Numbered from the stretch's first letter, positions 1 to 64,000 are shown. The stretch is DNA of 64,000 nt from Chiloscyllium plagiosum (GCF_004010195.1 NC_057755.1:895023-959022), one strand, 5' to 3'. The notes: generated by a model from the sequence alone, not told the origin. Made by a program: numbers and translations.

Positions 1-789
1 CAAGAAATGTAAATGGAACTCTCTTATCCCAATCATCTGGATAATCCTGACCATTAGCTCCCAACATGTTTGACGCCATCTCTCTAGCGCTCCCTGTGAT
101 TCCTGATGGTAAGCAGTAAATTTGAATTGCTTTATTCCCAAATTATCCATAACCTCCTTGAATAGATTAGATGTGAAGTTTGATCCTTGATTTGACTGGA
201 TCTCTATTGGTAGTCCGTGTCTCATGAAAACTTTAAGTAATTCTTCAGCAGCCTTTTTAGCTGTGATGTTGCATAATGGATTGCCTCTGGAAATCTGTAT
301 CACAGGTTCGTTAGTGTAAAAAAAACTTATTTCCAATTTTTTTCTTCAGATCGGGGACCTACGCAATCATACATGACACTTGAGAAAGGTTCCTCAAATT
401 TGTGAATTAATATTAAAAGTCCAGGTTTTATTATTGCCTGTGATTTTCCAATTAGCTGACATGGATGACACATGCAGCAAAATTCAATTGCATATTTGTG
501 TAGTCCAGACGAGTAAGAATGTCGTTGTATTTTATCCTGCGTTTTTGTCACCCGAAAATGACCTCAACATTGTAGTTCATGCGCCAACTCGCATCACGTC
601 CATTCTATATTGTACTGACAAAACAATTTCATGAATATCTGCCCATTTCTCATCAGCTTGAATATGAGATGGTCTCTAATTTCTCATTAAGACAACATTT
701 GCTAAATCATAACACACTGGAATGGATTCACTCTCTATCTCTGTAAATGTCTTTTGATACAACTGTTTTAAGTTCTCTTCTTTCCACCA

Positions 790-1225
790 TGTTTTGAGAA
801 AATTTGTACTCAGGTTGTGGTTTTGGGTGTAAGTTTGCTCGCTGAACTGGAAGGTCCGTTTTCAGACGTTTCGTCACCATACTCGGTAACATCTTCAGTG
901 AGCCTCCGAATGAAGCACTGGTGGCGTAGCCCACTTTCCTTTTATATGTTTAGTTTCCTGAAGTTGGTGATGTGATATCCTGTGGTGACACCATTTCTTG
1001 TGATGATGTCATTTCTTGTTCTTTTTCTCTGGGGTTGGTAAATGGTATCTAAATCAAAGTAGTTATAGTTGGAATGCCATGCTTCCAGGCGTTATTGTAT
1101 GTGCCTCTGTTTGACTTGTCCTTGGACAGATGCGTTGTCCCGGTCGAAGTGGTTTCCTTCCTATTCTGTATGTAAGGATATTAGTGAGAGTGGGTTATGT
1201 CTTTTTGTGGCGAATTGATGTTCAT
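790..1225 (-). mobile_element. Penelope-like element 3' fragment (GIY-YIG C-terminus plus terminal repeat) inserted into the Gypsy pol
   Basis: Minus-strand translation EHQFATKRHNPLSLISLHT...GNHFDRDNASVQGQ...LEAWHS resembles the end of Penelope GIY-YIG ORFs. It interrupts the Gypsy frame between 'IKLEQKE' and 'KQLYQKTFTE'. Confidence 0.7.
862..901 (-). ncRNA. Minimal type I hammerhead ribozyme motif in a Penelope terminal repeat
   Basis: Minus-strand RNA: UCA-CUGAAGA-U-GUUACC-GAGUAU-GGUGAC-GAAA-C-GUC-UGA. Both core boxes are intact, stem II has 6 bp, stem I has 3 bp (UCA/UGA), stem III is the palindrome ACGU and the cleavage triplet is GUC. Confidence 0.75.
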
Positions 1226-4200
1226 TCTTTTTGCTCTAATTTGATAAGTTTAGCAGAGCTAACTATACTTGCATCTTTATCCAGTTGCTCCTGATCTCTC
1301 CAACTTATCTGATCAAAAGATGTCTTGGATATAGCTTTGTCAGCTTCCTTATCTGTGACTGTTGATCTCTCCTGCTTCAACTTGTGATTCTGTGATCTTG
1401 TGACCACATAATCAGGGAAAGTTCCTGAATATGCACCCTTCCATTCTTATGTTGCCCGAGTTTCCACTGACGTTTACACTAGAGTAGGTAGCATGCCTGC
1501 CTGTGAATCAGCTGCATCTTTTCAAGGACAAATTGTATTACTGGAGCTGAGAGTTTGTCCAGTACTCTTAAAACAAATTCTCCACTCTTCTCTGGATTTT
1601 TTAACCTTACTTTACATAATATAGGGTCTTTTTTCCGTCACCAATTAATCCCTGTTACCAGAACCTTTTCCAGCAATAGTCCCTCAAGAGTACATACCTC
1701 CTCATGCTTCAGCATCACAGCCTGAGAGGATCCTGTGTCGCTTAATGTTGTAAACTCTTTACGTGCTCCTCTTGGCCTATGTGAATAATCTTTACTGTTG
1801 CATGTATAGGTTTAATCAGATCTAGCACTTCCTCCTTAATAAACCTCTGACTATCTTGTGCATCCTGCTCCGGTTGTATACATTCACTTGTGATTTTTGT
1901 TACTAGTTCAACAAAACTCCCAGGATTGTCTGGTATTCCTACATCCGACTTTCTCCTATCCCGCCAAACTGTGATTTTTTTTTGGTCCACCTCATTATAA
2001 TGAAAACGCCAGAGCTTCTTTGTCTTCTTTGCACCCTCCACGCCCCCCCACACCAACGTGTCAAGGGTTTATATTTAGCCTGTGAAAAGTTATCCTTATA
2101 GTCTTCACTGAGATCTATCTTTCCATTTCCACGTGAGGGTTTCTCTTTGTCGCAATTTCATCCCTCATGGACTGAAATTGATTCTGGAAGTGAAACCGAG
2201 TTTTATGGATTAGCTCATGATAGTCAGCCACTTCAGCTGCTAACCTTGCTGTTTTAACTGTCTACTCTTCCACCTGAGTTCACATTGCTTCAGGCAGTGA
2301 ATGTTTGAATTCCTCCAAAATAATTTCCTTTCTTAGGCCATCATCAGGTTGCTCGATTTTTGAAGCTCTTATCCATCTATCTGAAATTACTCTGTTTGAT
2401 CATTTTAAGTTCAGTAAAGGTTGGACCAAGGTCCCTCCTTAGCTTCCTGAAACGTTGTCGATCGGCGTCTTGTACAAGCTCATATCCGCTTAAAATGGCT
2501 TTTTTCACCTCCTCATACTCCCCAGAAAGCTCCACTGATCGGAATGCGAATACATCATTAGCCCTACATACAACTTTCATTTGGATCAACGAAATACATG
2601 TTGCCACTGGCCACTGTATATGTTTAACCATTTTTTCAAATGAGATGAACAAAATGCTTCCACATGCTTCTCATCAAAATTTGGCAATGCTTGAACATAC
2701 TTAAACAATTTCTCACTATGCTTCTGACTACGATGGCCTTGCTCATCTTCACTGTCTTCCTCACTCAGCTTACCTTTAGCTTTATCTCCGATCTTCTAAG
2801 CTGTCATTCCTCTTTAATTGTTAGTTGTTGAAGTTCAATATCTCTTTTTCTTTCTCTCCTGCTGCTCTCTCTCCTCTCCCACTCTTCGGCTCCTCTCGAT
2901 TTTTCCCTCTCCTCTGTTTATAATAGTCACTCAAACTGTTTCATTTCTGAAGCCCTTTCCTTAGCTCTCACCTCTAATTCAACCCGCTTCATTTGCAACC
3001 GAATTCTTGCCATTTTTACAGATTCTGATGATTTCTCCTGCAAATCTACATGCTGAGCTACCGCTGTAATTATCTCTCCTTTCCTCAGAAGCAGGCAATT
3101 CCAATTCCCGTTTGGCTGCTAATTCCTGCAGCTTGGTCTAATTCACTTTTCACAAAACTTCTAAAGTCACCGCGACTAAAACTTTTGGCGACTGAAAGAG
3201 CCATTAGAATCCCGAACTTTGTCTAACAAACCAAAACAACTCCCGAAATAAAGGCACATACCACTCGCTGTTTAAATTAGGTTTTAAAACAGACAGAAAT
3301 TTATTTTAAAAATTACGTGATGAAACACAAAGAACAGATTAAAGAAATCCGACAGAGCTCAGTGAATCCAACCTGGATTTAATTAGAGTGTTCCGAATAT
3401 GCACAACAGTCCCAATAAGCAACCCCCCTTAAAACAGTTTTAAAAAATGGAACGGATGTTTTCAGGTTGAAGTTAGAAGGGCAGAGAGAGACAGAACTTG
3501 TTTCCACAAGGCTGAAATCCTAACTCGTTTCGCACTGAAGTACACAGCTGATGAGCGGACCAGTCCCCTTTCATTGTACCAGTCACTTCTAAAACATGAC
3601 CATTTTAGCTTGAAGTCTCATCTGTTTATATTTGATGTCTGAACAAAACCAGTGTAATCGGAACCGGAAGGCGTTTATTACTCCTCTGAAAAAAAAAGAA
3701 AAACGTAGTATCCTTGAGTAAAGGGACAGCTTTTAGAAAGGAAATGATCAGCTTTGTGACAGAATTGTTTTGTATTCTGTCCTTTACCGTTTCATTTAGA
3801 CTGATTTAGTTTCCTGTGCCGCCTTCATTCATGAATTTTGAATTGTTTTCTGCCTCCCTGTTTGCTCTTTCCAGGAGAACAGATGCCTTATACTGATTCA
3901 GCTGGAGTCTGTCCCCTCAGTATAGCTCCGTCCTGTCCCAGTACTAATGGCAGCATCCTTTGATAAGACATCATTTATTCCACGCCACTTTTGCCACGTG
4001 TTGCTTCTTCTGAACTCAGTGCCGCTGAGTTTCCATGGTCTTCTGCAATTGCCATTTCCTCCCCAGTTACCATGAAATCTTCCTTAACCTAACAGCGAAT
4101 AATGAACATACTCGACCAGACTTTCATGTGTAGCTATAGTGAATCCTCTTTATTGCTACATTCTATTCTGCTCTACTCTGTTTGACACCTGGTAGCATTG

Positions 4201-4671
4201 TCTGCATTTGTAACTATCCTTCCCATAGTTTTCCACCTTGACATCAGACAACCAGGAGTGAAATTACTGGCTGAGATTCTGAGCAAACCGGACTATATAA
4301 TGCAGCAACTCGGGCGAGTATCAGACTGTGTGCGATTGTTTCTAATATTTAATGGAAGGGAGAAAGTCCCGATGAATTGGTCAACATAGGTATCAATGTC
4401 ATTGGTCGAATTAAGTAAAACGTTAAGCATAGATAGTACGAGGATCCAGGCAGCAAATATAAACTGACTGTCAAAGTTTATAATCTGTAGAATGCTATCT
4501 GAACCACTTGCAAGTTGACATAGGATGCATAAAGTTGGAAAATACATTGTCAAGCAATTGGTGTAAGAGAAGTGTGTTTTGGTTCGTATGGCACTAAGAG
4601 AGTGAGAGTGAGAATGATACACTTCGGGTAGCCTGTACCAGAAAAGTCCTTTTGCAAACAGCCCATCTTGG

Positions 4672-4995
4672 GAATCATAGATTCCCAACAGTGTCGAAAC
4701 AGGCCATTTGGCCCAACAAGTCCACACTGAACCTCCAAAGAGTATAGCACCGAGACCAAATCCCTTACTCTATTGCTCTACAGTTCCCCTGACGAATGCA
4801 CGTCACTGAACACTGGGCAAATGAGGACGGCCAATTCACCTGGCCTGAAAGTCTTTGAACGGAAACTGGAGCATCAGAAGGACACACATGCAGGCATGGG
4901 GACAATGTGCAAACACCCATTGACAGTCGCACAAAGCTGGATTTGAACCCAGGTCCGTGAAGCTGTGAGGTAGCTGTGCTGACTGCTCAGTCACC
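4672..4995 (-). mobile_element. V-SINE (HE1-type tRNA-derived SINE)
   Basis: Minus strand has a tRNA-like head (cagctacctcacagcttcacggacctgggttcaaatccagc), a V-domain-like core (gtttgcacattgtccccatgcctgcatgtgtgtcc) and a CR1-type tail (ggcctgtttcgacactgttgggaatctatga). Confidence 0.75.
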
Positions 4996-5329
4996 TTGAT
5001 GGTAACAAGGAATGAGAGACGATTTTGAACTCAGTAAATGGTGCAAGGGATGAAAAATGGAAAGATGTAATTTGTCAAAAAAAAAAGAAACTTGAAAGGT
5101 AAACGAAAACATGAGAAATGAGAATCAGAGATTTGCCAGAAGGGTCGGAGAAGTAAAGGAAAGCTAGGAATACAGCAACCATCAAGCTTAACGTCACAAA
5201 TGAAACAAAGAGAAAAGTGACAGCTTCATGTCTTTCAAAACAAAGTAAAAAAATCCATAACACACGTTGAAATGAATCATTATGGCACGACGATTCTCAG
5301 AGGAAAGCAATATCTAATAGGAGTGGTCT

Positions 5330-6360
5330 GCAGGCCCCTTAATGATGAACACAGTGTAGGACAAGTTAGACAAGAAGAAATATTGGACCTTGTGACAGTG
5401 CAATCATTACTGACTTGAATCTATATATAGACAGTGCAAATCAACTTGGCAGTAGTGGCCTGGATGAGAAGTTATCGCTTACTTTTGAGAGAGTTTCTTC
5501 GAGCTGCATGTACTTGAACAATCAGGCAACAGGTTATACGTTTATCATCTTGTGGGAATTGTGTGATGTGACATCATTTGTCAAACAATCTCCGATTAAA
5601 GACACTCCGAGATAGCAGCAATAAAAATATGATTCAATTTTACATCAGGTTTGAAACAGAGAAGATTGGGCTGACGACAAATATTTTAATTTTAAATAAG
5701 GTGTGGGTATGAAAGTTAAGCCAGCTGAAGTGAATAACATGAGCAGCTCTGATATAGATTAATGGCGATAGTGGTGACATTTAAGAGCATCCTTCAGAAT
5801 TAATCTATTCCAACTAAAGGAATAAAGTTTAGAGGGAGGACTCCCTATCTGTGGTTAACTAAGGAAGTGAGAGATACCATTCAATTTGATGCAGTTGTAA
5901 AGATGAAGATACGTCAGATGATTGATCTGAAAATAAAGAACGGAACAGAATGATTCAAAGGTTAATCAGAAAGAGGGAGCTAGCATGTGAGAAGAAGCAA
6001 GCTTGAAATCTAAAAACAGAAAAGCAAGAGTTTCCACAGTTTTATGAACATAAAATCTGGACGTAAAGTAAATATCGGTCCTCAACAGACTGAGAATATC
6101 GAGTTAATGGTAGAAAATAAGGAAATGGCTAATGAGATGAACAAGTATTTTTCTTCTCTCTCACTGTCGAAGATAAAACAAAATCAGGAGGTGAGAGTGA
6201 GGAACGTAGTGAGATTACATTCTCTAAGGAGACCTTACTCAGGAAACTGATGACATGGGGGACTGACTAGTCTCCAGCTTCGGATGGACTTCATCGCAGG
6301 GTCTTGAAGGAAATTGCTAATGACGTTGGAGGTGTATTGGCATGAATTTACAAAATTAGC
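5330..6360 (+). mobile_element. Highly degenerate CR1-clade LINE ORF2 fragment
   Basis: ORF 6044-6250 (KVNIGPQQTENIELMVENKEMANEMNKYFSS), followed by a KSPxxDGLHxRVLKE-like sequence at ~6270-6310. Confidence 0.65.
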
Positions 6361-7516
6361 AAGATTCATAGAACATAGAGCAATAAAGCACAGAACAGGC
6401 CTTATGGTCCTCAATATTGCACCAAACGATGAACAAATCTAAGCCCATTCCCTACATTATTCCTTCATTATTCATATGCTTATCCAAGCACTGTTTAAAT
6501 GCCCCTAATTTGGCTGTGTTCACTGCACTGGCAGGCAGGCATTCGAAGCCCTTAGCACTCTTTGAGTAAAGAACCTGCCTCTGACATCGCTCTTAAATCT
6601 ATCACCCCTCGATTTGCAACTCTGCCCCCTCATACAAGCCGGCGTCATCATTCTAGGAATTAATACTCTCATTGCTCACCCAATTTAATCCTTTGGTCAT
6701 ATTGTATGTCTCTATTAAATCCCCTCTTCGCCTTATCTCCATGACAAATGACCCAAGTCCTTCAGCCTTTCCTCATAAGACGTTCGCTCCAGACCAGCCA
6801 ACATCCTGCGAACGCCCGTCTGCATCTTTTGCAATGTTTCCACATCCTTCCTGTAATAGGGCAATCAGAACTGTACACAATATTCCAAGTGAGGCCGCAC
6901 GAGTATTTTGTACAGTTGGAGCATGTCATGGCTCAGGAACTCAATCACTCTACCAATAAAAGCTAACACACCATATGCCTTCTTAACAGCACTATCAAGC
7001 TGGGTGGCAACTTTCAGTGATCTATTGCATGGGCACCAAGATCCCTGTGCACATCCACACTACCAAAAATCTTTCCATCGACCCAATATTCTGCCTTCCT
7101 GTTATTCTTCCCAAAATGAGGCATTTCGCATTTCTCTGCACCGAACTACATTTGCCACCTCTCAGCCCAATGCTGCAGTTTATCCAGATCCCCCTGCAAC
7201 CTGCAACATTTTTCCGCACGTTCCACCACTCCACCGACTTTAGTGTCATCTGCAAGCATACTAACCCATCCATCTATGCCTGTGTTCATTTTATGACAAA
7301 TAGGTACCCAAACAGAACCTTGTGGCACACCACTAGCATCTGGACTCCAGGCTGAATATTTCCCATCCACCAGCACTCGCTGACTTCTTACAGAATACCA
7401 ATTTCTAATCCAAAATGCTAAATCACCCTCAGTCTCATGCTTCTGCATTTTCTCCGAAAGTGCAACATGCGGGTCCTTATTAAAGGTTTTACTGAAGTCC
7501 ATGTACACCATATCAA

Positions 7517-7635
7517 CTGATGGCGGGTTTTTTTCCCGAAATGTCGATTTTCCTGTTCCTCGGATGCTGCCTGACCTGTTATACTTTTCCAGCACCACTC
7601 TAATCTGGACTCTGGTTTCCAGCATCTGCAGTTTT
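7517..7635 (+). repeat. Penelope-type terminal repeat fragment with degenerate hammerhead core
   Basis: ctgatggcgggtttttttcccgaaatgtcgattttcctgttcctcggatgctgcctgacctg...ccagcaccac...ccagcatctgcag; same family as the copies at 28167, 35283 and 50561. Confidence 0.65.
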
Positions 7636-7761
7636 TGTTTGTACCACGTCAGCTATCCTACCCCTACCACATGCTTAGTCAATTTCTCAAAAAACTCGAT
7701 GAAGTTTGTAAGACAAGACCTGCCATTGACGAAACTAAGTCGACTGTCTCCAATCAAATTG

Positions 7762-7853
7762 CTGAAAATGTGTTGCTGGAACAGCGCAGCAGGTCAGGCA
7801 GCATCCAGGGAACAGGAGAATCGATGTTTCGGGCATAAGCCCTTCTTCAGGAA
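7762..7853 (-). repeat. Penelope-type terminal repeat with hammerhead motif (duplicated at 10076-10167)
   Basis: Minus strand: cCTGAAGAagggcttatgcccGAAAcatcgattctcctgttccctggatgctgcctgacctgctgcgctgttccagcaacacattttcagc. Confidence 0.7.
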
Positions 7854-9239
7854 GATTATACGTCCTATCTGTTGTAATCCTTTCCAAACCTTTTCCAACA
7901 ATAGACGTAAGGATCAATGTTCTATAATTACCTGGGTCATCTCTGCTGTTCTGCTTGAACAAGGTCTTCAGTTACAAAACATTTAGAAAATGATAACTCA
8001 AAGATCAAGGCCAAAGGCTCGACCATCTCCTCCCTCGCTTCCCAGAGAATTCTCAGATAAATCTCAATCAACACAGGGGCTTATCTACTTTCACACCTTC
8101 GGAAATTGTTAACACCACTCCTTACTAACCTCAATCCTTTCAATTCCAATAGACCGTTTTTCTGTTTTCTCCTTTTCATCAGTGAAAACAGATGATATTT
8201 TTTCATTTAACCCCTCTCCGATCTCCACAGGCTCAACACACAACTTCCCACTTTTGTCTTTAGCTGGGCATATTCGTACCCTAGTCATCCTTTTAGTCCT
8301 CAAATATTGATAGAAAGTTTTAGGCCAACAGAGGACCTTTGAAGAAAGGCAATTCCTGTATCCAAGAATGGATGGAAGCAGGGAAGTACAGGGGGATCAA
8401 ACACAGATACAGTAAGTTCACAGCCTCCCCTTATCGAAAGCAGATGATAATCCTTCGATAAAGTCTGTTATATTGGTTAAACATTATGTTCCTTTAAAGA
8501 CGGAATGGCTGAGGAATTCTGAGGTGTTGAGCGATTTTAGTTTTTGAGTTACAGCTGCAGCATTTTCGTTAATTTGAAGGGAAACTATTCTTTATTACAA
8601 TTGGATTTGAACATAAAAGTAAAATTGCTCTGCTTCAGGTGTACAGGCCACGTGACATCACATCCTGGATACTGTGTATGGTTTTGTTTTCTGTTGTTGT
8701 AATGTAAATGACCACTGGAGACTGAGTACAAGATTGCAGTTGTTTTATTTAAACAATGCAGGGAGAGCATCACTAGTTCAACCAGAGTAAATCTCTGGAG
8801 AATATAGAAATATTCAGTGGTTTCATACCAGAAGCATCTATTCATGCTTCACACAAACAGAAGGAAAAATATATTTCAATTCCAGGTCATAGATGAATGA
8901 CATGCATGACTCTTTCACTCAGTCAAGGATCAGTTACACCATTACTGTTTTACAACATTTCTTACAAGTGTTCTTCATCTCCATCTGTCCAAACATCATC
9001 TGGCCCCAAAGCCTCTCTGCAATGATTTGATAACACAAACTATTGTTTATGAATTATTGCTCACACAAAACCCGAGGCTGCATTAGTTCATTTGGTGCAA
9101 GGTTGGTTAACTAAACCCTGCTCTTGAATTTTACTGTCATAACCTGTATTGAAAACTTACAGGCTCAATTCATTCTCACACCAGTCTCATTTAAAGATGG
9201 ATGTCAATGCATTCGAGGTAGCTTTGCATAACAGATTAA

Positions 9240-9690
9240 TACTTTGAACGAGTAGCTTATCTTAGGAAGATACGAGGCCTGGCTGGGTTTGTTTCCAATG
9301 AAGTTTAGATGGGTTTGTGGATAATTTGATCAAAGTGCCTAAAGACCTTCAGGGCCTTGCTGGGTTGGATAAGGAATGGATGGTGGTTCTTGTGGGTGAT
9401 TTTAGAATGAGGGGTCACTGCTTTAAAATTAGGGGTTAGCTTTTTAGGATAAAGATGAGGAGAACTTCGTTTTGAGAGTTGAGAGAAATTTGAACACTGT
9501 CCAAAAACGTGTTGGAGCTGGGGTTATTGAATATTGTAAAGTCACAGTTAGATAGTTTACTTTGGGTAATAAGAATCTAAGTTACTGAGGGTAGATGGAA
9601 ATGTAGAGTTCAAAATAAAAACTGATCATCTCCAAGCATATTAAATGGTGAAGCAATCTAAGTGAGCAAATGGGCTGCTCCTGCTGCTGC
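9240..9690 (+). mobile_element. Degenerate CR1 3' end (copied at ~11555-12005)
   Basis: ttagaatgaggggtcactgctttaaaattaggggttagctttttaggataaagatgaggagaac (RGHxxKI...R.N motif) and a CR1 3' UTR-like tail. Confidence 0.6.
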
Positions 9691-12354
9691 TACATGGTGA
9701 TGCTCAGAGCAGTGGGTGGGTGGAAGTGGTGTGTTCGATGGTATCTGCGGGGGTGGACGTGAAAGTGCATGTGGCCTTCGTCTTGTCTTCCGCAGCAACT
9801 GCGGCTCCAATTTATCTCTCTGACTGCTCCCGACTCCCCTGATGAAAGGCTTATGCCCGAATTGTTGATTCTCCTGTTACTTAGATGTTGCGTGACCTGC
9901 TGTGCTTTTCCACACCACCCTTTTTCTGGTTTCCAGCATCTGCAGTTTTTGTTTGTACCACGTCAGCTATCCTACCCCTACCACATGCTTAGTCAATTTC
10001 TCAAAAAACTCGATGAAGTTTGTAAGACAAGACCTGCCATTGACGAAACTAAGTCGACTGTCTCCAATCAAATTGCTGAAAATGTGTTGCTGGAACAGCG
10101 CAGCAGGTCAGGCAGCATCCAGGGAACAGGAGAATCGATGTTTCGGGCATAAGCCCTTCTTCAGGAAGATTATACGTCCTATCTGTTGTAATCCTTTCCA
10201 AACCTTTTCCAACAATAGACGTAAGGATCAATGTTCTATAATTACCTGGGTCATCTCTGCTGTTCTGCTTGAACAAGGTCTTCAGTTACAAAACATTTAG
10301 AAAATGATAACTCAAAGATCAAGGCCAAAGGCTCGACCATCTCCTCCCTCGCTTCCCAGAGAATTCTCAGATAAATCTCAATCAACACAGGGGCTTATCT
10401 ACTTTCACACCTTCGGAAATTGTTAACACCGCTCCTTACTAACATCAATCCTTTCAATTCCAATAGACCGTTTTTCTGTTTTCTCCTTTTCATCAGTGAA
10501 AACAGATGATTTTTTTTTCATTTAACCCCTCTCCGATCTCCACAGGATCAACACACAACTTCCCACTTTTGTCTTTGGCTGGACATATTCGTACCCTAGT
10601 CATCCTTTTAGTCCTCAAATATTGATAGAAAGCTTTAGGCCAACAGAGGACTATTGAAGAAAGGCAATTCCTGGATCCAAGAATGGATGGAAGCAGGAAA
10701 GTACAGGGGATCAAACACAGATACAGTAAGTTCACATCCTCCCCTTATCGAAAGCAGATGATGATCCTTCGATAAAGTCTGTTATATTGGTTAAACATTA
10801 TGTTCCTTTAAAGACGGAATGGCTGAGGAATTCTGAGGTGTTGAGTGATTTTAGTTTTTGAGTTACAGCTGCAGCATTTTCGTTAATTTGAAGGGAAACT
10901 ATCCTTTATTACAATTGGATTTGAACGTAAATGTAAAAATGCTATGCTTCGGTGTACAGGCTACGTGACATCGCATCCTGGATACTGTGTATAGTTTTGT
11001 TTTCTGTTGTTGTAATGTAAATGACCACTGGAGACTGAGTACAAGATTACAGTTGTTTTATTTAAACAATGCAGGGAGAGCATCACTAGTTCAACCAGAG
11101 TAAGTCTCTGGAGAATACAGAAATATTCAGTGGTTTTATACCAGAAGCATCTACTCATGCTTCACACAAACAGAAGGAAAAATATATTTCAATTCCAGGT
11201 CATAGATGAATGACATGCATGACTCTTTCACTCAGTCAAGGAGCAGTTACATCATTACTGTTTTACAACATTTCTTACCAGTGTTCTTCATCTCCATCTG
11301 TCCAAACATCTTCTGGCCCCAAAGCCTCTCTGCAATGATTTGATAACACAAACTATTGTTTATGAATTCCTGCTCACACAAAACCCGAGGCTGCATTAGT
11401 TCATTTGGTGCAAGGTTGGTTAACTAAACCCTGCTCTTTAATTTTACTGTCATAACCTGTATTGAAAACTTACAGGCTCAATTCATTCTCACACCAGTCT
11501 CATTTAAAGATGGATGTAAATGCATTCGAGGTGGCTTTGCATAACAGATTAATACTTTGAACGTGTAGCTTATCTTAGGAAGATGCGAAGCCTGGCTGGG
11601 TTTGTTTCCAATGAAGTTTAAATGGGTTTGTGGGTAATTTGATCAAAGTGCCTAAAGGCCTTCAGGGCCTTGCTGGGTTGGATAAGGAATGGATGGTGGT
11701 CCTTGTGGGTGATTTCAGAATGAGGGGTCACTGCTTTAAAATTAGGGGTTAGCTTTTTAGGATAAAGATGAGGATAACTTCGTTTTCAGAGTTGAGAGAA
11801 ATTTGAACACTCTCCAAAAACGTGTTGGAGCTGGGGTTATTGAATATTGTAAAGTCACAGTTAGATAGTTTACCTTGGGTAATAAGAATCTAAGTTACTG
11901 AGGGTGGATGGAAATGGAGAGTTCAAAATAAAAACTGATCATCTCCAATCATATTAAATGGTGAAGCAATCTAAGTGAGCAAATGGGCTGCTCCTGCTCC
12001 TGCTACATGGTGATGGTCAGAGCAGTGGGTGGGTGGAAGTGGTGTGTTCGATGGTATCTGCGGCAGTTTACGTGAAGGTGCATGTGGCCTTTGTCTTGTC
12101 TTCCGCAGCAACTGCGGCTCCCATTTATCTCTCTGACTGCTCCCCACTCCCCTGATGAAAGGCTTATGCCCGAATTGTTGATTATCCTGTTACTTAGATG
12201 TTGCGTGACCTGCTGTGCTTTTCCACACCACCCTTTTCCTCTCTGCTCTGGGTACGCCTGTCAATATGTGAGATCTGCGTCTCTAAATGTTTACATAATC
12301 ATTATTGTAATGTTAATAGTACAACCCTAACATTTTGTTCTCTATTTTTTTCTC

Positions 12355-12440
12355 TTACACACACACGCTTTCTGACTCTCTGATATGCGCCACCTCTCTC
12401 TCTCTATCTCTCTCTCTCTATCTGTCTCTCTCTCTCTCTC
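12355..12440. repeat. (CA)n/(CT)n microsatellite
   Basis: acacacacac followed by ctctctctctatctctctctc runs. Confidence 0.85.
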
Positions 12441-12609
12441 GGAGGAAAACCTCCCACAAATGGATAGAAAGAGGCAAGATGACTTATCCCACCACCTTCA
12501 AAACCCTCCTCCCACACCCTCCCCCTCTGCCTGTATCTCTCCCTACCCCCTCACCCACTCTGGCTTTCTCATGCACTCTTTTCCTCTCTCCCTGGCTCTC
12601 TTGCACACT

Positions 12610-13875
12610 GTCTATCTCTAATTATTGTAAATCTGATTAATAATGCTTTGGGAGATGCAGGAGAGAAACAGCTATTAGCAGCTCTAGGGAACTCAAACTG
12701 TAAAATAAAGAAACTAGAGTAAGTACCAAACATTTAAACTGTGTTTCAAATCGCTAAATGCTCATCACTTCATTATGAGCACAACTAAGTATGAAAACTG
12801 GGTACTTCTGCTGATTCTAATCCTCAGGCTTCATGGCCACGCTCTCTCAGAATATTGTGCTGATGGTCTCGCCTCAACACAGCACAGTCACTGGCAGAAT
12901 TAAATGTTGATAATAATAAGCTAAAACAGTTCGGAGTGAAACTTCTGTCAAATGCTCCGTTGAATCCTCATTGCAAAATACAAAAGCTGTTGCGAGTTCC
13001 ACACTATGTGAGATTGCGCTTATAATTAAGTTATTATTTGGATAAGTAATGATCAGCACCGAGGTTTTGCTCTGATTCCTGGTGTTCCTTTCTCTTTCTA
13101 AGGCTGCACAGATATAGTGTGATAAAACCTTGCGTCCATGTTGTCAGCTCTGCTATCAGTACTAACCAGTCTTTATTGGAACTGAACATGCATAAGTACA
13201 ATTTTGGAGATACTTTGTGCAATACTGAGGAGTTCAGGCTGTCAACTACAGGACGTGCAATAAGTACCAAACCCTGAGATTGTGTTTCTATGAATTGATG
13301 TCACACTGTACATGGCTTATTCCGTTCAAGAATTGATTTAAATGCACACTTCAATAGATACTTTCAATGGAGACTGTTTTACTATCAAACACTGCACATT
13401 ATTACGATAACCAGTGTTCGTATTTTTTTAATGAACAGTGGAGGATTACTTTGATTCTTTTCATTTGTCTTGCATTTCTGCCCAGCTTGTATGACCTCCG
13501 TCTCACAGATTCTTGTGCTCAGGAGCTTTCCATTGCTGTCAGTACAAACCAGTCATTGAACGTTCTTGATTTGGGATTAAATTCCGTCACAGACCAATTA
13601 ACCCCACTGTCACCTGCCTCATACAGCCCCGCAGAGATTTGGAGCTGATCGGGTGAGTGTTTGTCTTCATTTCTCTGGATAATATTTGTCAATAATTTTT
13701 GAAGGATTACTTCCATTTTAGTTATGGCTGTGTTTAATCTGCTTGATTCCTGATCACTCTTCAATCTATTTCAAGCTGTGTGAAAACCAATTCAGTCCAA
13801 ATGGAAAGCAATATCTCGAGCTGGACAGACTGTTTCATCAGATTAATCTTTCAGTCTCTAAAGATTACTGCTGAT
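12610..13875 (+). pseudogene. Pseudogene remnant: last five exons of an NLRP/NLRC-like (NACHT-LRR family) gene, ribonuclease-inhibitor-type LRRs
   Basis: Exon remnants: ~12613-12718 (NNALGDAGEKQLLAALGNSNCKIKKL|gtaag); 12828-12991 (LHGHALSEYCADGLAS~QSLAELNVDNNKLKQFGVKLLSNAPLNPHCKIQKL|gcgagt); 13103-13259 (VSSAISTNQSLLELNMHKYNFGD~LCAILRSSGCQLQD|ataagt); 13486-13652 (LYDLRLTDSCAQELSIAVSTNQSLNVLDLGLNSVTDQ~LIQPRRDLELI|gtgagt); ~13775-13874 (LCENQFSPNGKQYLE). Sizes are close to the 171-nt LRR exon module. Frameshifts and two non-GT donors indicate decay. Confidence 0.85.
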
Positions 13876-13894
13876 ATTGTATTTGGTCAATTCA

Positions 13895-14425
13895 AGTCTA
13901 GTCTCTTTCCTATCAGAAGGATGTTGTAAAACTTGAAAGGGTGCAGAAAAGATTGACAAGGATGTTTCCAGGTTTGGAGGATTTGTGCTTTAGGGAGAGA
14001 CTGAATAGGCTGGGTCTGATGTCCCCTGGAGCATCAGAGGCTAAGGAGTGACGTTATAGAGGTTTATAAAATCATGAGGGCACGGATTCGATAAATGGAC
14101 AAGGTCTTTTCGCTGGCATGGGAGTGATCAGAACCAGAGGGCATAGCTTTCGGGTGAGAGGGGAAAGATTTACAAGGGACATCATGGCCAACTTCTTTCA
14201 TGCAGAGGGTGGTGCGTGTATGAAATGAGCTGCCAGAGGAAGTGATGGAGGCTGGTACAATTACAACATTTAAAAGACATCTGAGAGGAAATAGGAATAG
14301 TAAGGGTTGAGAGAGTTTTGGGCCTGGTGTTGGCAAAGGGGACTAGATTAGTTTAGGATATCTAGTCAGTGTGGATGAGTTGGACCGAAGGCTCTGATTC
14401 CGTGCTGTATATCTCGATGACTCTG
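13895..14425 (+). mobile_element. CR1 LINE 3' end
   Basis: LERVQKRLTRMFPGLEDL...RTRGHSFRVRGERF...FFMQRVVRV*NELPEEV and tail gtgctgtatatctcgatgactctg. Confidence 0.85.
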
Positions 14426-15079
14426 TAAGCAGCCATGCACCACGTTGAAACATGGTTGACCGTTTACCAGTTTACAGCGCATTCTCAGTCAGGGTAGGGG
14501 GGTAATCTCCCATTGTGAGGTCAGAGGCCGGCCACAGGGTCACGACATCTAAGAACCGCAGCCTCTGAGTGTGGTTTCTACAGGATATCTGGGCCTCGGT
14601 GTTGCGCAATGGGGACAAACGCAGTCAGGAGAGAACCAGAGTGGGAGTCAGGCTGAGCTGCATTGGAACACTGACAGTTGTAAACAATATTCCTAGGTTT
14701 GGAGATCAAATAACCAGGGGTCTTGATTAGTATTAGTGCACAGTAACCCTCGTGGAAAGTGTTTGGGTTCAGGATGTCAGCAAGGGCTGCAGAGCTTGGA
14801 TAGATGTCAGTGTCGAATGGAGGCCAGCATTCAGTGTCTGGGCTCACCCAGGAAGAGGATCAGTTTGAGTTATTTCTAGGTTACTGAGTACATGATAAAT
14901 TAATGATTTTCTGCTTGCTCAAAGGAAGTTGCTGAAAACATGTATGGAATATACACTCTGCCTTATAAATGTATTTCTCATTCGCTCACAGCCAGAATAA
15001 CATCCTGAGGCCAGGGTTTGTCAAGTGAAGCAGTTGATCCATTATAGTCACTTGCATATACCAAGATGCATGCATGAAT

Positions 15080-15360
15080 GGGGTCGCACGGTGACGCGCA
15101 CTGTTGCCTCACTAGTGCTAGGGTCCCAGGTTCGATTCCAGCCTCGGGCGACTGTCTGTGTGGAGTTTGAATATTCTCCCCGTGAATGCATGGGTTTCCT
15201 CCGACGTTCCAAAGATGTGTAGGTCAAGTGAATTGGCCATGCTAAGTTCTTCAAGGTTGTTAGGAGCATTAGTCAGAGGGGTGGGGTCCTGTTCGGAGGG
15301 TTGGTGTGGTCTTGTTGGGCTAAATGTCATGTTTCCACAACGTAGGGAATCTAATGTCTG
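15080..15360 (+). mobile_element. V-SINE (HE1-type)
   Basis: ggggtcgcacggtg...ggttcgattccagcctcgggcgactgtctgtgtggagtttg...tgggtttcctcc...ttggccatgctaa, ending gtttccacaacgtagggaatctaa. Confidence 0.8.
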
Positions 15361-17299
15361 CAACATATTTATGCACATTTAATGGCACATAGATGGTGTG
15401 TACTTTTTTTTTCAAGTGGAGAAAGTTGATTACCAATAAGAGAGTCAATTGTGATCAGCAATGTCGTTGACAGGCCATAGTCCCCACAGCACTATCAACC
15501 TGGGTGGCAACAGCTCATATGTGCAGATGTACTTGATTATGAGTGTCCTCTTTTCTGTTCAACCCGTGACAGAGGTTTGGAAGATCTGTGATGAATTTCT
15601 AAATGTAGACAATGTGGGTTGGATGTGTGTGAGAGTAATTCATTAGCAAGCAGAGCACAGACCTGTATTAAAGGCTGTACAAAAACATCAAATGGCAATG
15701 GAAGTAGATTGAATTGTGCAGCAGAGGGAGGAGATAACACTGACTAATTTACAAGGCTTATGCAAGGCTGAACTGAGAAATGATTTACAGGTGCAAATGC
15801 CCGTCTGAGCCAAGAAAATAAAGGGAATTGAAATTTTATCAAAACATTTGGGATGTGTGGAATATCAGGGATCACTCCAAAATATCATTTGCATTGCCCA
15901 TGAAGAAGTTACGTAAAATAGTTTGAGCATGAAGAAGAGATGAAGCAGTTCGAAAAACAACTCCAAAGATCCAAGAAAAGGGAAAAAAGATGAAGGAAAT
16001 GTTGGAATTTGAAAGGATGGAGATAGTGATGAAGCAAACATATTCTATTTTACTGGTTCATCATGTTGTTTTGAAGTATTCAGAATTCATGGGCTAAATA
16101 TCTCTTATTAGAGTGACTCACTCTAATTTGATTGTGTGCCTGTCCTCTACAGGCTGAGACCAGAAAGCACAGTGGTGTCTGGACACCTCCAAATTGCCAA
16201 AGTAGCCTAGAGTCATTCATGTGTATTTTACTCTCAGCCCCAGACAACGAGATTCATTTCCCTGAATATGACTGTCAGCCTTGGTTATATATCTAATTAA
16301 CTGCCTTCTGTTCCTGTTAGAATACTTCCTTACCTATTAACAAAGGTATGTGAAGATCAATAATGAGAACAATACAAATAACCTATTATCTACCAGCTTA
16401 CCATTGAACGTAACATTGTGAATAATACAAAAACACGTTTTTGGGAAAAAAATGATATTTTTCACAGTAAGGTAGCAATCAGTAGTCATTGTAAGATTGA
16501 GAACTTGTTGAAGGCTAGAGTATTACAACTGCAGGAGTAGCTTATGATTGAGCTGATCCATGAAATTAATGCTTTATTTCTGTAATTCCGCAAACCCACA
16601 AACAATTGAAATTGGGAGAGTGAAAGAAAAGCAAGTTGCCAGTATAAAGAGGGTACAGTTGGCAATGGCTCAGGATGACTTCCATGGCCCAGAAAGGATA
16701 GTGCTAAGAGTGGAAGAGAAAATCAATAGCTCCTTTGGAACAAGGTGGGCACCTTTTTCATGACATTTTCGTGTCCAAGGGAGTTAATGTGGTGTACAGA
16801 AGTTAGTCTAGAAAAAAACTCTCCACGAAAATACTGATCAACTAAAATGTCAATGACAACTAGGAAAATTAAGATAAACACTGCTGTGAGGGCAACAGAG
16901 TTGAATGTAGTGGATCAGAAATATGAAGGGTGTTTGTCAAAAGGAAACAATATTTTTATCATCCAATGCTGCTGCTGTATAAAAGAGTGTCGAAACTACT
17001 CAAGCACATTACCTGGAGAAAGGTAGACTTTTCCTCCATTCAATACGTTAAAAGCAAAAGTGTTATTAAACACGTTAATTCCTTGTAAGTGCATATCTAT
17101 CGTGTTGCACAAAGTGCACTTCGAACATGAATTCTTGTCCAGAGCAGTACTGGTAGGAGTTATTCAGCAATTACCCACGCATCTGGTTGACTTACTCATT
17201 CATTGGATTGGATTGGTTCGGTAATGAGTACTGATGTGGAATTTAGGGCCTTGCAATGTCTCCGTTTTCTGTTCATGAAATGTTCAGGAAAAAGCACTC

Positions 17300-18050
17300 A
17301 CCACTCAGAGACATAGGTGCATTTTAGATGCTGCATTTGTACCTGCCTCCACCATTCTCTCTGGCAGCTCTCTCCATACATGCACCCGCTCTGTGTGGAG
17401 TTACCTCTCAGGTTTGTGTAAGTCTTACCTTTCTCACCTACTGTCCACTATTACTGGACACGCCCATCCGAGGAAAAAGGTTTTTGCTATTCATCCAACA
17501 TATGTCCCCCATGATTTTATAAACCTTTAAAAGGTCACCCCTAAATCACTAATGTTCTAGGGAAAACGTCCCCTCCTACTCTGCCTCTCCCTGAAGCTTA
17601 AACACTCTAATCCCGACAAAATCCATGTAAATCGTTTCTACACCCTCTCAAGTTTAACAACATCATTCCTCAAGAAGGGCGATCAGTATTGTCTGCAGAA
17701 TTCTAAACGTGGCCTCCCCAATGTGCTGTGTAGCAATAATCTGACATCCCAACTCCTATACATAATGTGATGACCAATCAACGCAAGCATGCCAAATGTT
17801 TTCTTCATCACCCTGTATTGTTGTGCCTCTGTTTTCACGTTTCGATGCATTTGCACCCCAGAATTTTTTGGGAACGGCCCTACCATTGATCCTTCCCTAG
17901 TTTGCCTTACTAAAATGCAATCCCTCACATTTATCTACGTAAAACTCCATCTACAAGCTTTGGTGGATGGCACCCTGTTCAAGGTCATATTGTACTCGTG
18001 AGATAATCTTCTTCACTGTCTACGGCACTTCCTATTTTGGTGTAATTTCG
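17300..18050 (-). mobile_element. CR1 LINE 3' fragment
   Basis: ORF 17683-17928 (GVQMHRNVK...KKTFGMLALIGHHIMYRSWDVRLLLHSTLGRPRLEFC). Confidence 0.8.
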
Positions 18051-18512
18051 CTCACTCTTTCTGAATCCCTTTTACTCTAACCTTATTAACCAGCCACACA
18101 AAGGTTGATGAAAATAATATTCGATCTTACCGTGGATCGAGTGCAAAGGTGATTCACAGGGATGGTGCCTGGAATGCAGCATTTTAGCTGTGAGAGAGAC
18201 TCGGTAGGTGACCCTGTTTTCCTTCGATGACAGAAACATAATAACAGGGGTCGACCGTTCATCCTCTCGAGCCTGTTCTGCCATTCACTCGGATTATGAC
18301 TGTTCTGTGGCTTAACCCAATTGACATGGCTTAACAAAAATGTAAATATCATATACGTAAATTTAACAAATACTTTAGCATCAAATGGATTTTGTGGAAG
18401 AGAGCTTCATACATTTACTATTTGTAGTGATTGTAATGACGTCATAGAAAATGACTTCCCTGATTGGGGCTGTGAATTTGGTGCAATCAGGCAGCCCCAG
18501 CTGACAGATAGA

Positions 18513-19140
18513 AGTATTAGTGTCCTGCCTTTCTTCCGCGGCTGTGTCAGAGCCCGGGTTACTCTGCAGAAGGAGCACGTGGCATCCACCAACACCCTTG
18601 AGCTGTTCAGGGGGAGATGGGCATCGCAAGGTGAGGAGGGTATATTTCCCGTCCAAATCTATTTTGATTTAATCCCTGTCATTTCCTTCACTGTTTGATC
18701 ATGCAGCACTGCCCTTTGATGCGAAGGGCACTGCTTGTCACAGGCCACTCGGAGTTTCCTTTCTTCTTGTTGGTGGAAACCTGAATAAAACTTCATGCAG
18801 CTTTTGTCTTTCACTGCGTCTCACACACAACATGGTTGCTGGGGAGAAAAAAAATGCACTACCGCAGCTAGTGGGGGTTGAAAAAAAACCAATAGTTTTA
18901 GGGATTCTGTTAAGAAAATGTATTAGTATCCTGCCTTTCTTCCGCGGCTATGTCAGAGCCCGGGGGTCTCTGGGGGAGTACGTGGTGTCCACCAACGCCC
19001 TTGAGATGTTCAGGGGGAGATGGGCACATCAAGGAGTGGAGGGTATTATTTCCCTGTTCAAATAAATTTTGATTTAATCCCTGCCCTCCCCTTCATGTTT
19101 AATCACGCAGCACTGCCCTCTGATATGAAGGGATCCTCTT
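18513..19140 (+). mobile_element. Two tandem 5'-truncated 3' ends of a Tx1/L1-clade LINE (18513-~18790 and 18920-~19140)
   Basis: Both encode LPFFRGxVRARxxLxxExVxSTNxLExFRGRWAxQG (ORFs 18321-18698 and 18832-19065) and share a 3' UTR (gcagcactgccct.tgat..gaaggg). The first copy ends in aataaaa. Clade assignment is from recalled family similarity. Confidence 0.6.
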
Positions 19141-19192
19141 AACTTTGAGAGCTGACTCTGAGGGAGATGGTTCAGTGTGGAGGAGTTTCAAT

Positions 19193-19854
19193 TGTTATGG
19201 ACCAGATTAAAACCCCTCAACAATGTTAAGAAGTAATCTGATAAACTACATGTTTCTTATTTGTAAAGACTAGTGTCAGGCATTGCGTTCCAGATTAAAG
19301 TCGATTGGCCAAACCAATAGATTTGAAGGAAAATACACTTTACTCATACACTATAGTTAAAGTACAACAACAGGAAGAAGGAATTTGAATAGCTTAACAC
19401 CACGAGAAAACTTAACAGAATAATAGATTATTTGACTACTAAACAGTAAATGTACCAATATAATAACAACCCATAAACATGCACTTGGCAAAGGCGAATT
19501 TTGTAAAATAATCTGGCTTACAGGTAGTTCATTAATTCAGGTGGGAAAATACCAAGACAAAACTTTCAAAGAGCTAGAGAATAACAAGGAAAGCCAAATG
19601 CTAGCTTCTAAACACAGCTTCAAGATTGCAGTAACTGCCTCTGAAAAGCTAAGAAGTAAAAATCCTGGTTCTGTGGGAGCTTACCCCACCCATTCGGGCT
19701 GTTTCTATTGTTCCAACATTATATAAAAAAAAACTCCAAGACCTAACAAGCTGTTTTATTTATGGGCTTTGAAACAGACTGCTCTTTGCCTCTGTCTCAA
19801 TCTTTTCTCATAAAAGAAACAAATTGGAACTCTGACAACCATAGTTTCATGACA
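19193..19854. mobile_element. Solo LTR (probably Gypsy-type)
   Basis: Begins TGTTATG and ends CATGACA (near-inverted TG...CA termini), 662 bp, no coding content. No clean target-site duplication. Confidence 0.6.
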
Positions 19855-20009
19855 CCACGTGTGAGTAAACAGTGTCTTGGTGACGGGTTATTGATCTCTG
19901 TGGAGTTATGTCAACGCCCTTTGAGTGTAGAAGTGTTTCCTCACATCTTTCCTGAAAGGTCTGGACCTTACTTCGAGCCTATTTCCCCCTAATTCTAGAA
20001 TCCACAATT

Positions 20010-20370
20010 ATTAAGAGATGCATAATTAGGATGGATCGTCAAAGGCTCTTCCCATGGTGGAACGGTCAACTACAAGAGGGAACAGCTTCAAAGTGAAAGG
20101 GGGAAGGTTGAGGGGAGAAGTGCAGGGATGTTTTTCACACAGATGATGATGGGTGCCTGGTACGTAACTCTAGTGTTGATGGTGGAAGTAGGCACATTAA
20201 CAACATTTAGAGCATGTTTTGATAGACACATGAATATGAGGTGAGCAGGGGGATAGAAACTGCGCGGGGGCAGTAAGTAACGGGTCTAAATAAGGATCAG
20301 GATCCAGGCAGGTTTTGTCAGCTGAAAGGTTTCTTGTTGTGTTGTATTGTTTTCTATTGTATTGATATGG
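20010..20370 (+). mobile_element. CR1 LINE 3' end
   Basis: TRGNSFKVKGGRLRGEVQGCFSH-like sequence and tail gttgtattgttttctattgtatt. Confidence 0.7.
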
Positions 20371-20423
20371 AACAAGTTACAACAAGTGTAGAGTGGTTAT
20401 ATAAGTTAACAATTGTTTAAAAT

Positions 20424-20429
20424 TTTATT
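20424..20429 (-). promoter_or_regulatory. Candidate polyadenylation signal (AATAAA) of the intact GPCR gene
   Basis: AATAAA on the minus strand about 350 nt downstream of the stop codon at 20775. Confidence 0.35.
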
Positions 20430-20774
20430 CTGTCCTTGTTCAAGCGTGATGTAAGATATCTTTGTTAATTTCGGAAGAATGTCATTTTAAAGGAAAGGGT
20501 ATAACTTAGTTTCAAAGGACACAAACTTGCACCTGCAGAAACAGTTGCACAGATTTTGAAGGAAATACCATTTTCAAGGAAATGAAGGAGAGAAGAGTAT
20601 ATACTGAATGGAGAGGTATATATGAGTGATGTCAGATCAAATTAAAACTCAGAAAATAACATGCTCTGGTATATCTGATGAGCCAGTACTTTAATACTTT
20701 TGCAGCAAAGCTGTATTTCCTTCTTTGAACTGATGGAAGAAGAGAAGAACTAATCTATCACTATGCTGATTTTA

Positions 20775-21682
20775 TCAATTTGGTGCATTGACTAATTGGA
20801 TAATGGATGTAAATGGATATTTCACAATGATCTTGAGCTGGTTTCTGAACTTGGACTGAGTTGCCCCATAAATAAATGTATTTGTGCAGCAGCTTAAATG
20901 TTGAAGAGTATCTCCAACTTCACTAAATATGTATTCGGAATTGTTATAATCTCTACCACTCCTGCCCGTAATGCGATAATACAAGAAATGCAATACATAT
21001 ACCAACCACAGAAGAATGAAACTTGCAGATATGGTAAATAACAATATCACAGATTTCCTTCTGCTCTCCATTTCTGGATCACTGTAGTTCTCCTTCTTGC
21101 TTTGATCCTTCAATCCCTTACGGACTTGCCTAGACAGTAAAATGTGTCTGATTGTCAAGACATTGAACAACAGAACCAGAAAAAATGGTAGCAGAGGGGT
21201 GAGAATCGTGTCAAACCAATCAAATCCTGCCCATCCGGCCTCAGTGTAATAGCTTGGTGTTACAAAACAAAACCATTCAGTGTCGTCAATTTTCTTTGCA
21301 GGTTCAAGTGGAAAGTAAAATGGAATACTTTTTAAACACAGCAGTGAGCATGTAGTTGCTAGAATTACACACGCTGTTTTCTCAGTGCAATATTTTGCTT
21401 TCAATTTCTGGCAGCATATGGTCACATATCGATCAAAGGTGAAAGTGACAGTGAGCCAGACGGAACAATCTGTAGCGGCATGGCGCAACACATTAGTGAC
21501 GCGACACACAGGGGTGAGGTACAGGAAACACAATGGGGCATAATAAGAAGCAACCTTCCACACAATTACATCAGTGAAAATAAACAACAGATCTGCTATT
21601 GCCATGGACACCAGGTAGCGAGTGGTGCAGTTAGAGAGTCCGCACTTTCCATGGGATAATATAATAATCGCCACCAAATTAA
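20775..21682 (-). CDS. Exon 2 of an intact GPR139-like class A (rhodopsin-family) GPCR, 324 aa with exon 1
   Basis: Open frame (ORF 20775-21755) with hydrophobic TM segments: NLVAIIILS (TM1), YLVSMAIADLL (TM2), DCSVWLTVTFTFDRYVTIC (TM3, DRY), KSIPFYF (TM4), PLLPFFLVLLFN (TM5), LLFTISASFILLW (TM6), LSCCTNTFIY (TM7). Acceptor tctttcag|TT at 21683/21682 joins exon 1 in phase 1. The pattern resembles GPR139/GPR142 (ANILTVIILS, YLLALAAADIL, TSIWITVPLTIDRY, SIPYYW). The ORF-track N-terminus upstream of 21682 is intronic. Confidence 0.92.
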
Positions 21683-22687
21683 CTGAAAGATGGAAGTTCA
21701 AAAATGAATCACAATTAAATTCAACATCATATTGCACAACATCACACTTAAACAATAAATTCTATACTTTAGTTACAAAGTGGGTGCGTTTTGTCAAATC
21801 AGAAGTCGAGCGTTTTCAGAACATTTGATACCAACCTCTGTTCAAGTACAATTCTCCCATTTGCACATTTAGTGAAATTGGGCAGGCATACAGACTCAAA
21901 CCTCCCAGCAGGTGTGTTCAAAAGGAAATGTTGCAATAAGAGTCGAGTTTTCTGAAATCATTTTGCTAAGCTGTTTCTATTAAATTCCACAATGCATACA
22001 AAAGCAACCAGAATTGTTGAACTGAGCTGCCAATTCATCACAGATCATCCCTCTAAATGCCAAAAACCCTTTGTGATCAGACCATCATGGTGCAAACCAT
22101 CAAGGTGAAAAACTAGCCAGTGGCAACGTTTAGAACTCGCCATAGTGTCAGAAATCATATCTCAAGGGGGCCATGTGCTTTCCATATGTTGCGTAAAAAT
22201 CTGACCTGGTGAAAGGCTGCAAATAGGGGATGGGTGAAAGGAAAGGGCTGACGATATTTATGAAACACTGGCATGAACAGTGGTGTAAACAGGTCAAACG
22301 AATGGGGATTGTGTTGGCAACGAGTTGGTGAGTTTAAATATGATGTTGGTGGGAAATTATCGCATGAAATGGAATGGGAGAAATTAAAGATATGAGGCAA
22401 GTATCAAACAGGGTCCTTTGAATAAAGGGAAGTGATGGAAACTTCAAACAAATTCCTTGCAGTGAATCCATATGGAGCTAATCGGGGGAATAATGCAAAG
22501 ATAGCCATTGTAGTACCGGGTCTAACAAAGTAACTGAATAAGACTGGAACAAAGACAAATGCACAAGCGCAGCAACACCAGAGCTATGAGAGGTTCTACA
22601 CCAACACGGTTTTAGTGGGGATGCCTGTGGTGTAAAATTCCAAGCAGTGGAATGTGGTGAAACGGTTAAAAATTATGTCCCAATACA

Positions 22688-23078
22688 TGTGTGAATCTAA
22701 CCGGAATGGAGGTGTTGCTTAGTCCCGTGTGAATCTTCTTATCTGTATGTAACCAGAATGGAATGTGTTTTTTAGCCTTGCTCTGCTGTTCACATGAATG
22801 TTTATATCTGGAAAAGAGTATATCAGCTGGAAAAGTCTCCAGTTCGGAGAGTCTGCTCCGGGGTTACGTTTAACCGCCGAGCGTGGGTTGTTGGCAACCG
22901 CTCTACGAGAACTGACGGCTCCCAGTTTTGGTAACATGTAGAGTGAGTATAAGCCAGACCCGTTGTGGCGACGCTGCGGGGAATAAAATGCCCATATTCT
23001 AGCAGACTCGCCTCTTGGTCGTTTGTTCTGTGTCAGACTACTCTCCTACGAACCTGACCTTGAGAATTTTTTAAAACA
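22688..23078 (+). mobile_element. Probable solo LTR (ERV-like) in the GPCR intron
   Basis: TG...CA-bounded segment of about 390 bp, richer in CpG than its flanks, with TATAAG (~22948) followed by AATAAA (~22982). No clear target-site duplication. Confidence 0.5.
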
Positions 23079-24214
23079 ATGCCTCACTGTTTACACCCAG
23101 CAGCCATGCAAACATCCCTTACCACAGCGTCTCCACGCACAGATTAGCACCAGGAAATGTGGTGCTATTCATTTCTAGAGCCGAGCCGTTGTTTAACAGA
23201 GAATTCCAGCAGGAACGTGTCAATGAGTCAAAATGAAACAATTTCAAATGCCGCTCTGTATCTAACAGGAAATGATTGATGAAAGCTGAGAGGGATAGGG
23301 ACTGATGGATCCTCTCAGAGAAGATCCCAAGCACTGATTATTTTATTCAGCTGGGTTTGACTGGGCCTTCCACCAGTTAACGGAAGATCAACATGGAGAA
23401 ATGTGTTAGTTAACTTCTCGGTGACAGTTCCAAGCTCAGGGGGAGGTAATTCATTCGGGGTATGAAAGGGTGTAAACAGAATAAACTGATGGATAATGGT
23501 TCAAAACTTGAAAAGAAAATGAGATTTGAAAAGAGGAATTAAATGGTTTAATAATAGTGAATAATTTCACAACTAACGTTTCATATTAATGTCATGTCAG
23601 GAATAATACACAGACATTATAATTCTAAGAATCTTATGAATGAACTTTTAGAGGTGAACAATCAAGAAAAATATATTTAAGATGCATTTCGTGTGCTCAG
23701 AGGAAGGCATCATGATTCATTGAATATGAATACTGTGGCTGTTACTGTCTCAGAAATTAGTAAGTATTTTTTTTTACCCTATTGACAACTTAGTTATAAT
23801 ATGTTTCACTTGTTCAGCAGTGATCAAGCATCAACCAATTATTTCCAATCAGTTTCGTTTTCTCAATTCATTTCGAATTTGTTTGGATGTATAAAACGTG
23901 ATGACCACTCCATTGAATGGAAAGTTTCACAATAGAACTATCAGATTCATTCTACTTAGTGACCTACAGTCAGCACAATGTGAAAGCGACAATAATCCCA
24001 GCTAGGCATGGTCAATGGAGGCAGCTGATCCATTTCTGAAAGTGAACCAACCGGTTTAATTGACACTTTAAGCTTCAGTCTATCTAATATTCTTCTTTTT
24101 GTCGGACTGCGACACTGAGCTCTATTTCATTGGTATATGAGGGTAACTTTGACCAGCGACGTAATTACAAAAGGGAACATCTGAAATACGAACATAATGT
24201 TATTGTGAGTTTGA

Positions 24215-24410
24215 TTTGGAGGTGCCAGTGTTAGACTGGGGTGGATGAAGTTAATTGTCACACAACACCAGGTTATAGTCCAACAGGCTTTTTGGAGGAA
24301 GTAGCGTTCGAAGCATTGCATGATGAAGAAGCAGCGTTTCTAAAGTTGGTGGTTCCAAATAAACCATGTTCCACTATAACCTGGTGCTGCGTGCTTTTTT
24401 ATAACATTGT
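24215..24410. repeat. Inverted pair of Penelope-type termini (degenerate hammerhead)
   Basis: cacaacaccaggttatagtccaacagg ... catgttccactataacctggtgctgcgtg inverted arms around tgatgaagaagcagcgtttctaaag. Confidence 0.6.
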
Positions 24411-24591
24411 GAGCTTGAGCACCATCTTAAAAGAGTATTGTTAAAAACAGGATATTGGACTGTGCAAAATTATGTCATTGCTCTCAATTCTGATTATTTT
24501 GCCAGCATGTTACATTAGCACTCACAGGCAAAAGAAAACACAGAAAGTAGCTCAGAGACACATTTTCACTTTTCCTCAGCAAAACACTTAC

Positions 24592-24658
24592 CAGGAACGC
24601 CAATCACAGCCAGGATAGTGTTGTATATTTTCAGGACAGTTTCAGTTGGATAATGCAT
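24592..24658 (-). CDS. Exon 1 of the intact GPR139-like GPCR (MHYPTETVLKIYNTILAVIGVP+G)
   Basis: acagaaaATG...GGCGTTCCTG|gtaagt. 67 nt (22 codons plus 1), spliced in frame to exon 2 to give IGVP-V-NLVAIIIL. Confidence 0.9.
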
Positions 24659-25329
24659 TTTCTGTACGAATTTATGCTTCACTTCGCTCTGTAATGTTTC
24701 CCTGGATTAAACTTTAAGTCAGTGGTTTGCCACAACCCATAATTAATATCCTCTGCGGTATTCCCCTGGCAACAGAGGTTGCTGCATCGTTCATTAATAA
24801 AAAACAAAATGCAAACAGCGCAATGCGCATCCGAAGTTGTGAAGTTACGTGTTTACTGCTGCAAATGCCTTGTAAAACTCCGAAAGCTGCAAAATTCTAA
24901 TTGTACAAGTTATCTGATCGACACTGAAAGCTGTTTCACCGCGGAACTGTTTTCAAAACACAATTTAAATGGTATTACTCCCATCTTTATAAATTTATTG
25001 TTTTAGAGGCTTGCTTCACTCGTCTGTGGCTATTCAATGAGCATCTATCTCTAAGTAAAACAGTGGGTGCATCAGCAATGCATCACTGTGCTAAAGGTTG
25101 TCTTTTCTAAGTGTGAACCTTTGGTTAAATGTTTGAAGAGCTTAGCTGAGGCAATGTGTTGTAAACTTAAGCTTAGACAAGATCTGACAACAATTCAACG
25201 TTACAAACTGATGCAGTTTCTCAATCCAAAAAAACCATTGGAGAATTTCCAAATTACATTTGGTCTCATAACAGGAAACAGTCGAGAGTATGATTTTGAT
25301 TTGATTTAATCCTGGAAAATAGAGTCACC

Positions 25330-25980
25330 GGAAGATACGATAGTGATGAAGACGTTTGGTATGCTTTCCTTTATTGGACAGAGTGTTGAAATTGAGAAAT
25401 TATGTTGTGGCTGCACAGGACATTGGTTAGTCCACTTTTGAAATATTGCGTGTAATTCTGTTCTCCTTCCTATCAAAAGGATGTTATGATACTTGAAACG
25501 GTTGTAAACGTTTTACAAGGATGTTGCCAGAGTTGGCGGATTTGAGCTATAGGGAGAGGTTGAACAGGCTAGGTGTGCTTTCCCGAGAGCGCCGGAGCTG
25601 GAGGGGTGACCTTATATGGATTTATAAAATCACGAGGTGCATGGATAGAGTAAATAGACAAGGTATTTTCTCTTGGGTGGGGAGTTCATACCTGGAGGGC
25701 ATAGGTTTATGTTGAGGGGGGAAAGATATAAAAGAGACCTAAGGGGCATCTTTTTCATGCAGAGGGTGGTGCGTGTGTGGAATGAGCTGCCAGAGGAAGT
25801 GGTGGAGATTGTTGCAATTGCAACATTCAAAGGGTATCTGGACCGGTATTTGAACAGGAAGGGTTTGGAGGGATATGGGCTGGGTGCTGTCAGATCGGAC
25901 AAGATTGGTTTGGGATATTTGCTCGGCATGTACGAGTTGGACTGAAGGGTCTGTTTCCGTGCTGTATGTCTCAATGTCTC
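25330..25980 (+). mobile_element. CR1 LINE 3' end
   Basis: ORFs 25521-25715 and 25673-25945 (GHRFMLRGERYKRDLRGIFFMQRVVRVWNELPEEVV). Confidence 0.88.
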
Positions 25981-25984
25981 GACG

Positions 25985-27160
25985 AATCTATTGCCACATG
26001 TGCCGAGATGCAGTGGAAAGTATTGTTTTGCATGCTAACCAGACAAATCATACCTTATGTCCATACATCATGGTAGGAGAACATAATGCAGAATATAGTG
26101 TTACAGCTACAGAGAGATGCAGAGAAAGACCAAAATTACTGAGTGAGAGGTCTAATCATAATTCTGATAACAGCGAGGAAGAAGCTGTGCTTGAATTTAT
26201 TGGTACGGGTTTTCAAATTTTTGTGTCGTTTTCCGATGGAAGAGGGTGGAGGGTGGAGAGTGGAGGATAATCAGGGAGGACGCTTTGATTTTGTTCACTG
26301 CTTTCGTGAAGCAATGGGAAATATAGGCAGAGTCAATGGATGGAAGGTTGGTTTGGGTGATGGTCTGGGCTGTGTTCACAACTCCCTGGAATTTCGGTCT
26401 TGTGCACAGTTGACTCACAAATCTTTGATGCATCCAAACAGAATGCATTATATAGTGCATCTGTAAAAAATGGTCAGAGGTATTGTGGATATGCCGAATT
26501 TCGTTAACAATTTATGTGGAGTGCTTCCTTGACTGTAACATTGATGTGGCTAGACCCGGATGGATTGTTGATGATATTTACTCCAATGGGCATGGCATTT
26601 TAAGCCCACTCCACTTCAGCATCACTGATGCAGAAAGGGGCGTGATTTAGATTACATACAGTGTGGAAATAAGGCCCGTCGGCCCAACAAGTCCACACCG
26701 ACCCGCCGATGTGCAACCCACCCAGACCCATTCCTCAACATTTACTCTTCACCTAAAACTTCAGGCAATTTAGGATGTCCAATTCACCTAAGTTGCACGT
26801 TTTTGGACTGGGAGGAAACCGGAACAACCGGAGGAAACCCACACAGACACGAGGAAAATGTGCAAACTTCACACAGTCAATCGCCTGAGGTGGGAATTGA
26901 CTCCAGGTCTCTGGCACTGTGTCACCGTGCCGCCCACTTCTACTCTGCTTTCTGAATTCAATGACCAGCTTCTTCATTTTACTACATTGAGGAAGAGATT
27001 GTTGTCTTTACACCATTCCACTGCACTCTCTATCTCTTTCCTTTACTCTCTCTCGTCATTGTTTGAGATCTGACCCACTACAGTGGTGTCATTGTCAAAT
27101 ATATTTGGATTTAGTACTGAATTTGACACGCAACTGTGAGTGAAGAGGAGCATAGTATCC
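25985..27160 (-). mobile_element. Rex1/Babar-like LINE 3' fragment, interrupted by a V-SINE
   Basis: Minus strand has 'DNDTTVVGQISNNDERE...LNVVKMKKLVIEFRKQS' (RT thumb, TKELxxDFRK motif) and a Rex-like 3' UTR (cactgcatctcggcacatgtggcaataga). Confidence 0.65.
26645..26935 (-). mobile_element. V-SINE (HE1-type)
   Basis: Minus strand: gggcggcacggtg...gtcaattcccacctcaggcgattgactgtgtgaagtttgcac...gtgggtttcctccggttg...gggccttatttccacactgtatgtaatcta. Confidence 0.85.
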
Positions 27161-27179
27161 TTAGAATCCCTACAGATTA

Positions 27180-27395
27180 TAGAGGGTATAATCGCCAAAA
27201 CGTGGAGTCAGTTTGTTCTGTTCGCGCGCAATCCCATGTTATAAGAAAACCACGTAATAGCAGTACCATTTCACTTAATGTGACCGGCATCACGTCATAG
27301 CCAATAAAATGTCGGGCTTTCGAAACAGTGTCCCTAGTTCATCAATCGTTTCAAAGTGAATCTATGGTTTTGAAATGCACGTTATAGCGGAATGA
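27180..27395. mobile_element. Possible Tc1/mariner (Tigger-like) MITE fragment
   Basis: CpG-containing cgcgcgcaatcccatgttataag...cacgttatagcggaa motifs resemble Tigger-type MITE internal repeats. Full terminal inverted repeats are not seen. Confidence 0.35.
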
Positions 27396-27632
27396 AATAT
27401 TCAAGAACAGATTCTCCCCTGCTGTTATTAGAGTGCTGAATGGGCCTTTCAAACTTTAAATGTAATAATGACCTCGCCCACTGTGCACCTTCTCTGCGGG
27501 TGTATCATTGTATTCCTCGCTCTGTTGTATTACTCCGACGCACTTGGTGTGGTATGGTCTGCCTGTATTGCAAAACAAAACTTTTCACTGTACTTAGGTA
27601 CATGAGACAATAATAATCGAATCAAAATCAAA
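27395..27632 (+). mobile_element. Rex1/Babar-like 3' end
   Basis: FKNRFSPAVIRVLN followed by ...cttttcactgtacttaggtacatgagacaataataatcgaatcaaaatcaaa tail. Confidence 0.6.
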
Positions 27633-27649
27633 GGATATCAATGAGCTTG

Positions 27650-27745
27650 TGTATGTGTGCGAGCGAGAGAGAGAGAGAGAGAGAGAGACAGCGAAAGAGA
27701 GAGAGGCACAGAACAAGAAGGGGGAAGAGATAGAGAGAAAGAGAT
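27650..27745. repeat. (GA)n microsatellite
   Basis: gagagagagagagagagagaga run. Confidence 0.9.
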
Positions 27746-28087
27746 GTGTCTGTCATCTTGAGTTTAGCCTGCCAGGATTCTGATGCAGTACTGTCCATAT
27801 CCCTCATTGTCCAAGTGTAACTTCAACAGCAAATCAAACTCGATATATAAGGGACTACAAAACCTCGTTGATAGGTATCCAGTCCAGCATCTTAAATAAG
27901 TCAGAATCTGAATCAAACCTCCTTCTGTTGTATAGTTAACCCATGATCCATTGTGTCCACAAAGAAGCACGCACATGTGAACAACACCATAAGTAAGCTC
28001 TCCTCCAACATACCATTCAGTATTCTGAAAGTATACCACCATTCCTTCGCTGCTGCTAAATCAAAATCTTACAATGCCCTTCCTAGA

Positions 28088-28420
28088 AGAGAAAGTGAGG
28101 TCTGTAGATGCTGGAAATCAGAGCTGAAAATGTGTTGCTGGAAAAGCGCAGCAGGTCAGCAGGATTCCTGAAGAAGGGCTTATGCCCGAAACGTCGATTC
28201 TCCTGTTCCCTGGATGCTGCCTGACCTTCTTAGAAGACCAAACCAAATACTACTGGAGAAAGTCAGCAAGTCTGGCATCATCAGTGAAGTGAAGTCTGCA
28301 TTAACATTCCAATTCCAGTGACCTCTGGAAAAACTCAGCAAGTCTGGCATGAATAGGGAATAGAAGCCAGCATTAACATTTCGAGTCCTGAGACCCATCT
28401 TCAGAACCCTACCGATCAAC
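28088..28420. repeat. Cluster of Penelope-type termini in both orientations
   Basis: gaaaatgtgttgctggaaaagcgcagcaggtcag (reverse arm) joined to cctgaagaagggcttatgcccgaaacgtcgattctcctg (forward arm), then two copies of cagcaagtctggcat...gcattaacatt. Confidence 0.7.
28161..28204 (+). ncRNA. Minimal type I hammerhead ribozyme motif
   Basis: CUGAAGA (28168-28174), A, GGGC-UUAU-GCCC stem II, GAAA (28188-28191), C, GUC (28193-28195). Flanks GGAUUC/GAUUCU can form an imperfect stem I, and stem III is the palindrome ACGU. Confidence 0.72.
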
Positions 28421-28559
28421 ATCATTTTTGTGCCTACAGCACATGGATTGCCGCGATTCGAGAGGATAACTCAACATCGCCAGCCCATTGAAAGGAGAAT
28501 CAGGCAATAACTACTCACTCTTTAAATTGCACTGAAATCTCTGGAAAGCAACAACAAAG

Positions 28560-28650
28560 GAAGGAAGAAGGGCTTATGCCCAAAACGTCTATTCTCCTGC
28601 TCCTTGGATGCAGTCTGACCTGCTGCGCTTTTCCAGCAACACATTTTTAG
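28560..28650 (+). repeat. Penelope-type terminal repeat, degenerate hammerhead
   Basis: gaagaagggcttatgcccaaaacgtctattctcctgctccttggatgcagtctgacctgctgcgcttttccagcaacacatttt. Confidence 0.65.
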
Positions 28651-28960
28651 CTCTAACCCTCTTCTTTATCCACTACACCCCCAATTTTGGTGTCATCTGC
28701 AAACTTACTAACTGCATCTCTTATGTTCGCATCCAAATCATTTATGTAAATGACAAAACTTTGCGGACCCAGCACGGATCCTTGTGGCACTCCACTGGCC
28801 ACAGGCCTCCAGTCTGAAAAACAACCCTAGCAATGATCATGCGTATAACTGTGTCATTGGAGACCAATCCACTGTATAAGTTGGGGTCATTTATATTGTA
28901 TTGTCGAAGAACACCTCCTAGAGGTTTCAGTTTGTTGGACGATTGTTGCTTCCCAGAGAA

Positions 28961-31900
28961 ATGGGGCATTTTTCAATGTACAGGATAGAAGCCGTTTTGT
29001 ATTCTGTCCTTGCAGTCATTGGAGTTCCTGGTAAGCTGGTGTTTAACCTGTAACAGTGTACCTAAGTGTTAACTGTGCTGCTGCTGTGCTTGATATTACT
29101 CTCCCTGTTAGACACCTGTCCTGAAGCAAAAGTTGATTCAAGCAACAATCTCGTCCCTTTTCGTTCTGTATCCTCGAGATTAATTCCGTCCATAATGATA
29201 TCTGTTGACCAAACGGTGATATTGTTGTTGGATTACTCTCTGTACTGAATCTGAACAATCATGTGTCTTTGCTGAGAGCCCAATGATCTGTGTGTGGTTT
29301 CATATAATGGAACAAACTTGTCCGACAATATTTCTACGATCGTTTTTCAATTATTATAAATGAGACAGAGCATGCTCTTTTTGTTAAGAGGAAAAACCGG
29401 AATGTATGTTTTGACGAGTAACATGGTTCATTTTCAGCTGAGGTTAAATTGATCTTGACGGCTCCTCATGTGAAATATGCTTCTGTTTTCAGTGTACCTG
29501 ACTTTGATTCAGATGTTTCATCTTATTGTTGACTCTTATACATCTTCTCAGATTCGCTTTAGCAAATCCAATGTTGAGCTGCATTATAAAATGAAACGGG
29601 TTTATGTAATGCTACACACAACATCTTTCAAAATTATGAACTCTATCTATCTGTAGATTAACAATTGCAGGAGTCAAGCTGATCATTCATTGATTAATGA
29701 ATCATTCCATCTAACATCAAACATTATAAATCCAGAAGACTGTGTTTCAGTTATTGGGATTTTGTCTGGAAAAGACTTCTGCTTCTGCCTTTTTCATGTA
29801 CTTTCGATGAAGTGGGTGATACATTTGGATGGATAGAATCTTGGGTGATCTATCGAATCATTTGCTTATTCCCAAACACCACAGCATTAAAGAAGCTGAA
29901 TCTGAGAGTGAGTTCATTGAAGACGGGGAACGTAAGAAGATTGGATTTACAAGATGGTTGAATTTCGTCTGTGTAAAACGATCACTCATAAAAAGTGTAA
30001 CTGCTCTCACGTTTAAATACGCAATTCAAAGATGCAGAGGGAGGAGTATCGAAGAGAATGGAAAACAGAGAAAAATCGAGTACTTTAAGTAACAACAAAA
30101 TATATCCCGCAGTGTTGTTAAGGATAGATGACTGAAGTGTGCAGGATAATTATAGAGAGGATCTGTGATCGTAAACTATTGGGACGATGTTGCCGGAGTG
30201 AATGTGAGGTTTCTATTTTCTGTAGTTTGTTTCAGACAACTACCTTTTACTTTTGACTGAATAAATAAATACATCACGATTAATTTTTCAATGCAAGTGA
30301 CTTATTGTTGAATTATTGCACGTTGAAATCTCTCTGACGCTGATCTAAATTTATGGTGAGGCATGTTCCCAGAAGCACACGCTAATGTTCTGTAATGTCA
30401 TGTATTCATTGAATGTTGTTACTGGAATGTATGGATTAACTTTCTGATAGAATTCTACTGCAGTCCGTCCCTATGAATTCCATCTTCTCACTTCTTCGTA
30501 TCGTGTCCTTTGCATCTGCCCCATCTTCAGGTTTTCTGCAGTTGCAATAACCAGTTCCAGCTCGTCCATGTCTTTTCCTTTGTTTCCATTCCAATCTCAC
30601 TCATTTTCTCAGCCTGTAGTTACTTGATGCAATCTAATATGAGCATTAAGGTCACTCTGTATCTCCTGTTTTTTTTAACCATTATTTGCATCAGCCTCTG
30701 GCAGCACTCCTGAACAAGAAGAGCAAGCTGGCCACACATTCTTCTGGACGTGAGCATGCCAGGACATCGACAAAACCAGGTTAGATTTAAAACAATTACA
30801 AGCTCCTCAAAAAACTCTCCCTTCCCCAACACTCTCACTCAATGCCAGCGGAAACATCCCTTTCCCTCATCGCTATTGGCCTGTCAATGTTTTATTTGTT
30901 TCAATGATCTGCCACTGACTTAATTCACTTCTGTCCCATTTCATCTTCGAGAATTATTATCTGAATATTTCTGTAATGGCAAACGGTTTCCACAGAGTAA
31001 TCAATTTATTTACACTTTTCAATAGTACAAGATGGAAACTTCACTTATTGTAAACTGTTATTCTGGTTGAAGGAAATTTCTGTATTTTCTTTTCTCTATT
31101 TTCCAGCTAACGTGGTAATAATTGCGATTATGCCTTGAGGAAACTGTTGGCTCTCCAAGTGTATCACTAACTACCTGGTGGAATTGGCAGTGGCTGATCT
31201 TCTTAGTGTTATCATGGATCCCATATTGACTGCCATCATTGTGATTTATTTTACACATTCCTTCCTGCACATGACTACAGTTTGTAATCTAATGTTATTC
31301 CTGGGATTTGCAGTCACGGTGGTTTTGGTCTGGCTGACAGTTGCTTTCACTGTTAATCGATTTGTGATGACTTGTTGCAAGAAGATGAAAACAAAATATC
31401 GCACAGAGAAAACCGCAGCCATAGTTGTTGGAGCACTGATTGCTCTGGGATCTTTGGAAGCTCTTCCCCAGTACTTTACAATCGGACCATAGTCCGTGAT
31501 TGACAACGTTCCCTCGTCTTGTGCAAACAAACCAAGTTTCTTTACTTCTATTGCATGGGCAGCATAGTAGTTGTTTCACTTTATTTTTAGCCCGGTACTT
31601 CCCTTCTTTTTAATTTTGCTGCTCAATGCCCTTACGGTCAGGCATATCCTAATGTGTCTGCAGGGAACTTGGAGGTCGGAGCAATAGAGAGCATCACGAG
31701 GATTTAGAAATGGAGAACCGAAGGAAAACCATCAATTTCCTCTTCTGTATATCTGGCAGTTTTGTCCTGCTATGGATGACCCGGGTTGTTTATAAAATCT
31801 ATACACGAATTGCTGGTATCCGCAGTTATTTCTCTTACACTGGCCCTCGGTTTATTAAAGAATGCGCATCAATGATGCTGCAGCTTCTCAGTTCCTGTAA

Positions 31901-32010
31901 CAGGAGATCTATTTATGCCGTGACCCAGACCAAATTCAGATAGGAGCTGAAGAATGGCCTGAAATTCTCACTCAACCTAATCGTTAACATATGTACATCA
32001 CAGGATAGAG
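28961..32010 (+). pseudogene. GPR139-like GPCR pseudogene (exon 1 28961-29030; exon 2 31107-~32010)
   Basis: Exon 1 MGHFSMYRIEAVLYSVLAVIGVP+G|gtaag. Exon 2 after ttccag: ANVVIIAIMP*GNCWLSKCITNYLVELAVADLL...LVWLTVAFTVNRFVMTCCKKMKTKYRTEKTA...MENRRKTINFLFCISGSFVLLW...LQLLSSCNRRSIYAVTQTKFR*. In-frame stops at 31136-31138, 31490-31492 and 31941-31943, among others. Confidence 0.9.
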
Positions 32011-32809
32011 TGAAGGTGTTCCAAACTTATAAAATCGCACTTCCGCTCTGAACATTCCATGGAATAATAGAACGCAATGATCAAACCAAGTCCAAAAGCG
32101 AACCTTTATCAGCTCTCCTGAGGAATAGTCTACACTTGTAACCATAGCTTGATGTCTCTCCATGGATGGTGAGGGACCCGCTGTGATCTCCAGCATTTGT
32201 TGTTTTCAGTGAATCATTCGGTTCTTGTTAGGGGAAGTGCTGTGTCTGTGTTGATACCTGCTGATCCAATCCTGCAAACGCTTTTGCAATCCTGAAGTTG
32301 ATGCTGCAGCTATTTCACAGCTGTAGCCTCACCAAAAGCTCAATAAAAGTATTATGCAGCATTCAGTTATTTTTTTTTCTACCTTGGGTTTGATCACGGC
32401 AGATACTGGAGTGAGGGGGTTGGGTAATGGGAGAGGATGTGATGATTTGGACAAGGATTCAGAGAGTAGACCATTCAAAGCTGACATTTGTGTGTCACAG
32501 AACAATTGCAATCGTGGAGGTGTAACCAACTGAAGATCTTCCCTTGCTTCCTGATGCTTTCCCTATTCTCATTTCTCTCACTGCACCCCTTCCCTTCCCC
32601 TCGTGCAATCCTCTTAATCCTCAACTTTGTCTCTATTCAGCACTTTTAACCACTCAATCTCCCTTCTGAAATGCTCACGACTCCCCCTCCCCCCACCCCT
32701 CCCCACCGCCCGCCCGCCATTGCATTCCTTGCCCTGAGTTTGGTCGCACTTATTCATTTTTACCTTCGTTTAACTCCCTCACGTTTCATCAATCGATCAT
32801 AATCCTGTC

Positions 32810-33780
32810 CTGTAACCAGTGGTGTGCAGCAAGGATCGGTGCTGGGTCCACTGCTTTTGTCATTTATATAAATGGTTTGGATGTGAACATCCGAGGTTCA
32901 AGTAAGATGTTTGCCGATGACACCAAATTTGGAGCTGTAGTGGACAGCGAAGAAGATTAACTCAGATGACAATTGTGCCTTGATCAGATGGGCCAGGGGG
33001 CAGAGGATTGGCAGATGCACCTTAATTTATATAAATGTGAGGTGTTGAATCTTGGCAAGGTAAATCAGGACAGGACTTATACACATAATCGTAGGGTCCT
33101 GGAAAGTGTTGCCGAACAAAGAGACTTTGGAGTGCAGGTTCATATTTCCATAAAAGTGGAGTTGCAGGTAGACAGGATAGTGAAGAAGGTGTTTGATACA
33201 TATACCTTTATTGGTAAATCCATTGAGTATAGGAAATATGAGGTCACGTTGAAAAAAACTGCGATCAATTCTGGTCTCCCTGTTATTGGCAAGATGCTAA
33301 ACTTGAAAGGATTCGGAAAGGATTTACAAGAATATTGCCAAGGTTGGGGGGTTTGATCGATAGGGAGAGTTTGAATAGGCTGGGGCTTTTCTCCCAGGAG
33401 CTTCGGAGGCTGAGCGGTGATGTTGACAAAATATTCAGGGGAATAGATAATGTGAAAAGCCAAGGTCATTTCCCTGGGGTGGGCGAGTCCAAAACTAGAT
33501 GCTATAGGTTTACATTGAGAGGGGAAATATTTAGAAGGGACCTACAGGGCATTTTTTTCACACAGAGGATGGTATATAGAATGGCCTGCCAGGGGAAATG
33601 GTGGAGGCTGGTGCACTTATAACATTTAAAAAGCATCTGGATGGATCTATGGATAGGAAGGGATTAGAGGACCTAGACGAAATGCTGGCCAATGGGAATG
33701 GACTAATTTAGAATACCTGGTCAGCATAGAAGAGTTGTACCGACGGGTCTGTTTCTATTAAATACAGCTCTGTGACTCCA
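32810..33780 (+). mobile_element. CR1 LINE 3' portion
   Basis: SGVQQGSVLGPLLLSFI...FADDTKFG; ORFs 32973-33356 and 33335-33622. Confidence 0.88.
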
Positions 33781-34431
33781 AGACTAATCTACATCCCTCT
33801 CTGTCAAGTTGCCCTCTATCATTCCATATCTTTGGTTCATGTCACCGGGTCTCCCTTGCATCCTTCTTTACTATCACATTATCACCTTTCCATCCTTTCT
33901 CATACACACATACATCCTCTTCCAGTCCCGCAGTCTCTCTGCCTCTGACATCCCACCCTATCCTCACACGGACTCTCCGTCTCTCTGAATCTTTCCTTTT
34001 TTGCTCATTGTCTATTCCTCCCAAATACTTCTCACTTATTTTCCCATATTTTTTCCGGCTACATCCACACCCACAGACCATTCCAAATTCTCTCTATCAC
34101 TTTCCACCGGATAGAATTCCACTCCCTCATTCTTCTCTTCCTTCTCTCTCACTTGCAAAAATCTTATTTTTCTCACTCACAAGACAGACTGTGTATAACG
34201 CCCATTGTGTTTAGACAGATCGATAATTTACAATAAATTCACGTGTACTGTTTCCTGATAAAATGGAAATATGGTTCCGAGAGGGTACAACGTGATCAAT
34301 GAATATGCAGCAAATTGATATTGTTTACAATGTTTTATCTTCTCATGATATAAATGTTCTTTGTGTGAAATTTAAGTTTGAAACATTTTTATTAAAACTT
34401 TAGGCTGAACTACTGAGCTAGTTTAAATATT

Positions 34432-35080
34432 GACACAAAACGGAAGTTGCTGTAAACGCTCAACAAGTTTGGCAGCATCTTTGACGAGAAATCAGAGTTA
34501 ATATTTCGAGACCGGTGACCATTCCTCAGAACTGATGGTAGCTAGGAAAATGTTGGTTTATATGTTGAAGATAAGGTGGTGGTGGTAAGGAGCGAATGGT
34601 AGTTGGGGATAGAGCCCAATAAGTTAGGAGAACAGTTGGACAGACAAAGGCGTGGATACTGATCTGGCTGAGAAAGTAAATAGCTGTTATTGGAAACTAA
34701 GTGGCTACCAATTGGAAGTGTGTAATAGCTCACTCTGTGATAACAAGGTCTAATGTGTGGGATGGGGCTGGGACATGGGGGAGTTCAGGCCCGAAAATTA
34801 TTGAACTCAATATTCAGACCGCAAGGCTGCAGGGTCCACAAGTCGAAAATGAGGTCTTGTTCTTCCAGTTTGCGCTGAGCTTCCCTGGAGCACTGTAACA
34901 AGCCTGAGGTCAAGATGTTGACCAAGGAACAGGATGGGGTGTTAAAGTGGTAGGTCACTGGAAACTCAGGGTTATTTTGGCGGGCAGAGCATAGGTGTTC
35001 ACTGAAGCGGTCACCCAGTGTACGCCTCGTTACCGCAATGGGGAGGAAAATTTGTTATGAGCAAGAATGCAGCAGATTGA
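34432..35080 (-). mobile_element. Penelope-like element 3' fragment (GIY-YIG C-terminal half plus terminal repeat with degenerate hammerhead)
   Basis: Minus-strand translation TRRTLGDRFSEHLCSARQNNPEFPVTYHFNTPSCSL...LLQCSREAQRKLEEQDLIFDLWTLQPCGLNIEFNNFR. Terminal repeat ttCTGAGGAatggtcaccggtctcGAAAtattaactctg at ~34495-34532. Confidence 0.8.
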
Positions 35081-35169
35081 ACTCAACTATTTAATGACAC
35101 AAGGAAGCTGAGATTGCTTTATTTCACTGCAAATGGAGTCTAACGAGACTCAGAAATACAGAGGGAGAA

Positions 35170-35375
35170 AGTGGCGACTGCAGATACTGGAGATCAGAGT
35201 CAAAAAGTGTGGTGCTGGGAAAGCACAGCCGGTCAGGCAGCATCTGAGGAACAGTAGAGTCGGCGTTTCGAAAATCTCATTCCTGATGAAGAGCGTGTGA
35301 CTGAAAAGTGTACTCTCCTGCTACTCGGATGTTGCATGACCAGTTGTGATTTCGTGGCCCCACCCGTTTTGACAG
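35170..35375. repeat. Palindromic pair of Penelope-type termini
   Basis: gtggtgctgggaaagcacagccggtcaggcagcatctgagg...gtttcgaa followed by cctgatgaag...ctcggatgttgcatgaccagttgtg (imperfect inverted arms). Confidence 0.7.
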
Positions 35376-35629
35376 AGAAATAGAGACAAGTACCAAGTTA
35401 CTTTCAAACAACAGTGCACAGTTTAAACAGGCCATGCTGCAGTTAGAATTAAAAAACCGAGATTAGAATTTTCAAGTTACAATAATACGTATTTGCCTCT
35501 TGAAACTGCACCCTCCATTTCAGGAGGGGACGTTGACAGAGGGCAATGCTTGAGGCTGCTGGGAAAGGAAGTTAGAATATTATATGCTTACCTTGTGAAT
35601 CAGTGAAGCAAAAGTTGAACAGCAGCGGA

Positions 35630-38600
35630 TGAGGACACAGGGAATGTTGGGTAAGTGAACAAATGTATTCGGGCAGTGGCTAAACCCGAAACACTACACG
35701 GACCATGTCTCCCACCCGTCCTTCCCCCTCGAAGCAAAAAAAGAACACTATGCGAAGGGTTGGAAAGTTTATCTCTTTAAAAAATCTCTTTTGGAAATTT
35801 AAAGCACGGGGATGGAGACCATGGCAGTTGCATGCTTTTTTTTCAGGATGTGGGAGGTAGGGGTCATGACTTGTTTCCCTGCTGACTTCACCCGCGATAA
35901 GTGCACCCAATTCCCGCTCCTCCCAGACCCCGTAGGGAACTGGAGCTGAAGCTGGATGAACATCAGATCATTCCGAAGATTGAGTGGGTAATAGCGAGGA
36001 TTTATAGGGAGGTAGTCATACCTAAGTTAAAGGATAAAGGTAGCTGGTTGACTATCAGGGAGGGAAAGGGAAGAGGCAGTCAGTGCAAAACTCGCCTGTG
36101 GGTTTTCCCCTCGATAATCAATATTCCATTTTGGATACTGTTGGTGGGACAAACTACCAGGAAAAATCCACAGCGGCCAGGTCTCTGGCACTGAGCTTGG
36201 CTCTGTTGCTTAGTGGTGAAAAGGGGACAATAGAAGTGTGACAATGATAGGAGATCCAATGCTTAGGGGAAGAGACAGGAGCTTCTATTTCCGGATGCCA
36301 TTTGCTTTACGGGTGCCAGGGTCAGGGATGTCTCGGATTGAGGCTGCAGGATGCCTGAAGGGCAGGGTGAGCAGCCAGGAGTCGTGGCAAACCTAGGTAC
36401 CGATGACATAGATAGGAAATGGGATGAGAGATACAAAGTGAATTTAGGGAGTTAGATTGGCAGCTAGGAGGCAGGATGAGCACAGTAGAAATCACAGAAC
36501 TGTTAGCGGTGCCACGTGCAAGTGAGGCGAGGAACACAGGGTGATTCCAGCAGAACATGTAGCTGCACGGCTGCTATAGAAGGGAGGGCTTCAGATATGT
36601 GGGTCATGGGGATACCTCTGGGGAAGCTGGAAAATTTACAAGGAGGATGGTTGCTCCTGAACTGGAGGGGTACCAATGTCCTTTGTGCAAGTTTTGTTAC
36701 ATCTCTTTGGAATGGTTTAAACTAGTTTGGCAGGAGGTTGGGAACCTGTGCTATAGGCTAGGGTAGCTGGTGAAAAGGCCGATACAGCGTGCATAGAGTC
36801 TGTGAGGAAGGATAGACAGTTGATGGGACAAAGTTACAGTCAGTATGATGTGTTGAATGTATCTATTTTAATGCAAAACGTGTGTGGAATAATGGTGATG
36901 AACTTACAGCATAGATCAGTATTCTGAGCTATGATATTTTGGCGATTACAGAGACTTGGATCTAAGAGGGTCAAGGATGGTTGTTGGATATTCTCAGATT
37001 CAGATGTTTCAAAAGGAATGGGAGAGTGATAAAAGAGGTGGGGAAGTGGCATCGCTAATCAGGGAGAGTGTAACAGCTGAGGAAAGGGAGGTCGCCGTGA
37101 AGGTTTTGTCTGGTGAGTCATAATGGGTGGAAGTCAGAAACACGAAAGGAGCATTTATTTTATTGAATTTTTCTAAAGACACACCAATAGCAACAGCGAC
37201 ATGGAGGAGTAGATTGGGGGAAAGATTTTGGAAACGTGCAGAAGTAACAGGGTCGTTGTCATGGTGATTCAGTTTCACTAATATTGATTGGAACCCCCTT
37301 AGTGGAAATAGTTTGGAGAGAGCAGATTTTGGCAGGTTATGTCCTGGAAGTATTCCTGACTCAGTATGTAGATAGGCCGACTCAAGCGGAGGCCATATTT
37401 GATTTGGTGCTTGGCAACGAAACATGCCAGGTTTCCGATCTCTCAGTGGGAGATCATTTTGATGATAATGATAACAGCTCCCTGACCTTTACTTCATTCA
37501 TGAAGAGGGATAGGAGAAGATAGTATGGGAAAGTATTTAATTGGTGGAGGGGGAGTCACAATGCTATTAGGCAGGAACTGTGGAGCATAAATTGGGAACA
37601 GGAATACTCAGGGAAATGCACGACAGAAATGTGGAGATTGTTTCGGAAGCAGTTGCTGCGAGTTCTGGATAGGTTTGTCCAACTGATGCTCGGAAGGAAT
37701 CGTAGGGTGAAGGAACCTTGGATGACAAGAGATGTAAGTTTGAGGAAGGAAGGATGAGACAGGGTTCTAGAGAGTGACAAGGTAGCCAGGAAGGAACTGA
37801 AGAATGGACTTCGGAGAGCCAGAAGGGGGCATGAAAAAGCCTTGTTGGGTAAGGTTAAGAAATATACCTCAGGCGGTCTACACCTACCCGAAGAACAAGA
37901 GAATGGCCAGAATGAGTGTCGGGCAGATCACGATACCGCAGGGAGGTTGTGCCTGAATTCGTAGGAGGTAAAAGAGATCATTAATGAATTCTGAGCTTCC
38001 GTATTTACTCATCAGAGGGACCTTGCCTTTTGTGAGGACAGTATGAAACAGTCTGATACGCTCAAAAACTCTGATGTTAGAAAAGGAGGAAGTGCAGGAA
38101 ATTTTGAAAAGTATGAGGATACATACGCCTCCTAGGCCAGACGGGATATAGCTGAGGTTACTATAGGAAGCGAGGGAACAGATTTCTGGCAATGATATTT
38201 GCAACCTTACTATCTAATGGAGTAGTATCAGATGATTGGTAGGCTGGCAAATGTTATTCCCATGTTCAATAAAGTGAATAAGGATAACCCTTGGAATTAG
38301 AAACTAGTCAGTGCTTCGTCGCCGGTTGTCAAATTATTGCAGTGAATTCTGAGAGACAGCTTTTATGACTACTTGGAAAATGCATAGCCTGATTATCGAC
38401 AGTCAGCATGGCTTTGTAAGGGGCAGGTAATGTCTCACATGCCTTCTTGAATTCTTTGAAGATGTGACAAAATACATTGGTGAAGGTAGAGCAGTAGATG
38501 TGGTGCATATGGATTTTAGCAATGTGTTTCTTAAGATTCCCGTGGTAGCGTCATTCAGTAAATAAAGTGGCATGGGATACAGGGTAACATGTCTGTCTGG

Positions 38601-39580
38601 ATACAGAATTGGTTGTCCCACAGAAGACAGACGGTGGTAGGAGATGGGGGTATTCAATCTGGAGCTCAGTGAACAGTAGTGTTCCACAGGGATCTGTTCT
38701 GGAACCTCTGCTCTTTGTGATTTTATAAATGACTTGGGTGAGGAAGAGGAAGGGTGGGTGAGTAAATTTGTTGATAACACAAAAGTTGGTGGAGTTGTGG
38801 ATAGGTTGGAGGGTTGTAATGCTATATTGACAGGATGCAGAACCAGGCTAAGACATGGCATATGGAGTTCAATCTGGAGAAGTGTGAAGTGATTCATTCT
38901 TGCAGGTCAAATTTGAACGCAGAATACAGGGTTAAAGGCATGATTCTTTGCAGTGTTGTGGAACAGGGAATCTTAGGGTTCACATCCAATTATCCCTTAA
39001 AGTTGCAACCCGAGTTGGTCGGTTTGTTAATAAGATGTGTAAGGTGTTAGCTTTCAGAAGCAGGGTGACAGAGTTTAAGAGCCCGTGAGTTAATGCTGCA
39101 GCTCTATAAAACCATGGTGAGACCACATGGGGAGGATGTGGAAGCTATAGAGAGACTTCAGTGGAGACTTACCTGGATGCTACCTGGACTGGAGGGCATG
39201 TCTTATGAAGAAAGTTTGAGGGAGCTTGTGCTTTTTTTCAATGGAGCGAAGAAGGATGAGAAGTGACTTGATAGAGATGCACAGGATGATGACAGGCATA
39301 GATAAAGTGGATGTCCAAAAATTTGTTCCCAGGGAAAAAATGGCTATCATGAGTGGACATAATTTTAAGGTGATTGGAGGAAGATGTCAGAGGGAGGTTC
39401 TTTACACTAACAGTTGTGGGTGTGTTGAATATATATTATGAACTTTTAAGGAACTCTATGATAGGCACATGCATGATGAAAGAATGTAGGGCATATCATG
39501 TATGATCTTACTTTAACATAAAAGGTCAGCACAAAAGCGAGGGCCAATAAACCACTACTGCTCTATGTTCTATTCTCTAT
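35630..39580 (+). mobile_element. Nearly full-length, degenerate CR1 LINE (5' UTR, ORF1 with Cys motif and SGNH/esterase-like domain, ORF2 APE endonuclease and RT, tail)
   Basis: ORF1-like gcatgc...ggatgtggga...aagtgcacc (~35830-35905) and MIGDPMLRG (~36244). Endonuclease YDILAITETWI, RGGEVASLI, and YVDRPTQAEAIFDLVLGNE (ORF 37284-37523). RT SQHGFVRGR*CLTCLLEFFE, AVDVVHMDFS, VPQGSVL, FVDNTKVGG. Tail ctctatgttctattctctatg at ~39560-39580. Confidence 0.88.
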
Positions 39581-39599
39581 GTTTTTACCAAGTTCAACA

Positions 39600-41875
39600 G
39601 AGGGCAATAAAATAATAAATAAGAAAGGAGAAGATAAGGATAATTGCGCAAGTAATTAAAGAAAGACTGTAACCGCTTCTTTAGATATATAAAAGGCAAA
39701 AGATAGACAAAAGTGAACATTGGGCTGCCAGAAACTGTCTTTCGTGAGATAATAATGGGGGCTAGGAAATGGCTGAGGAACGGAATAATTACTTGGCGTC
39801 AGTCGTCATGTTGGAATTGAATTGAATTCAATCCATTTTACTGTACGTCTACCAAGGCACAGTGAACAGCTTTCTCTTGCGAGCAATATAGGCAGATCAC
39901 AATTTTAAATAGCATGCATCAGAAAATAATAGATAAACAGGGGCAAAGACCAAAACACAGGTACAGGCGAATGCTAAGACTTTGTAAGTGCATTCAACAC
40001 TCTACAACAGTAGGGTAGAAACTGTTTTGAAACTACCTGGTGTGTGTGTGTGTGTGTTCAAGATTCTGAACCTTCTCCCCGATGGTAGAGTTTGTCGAAA
40101 AACATTGCGAGGGTGTAATGGGTCTTTGAGAATGCTGGTGGTCTTTCCTTTACAACGGGTCTGGCCGCTGGATTCCATAGGTGGGAGGTTGGCCTTTGTG
40201 ATTGTACAGAGTAATATCCCAAAACCTCAATAGAGTGAAGGAGCAGAGTTGAGTATATTGGCCCTCACCAAGGAAAAGGTGCTAGAAGAACTGAATGGCC
40301 CTAAGGTAGATAAATTATCTGGACCAAATGGACAATTCCCCAAAGTTCTAGGAGCGATAGTTGAATAGATAATGGAGCCGTTAGTGGTGATCTTTCAGGA
40401 ATCGCTAAAATCAGGGAGGGTCACAGAAGACAGAAAAATCACTAACATGATATCCATGTTTAAAAATGGAGTAAGGCAAAAGATGGAAAATTACAGACTG
40501 ATTAGCCTAACCGCAGTTGTGAGGAAGATCCTGGAATCTTTTGTGAAAGATGAGATTTCTAAGTATTTGGAATTGTATACCTAAATAGGACAAAGTCAGC
40601 ATGGTTTAATCGAAGGGGAGGTCATGCCTGACAGATCTGCTAGAATTCTTTGAGGAAAGAACAACAGGTTAAACCAAGTAGAGGCAATGAACGTTGTCGA
40701 CTTGGACTTAAAGAAGGCCTTTGTCAAGTTGGCACAAGGAGGCTGCTGAGTAAGATGAGCGGCCGTGGTGTTCGAGGCAATGTATTATCATGGAAAGTAG
40801 TTTGGCTGGCTGACAGAAAGAAGAGAGTGGGATAAATGGTCCATCTCATGAAGGCAGCCAATGACAAGTTATGTTCCACAAGGTTCAGTGTGCGGATCGC
40901 AACTTTTCACTTTATACATTCGTGATCGAGATGAAGGAACAGAGAACGTTTTGGCTGGGGTTACACATGATACAAAGATGGCTCGTATTGAGGAGGCAGC
41001 GAGGCTGCAGAAGAATTTGGACAGTTTTGGAGAGTGGCAAAGAAATGGCATGTGGGAAAGTGTGAGGTCATGCTCTTGGGCTGGAAGAATACAGGCATGG
41101 ATATTTTTCCAAATGAGGTAAGGATTCAGAAGTCTGAAGTACAAAGAAACTTGCGAGTTCTAGTCCAGGATTCTGTCAAGGTAAACTTGCAGGTTGAGTC
41201 AGGAGTTGGGAAGGCAAATGCAATGTTGATAGTTGTTTTTTCAGAGGACTTGAATATAAAAGCAGGGATATGCTTCTGAGGCTCTATAAGGATCTGCTCA
41301 GGCCACAGTTGGAGTATTGTGTGCAGTTTTGAGCCCCATATCGCAGGAAGGATGTACTTGCCCTGGAGCGTGTTCAGAGGACATTCGTGAAAATGGTCCT
41401 GGGAATGAAAAGTTCAACATATGAGGAAAGTTTGAGGTTGCAGGGTCGAAACTCGACGGAGTTTAGAATGATGAGGTAAGGGAGGCGGTGATCTAATTGA
41501 AAGTTACAGAATCATGAATGACCTGGACAGAGTGGATGTTAAGAAAATATTTTCATTGGTAGGAGAGCATTGTAGTCGAGAGGATAGCCTTAGAGTAAAT
41601 GGAAGACCTTTTAGAATGGAGATAAGGAGAAACTTTTTCACAAGAAAGTCATGAATCTATGGATTCATTGCCAGAGATGGCTGTGAAAGCCAGGTTATTG
41701 AGTGCATTTAAGACTGATACAGATAGGTTCTTGATTGTCAAGATGATCAAGGGTTTCAGGGAAAAAGAGGAAGAATGGGGTTGAGAAACTAATCAGACAT
41801 GATTGAATGTTGGAGCAGACTCGAAGGGCTGAATGTTCTAAGTTCCACTCCTTTGTATTATGGTCCTCTGGTCTT
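39600..41875 (+). mobile_element. CR1 LINE ORF2 3' half, interrupted at ~39815-40205
   Basis: ORFs 40372-40584 (PLVVIFQESLKSGRVTED...ENYRLISLTAVVRKILES), 40861-41121 (VPQGSVCGSQLFTLYI) and 41034-41279; tail at ~41850-41875. Confidence 0.88.
39815..40205 (-). mobile_element. Rex1/Babar-like LINE 3' end nested in CR1
   Basis: (gaatt)n tail at ~39814-39826 and a 3' UTR shared with the 25985 element (actgtgccttggtagacgtacagtaaaa; tgaaccttctccccgatggtagag). Confidence 0.55.
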
Positions 41876-41879
41876 GTAT

Positions 41880-43260
41880 TTTACTGTCCCACCTGACATT
41901 GCGTTAACGGCAACATAACACAGAATCCCATCATCTCAGTCATTGATAGAGATTATAAATGGATGTGTTCCAAGTAGTTGTTCGTGTGGCACTCACTAAT
42001 AGCAGCCTGACAAACTCAAAATGTCATATTTATTCCTGCTGTCTGTTTTCTGTCCTTTGCCAGTCCTCACACCAAGTTCCATTCCCCTATTCCTAAAGGC
42101 CTCATTGACAACATTGACTCCAGTGCAAATATTTCCAGAATTTCATATTTCTGCATTCTTGTGCGTGTGCAAATCCCTACCTCAACTCACCTCCACATTT
42201 ACCAGCAGGCTGTTCAACCACTTCATCAGTGAGCTGTTCTATAATTCTCCACTATACATACGCAGTACAGTGCAGGTAGCAGAGAATCAGTCAATCCCAT
42301 CTGCTGCTGACCAACATGTGTGTGCCTCAGAGTCAGCTCTGAAACATGTGCAAAAGACTCTTATAAAGGTGCGACGTTCCCTATTGATTGGAGCTAATCG
42401 AATCATTGCGTTTTGAGTAGTTTTACCTGCTTCAAGCATTGTCTTAATTGGAGATTTTATATTCTATTGAGAAGTTGTACCTGTACAAGGTGGGGAATTC
42501 TATTGAGATATTGGATTTGTAAAAGGCGACAATGTGTCATCTCAAATAACCAATCCCTTGTGGGAACAGCCTTTGGTAAACAGGAAAAACACAACCCAGT
42601 GCTGAGAAGAACGTTTTTCAGAGTGACACTCAAAAACTGTAATTAGATTTCCAAATGGTCAGAGTCAAAGGAAGAGAGACTCTGAAATAAAATGAGACTT
42701 CAAAGTGGGATAAATGGTGTTGCGGTGTTCATGCTGGTAGCTATAGGCAGCAAAGAGGCTCAGGGGTTAGCCCTGCTGCCTCACAGGGCCAGCCGGTGGG
42801 TCTCAGTGGGATACTCTTTGCATTGTGAACTCGAAGGGCCGATTGGCCTTCTTCCACACCGTAGGGATTCTATGAATTTATTCAATATGCATTTTCTAAT
42901 ATTTCCAATTGACCAATTGAGATTTGCATGATCCAATGAACCTCAGTTCCAAACATATTCCATCACAAAAGCTCACTGTCGTCACCTGTTTGTTCAAATC
43001 CTCAACAAAACATGAATTAAAACAAGATGTAATGTAACAGTCCTCTCCGCGATGCCAGCAGATATAAATGAAGGACTTTGGGATTATATTACCTCGCCAT
43101 TTAGTACAAAGAGATTACCTGTGGAAAGAGATTCAGGAAGAAAATGCAGTTTTCGTTGAAATATGTGCTGAAAACTTTGTACACGACCCTTCTGATTGTA
43201 ACAATTCCTGGTAAGTGCCTTGCGCCATTGAATGTGTGTCAATCTCTCTGAGGATTCTTT
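41880..43260 (+). repeat. Duplicated promoter plus exon 1 block, copy A (paralogous to 56480-57865)
   Basis: Colinear matches, e.g. atctcagtcattgatagagattataaatgg (41933 and 56521), cagagtcagctctgaaacatg (42328 and 56913) and caattcctggtaagtgcctt (43202 and 57804). Confidence 0.9.
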
Positions 43261-46200
43261 ACTGTTTTACTCTGCAACAATTTGTTTGTTATGTAGAAAA
43301 TGCAATAACGTTGAGCGGGAGTTTTATTCCGGTTTTTGAGTGCATAAGCAGTGGGCTTCTCTGTGCTTCTGAATTTAACAGTTAGGTTATCGGTATTTCT
43401 GTAACCATGGCAATTTGTTAGAAAACTGGTTTTTGAAGTTTGGTTGTCTGGTGAATGACTTTGTCCATGAATGAGCTTTTGTATATTTTTGATTGTTTGA
43501 AACCGAGAATGGTAATAATGGAGACTCAAAGATTTGTTGGAGACTTTTGAGTTCTGACATTAAAGAAACCCCCTTAACTGAGAAACTGTTAGTTTCACTT
43601 TTATCTTTTTCGTGATTTCTTTTAGCTTCCGTAAGACCCAAGAACTGGCTGAATGTATGAATCTGTGCTCATGCAAAGGGAATTAGAGTTTTAGTCAATT
43701 ACATTACCTTGGAATGAAAATGTTGTGTTCATCCCAGGCCTTAGAATAAAGTAAAACTCTGAAGAGATTATTTAAAGCTGCATACATTAACACTCAGTTG
43801 TATAGTAGCTTCAGGAAGGCATTTACTGAAGTTCCAGTTTATAAGTGGAAGTCACAATCACTTAGCCAAGTGTTAAATGCAGGGATTCTGGTGGGAGTAT
43901 TACACGAGGTGTCTTTTCTTAAGAAAGGCACTGGAAGTGATTTTTTGCATAATATATCAAAATCGTTTTCTTGCATTAATGCATTACTTTGAAATTAATG
44001 AGAATTTCACATTTACTGTGTGTTCATAGTCTTTGAATTTGCGTTACAAATATGTTGTTTGGTTTAATCTATCATATCATCATTTCTTTTATAATTAACT
44101 TCTGCTTTGTTGTTGAAGTAGTATTTGCAGCATTATGTGAATACAATTCAGAAACAAAACACTTTGTTAAATCGAAACAAATAAAGTTGCAATCCATCCA
44201 GCTGGATTTTTGCCTGCTGCTGGCTTTTTTTATAATTACATATGCCAGTATCACAACAGAAATGAGGTTATTCAAAACATAGATTAACTCCTGAGCAACG
44301 GATTAAATAACACAACACTTTGATCACACTGTGTCCCAATTACACCACTCCAGATCCATTATATACCGTAGAACATGAACCGACATTCACACTAATATAT
44401 CATTCCATTTTAGCCCTCCCCAAATTACCACCCGATCATCCTGCAGCAGAGGCAAACCAAAACATTTACCCTCCATTCCCTGTCAGACCTGTAACGCTGG
44501 AAATATACAAGACAGTGGTTCGCTCACAGCTGCGGTTTTGTGCACTATTCTGATCACCAGGTAATAATGAGGATAGAATTGCACTCAGGAGACTGCAGAA
44601 GAGATTTACCAGAATTTTGCTTGGATGTGGAAACTGTTGCAGCATTGAGGAAAGTTGGATAGAGTGCAGGTCATATTCCCGAGAACAAAGGAGAATGAGA
44701 GGTGATGTGATTGAGGTATACAAAATAATCAGGGTCTTGGTTGGAGATCTGTCACTCCACACGGAGGGACACTTACCAGAAGACGCAGAACGAGAATACT
44801 TGATGGAAGGATTGTAGGGGACTTGAGGGCTTACCCTTTCATCCAGAATGTGGGGGTCTGTATGATATTCACTTCACTGTTTGGGGAGGCTTGAGGTAAA
44901 GCCCCTCAACTCATTGAAAGCATATATGTTCACAGGAAGTGAAGTCTCTGAGAAAACTGCCGGCCAGGTGTTGGAAAGTGGGAATAGAACAAGCAGCTCA
45001 TTTATTTACTTGATGCAGACATGAATTACAACTTTCAGTGCCATAACATTTCTACGATACTATGCGATTTTAGAAAGACTGAGGAATGTTAAAATGAATT
45101 CACTTTGTGGGATGAATAGCCTGTTTCTCTGCCGTACATTTCCAGCAGATGTCAGGGATCACTGGAATACTGTGGAATGTTAAAGTAATTCCAGAGCGCT
45201 GTGGCCACCTTTTAGTTGCTCACTGAAGAAATGTTTGAGGTTTCATAATTTTTACACTGCATGACGTAATTTTTCATGGGGAGGAATAATTTTAACTGAG
45301 TTGACAAGGTAAGAAATGATTATCATACCATTAGGTTAATATTGCTTGCGTCATTTAGGCATTCCCGTTACAAAATGAAGTGCTTTTGTTTTAAAAGATG
45401 TGCTGCTAAATCACGTTCTGTCCATCAACTGCAGAGTGTTCACATTATCATTTCAAATGTTAATTGCCACTGACAATATCAGCCCACAACAGAGAGTTAG
45501 ACAGAACAGGTTTATATTATCCTATACTATAAACGGATTGGAGCAGATGCATTCAGTAATTGCTTTGTAGTGAATTGTTTGGTTTGCATAATGTACTTTA
45601 TTCATAAATGTCATCAAGTACAATACAAAACAATTTGCGTCAGACAATGAACCCAATACAATAAAAAGTCAGGTTTCCCTAATTGAATTTTGCATTCATT
45701 TACTTGAATGTCAAAGCTAAATTAGAACATTTGATAAAATGACAAGGAATTGTTCACTTTCCTCAACAAGACTTGAGCTACTCAATGATTTAATCTATTC
45801 TCAGTTGAACCCCACAGAGTTAGCTTAGTTAGTGGCTCGTGCATTTAATGATGAAGCAAATCTTTCACAGCTCCGTTAATCTAATCCATTGAATAATTGC
45901 ATCTTCCCAAGTGCAGTAACTCAAATTTGTTGCAATATAGTAAAGAGGAGTACCCCAAAGTGCGAACAGCATTTGAAAAAACGTTCCAATGTTGATGAGT
46001 ATCAGCGCTTTGAACCTCAATTCCATTTTAGAAATGAACCAGTGTCCTTTGTTTGCAATGATACGGTCTTGCGCAGGAGAAAAACTGGGTCAACGTCTTG
46101 AGTACAGTGATGAATATTCAGATGAAGATATTACTTTGAAAATTGATTCCATTAACTCTTTTTCACTCCCCACTGATTCGGCCATACCTGTTGAGTACTG

Positions 46201-47716
46201 CCAGCCATTTGTATTTCTGCTTGCTGTTTGCAGCATCAACATCTCTGATTTATTTCAATAAAATGGCTCAATTTTCAACCTGTCTCCTCGAAACATAGAA
46301 ACTGTACATACAGAAGAGATGCTTCAGTCCATCAAGTCCGTGCTATTAAATCTACACGACATCTATGTGCATTCGTCTCAGTTTCCAACACTGTACTCAT
46401 TGTCTCCAATGCTATTACGCCTCTAGTGTTAGTCTGAGCAGCTTTAAAAGATCGTGAGGTTTCTTGCATCAACTACCTCCCAAGTACTGAATTGCAGGAC
46501 CCTCACCACTCTCTGTGTGAAAGCCTTTTCTTCACATTACCTCTAAACCTATGGCCTTTTACCTTCAGAATTATACCCGCATATCATCTGATAATTCCCT
46601 GCCCTTCCTCACGTAAATCAGGAGTGAGCAGAATTGAAATGAATTTGGCACAGCGCTGTCATTTTTAGCTTTGAGCTCTGAACCCTCCCAACTGACCCAG
46701 TTGGGCGCGAACATTTCTCACTGCTGTCTGAGCAGACACAGAGAACGTTTGATCAGTAACGTTTAGTTTCAACTTTACCTTCTGTCTCTTTCAGTTAATT
46801 TCCTGGTGACTTTGGACCTTGCATGTGGTAAGCGTGGCAGCTCTAACTGTACAACGCGTTGCCTGTTGGCTATGGCAACATTGAATATATTGTTTCTTCC
46901 CACGGAGATCATACTGCAGCAATTCGAACCCTATTACTCCTGAAAATCTTACCTGAACATCACCCCTGTGTGCAATGCTATATTTGTGCTAGCTCATTCA
47001 GCCACAGACTGTTCCATATGATTCACTGCCCTTTTCTCCTTTGATCATTTTGTAACTATTTGCTGCCAGAAAACAAAAACAAACATTGGACAGAGAAAGG
47101 CTTGGCTGTGGTTCTAGCTGCAACTGGCATTCCGCACTTGTTGAAAAAGTGTTCCCTTCTATTTTCGGTTTGAACCTGGGAGGATATTTGACAATGTTGA
47201 CCGGTATTACCACGTAAAGTCAAGTTATTTTACTGATCCTACGTGGCTGGAATTCAAGTGGTTTGGTATCATAGTAACCCTTGTGTTCATCAACAGAATT
47301 AACATTTGTGTTAATTCTGTTGATGAACACTCTGATGGCCAGGTACATTTTAGTGGCCAGTCGAGCCTGCAAGACCCTGATGGGTCAGAGGAAGGTCAAG
47401 AGTCAAAAAGACGCAGAGTTGAAGAGCCTGAGGAAGTTGGTGATTTCCGTCTTCACCATATCCATAAGCTTCGTACTTCTGTGGGAAGTGTGCGGTGCAA
47501 ATATATTGTACTTTCGCATTAAAGAAACAAATCGTGGGAAGTACAAATATCAACGTGTTTTTCTTTACATCGGCGAAATGCTGACGTATCTGAGCTGCAA
47601 CATGAGCACATGATTTTATACAGCGACTCTGCACAAGTTCAGACTGAAGTTCAGGAACGCAATGCATCAACTGGTCACGTAAATTCTTCCCTTATTGACT
47701 CAGCAAACAACTGAGA
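43144..47716 (+). pseudogene. GPR139-like GPCR pseudogene (exon 1 43144-43210; exon 2 46795-~47716)
   Basis: Exon 1 MQFSLKYVLKTLYTTLLIVTIP+G|gtaag (67 nt). Exon 2 after ctttcag: VNFLVTLDLACGKRGSSNCTTRCLLAMA...YYS*KSYLNITPVC...ATDCSI*FTALFSFDHFVTICCQK, then ORF 47281-47613 (DAELKSLRKLVISVFTISISFVLLW...GEMLTYLSC). Stops and frameshifts. Pairing of this exon 1 with this exon 2 is inferred from order and phase. Confidence 0.85.
44490..45065 (+). mobile_element. Degenerate CR1 3' end
   Basis: LEIYKTVVRSQLRFCALF, ALRRLQKRFTRIL and REQRRMRGDVIEVYKIIR. Confidence 0.75.
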
Positions 47717-48039
47717 GAGGTCCAAATACAGCAGCAATGTTCCCAGTGCAGGAAATGCACATGTACGGCCAGGATTCCATCAGCACAATCACGTGGATCT
47801 TCGTATAACACCCAACGGTGGAAGGTGGGGGTGAAAGAGGATGTGTAACCATTCACCACGCTGCTCTCCCTGATTGTCACACACGGGGACTCTCAGACAT
47901 TGAGCAGCAGGAGGCCATCCAGCCCTTTGAGCCTGATTCGCACATCACTTCAGAAGAGTGCGGCTCTTCCAATTGTTGCCTCAAATCCACATACCTGTGT
48001 TCCACTAAAGAGAATCCTTTATCCTCTCGTCCTCTCTTA

Positions 48040-48230
48040 GCTTCTTTCCTCAGTCTCTCTCTTTATGTCTGTCTCACTCTCTTTGCCTCTTTCTATCTGC
48101 ATCATTCTTTCTCTCTGTCTGTCTGCCTCTCTGTCTTCGTTAATGTCTAAATTCCTTCGTCTGTCTATCTTATTCTCTCTCTCTCTTCCTCTCTCCCCCA
48201 ACCCTCTTGCGCTCCCTGTGCCTTTTTCCC
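48040..48230. repeat. CT-rich low-complexity tract
   Basis: Repeated tctc/tctgtc units. Confidence 0.75.
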
Positions 48231-48681
48231 ACGCTGAACATATCAAACACTTGCCTCAGTTTAGCATATGCTCAATTGCATCGACTCAAATCCCTTACTG
48301 ATCCCATTATTCACTGATTTTACCCTGGAGGTAATTTTGCAAAATGCAACACGCACAGACACAGCCAGCAATACCTTTACTTTATACACAATACATTTCC
48401 TAAATGAGTCTCCATCCATTCCCTGACCTTTGATCATCTTTCTCTCTCACTCCCTCTGGCTGTGAGGGAGGTTTGTTCATGTGTTTCCCTTTCAGTGTGT
48501 GGGGGTTTTCATTGCCTTTGTGGAAGTCTCACTGTGTGTGAGTATCGCTCGGCTTTTGTCTCTGGAAATGTCCCTGGGTGTGACACATTTTGAGTATGCT
48601 TATGCATCTGGGAGTGGTTTCCCTCTGTGTCTTTTGGGAACTATTTTGATGACTATATATTGCTGTGTTTATGTATTTGGG

Positions 48682-48873
48682 TATGATTCCCAAAGCTACC
48701 TGGACAACACCTCCTCCTGGAAAAATGCTATCCCTTATGTCCAATGCCTCCGCCTCCGTTGCATCTGCAACGGACCAATTCCACCATAGAACATACCAGA
48801 TGGCCTCTTTCTTCAAAGACCGCAATTTCCACTCCCACTTGGTCGAACTTGCCTTGAGCACATCTCCTGTCTG
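48682..48873 (+). mobile_element. Penelope-like RT C-terminal fragment
   Basis: YDSQSYLDNTSSWKNAIPYVQCLRLRCIC and FHHRTYQMASFFKDRNFHSHLVELAL (ORFs 48481 and 48665) match the Penelope 'SYLDYTSSHP.SCK.AIPYSQFLRLRRICS' pattern. Confidence 0.75.
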
Positions 48874-48899
48874 AGCATTCTGTCTGTACCTAGGTGTTT

Positions 48900-49250
48900 T
48901 CCTATTTCTCGCAGTATGTCTGCGTTTATGTTTGTGTGGTTGTGCTAAGCTGTAGGTGTATTAATGTGCCAGTATGTAGGTATGTTCCTGCACTACAGTA
49001 TTCCTGTGCGTGGTTTGTGAAAGTTTGGATATGTTTCTGTGTCTGTGTGTAGGTATGTTCCCACATTCCAGTTCTCGTGTGTGTGCGTGTGTGTGCATGC
49101 GTCTCTGTGTGTGTCTGTCTGTGTGTGTGTGCCTGTATGTGTATTTGATTTGTTTCTATTTCTGTTTGAGAGGGTGTTCCTCTCTCTCAATTTGACTGTA
49201 CTTCTTTGTGTGAGTATGTTTTGTGTCTGTGTGCGGGTGTGTAAGTGAGG
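48900..49250. repeat. Degenerate (GT)n-rich tract
   Basis: gtgtgtgcgtgtgtgtgc... runs. Confidence 0.8.
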
Positions 49251-49614
49251 ATATGTTTATGTTTCGCTGTCCTCCTGTGCATGGTTATGCTTTTGTTTCA
49301 TCATATGACTCCCTCTGATGAAAAAGAACAAGTGAACTCTGCAGTATGTCACGGTGCACGGATTGATCTCAATTGAGTATTTCTGGAGTCTGGAAATGAT
49401 TTAAATATCAGTGACTGCCCTATTAACCCAGAAAGCTGAAATGTTACTTCAGGTCAAAGACCTAAATCTAACAATCTAAACGCGACAGAGGAATATATAG
49501 AGAAAATCAAGACACCAGCTCTTTGCTGCATGTTTGAAACAAGGATGTAATATATAAATATACTTTTTTTTTTCATTTTTGAGCTGTTTTTGCCCATACG
49601 TAAAAAATGTTACG

Positions 49615-49930
49615 TGTTGGATCGTAATACCATACAATGGAGGAGCAAACGTAGGCCATTCATCCAATCATTTGATCATGAAGGATCTATTTCGGAATCC
49701 CATTCTGCTGCCTGCTTCCTGTACTCTATAGTAACTTTAACAATCCGATGTATCTCGATCTTAAGTGCACTCGATGGCCTGCCCTCCAGAGCCCTTTGCG
49801 GCAATGATTTCGATAATCACCCTTCGGCTGGAGGAATTTATCTTCATCTCCATTTTAAAAGTCGTCCCTTCAGTCTGAGTCTGTGTCGTCAGCGACTCGA
49901 CTTTCCTACCGTGTGGAAACAGCTTACAAG
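49615..49930 (-). mobile_element. CR1 3' end
   Basis: Minus-strand FPHGRKVESLTTQTQTEGTTFKMEMKINSSSRRV (degenerate TRGHSLRIRG.PF.TE.RRNFF) and tail. Confidence 0.6.
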
Positions 49931-49994
49931 CAGAAGCTGAGAAATGAGGACATTTCGCAAAAGAAAGTATAATGCTGTTCCGAGGCTTAGCCAA

Positions 49995-50290
49995 ACTCCA
50001 CGATGAGTACGCCATCGCCATCACATATTTCATTAGCAAATGTGTGGAGGACTGAGAAAAAGTCAATCCGAGTCTTACCCAAATGTAGACCATGGATGAA
50101 GCAGGAAGTGCACTCCATGCTAAAGATCAGATCGGCAACATTCAAGTTGGATGACCCAGTTCAACATAGGAAACCAAGACCTGACCAGAGAGATCTGAAG
50201 AGGCAGTAGGGGAACAAGTTAGGAACCGGAAACCTCCCAAACAGAAACCTGCCGTTTGTGGCAAGCCTGAATCAAAATTGTGGGTTGCAA
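49995..50290 (+). mobile_element. Rex1/Babar-like ORF fragment
   Basis: DEYAIAITYFISKCVED and PWMKQEVHSMLKIRSATFK. Confidence 0.6.
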
Positions 50291-50294
50291 AATA

Positions 50295-50660
50295 GAGCAT
50301 GTGCAATGTGCCAACTTCTTTCATAAGTTTCCCAATTTCCTCTTTCCCCGCCTTATCCAAGTCCCAATCTCCAAAATCTGCACCGCTCTATTGAATGACC
50401 CTACCTCTCCATCTTTCTTCCCACCTATCTGCTCCACCCTCCTCCCCTACCTATCACCACGACCCGCACCTTCATCTACCTATTGCATTACCAGCTACCT
50501 TCCCCCAACCCCTCTCCCCTCCTATTTATCTCAGCCCCCTTGGCCCTCACCCACCGCATTCCTGATGGTGAGTCTAAGCCGGAAACGTCGATTCACCTGC
50601 TTCTCGGATGCAGCCTGACTGACTGTGCTTTTGCAGCACCATACTGTTCGAACTTGTTTT
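50295..50660 (+). mobile_element. Penelope-like 3' terminus with degenerate hammerhead
   Basis: Pyrimidine-rich terminal repeat ending cCTGATGgtgagtctaagccgGAAAcgtcgattcacctgcttctcggatgcagcctgac...gcagcaccatac. Confidence 0.7.
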
Positions 50661-51196
50661 CCCACCTATTTCTGAGTCATTCGCTTCCTTCCTTCAAATC
50701 ATCATATACACATTATTATATGTTTTATATGTATATTTGTGGGAAAAGATCAGCCACCCTTCCTACTCAAAGCATGGCCACACAGAACACAGAACCCAAA
50801 CCATATAAGGACCACCCAGAATGCCGCAGCATTGACAAAACAGGCTGACAAGGGAAACCAAACATGACCACTTGCAGTCCACTTCCCAAGACAACCTGAC
50901 AATAAGGTTCCTGGATCCGATAAGCACGGCTGGCCCAAAGCCGTCAGGGCAGTCTTATACCCCAGTGATACCAAAGCAACAAAGGACAGATCAGAAGAAG
51001 AAAAACCAGAATCCCTCACTCACAGTAGAATAAAAATTGAAATATGTTACTGCCAGGAAAAGGGACATTGTGGGCTGAGATAAATAGGAGGGGAGGGGGG
51101 TTGGGGGAAGGTAGCTGGTAATGCAATAGGTAGATGAAGGTGCGGGTCGTGGTGATAGGTAGGGGAGGAGGGTGGAGCAGATAGGTGGGAAGAAAG
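50413..51196. repeat. 125-bp inverted repeat (50413-50537 and 51072-51196)
   Basis: The arms are reverse complements with one mismatch seen. The ORF track shows the same peptide FFPPICSTLLPYLSPRPAPSSTYCITSYLPPTPLPSYLSQP on both strands. Confidence 0.93.
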
Positions 51197-51480
51197 GCCC
51201 AGTGGTTAGCATTGCTGCCTCACAGCGCCAGAGTCCGAGGTTCAATTCCCGCCTCAGGCGACTGACTGTGTGGAGTTTGCACATTCTCCCCGTGTCTGCG
51301 TGGGTTTCCTCCGGGTGCTCCGGTTTCCTCCCACAGTCCAAAGATGTGCAGGTCATGTGAATTGGCCATACTAAATTGCTAAGGGTAGGGGTATGTGTGG
51401 GTTGCGCTTCGGCGGGTTGGTGTGGACGTGTTGGGCCGAAGGGCCTGTTTCCACACTGTAATGTAATCTAAAAAATCTAA
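51197..51480 (+). mobile_element. Young V-SINE (HE1-type), slightly 5'-truncated
   Basis: cagtggttagcattgctgcctcacagcgccagagtccgaggttcaattcccgcctcaggcgactgactgtgtggagtttgcacattctccccgtgtctgcgtgggtttcctccgggtgctccggtttcctcccacagtccaaagatgtgc...gggcctgtttccacactgtaatgtaatcta; CpGs are retained. Confidence 0.9.
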
Positions 51481-51589
51481 AATTCTCAGCTACCATAAAA
51501 GAGAGCTGGAATCTCCTGACCCCATTAAGAACTGATTGATGCTGCCGGACACTTCAATGTACCAACATCCACCATCCTTTATACGTGGA

Positions 51590-51800
51590 GGTGATTCCTA
51601 ATATCCTCTCTCCAAAGTTCTAGAGGGACTGGACCTAATTTGTACAGTCTGACCACATAACTTAACCTCGACACTGCGGGTATCTGTCTTGCAAAACTCA
51701 TTCCAAAGCCAATTATCCTTCTTAAAGTGTGGTGCCTGGATCTGCTCACATTTCTCTAAGTGAGAACTAACCAGGGTTTTGTATAACTGCAGCATATCCT
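51590..51800 (-). mobile_element. CR1 fragment
   Basis: ORF 51598-51795 (MLQLYKTLVSSHLEKCEQIQAPHFKKD). Confidence 0.7.
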
Positions 51801-52615
51801 CTGTGGCCTTATATAGGATCAGAACATCACTGCTTCGACAACATGTTTTTTTGCCAATCTCAGACAGCAGTCAAGAGTCAACAACATTGCTGTCAGTCTA
51901 GAGTCACATATCGGCCAGACCATATAAGGATGTTATTTTATTCCAAAAAGGAATGAATGAAACTTGTTGCTTTTATTTTCCACAAAAATGCTAAGGCAAA
52001 GTGAATCATCAATGTATTGGATATTTCTCTGTAAATATTTACAATATCATCTTTGTGTTGTCTAATCTACTTGTTTCTTAGTGGATCTCGTTTTGCACTA
52101 ATAATGAGACGTGGTTTACTATCTCAGAAAAATAAGGCAGATAAATATACCACATTACAAAATCACTCTTTCCCTCTAATAACTCGAGGACGTTTAGCGT
52201 TTTGAAATTCTCAACAACAATGTTATATTTAAATGAGATTACAGTTTGTCAGATTGGAGTCGGGGCTTTACTTCCGACCCCCAATGCTCCTGCTTCTTTG
52301 TCCTGATATTCTCTGGAGTGCATGTGGGAACATTTTGATTTGATTGGTATCTTTTGCCTATGATGTGGAGTTGCCTGTGTGGGACTGGGGTGAACAAGAT
52401 AAGAAGTCACATGAAATTTTGTGGTTTCAATTAAAACTGTTGAACGATAACTTAATGTCGTGTGACTTCTGAGCTTCTTTTAGTGAGTGTTCCAGGTCAT
52501 TTCGAATTACAACGGTTTAGCAGCAGTTTGATGGAACAATGTAATAAGCATAATTTAATTTCAGTTTCTATCTCAGACAGGTTATTACATAAAACAGTAT
52601 TGGACATTTTTGTTT

Positions 52616-52940
52616 ACATAGAACATAGAAGAATACAGCGCAGTACAGGCCCTTTGGGCCTCGATGTTGCGCCGATCCAAACCCACCTAACCTATACTAG
52701 CCCACTATCCTCCATATGCCTATCCAATGCCCGCTTAAATGCCAATAAAGAGGGAGAATCCACCACTGCTACTGGCAGGGCATTCCATGAACTCACGACT
52801 CGCTGAGTTAAGAACCTACCCCTAACATCTGTCCTATACCTACCACCCCTTAATTTAAAGCTATGCCCCCTCGTAATAGCTGACTCCATACGTGGAAAAA
52901 GGTTCTCACGGTCAACCCTATCTAAACCCCTAATCATCTT
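52616..52940 (-). mobile_element. Young CR1 3' end
   Basis: Uninterrupted KMIRGLDRVDRENLFPRMESAITRGHSFKLRGGRYRTDVRGRFLTQRVVSSWNALP...FKRALDRHM and tail tcttctatgttctatgt. Confidence 0.9.
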
Positions 52941-53129
52941 GTTTCCCCTTTTAAATTGACCCATCCCAAAAACACTTCTACTGAAACTCAGGTCTATTTT
53001 CCCCCCAAAACCTTGAGGCGATTTCTCATCAACAACCCATTCAATATTCAATTAAGGTGAAGTCTTGCTTACCTCTCTGGCTTGATTGAATTTGGCAGTG
53101 AATGCCACAAGGTTCCTGCTTATAATTCT

Positions 53130-54615
53130 CAGTTTCTCTGTCTCATTAACACCGATTCAATGCAATCAATCAAGATAATGGTATTGTGTACCTTGGCCTA
53201 ACAACTGCCGCTACGACTGGCAACAGGATTCCTGTTCCAGGTTCACAATGTTGCTGCTGTAGTCACCACTGATGGTGTCTTCCTCCACTGTCACCGCCAC
53301 AAGAAACAGAAGATAAAGCTGAAGGTGGAGATGAGACAGAAAAGACGAAAAAAGCATGTGATCGGCCTGGTGATCAGAATTAATTGTGCTAAGGAACCTG
53401 TCAATGCCACCGTATTAAAAGAAAAAAATACAGGGGGACGTTTAGGAAGGATGTTCATCAGAGCCGAGTGTTTCACCTGTGAAATGAGACTGTAGAGGCT
53501 GAGATTGGTTTCGGACAAATTCACCGATGTCAAGCTGATGTTCTTCTTTGAGCACTGGTTCCTGCTGGTCATCAGGAATCTGAACGTGAAACTGCTGATG
53601 GAGGAGCTCAAAAGCCGTTCCACAGATTGTAAAAACGAGAAGTGCCACTTTACGTCTCCCTCAGACTTATGGAAAGAGTCAAGGGGAACATCAAGACGAC
53701 CTTTATTCTCAGGAGTCTTCTGAATGTGAGATAGAAATGGGCAGAAAGGTGTGCAAAACCTACAACTGATGTAGGCAATGGGGATCGATGCCATGGAGGA
53801 TCATTAGGAGGACAAGCAAGCCTTGCTTTTAACCTTAGTAGACTCCAAGATAATCTTTTGTTGCAGGGTCCACACTATGGAGCAGAACTCAGAGCCCAAA
53901 GAGAAATATCGTTATCTCAGCCTAACATGCTGAAGATCAGCAAATCCTTTTGTGTGAGACTGTCTGACACGAAGTCCATAGACTGCGCATCTTTCCAGTC
54001 ATTCCTCCTTATCATGTCGGACTTAGACGACAGCACATGAGAGAGGCTGCACCAGCCGTTGTCGTTGGATGTTCTGACCAAGGCCCTCGAGCCCTTAAAA
54101 AATACTAAGACTTCAGGAAGTGACCGATTACCAACCGAGATGATTTCGACTCGGTGGCACTTGATTGGCCAGGACCTGCTGGAAGTGTACAACAATATGC
54201 TTCCTAAAAGTAGCCTGTGTGAATCCACGACGATGGTATCAAACCCCCCATCTCCAATTAGAAGGGGGAAAGGTACGACAGACGAACACTTTCGTTGCTC
54301 AATGAAACTTAAAATGTTCTGAAAAAGCTCATCACTTCCCAGGTCAGTTCTGCTTTCGAATCAGTTATTCACCCCGAACAGACCTGACCTGTGCAGGCAG
54401 CCTCATAATTCACAGGGATCGAATTGCCTCTTTGCAAGACAGGGAATTTGAAAACCTGCCTCATCAGCCTGCACCAGGAGATCATTGACAGGATCTCGTA
54501 CACATCTCTGTGGGATATTGCCTCCAAAGTAGACTTTGGGGAGGGATTGCACAAATGAATCCGACTGCTCTCCACCAACATTATGTGTGCAATCTCAATC
54601 AAAGGTTGGGAAACT
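53130..54615 (+). mobile_element. Degenerate Tx1/L1-clade LINE ORF2 (endonuclease end through RT start)
   Basis: TDVKLMFFFEHWFLL...NLNVKLL (ORF 53505); LSLDVLTKALEPLKNTKTSGSDRLPTEM..RWHLIGQDLLEVY (ORF 54059); CLISLHQEIIDRISYT...FGEGLHK*IRLLSTN. Confidence 0.75.
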
Positions 54616-55329
54616 GCCAAGAAGGGTTGCTTTCCTGTTGAATTGTTGACTTGGAGGCAACTTAATAGTTGTTGAAAACCATCCATGCGTTTCTTCCTCT
54701 TTTCCAAATTTCAATCCACTGAGAACCGCTTTACTAAGGTTCCTCAATCCACCACTGCTCATTTATACATCAATTCGTTATTTAGATTCATGACCAGAGT
54801 TTCAGACTCAAATTCTTCTTTCTGCACCTTAATAAACAATTCACGTGGTTTAAGATTCCACTTCCTGCATGTAATCATTTTGCAAAATCATGCTATTGTA
54901 TTGTGTCTGTATGTTTTGGAGAACGTAAATTAACTTGTGGTATATTTATATCTGTTCTCTCGTGTCAGTTCATACCATGTAATAAGTTAGTCCATTTAAT
55001 GTGCTATTGCTGTCCAAATACCACAAGCATCATCACCAATAATAACAAGAAAGGTGATACTTGACCGTAACTGTATTGCATAACTGATACATCTTTGAGG
55101 CTATCCCTAAAATGAAAGAGTAGCGCTCCAGAATGAGTGCTGTCGCTAAGTCTGTGACACATGTGAGGGGAGGGTTCAATCCTGAAGATTAACATCCAGA
55201 AGGTGTTTTTGTTGCTTCTGTCTTTCACTCACAGATTTACTACTTCATGTGGCCAGCTTCATTTCCCTGCTAATTGAGCTTTTAATCCAAGTTCCCAATG
55301 CTCTCTGAGAAGATGGAACAAATAATACA

Positions 55330-55995
55330 CAATGGAGGGAGAGTTTTTCCCCATAAGTGTAGCAATCTCCATCCAATTAAAGCAAAACCCATGTTTCCAA
55401 TGTATTCAAATCACACCTGTCCCTACAACCTCACCAATAATCGACCCATCCAAAGCCCTGCTTCCTGGAACCAATGATTCCAACCACATGTTCATTTGGG
55501 TAATGTGTACTCAGCATAACGTTGGGTCAACTTTTCAATCTGTCCCCGATTTTATGCATTTTAGTAAAGGGAATCCTTCGCTGATTCTACCTGTCATTGT
55601 CATGAGGTCAACCAGCTGGAGCACAAAGAACATAAGTTCCCTTAATTGGGCTGTTAATCGGATTCAATCAGGGAACCCTGTCTGAAATACAAAGATGGAT
55701 TTCAGGGATATTGAGATGCTGAATACCTGACTCAGTGAGTAGCCGCTGTCAAAGGTGATGCATTTGTAATTAGAGGGCGGTTAATGACAGGATGCCGGCC
55801 TCTGAAGTGTGATTTAAATACCAGTCATTGTTGGTGTCAATGTGCATCAGGACCTTGGGCTCTTCGCTTTCCACACTTCCCCGCTCCCACCCCGCCCCAC
55901 CCACAGTCCATCCCTCCCCAAAAATGTGCTGAAGTTGTTCTGTGACGTTCTTGAACCTAGGCACTGTTGAGACAATACACCATCCTGGAGTCCAT
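55330..55995 (-). mobile_element. CR1 ORF1 (SGNH-like) and endonuclease fragments
   Basis: RFKNVTEQLQHIFGEG...EEPKVLMHIDTN (ORF 55770-55964); downstream endonuclease-like WLESLVPGSRAL and IIGEVVGTGVI*IHWK. Confidence 0.6.
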
Positions 55996-56479
55996 CATGT
56001 CAGGATTGATTTTATCTTTGTCCACTGCGGCCATTTGATGCTAACACAACACTGACACTGACTTTATAAACAGGAATAAAACAACAACAAAAAAAAACAG
56101 GGGAGTTAGAAATCCATGCCAATTTGAGTGCAGCATCGATTGACAAGAATGATAGCTTGTCAGCAAGGGTTCAATTATGAGAGAGTTAAATGACACCAAC
56201 ACATGTGTTCTTCAACTTTAGAAAGATCTGAGATGAGCAGAAGTTTCAAGAGAATAATGGAAACAACTGGCACTGAATGGACGAAAGACTTCTCGTTGCC
56301 TCTTGATTTAGGACTAGGATAAGCATCGGAAAGTTAATCGATAGCCTGAAACCTTTCCAAAACTGCAACGAAGGAACAATGCCTCACATTTCTCTACATT
56401 ATATCGCACAGACCATTTTGTTTTCATTCACTCACTGACCCTGTCCTTTCCCTTCTCAGCGTTCGCATGTCCTCCTTGA

Positions 56480-57865
56480 CTTTTAATGTCCCACCGAACA
56501 TGTTAACACATGATCCAATAATCTCAGTCATTGATAGAGATTATAAATGGCTGTGTTCTCGACAGGCTAACTTCGTGGCACTCACCAACACCAGCCCGAA
56601 ACAGGAAGATGACATATTTATACCTGCTATCTATTTTCTGACCTTTATCAGTCCTCACACCAGTTCCCATTTTCCCATCACGACAGGCCTCATTGAGAGC
56701 ATTGATTTCCACTCAAACATTTCCAGAATTTGCCATTTCTGCATCCCTGTGTGTACAAATCCCTCCGTGGTCTCACTCCTCCACCTCGCTTGAAACTGTT
56801 CCATCCGATTATCAATCAGATGTTTCAGGTTTCTTCTGTGTACATGTGCAGTACACTGCAGGGAACAGAGAATAACTTATCCCTATGTATGTTATACAGA
56901 TCGTGTGTGTCTCAGAGTCAGCTCTGAAACATGTTCAGGACACTGTTATCATGGGAGCAGGCTCTGTATTGATTGGACCTTATGCAACCTTTGAGGATAT
57001 TCTCAGTGCATTGTTTTACTTGGTAAACCTATTGCCTTAAATGGAGAAGTTATATTCGATTCAGAAACTGGATGGGTGCAAGCTGAAGAATTCCATTGCG
57101 GTGTGGGATTTATTAAAACCTGCAATGTGTTGTCTCCATTCACCAACTATTATCGCTTCATAGAACAGCCACTGTTAACCAAGGAAACCACATCCTCTAT
57201 TGAGGAGAACGTTTCTCAGAGAGACACTCAACAATCAGAATTTAATTTCCAAATTGGCAAAGGCAAAGGAAAGAAGCCAATGAAATAGAATGAGGTTTGA
57301 AAGTTGGATAGATGGTATTGGGGTTCAATGCGGACATACAGGTGGCAATGTGGTTCAGTGGTTAGCTCTGCTGCCTCACAGGGCCAGCGGGTGGGTTTGG
57401 GTGGTATACGCTTTGCAGGGCAGGTGTGGACACGATGGGCCCATTGGCTTGCATCCACGTTGTAAGGATTCTATGATTTTATTCCATGTGCATTTTCCAA
57501 TGTTTGCTATTGACCGATTGAGATTTGTACAATCACTTAAAGCCCAGTTCTAAAAATACTCTCTCACAACTGGGAGTTAACTCACCACTGTCACCTGTTC
57601 AAATTCTTAAAAAAATAATTGAACCACATTGTAATATTTCAACCCGCCAGGCGATGCCAGCAGGTACAAATGAAAGGCTTCGAGATTGTATCACCTTGGT
57701 ATTGAATACAGAGAGATTGCCTGCACAAAGTGATTCAGACAGAAAATGACGTTTTCATTTCATCATGTGCGGAGAATATTTTACATGACCCTTCCAATTG
57801 CAGCAATTCCTGGTAAGTGCCTTACATCATTGAATTTGTGTGAATCTGTTTGAGGATTCCCTGCT
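56480..57865 (+). repeat. Duplicated promoter plus exon 1 block, copy B (paralogous to 41880-43260)
   Basis: See copy A; colinear similarity over about 1.4 kb, including the same degenerate SINE remnant (42750-42875 and 57340-57475). Confidence 0.9.
57746..57812 (+). CDS. Orphan exon 1 of a fourth GPR139-like gene (MTFSFHHVRRIFYMTLPIAAIP+G); exon 2 not found in the window
   Basis: acagaaaATG...ATTCCTG|gtaagt, 67 nt, same size and phase as the other first exons. Confidence 0.75.
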
Positions 57866-57939
57866 GGTTCACTGTGCCACTGACAATGGCACGTGGGCAT
57901 GTTGTGCCCAGAAGACACACAGTGGCAGACGATCAGTAA

Positions 57940-60040
57940 TTTAGACTCAGATTACAGACACCCCGTGTATACTCAATCATCACATAGACAATAAGTTAGT
58001 CTGGAGCGGTATCTCTTAGAGCAGTATAATTGTGGCATTTTCTAGGTCTGTACATTATTAAGGTCGACAGTAAGTGTGTTTGGCTGAATCCTGTCAGATC
58101 TCATGGATTCGTGAGAACAGTAGTTAGAGGCAATAAGGAATCAACAGGAGCTAGTTGGGTGTGCTGGATGGCAGCAGCAGGAAGAGGGACAAAACATAGA
58201 TACAATCAGATCATTTCTAGGAAAGGCAGGAGATGGAGGTGGATCGTGCAGGACTCTCCTGTGTTTATCCCCATTTTAAACAAGTATGACGTTTTTTGGA
58301 AATTGCAGAGGGTGATGGACTCGCAGGGGAATGTAGCATGAACAAGCCAAGTTTCTGGTACCAGGACTGGATCTATTGTAACGATGGGTACGTCAGATTA
58401 GAAGCGACCGACTGTGATAGGGGACTCCCTGGTCAGAGGTAAATACAGACGTTTCTGCAGTGAAGAGTGCCTGTTGCCTCACTGGTACCTGGATCACAGA
58501 TATCTTGGAGAGGGTGCAGAATATTCTCAAAAGGGAGTGAGGCTAGCAGGATGTCATTGTGCACATTGGAACGAAGGACGTCGGAAGGAAAAAGGATAAA
58601 ATTCTGAAGGGAGAATATGCAAAATTCGGCAAGAATGTAAAAGGAAGCAATTGAGAGTAGTAATATCTGGATTACTTTCGGTGCCATGAGGTGGTGAGTG
58701 CAGAAAGACGAGGGTAGAGCAGATGAACGCATGGCTGAGGAGCTGGTGCAGGGTTTCACATTTCCGTATCATTGGAATCTTTTCTGGGGTATAAGTGACC
58801 TGTATACAGATGGCAGAATTGGAAAAGAAATAATTTACTGTCAGGAAGATTTGCGAGAGATGCTCAGGAATACTTAAACTAGAAAGGATGGAGTGGGGGT
58901 GCGAGGATGATGGTGTGTGTGTGGCCAAGGAGATCGTGAGGAAAGAGATCAATCTGAGACTGATACAGTTGTGAAAATGAGCAAGTCAAATAGTCAGGGC
59001 GGGCAAGAACAAAGCAGAGAACGAGGTGGGACTAGCAGATTAGACTGTATTTATTTCTGTACAAGATGTCTAACAGGGAAGACACATTATCTGAAGGCAT
59101 GGATAGGAACATGGGACTATGATATCTAGCAATTACACAAATGTATTCAGGGATGGACAGGACAGGCAGCTTCCTGTTGCAAGGTAGAAAGGGAGACAAG
59201 AGAAGTGGGGGAGTTGTTTTTTGATAAAAGACAACATTACAGCTGGACTTAAGGAGTGCATTACTGTGAAAATATGCATGAAAGTTATTTGGGTGGAATT
59301 GAGAATGAAGAAAGAGCTGATTATTTTACTGAGATTATACTATGACGCCCAACGGTCAGTGGGAAATTAATAAACAAATATGCATGGGGATCTCAGTTAC
59401 TTGTGAGATCAATAGGGTGGTAATTGTCGTGGATTTTAACTTTCCAAATACAGACTGGGACTGTCACATTATTCGGGTTGAGATGAAGAGGAATTTGTTT
59501 AGTGTGCAATTCAAAAAATTCTATTTCAGTATGCGGATATAACTACTGGAGAACCTGCAAAACTTGACCTTCTCTTGGCAAATAAGGCAGGGCATGTGAC
59601 TCAGGTGTAGTTGGCCTTGGAGTAAGTACAATGGAGATTAGCAAAAATGATGTCTGGACTTTAATGGTTTAGGTATGAAGAGAGATTACACAAATTAGGC
59701 CTGGTTTCTCCAGAAATTAGAAGACCGTTTACATAAAGATAAGATATATCTAATGATTGGGGATTCCAGAACAAATGGACACAGTGTGAGAATTAGAACC
59801 AGAGTATTCAGGGGAGATGTTAGGAAGCATGTCCATACGGAAAGAGTGGTGAATGTTTTGAAGTTTCTTCCACAAACAGTACTGGCTGCTGGACCAGTTT
59901 TTAACCTCAAATCTGACATAGATATTCTTTTGTTCAGCAAAGCTTTGAAGGGATAATGTTCGAAGGCAGGAATATGGGGTTAGACTACTGAGCAGCAATT
60001 GAACTGCAGAAGAGACTTGATGTTCCTCTGACTTGCTGTC
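57940..60040 (+). mobile_element. Degenerate CR1 (ORF1 esterase, endonuclease, and a 3' end after an internal deletion or second copy)
   Basis: MIGDSLVRGKYRRFC (58414); LDCIYFCTRCLTGKTHYLKAWIGTWDYDI (58917); NRVVIVVDFNFPNTDW (59342); SRTNGHSVRIRTRVFRGDVRKHVHTERVVNV (59753). Confidence 0.82.
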
Positions 60041-60439
60041 CCAGAGTCTTTCCAAGGTATTGACATCATTTAAACCACATCTGTGACAAACTTTCAGCCT
60101 CCCTCCACCTGAATTTGACTTTCACCCTATTTCTGTCTCATTAGCCTTCTCATGATTACTCTCTATTTAGTTCATTCCCGCTGTATTTAACCCTCTTCTT
60201 TTCGCCTGTATTTAACAATTTCCCTGCTGCACTGTGTTGAATCTTCTTTCTGTTGCTCTCCATTTTCATCTCTCCCATTACTTTGTATTAAATTTCATCT
60301 TCTTCTCCTGTATTTAACGCACTCCTTCTTTAAATGCTGGGACTCTGACTAACGGGGATAAACGTGAATCCTTCAAAAAAATTGCACTCACCCTGCCATA
60401 TCATCCTCATGCTTCCACAGTATTTAACATAATAGGGCT

Positions 60440-60965
60440 CTAACAGTGCTCAGCCACAGATCCACACCAATTCGTTAAACATTAAGTTGATGAGGAGACA
60501 TCTCACCTGAGACATCTCAACATTGAGCCACATCGATTGTGAGTGCTTACACTCCCAGTCACCCACAAATGACAGCAGGGCACCTATTTGGCATCTCCTC
60601 ATATCTGGGACGTACTGCCCAACCATAAGCTTGGTAAACTTAATTAGGGGGCATCTATGACACCAAATTAAGGATCCATGCGAATTGGTAAACCTCCACA
60701 GCACTCGCCTGGGTAGCAACAACAGGAGCATCCTCACTGGATATTGTAACCGAGGAAGAACATTCATTTAAACCAGGGCCTAGCCACGATACTGGTGGCC
60801 CTGCCATTGCTGCAAGTCCTGCTTTATCTTATTGCCCAAAGTCATCTCTATATAGCTGATGGAAAATGTGGTAATAAACATTCCCAGAGAGAGAAAACTG
60901 TTCTGCGATCGTCTAAAAGGAAACTGCATCCCATCCTATAGCTTTGGTACTTCCACCAATCCCCC
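60440..60965 (-). mobile_element. L1-clade LINE ORF2 C-terminal fragment
   Basis: ORF 60450-60767 (MNVLPRLQYPVRMLLLLLPR...SLIW...PLIKFTKL...PDMRRCQ) matches the L1 KMN.LPR.LY...FIW pattern; upstream FPFRRSQNSFLSLGMFI. Confidence 0.7.
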
Positions 60966-60979
60966 ACGAGCCCCAAGCT

Positions 60980-61697
60980 TTATGACACGGGGTAAACGCT
61001 AATCTGAAACAGCAACACAAGAAATATTCACCCCCCCCACCCCCCCCCCCCCCTCCCGTGCTCTATTCTGTTAAAATTCGACGGGCAAAGAATTATCTCA
61101 AAATCACTATTGAAAGTAAAAATTAACAACTTTATTAGTTATGTCTCGCAGTGAATATTAGCTAACAACTATATACAAAATCCTTCTCTTAAACCCATCT
61201 TTGAACTCCCCCTCTGCATTACTAGCCCAATTCCAATTTCAAAACCAGTCATCTTTGCCGAGTTTCCTCTGTAGATTTTTCTGTCTTCCTTTCTTTATGC
61301 TTCACAGGACTTTGGGAGATAAAGGTACCTTTCAGAGTGCAGTTCTGCTGGCAGTCTGTACTAGTTGGTGGCTTGCTGATCTTTGCCACTCTTGCTAACT
61401 GTTCAAAATATCTGATATTTATACCCAGAAACATCGGATGGCTTCTTTGGTTTGAATATTGTCAAAATACTAAATTCAAACTTGATTGGAGTTTGGTACC
61501 TTGGGGCATAATTTAATCTGATTGGCCGAATTTGAATTTCTCTTTGTCTCATGGCAACCCAGTTACTGCTAGCTGTTCGACCAAATGTTACATTTTAATT
61601 TTTCCAGAAATCTGGAAACGTCTTTCCTTAGTCGTTTCTAAGTCCTTGCCAGCCTTTCAGCTCTCTTAAAGGTATACTACATCCAAATCTTCACACA
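60980..61697. mobile_element. Solo LTR (probably Gypsy-type)
   Basis: Starts ttatgacacggggtaaacg and ends ccaaatcttcacaca; about 715 bp, non-coding, similar composition to the LTRs at 3290-3761 and 19193-19854. Confidence 0.5.
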
Positions 61698-62970
61698 CAT
61701 ACACACACAGTATCCCAGTCATAATGGGAGTTATAGAAATACACTTAGGCAGACAATAAGACGGCATCTACATCTCCACACGGAGAAATACAATCAATCT
61801 TCAATATCGGAACACATCTATACATAGACACCAAATCACGCAGACATTTTAACATAAGGAAATGAAGTCATACTGAGAGACATTACACACCAATACGCAA
61901 GGACTGAGAGAAATATTAGTATACACTCACATGACCACACTCAAATACAGTTATAGAACTATATACACAATTAGGTACAGTCATAGAGCCATAATAATAA
62001 TAAAATACAAAGACACACGCACTGAGGCATGGAGAAATCCTGCTGGTGCTCAGAAAGATCTGAACATAATGACAGATAGACAAACAAGATTTCAGCAATA
62101 GACTCACCAACTTGAACAGGAGCATAACTAGACAGTGACATACGCAGACTCCCAGAATAATATACTAAGACTTACAGACAAGCAGACATGGAGTCACAGA
62201 ACCATCATGAGACGTTGACATTAACGCACACATACACAGGCACACACATACAAAACATGTTATAGCAATGTAACCATACGCAGTGATGGACACAAATACA
62301 CAAAGAACATGCACACAGACAGAAACATGCACACAGACAGAAACACATCAAATGCACTTGTGAAAAACGCACCGATACAGTCCAATAAAGCACACAAGCA
62401 GACACATAGATAAAAGCATTCACAGTCAGAAGCAGACATACTCAGTAACCTACCCGAACAGCTATATCTAGTCACAAAATAAGCTTCCAAACGCACACAG
62501 AGAAAAAAAAAGCACACTGACACAGAAACACATTCACAAATGGTGGCACAAGGGAAAAAAAGGGAGATACATGCACAGAATGACATTCCCACAAAGACAA
62601 TGAAAACACTCACACACAGACCCTCACACACCGAAAGGGAAAGACACACAGACAATCTCCTTCACTGACACACAGAGAGAGAGAGAGGGAGAGCTTAGGA
62701 TGAAGAGAGGCGGAGAGTAAGAGATAGAGAGAGACAGAGAGAGAATCAGAGTGCTGCAGATGAAGGGACACTGAACTTTACAGAACTGTAATCAATATTG
62801 TGCCAAGGTACTGCTGGTTGCCTCAAAGCATGTTGTATTTTCCAAAATAACTTCATGCAATAAAATCAGTGACTGAAGAGATGAGAAGGGCATTTGAGCC
62901 AAAGTATGTGAACAATGCTAAACTGAGTCCACTGTCCAACTGTGTCAATGAGATAGAGACGAAGGGAGAT

Positions 62971-63014
<44 letters not shown>

Positions 63015-63260
63015 TGAGTGAGAGAGAGGAGATAGAGAGAGATGGAAAAAGAATTAGTCAGAGCGACAAAGAGTGAGAGAGGCAGACAGAGTGGAAGAGA
63101 TCGAGAGAATCCGAGAAAAACTGAGGCAGAGATACATAGCGAGAGAAGACAGAGAAAGACGAAGAGAGATTGAGAGATAGTCAGAGTGACAGAGGAAGAG
63201 ACTGATACGGAGAAACTGAGAGATGTGGAGTGGGACAGTGATAGATGTAGTGAAATAGAG
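61695..63260. repeat. Long degenerate (CA)n-rich then (GA)n-rich low-complexity region
   Basis: acacaca-type degenerate repeats to ~62670, then gagagaga runs (62673-62745 and 62950-63260). Confidence 0.85.
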
Positions 63261-63513
63261 TGTTAATTTCGGAAGAATGTCATTTTAAAGGAAAGGGTAG
63301 AACTTAGTTTCAAAGGGCACAAACTTGTACCTGCAGAAACAGTTGCACAGATTTTGAAGGAAACAACATTTTCAAGGAAATGAAGGAGAGAGGAGCATAT
63401 ACTGAATGGAGATTATATATATATATGAGTAATGTCAGATCAAATTAAAACTCAGAAAATAACATGCTCTAGTCTATCTGATGAGCCAGTACTTTAATAC
63501 TTTTGCAGCAAAG
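63261..63513 (-). repeat. Close copy of the intact GPCR's 3' UTR segment (20463-20710)
   Basis: tgttaatttcggaagaatgtcattttaaaggaaagggt...ctgatgagccagtactttaatacttttgcagcaaag appears at both loci with only scattered substitutions and a (TA)n expansion. Confidence 0.92.
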
Positions 63514-64000
63514 GTGGTGCCGGTCAAATCCCAGTGTTGAGACCTGATGGGATTAGGGCTCAAGAAGCTCTTTCAAAAATAAACAGAACAGCAGAAAATA
63601 ATTTTAAATTTAGATGCGGGGGTGGGGTATCACCAGCACACGGAGCCTTTCTCTTGTTATAATAAAGTGTTTATTGTGAGTTGTACAGAGAGTCTGGCAA
63701 TCATCATGGGGCAGGAGGGATTGTTTCTGTCCCACCCATCCTCGCCTGCAGGGGGAATTCAGAGACCTCTCCTGCAGGTCTGTAACACTCATCCACAGGG
63801 CAGTCCGTGAAGACCCAATATTTCAGCTGAAGCCAAAACTCACAGACAGTCCATTATTTCAAATCGGCCCTGCAGCCTTTTTCCACCCGATCCTGCCCAT
63901 GACAGTTTCCTTTTGCCTCCATACCTGCTTCTATTTGTCAATAGTTTCGATGCAGAGATGGAGAGATTACTGTTAACCTGTGGACAGGGAGGAATGGGGT

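What the first reader, a model, noticed from the sequence alone, without database searches (positions are those of the whole stretch)
20775..63513. Rapidly turning-over cluster of two-exon GPR139-like orphan GPCRs: a candidate lineage-specific receptor repertoire
Seen in sequence: within about 43 kb there is one intact gene (324 aa), two pseudogenes, one orphan first exon and a duplicated 3' UTR. The first exons share a 67-70 nt length and end xxxP+G|GTAAG (phase-1 intron inside TM1), and the exon-2 copies share family motifs (GKCGLSxCxTxYL, ICCQKLKxKYCTEKTA, DPEMExRRKS). The paralogs differ strongly in extracellular loops and TM segments. Established: mammalian GPR139/GPR142 are single-copy receptors activated by aromatic amino acids (L-Trp, L-Phe). 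Inference: tandem expansion, high divergence and frequent pseudogenisation are the pattern of chemosensory or immune-sensing receptor families. This may be an uncharacterised cartilaginous-fish family of amino-acid or peptide sensors rather than GPR139 orthologs.
Basis: partly seen in the sequence, partly recalled or inferred. Interest (0 to 1): 0.8.

Follow-up and report, generated by a model that had tools for sequence, protein, structure and literature searches.

The report
Huge shark receptor family, one slice
This stretch of shark DNA holds one working gene, two dead copies and two leftover fragments of a cell-surface receptor family that has more than two thousand copies in this genome, is only a distant cousin of the brain receptor GPR139, and likely serves as a so far unstudied set of chemical sensors.

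Summary
The window has one intact two-exon gene (324 aa), two multiply broken copies, a promoter-plus-first-exon relic and a 256-base copy of the intact gene's 3' flank.

The genes are not GPR139 orthologs.
- Two protein searches of the own genome gave 229 distinct full-length exon-2 places, and every scored candidate was a hit.
- A 35-base codon pattern for the family's TM3 motif matches 2,332 times, against 9 for the reversed control.
- Named relatives are in sharks, a stingray and a skate. The nearest outside relative I found is a salamander gene.
- A family profile hits only GPR139 among solved structures (E 2.6e-14).
- The arginine at 6x51 that defines GPR139/GPR142 is Y in this gene and absent from 84 of 89 family rows.

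Selection results:
- The intact gene is under purifying selection (dN/dS 0.21 against its nearest paralog).
- Positions matching GPR139 ligand contacts vary most between paralogs.
- A young dispersed subfamily elsewhere in the genome shows signs of diversifying selection in the extracellular loops.

Expression is unknown. "Rapid" local turnover is not shown, because the pseudogenes are old. Seven literature searches found no description of the family. This scan has noted the family before, on other DNA of this genome and of other genomes.

The parts
20775..21682 (-). Exon 2 of the intact receptor gene (301 codons plus 2 nt of the split codon, stop at 20775-20777). It encodes the second half of TM1 through helix 8.
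   Evidence: Open frame. Pfam 7tm_1 E 1.5e-24. Acceptor TTTCAG at 21683-21688. dN/dS 0.21 against the nearest paralog. AlphaFold2 model pLDDT 88.2.
21683..24591 (-). Phase-1 intron (2,909 nt) inside TM1. It holds a high-copy repeat at about 22707-23340.
   Evidence: GTAAGT donor and TTTCAG acceptor. DNA contigs run across the exon-2 boundary. RNA reads pile only on the repeat.
24592..24658 (-). Coding part of exon 1 of the intact gene (67 nt, 22 codons + 1 nt).
   Evidence: Pattern scan. The same 67-nt exon was found upstream of 14 of 20 paralogs elsewhere in the genome.
24659..24880 (-). Predicted promoter of the intact gene: TATA-like TATTAAT 24742-24748 (-90 from ATG), O/E-like TGCCAGGGGAAT 24760-24771, GCAGCAAC 24778-24785.
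   Evidence: Alignment of 18 family promoters. Motif positions. Sequence conservation is weak overall, 59% against a 54% baseline. No transcript evidence.
20405..20774 (-). Predicted 3' UTR of the intact gene (ATTAAA 82 nt and AATAAA 348 nt after the stop). 20463-20713 is the stretch that is duplicated at 63261-63516.
   Evidence: The UTR status is predicted, since no RNA read covered it.
28961..29030 (+). Exon 1 of pseudogene 1 (70 nt, MGHFSMYRIEAVLYSVLAVIGVP + G | GTAAGC).
   Evidence: Its upstream region aligns poorly with the family promoter.
31107..32006 (+). Exon-2 remnant of pseudogene 1: at least 5 in-frame stops, one frameshift near 31660-31740, DRY changed to NRF.
   Evidence: tblastn in two frames, 42% and 38% identity to the intact protein. 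Three-frame reading.
43144..43210 (+). Exon 1 of pseudogene 2 (67 nt), with its promoter region from about 41916.
46795..47643 (+). Exon-2 remnant of pseudogene 2: at least 4 in-frame stops and a frameshift near 47300-47420.
   Evidence: tblastn in two frames, 35% and 42% identity. Three-frame reading.
56504..57880 (+). Promoter plus orphan first exon (coding part 57746-57812, MTFSFHHVRRIFYMTLPIAAIP + G | GTAAGT). No exon 2 follows.
   Evidence: 72% identical over 1.4 kb to 41916-43278. No plus-strand exon 2 within 22 kb downstream.
63261..63516 (-). Isolated 256-nt copy (93% identical) of the intact gene's 3' flank, with no coding sequence beside it.

Best explanation
The window holds one intact two-exon gene, two old pseudogenes, a promoter-plus-first-exon relic and a 3'-flank fragment of a shark-and-ray-expanded class A receptor family with over 2,000 motif-bearing copies in this genome; the family descends from the GPR139/GPR142 superfamily but has lost that group's defining pocket arginine, and it likely works as a ligand-diversified sensor repertoire.

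Shown:
- the gene anatomy;
- the size and spread of the family;
- the distant link to GPR139;
- purifying selection on the intact gene;
- invariant G-protein-side motifs (DRF/Y, W6x48, NTxxY) beside variable pocket and loop positions;
- signs of diversifying selection in the extracellular loops of a young subfamily;
- short promoter motifs at fixed positions shared by deeply diverged paralogs.

Inferred:
- Each receptor would bind its own extracellular ligand at the loop-and-vestibule surface. These are probably peptide-like or other water-borne compounds, given the beta-hairpin second loop and the peptide-receptor-like fold.
- It would signal through a G protein.
- The shared promoter would place the family in one cell type, most likely a chemosensory one.
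- The locus changes by birth-and-death duplication, which leaves dead copies and fragments such as those seen here.
For: Family size:
- 131 of 131 scored candidates hit at E <= 7e-105, out of 8,529 first-look candidates.
- a divergent member gave 121 of 121 at E <= 2e-72. 23 places are shared, so 229 are distinct.
- the codon pattern for VWxTxxFxxDR[F/Y] matched 1,169 + 1,163 times, against 4 + 5 for the reversed control.

Taxa: named homologs come from 12 shark species, a stingray and a skate.

Relation to GPR139:
- The family profile hits only GPR139 chains at E <= 1e-10 (2.6e-14).
- The family and GPR139 both lack Pro at 7x50.
- Outgroups from coelacanth, teleost and salamander keep R or K at 6x51, whereas 84 of 89 family rows lack R.
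- Passages of PMC8807744 say R6x51 occurs only in GPR139/GPR142 and is critical for activation.

Functionality:
- dN/dS is 0.21 at dS 0.46 against the nearest paralog, and 0.19-0.31 in all 10 pairs.
- At least 102 of 131 top copies have an open exon 2.

Diversification:
- The 17 positions matching GPR139 contacts have mean entropy 1.71 bits, against 1.02 for other outer-half TM positions (p 8e-4).
- The outer TM half is more variable than the inner half (p 1e-6).
- In the young subfamily, dN/dS is 0.89 in the loops and 0.22 in the inner half.
- Sites that changed on internal branches show 115 nonsynonymous against 20 synonymous changes on terminal branches (omega 1.88, p 0.004). In 500 random branch splits the median omega was 1.57, and it exceeded 1 in 99% of splits.

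Structure: AF2 model pLDDT 88.2 with an ECL2 beta-hairpin. The best Foldseek matches are peptide and chemokine receptors, with GPR139 at ranks 19-20.

Gene unit and promoter:
- A 67-nt exon 1 lies upstream of 14 of 20 paralogs.
- In 18 promoters, TCCC(N2-4)GG sits at -102..-123 in 10, GTTGCAAC with at most 1 mismatch at -119..-151 in 9, and a TATA-like box at -80..-101 in 9. These motifs are rare elsewhere in the 600 nt upstream.
Against: - No expression or ligand evidence of any kind.
- The window's own clade shows only purifying selection at the coarse level tested. dN/dS is about 0.2 in both the outer and inner halves.
- The positive-selection signal comes from another subfamily, from 10 sequences, with parsimony ancestors. 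It passes p < 0.05 in only one of four preset settings (omega 1.88, p 0.004; the others gave 1.50, 0.93 and 1.58 with p 0.17, 0.62 and 0.11). Gene conversion was not excluded.
- Higher variability of the outer half is common to many GPCR families, and I had no control family.
- Promoter conservation is weak overall (59% against 54% baseline identity). The O/E-like match is degenerate, and the GTTGCAAC palindrome could equally suggest a C/EBP-type, leukocyte-type promoter.
- A passage of the catshark paper says the 50 genes most specific to its 'brain & olfactory epithelium' library included no GPCRs (PMC11979771).
- Some of the 2,332 matches may be other GPCRs or duplicated assembly pieces.
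Confidence: 0.55

Rival explanations
1. The family is an immune or leukocyte receptor repertoire. Like chemokine and formyl-peptide receptors, its members would sense host or pathogen peptides on blood cells, and host-pathogen conflict would drive the loop diversification.
For: - With the single protein, chemokine receptor CCR2 scores as well as GPR139 among solved structures (7e-09 against 1.1e-08).
- Chemokine receptors are among the best fold matches.
- Diversifying changes sit in the extracellular loops, as expected for peptide or protein ligands.
- The promoter palindrome GTTGCAAC is a near match to a C/EBP-type site (my recall; positions).
- An earlier scan note reports C/EBP-type sites in a chimaera cluster (e1-9514568; unchecked here).
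Against: - With a family profile only GPR139 remains at E <= 1e-10.
- I know of no immune GPCR family of this size (recall).
- No expression data either way.
Confidence: 0.2
2. The family is a set of neuronal peptide or amino-acid receptors used in the brain, as GPR139 is in mammals, multiplied in cartilaginous fishes to serve an enlarged neuropeptide system.
For: - Nearest solved relative is GPR139.
- The GPR139/142 group is sister to protostome receptors for peptides with aromatic amidated ends (PMC8557429, passages).
- The fold resembles peptide receptors.
Against: - More than 2,000 copies, with about 60% pseudogenes in a sample (15 of 25 assessable), is not the pattern of neuropeptide receptors.
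- The GPR139/142 pocket arginine is lost in 84 of 89 rows.
- Pocket-matching positions vary from copy to copy.
Confidence: 0.1
3. Most of the expansion has no function for the organism. A receptor gene unit has been copied passively around the genome by segmental duplication or a mobile vehicle, and the open copies are simply young.
For: - A young subfamily at about 90% nucleotide identity, flanks included, is spread over four chromosomes.
- 15 of 25 assessable sampled copies are broken.
- This window holds fragments: an orphan exon 1 and a 3' flank piece.
Against: - dN/dS is 0.19-0.31 in ten paralog pairs, including pairs with dS up to 0.9, and 0.22 in the inner half of the young subfamily. 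Both show long-term constraint on the protein.
- G-protein-side motifs are invariant in 27 of 27 own paralogs.
- The homology between copies fades gradually, with no sharp ends or transposase seen.
- The intron is retained, so the copies are not retrocopies.
Confidence: 0.07

Closest known systems
GPR139 and GPR142 (human class A orphans activated by L-Trp, L-Phe and some peptides; PDB 7vug, 9m42)
   Same: - Only solved relative at E <= 1e-10 with the family profile.
- Class A fold.
- No proline at 7x50: NFFLY in GPR139, NTxxY in the family.
- The TM1 sequence after the intron site is alike: N[IL]L..IILS.
   Different: - About 20% identity.
- R6x51, said to be unique to GPR139/142 and critical for activation (PMC8807744), is Y in the window's protein and absent from 84 of 89 family rows.
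- F109, H187 and N271 are not kept.
- P6x50 is mostly lost.
- Thousands of copies instead of one each.
Non-mammalian GPR139-superfamily genes: salamander 'probable GPR139' (P0231), coelacanth XP_005988539.1 (P0234), teleost P0241. These are possibly the 'GPR210A/B' subtypes named in PMC6504862.
   Same: - Nearest relatives outside cartilaginous fishes at 28-32% identity.
- In the tree one branch (SH-aLRT 95) sets the 56 chondrichthyan rows plus 2 salamander rows apart from the other 13 rows.
- No proline at 7x50.
   Different: - These genes keep R or K at 6x51 and fall into small clusters of 1-5 members.
- The coelacanth protein is closer to human GPR139 (E 1.8e-18) than the shark protein is (1.1e-08).
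- Whether they equal GPR210A/B was not tested.
Lineage-expanded class A chemoreceptor families (odorant receptors, teleost TAARs, lamprey TARLs; also rodent vomeronasal FPRs and MRGPRs, recalled)
   Same: - Hundreds to thousands of copies with many pseudogenes, in clusters, evolving by birth and death.
- Variable ligand-facing positions beside a conserved G-protein side.
- Short shared promoter motifs.
   Different: - A different GPCR lineage.
- A conserved intron inside TM1, where those families mostly have single-exon coding regions (recalled).
- Variability is strongest in the extracellular loops rather than deep in the helix bundle.
- No evidence of expression in any sensory organ.

Membership tests
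Class A (rhodopsin-like) GPCR | 7tm_1 profile match over the whole domain | tested here: met
   PF00001 E 1.5e-24, residues 1-271, profile positions 2-260 of 260.
Class A (rhodopsin-like) GPCR | Seven-helix fold with helix 8 | tested here: met
   AF2 model pLDDT 88.2, pTM 0.84, with helices in the expected order; TM1 is only half present because exon 1 was left out. At least 500 Foldseek matches to GPCR chains, TM-score about 0.7.
Class A (rhodopsin-like) GPCR | Microswitch motifs: D/ERY at 3x49-51, W6x48, NPxxY at 7x49-53, TM3-ECL2 cysteine pair | tested here: inconclusive
   DRY/DRF, W6x48, N7x49, Y7x53, C3x25 and the ECL2 Cys are invariant or nearly so. P7x50 is T in 86 of 89 rows and P6x50 is present in only 9 of 89. 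GPR139 also lacks P7x50.
GPR139/GPR142 orthology group | Arginine (or another positive charge) at 6x51, said to be unique to the pair and critical for activation (PMC8807744) | tested here: not met
   Y228 in the window's protein. In 89 chondrichthyan rows: Y 43, F 8, N 8, R 5, others 25. Outgroups have R or K.
GPR139/GPR142 orthology group | Other ligand-contact residues (F109 3x33, H187 5x43, N271 7x38, E108 3x32) | tested here: not met
   H67, D157, D257 and R66 in the window's protein. These columns are among the most variable in the family. The mapping comes from the HMMER alignment.
GPR139/GPR142 orthology group | One-to-one, single-copy orthology | tested here: not met
   229 distinct full-length places from two searches and 2,332 motif matches. 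Whether a separate canonical GPR139 gene also exists in this genome was not tested, because no bona fide GPR139 sequence could be brought in as a query.
GPR139/GPR142 orthology group | Activation by L-Trp/L-Phe | not testable with these tools
   Needs a cell-based assay.
GPR139 superfamily (wider clade including non-mammalian subtypes) | GPR139 is the nearest characterised relative | tested here: met
   With the family profile only 7vug/9m42 reach E <= 1e-10. With the single sequence GPR139 ties with CCR2. No bona fide GPR139 was in my tree.
Chemosensory receptor repertoire (functional class) | Large, clustered family with many pseudogenes | tested here: met
   Of 30 sampled young copies, 10 are open, 15 broken and 5 partly masked.
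Chemosensory receptor repertoire (functional class) | Diversifying selection on ligand-facing sites | tested here: inconclusive
   Pocket-matching sites are the most variable. In the young subfamily a branch-split test gave omega 1.88 (p 0.004) in one setting, and 0.93-1.58 (not significant) in three others. The window's own clade shows dN/dS about 0.2 in both halves.
Chemosensory receptor repertoire (functional class) | Expression in sensory cells, one or few receptors per cell | not testable with these tools
   No RNA holder was listed, and the RNA runs laid gave no read on the exons. This is not evidence either way.

The most novel reading that the evidence does not exclude
Sharks and rays, textbook examples of vertebrates with almost no odorant receptors, carry a hidden repertoire of a thousand or more working class A receptors. 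It was built from a GPR139-like ancestor, is switched on by one shared promoter in chemosensory cells, and is the missing main receptor set for elasmobranch smell or taste. That would make it one of the largest receptor families in any fish.
Probability: 0.3. Interest if true: 0.9.

Novelty: new variant of a known kind. Interest (0 to 1): 0.7.

Why it matters
Published shark genome papers stress a paucity of GPCRs and only two or three odorant receptors in cartilaginous fishes (passages in PMC8455134, PMC11979771 and 10.64898/2026.08.31.747588). A family with over 2,000 copies, constrained coding sequence and variable ligand-facing surfaces would change that picture. It gives a concrete candidate for how these animals sense chemicals, or pathogens. 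It is also a natural experiment in how a single amino-acid/peptide receptor lineage can be turned into a repertoire after losing its anchoring arginine. The question is directly testable with tissue RNA-seq and in situ probes, because public annotations already list the genes as 'probable GPR139'.

Tried and rejected
- **Expression.** No RNA holder was listed for the intact gene's exon 2 and 3' flank. The four holders X1-X4 are DNA, since their contigs cover intron and intergenic sequence. A single-cell RNA run (X5, about 2% of it read) and a presumed RNA run (X7) put reads only on repeats and none on exon 2 of the intact gene or on pseudogene 1. X6 laid nothing at all. The tissues are unknown, so none of this says anything about expression.
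- **First AlphaFold2 job.** With 44 close relatives the model was poor (pLDDT 57.7) and was not used. The second job, with 106 diverse rows, was good.
- **Fold search.** It did not separate GPR139 from other peptide-type receptors.
- **Bona fide GPR139 or GPR142 for the tree.** None of the best 150 representatives was one. P0259 and P0257 have no hit at E <= 1e-20 to the GPR139 chains.
- **Catshark supplementary tables.** Those of PMC11979771 could not be read. They may hold tissue expression for catshark family members.
- **26-base satellite array.** This window has none.
- **Exon 1 in the young subfamily.** No exon 1 of the ...P + G|GTRAG type lay within 4.7 kb upstream in 10 of its loci. 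Its first exon is unresolved.
- **Sequence-split cross-validation of variable sites** (omega 1.90). Set aside because the halves share branches; replaced by the branch-split test.
- **3' flank copy as a common repeat.** Rejected: only 3 places in the genome.
- One search failed through a regex slip and was redone. (pattern too long) was redone within the limit. (not completed) was repeated.

Full report
**What is in the window.** A translated search with the long open frame at 20778-21680 (minus strand, P0001, 301 aa) finds three exon-2 copies.
- The intact one.
- A copy at about 31107-32006 (plus strand), read in two frames at 42% and 38% identity.
- A copy at about 46795-47643 (plus strand), read in two frames at 35% and 42% identity.

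Three-frame reading shows at least 5 stops, a frameshift and DRY changed to NRF in the first broken copy. The second has at least 4 stops and a frameshift.

A scan for ATG...CCNG|GTRAG finds four first exons.
- 24592-24658 (minus, 67 nt), 2.9 kb upstream of the intact exon 2.
- 28961-29030 (plus, 70 nt), before pseudogene 1.
- 43144-43210 (plus, 67 nt), before pseudogene 2.
- 57746-57812 (plus, 67 nt), with nothing behind it.

Joining 24592-24658 to 20778-21682 across a GTAAGT...TTTCAG intron gives 975 nt, 324 aa. My script included the CAG of the acceptor and printed one residue too many.

Self-comparison of the window shows two duplications. The 1.4 kb of promoter plus exon 1 of pseudogene 2 is 72% identical to that of the orphan exon. 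A 256-nt stretch that starts 62 nt after the intact gene's stop is 93% identical to 63261-63516. That stretch occurs at only three places in the whole genome, so it is a local duplicated fragment and not a common repeat. It lies before an AATAAA at 20424-20429, which fits a 3' UTR, but no transcript was seen.

In the 20 kb on each side there are two more minus-strand exon-2 copies beyond the window's end. One of them is frameshifted and has its own 67-nt exon 1.

**How big the family is.** The window is G000:C46:895023-959022, in a 3.56-Gb genome.
- Searching the genome with P0001 gave 8,529 first-look candidates. 131 were scored, and all 131 were full-length hits at E <= 7e-105 and 54-83% identity. 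29 of them carry a flagged stop. Some of these are the natural terminal stop: of the 30 I fetched, only one had an internal stop.
- A second search with a divergent catshark member (P0162) gave 7,833 candidates. 121 were scored, and all 121 hit at E <= 2e-72. By my hand comparison 23 places coincide, so 229 places are distinct.
- Both lists were cut by the scoring cap, not by score. I therefore counted an exact 35-place codon pattern for the family's invariant TM3 end (V-W-x-T-x-x-F-x-x-D-R-F/Y). It matched 1,169 times forward and 1,163 times reverse, against 4 and 5 for the reversed control.

The two pseudogenes of this window do not match that pattern, so decayed copies are not counted. On the other hand a few matches may be other GPCRs or duplicated assembly pieces.

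Copies fill the small chromosome that carries this window. Many others lie near chromosome ends, for example at 50.7-52.5 Mb of the 53.3-Mb C26 and at 116.4 Mb of the 118.1-Mb C7.

**Who else has it.** Public proteins at 58-72% identity are annotated 'probable G-protein coupled receptor 139', with a few under other names. They come from Heterodontus, Heptranchias, Scyliorhinus (two species), Pristiophorus, Mustelus, Cetorhinus, Stegostoma and Rhincodon. There were 2,002 hits at E <= 0.001, of which 120 were listed. More distant cluster representatives come from Chiloscyllium (two species), the stingray Hypanus (there named 'vasopressin V2 receptor-like') and the skate Leucoraja.

The full-library search found 1,119 representatives at E <= 0.001 and 110 at E <= 1e-30. 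Identity then steps down to 28-32%, where the first rows from outside cartilaginous fishes appear. These are salamanders (Pleurodeles, Ambystoma, Lissotriton), the coelacanth and a teleost, each in a cluster of 1-5 members.

I built a quick maximum-likelihood tree of 71 rows. I chose 27 own paralogs, 29 other chondrichthyan rows and 15 outside rows, and left out partial and overlong rows. One branch (SH-aLRT 95) sets the 56 chondrichthyan rows plus the two salamander rows apart from the other 13. The 56 chondrichthyan rows group at 89. The window's gene pairs with a copy on an unplaced scaffold (100) inside a 35-row core clade (99). The root is not known, and no bona fide GPR139 was in the tree.

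**Relation to GPR139.** Pfam sees an ordinary class A domain. Against solved structures the single protein scores CCR2 (7e-09) and GPR139 (1.1e-08) alike. A profile of 44 family members leaves only the GPR139 chains at E <= 1e-10 (2.6e-14). The coelacanth outgroup is closer to GPR139 (1.8e-18).

I read passages of the GPR139 structure paper (PMC8807744). [quoted passage not shown]

I transferred positions through the HMMER alignment.
- The window's protein has Y at 6x51, H at 3x33 (F109), D at the H187 position and D at the N271 position.
- In a 106-row alignment, the 89 chondrichthyan rows have Y 43, F 8, N 8, R 5 and others 25 at 6x51.
- The coelacanth, teleost and four more distant outside rows have R there, and the three salamander rows have K.
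- The family and all outside rows lack the usual proline at 7x50. The family has T in 86 of 89 rows, and GPR139 reads NFFLY.

So the family belongs to the wider GPR139 lineage but fails the features that define GPR139/GPR142 themselves. With thousands of copies it cannot be a one-to-one ortholog. Passages of PMC6504862 name extra subtypes beside GPR139/142 in coelacanth, gar and fishes ('GPR210A/B'). Whether my outgroups are those subtypes was not tested.

**Is the intact gene functional, and what varies.** Nei-Gojobori estimates give dN 0.096 and dS 0.46, so dN/dS is 0.21, between the window's gene and its nearest paralog. Across ten paralog pairs dN/dS is 0.19-0.31, with no clear difference between the outer half (0.18-0.42) and the inner half (0.13-0.29) of the protein. 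The gene has therefore been kept by purifying selection.

Among 27 own paralogs, 46 positions are invariant, including DR, W6x48, N-T-x-x-Y, and D.E...RR.S before TM6. The outer halves of the helices are more variable than the inner halves (Mann-Whitney p 1e-6). The 17 positions that match GPR139 ligand contacts are the most variable of all: mean entropy is 1.71 bits, against 1.02 for other outer-half helix positions (p 8e-4) and 0.99 for all other positions (p 5e-4). I had no control family, and outer halves vary more in many GPCRs.

**A young, dispersed subfamily.** Many of the pattern matches share an identical 35-mer and are scattered along C8, and also occur on C4, C5 and C7. Ten 10-kb stretches around such matches are 88-92% identical to each other over exon 2. 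They also match over 0.5-1.5 kb on either side and over further upstream blocks, with homology that fades gradually rather than ending sharply.

Of 30 sampled loci, 10 have an open exon 2, 15 are broken and 5 are partly masked and were dropped. Their differences crowd into the three extracellular loops and the adjoining helix ends.
- With partitions fixed beforehand from the window's protein, pooled dN/dS in 5 open copies is 0.44 overall, 0.22 in the inner half, 0.65 in the outer half and 0.89 in the loops.
- With 10 open copies I counted changes on a tree by parsimony, chose sites on one set of branches and measured them on the other set.
- Sites with at least one nonsynonymous change on internal branches (46 sites) show 115.2 nonsynonymous against 19.8 synonymous changes on terminal branches. 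The neutral expectation is 76% nonsynonymous. This gives omega 1.88, binomial p 0.0044.
- The three other preset settings gave omega 1.50 (p 0.17), 0.93 (p 0.62) and 1.58 (p 0.11).
- In 500 random branch splits the median omega was 1.57 (5-95%: 1.09-2.54), and it exceeded 1 in 99% of splits.

This points to recurrent diversifying selection at some loop sites. The sample is small, the ancestors are parsimony estimates, and gene conversion was not excluded. The signal lies outside this window's clade.

**Structure.** The second AlphaFold2 job (106 rows) gave pLDDT 88.2 and pTM 0.84. It shows the expected helices and a beta-hairpin in the second extracellular loop at residues 125-140. Foldseek's best solved matches are apelin, neurotensin, somatostatin, opioid, endothelin and chemokine receptors. 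GPR139 ranks 19-20, and all have TM-scores near 0.7. A hairpin second loop and loop-centred variation fit peptide-like or other large ligands; this is my inference from recalled GPCR knowledge.

**Gene unit and promoter.** A 67-nt first exon ending ...P + G|GTRAG lies 0.7-6.7 kb upstream of 14 of 20 paralogs sampled across the genome. The split inside TM1 is therefore a family trait.

I aligned 18 upstream regions, 13 from elsewhere in the genome and 5 from this neighbourhood, and found short motifs at fixed distances from the ATG.
- A TATA-like box at -80 to -101 in 9 of 18.
- TCCC(N2-4)GG at -102 to -123 in 10 of 18, with 3 further matches anywhere else in the 600 nt.
- GTTGCAAC with at most one mismatch at -119 to -151 in 9 of 18, with 1 match elsewhere.

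The intact gene here has TATTAAT at -90, TGCCAGGGGAAT at -113 and GCAGCAAC at -127. Overall conservation is weak: mean pairwise identity is 0.59 in the core against 0.54 in upstream controls.

The TCCC..GG element loosely resembles an O/E (EBF) site, and the palindrome resembles a C/EBP-type site. Both resemblances are recalled and untested, and they point to different cell types. Earlier notes of this scan read the same promoters both ways.

**Expression.** No RNA run was listed as holding the gene, the holders are DNA, and the RNA runs laid gave no read on the exons. This is no evidence either way.

**Literature.** Seven full-text searches found no paper that describes this expansion. The terms covered GPR139 with shark, elasmobranch, cartilaginous, catshark and expansion; 'coupled receptor 139' with shark; 'GPR139-like'; shark olfactory single-cell; and Chiloscyllium with GPCR and gene family.

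Passages I read state the following.
- Cartilaginous fishes have a relative paucity of GPCRs (PMC8455134).
- The catshark has 2 canonical OR genes and 6 OR-like genes, and no GPCR appears among the top 50 'brain & olfactory epithelium' genes (PMC11979771).
- Two shark species contribute 2 OR sequences each to a 2026 preprint's tree.

Subscription journals and supplementary tables were not searched. The catshark paper's supplement could not be read.

**Verdict.** The window is an ordinary slice of an extraordinary family: one constrained gene and the debris of old duplications. 'Rapid turnover' is not shown locally, because the copies are ancient paralogs and the duplicated promoter is 28% diverged.

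This is a cartilaginous-fish repertoire derived from, but no longer like, GPR139. Its role as a sensor set is the most likely reading but rests on inference. This scan has reported the same family on other DNA of this genome and of other genomes. I scored only what I tested here.

Noticed in passing
G000 C8:0.28-25.6 Mb, C7:106-116 Mb, C4, C5 (loci L055-L084): A young subfamily (exon 2 begins VNVVTIYVLLYKDCGLSPC...) is about 90% identical in DNA, flanks included. It is scattered at roughly 0.1-0.5 Mb spacing along large chromosomes in both orientations. How a 5-6 kb gene unit with its intron was spread so widely is unexplained. I saw no sharp ends, terminal repeats or transposase.
   Followed up: partly
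G000 contigs C46, C44, C45, C47, C48, C37; ends of C26, C7, C21, C33, C42: Family copies fill several small chromosomes (10-35 Mb) and pile up near the ends of larger ones.
   Followed up: no
window 22707-23340 (inside the intron of the intact gene): A high-copy repeat with strong RNA read depth, mostly one strand (86 against 3 in run X5), and contigs ending in a poly(A) run at about 23004. It looks like a transcribed SINE-like element.
   Followed up: no
window 7535-12240: A 2.4-kb unit is duplicated in tandem at 96% identity (7535-9927 and 9856-12240). An open frame at 7146-7652 (minus strand), overlapping the start of the first unit, has reverse-transcriptase-like motifs (YMDFSK..., ADDTK). 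The first 20 kb of the window has no receptor copy.
   Followed up: no
window 28120-28654: Inverted repeat arms (28170-28230 against 28564-28624, 89%). RNA reads switch strand at 28152-28227, and there are very high contig depths. This is a palindromic repeat element just upstream of pseudogene 1.
   Followed up: no
P0001 residues 12-18, 89-98, 264-265 (window 21627-21647, 21387-21416, 20886-20891, minus strand): Conserved cysteines on the cytoplasmic face (GKCGLSxC in loop 1, ICCQK..KYC in loop 2, SCC before NTxxY). C98 is also kept in the outside relatives. Their role is unknown; palmitoylation or metal binding are guesses.
   Followed up: no
window 21682 and 21685: In three of four DNA runs the contigs read C for A at 21682 and A for G at 21685. 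On the coding strand, the 21682 change turns the first base of exon 2 from T to G, so the split codon would read Gly instead of Val. The 21685 change falls in the intron, at the C before the acceptor AG. Both look like alleles.
   Followed up: no
loci L045, L054, L055, L068, L071, L072, L081 and the 2,614 bases before the window: Several family loci contain stretches that read N. These copies could not be judged intact or broken.
   Followed up: no
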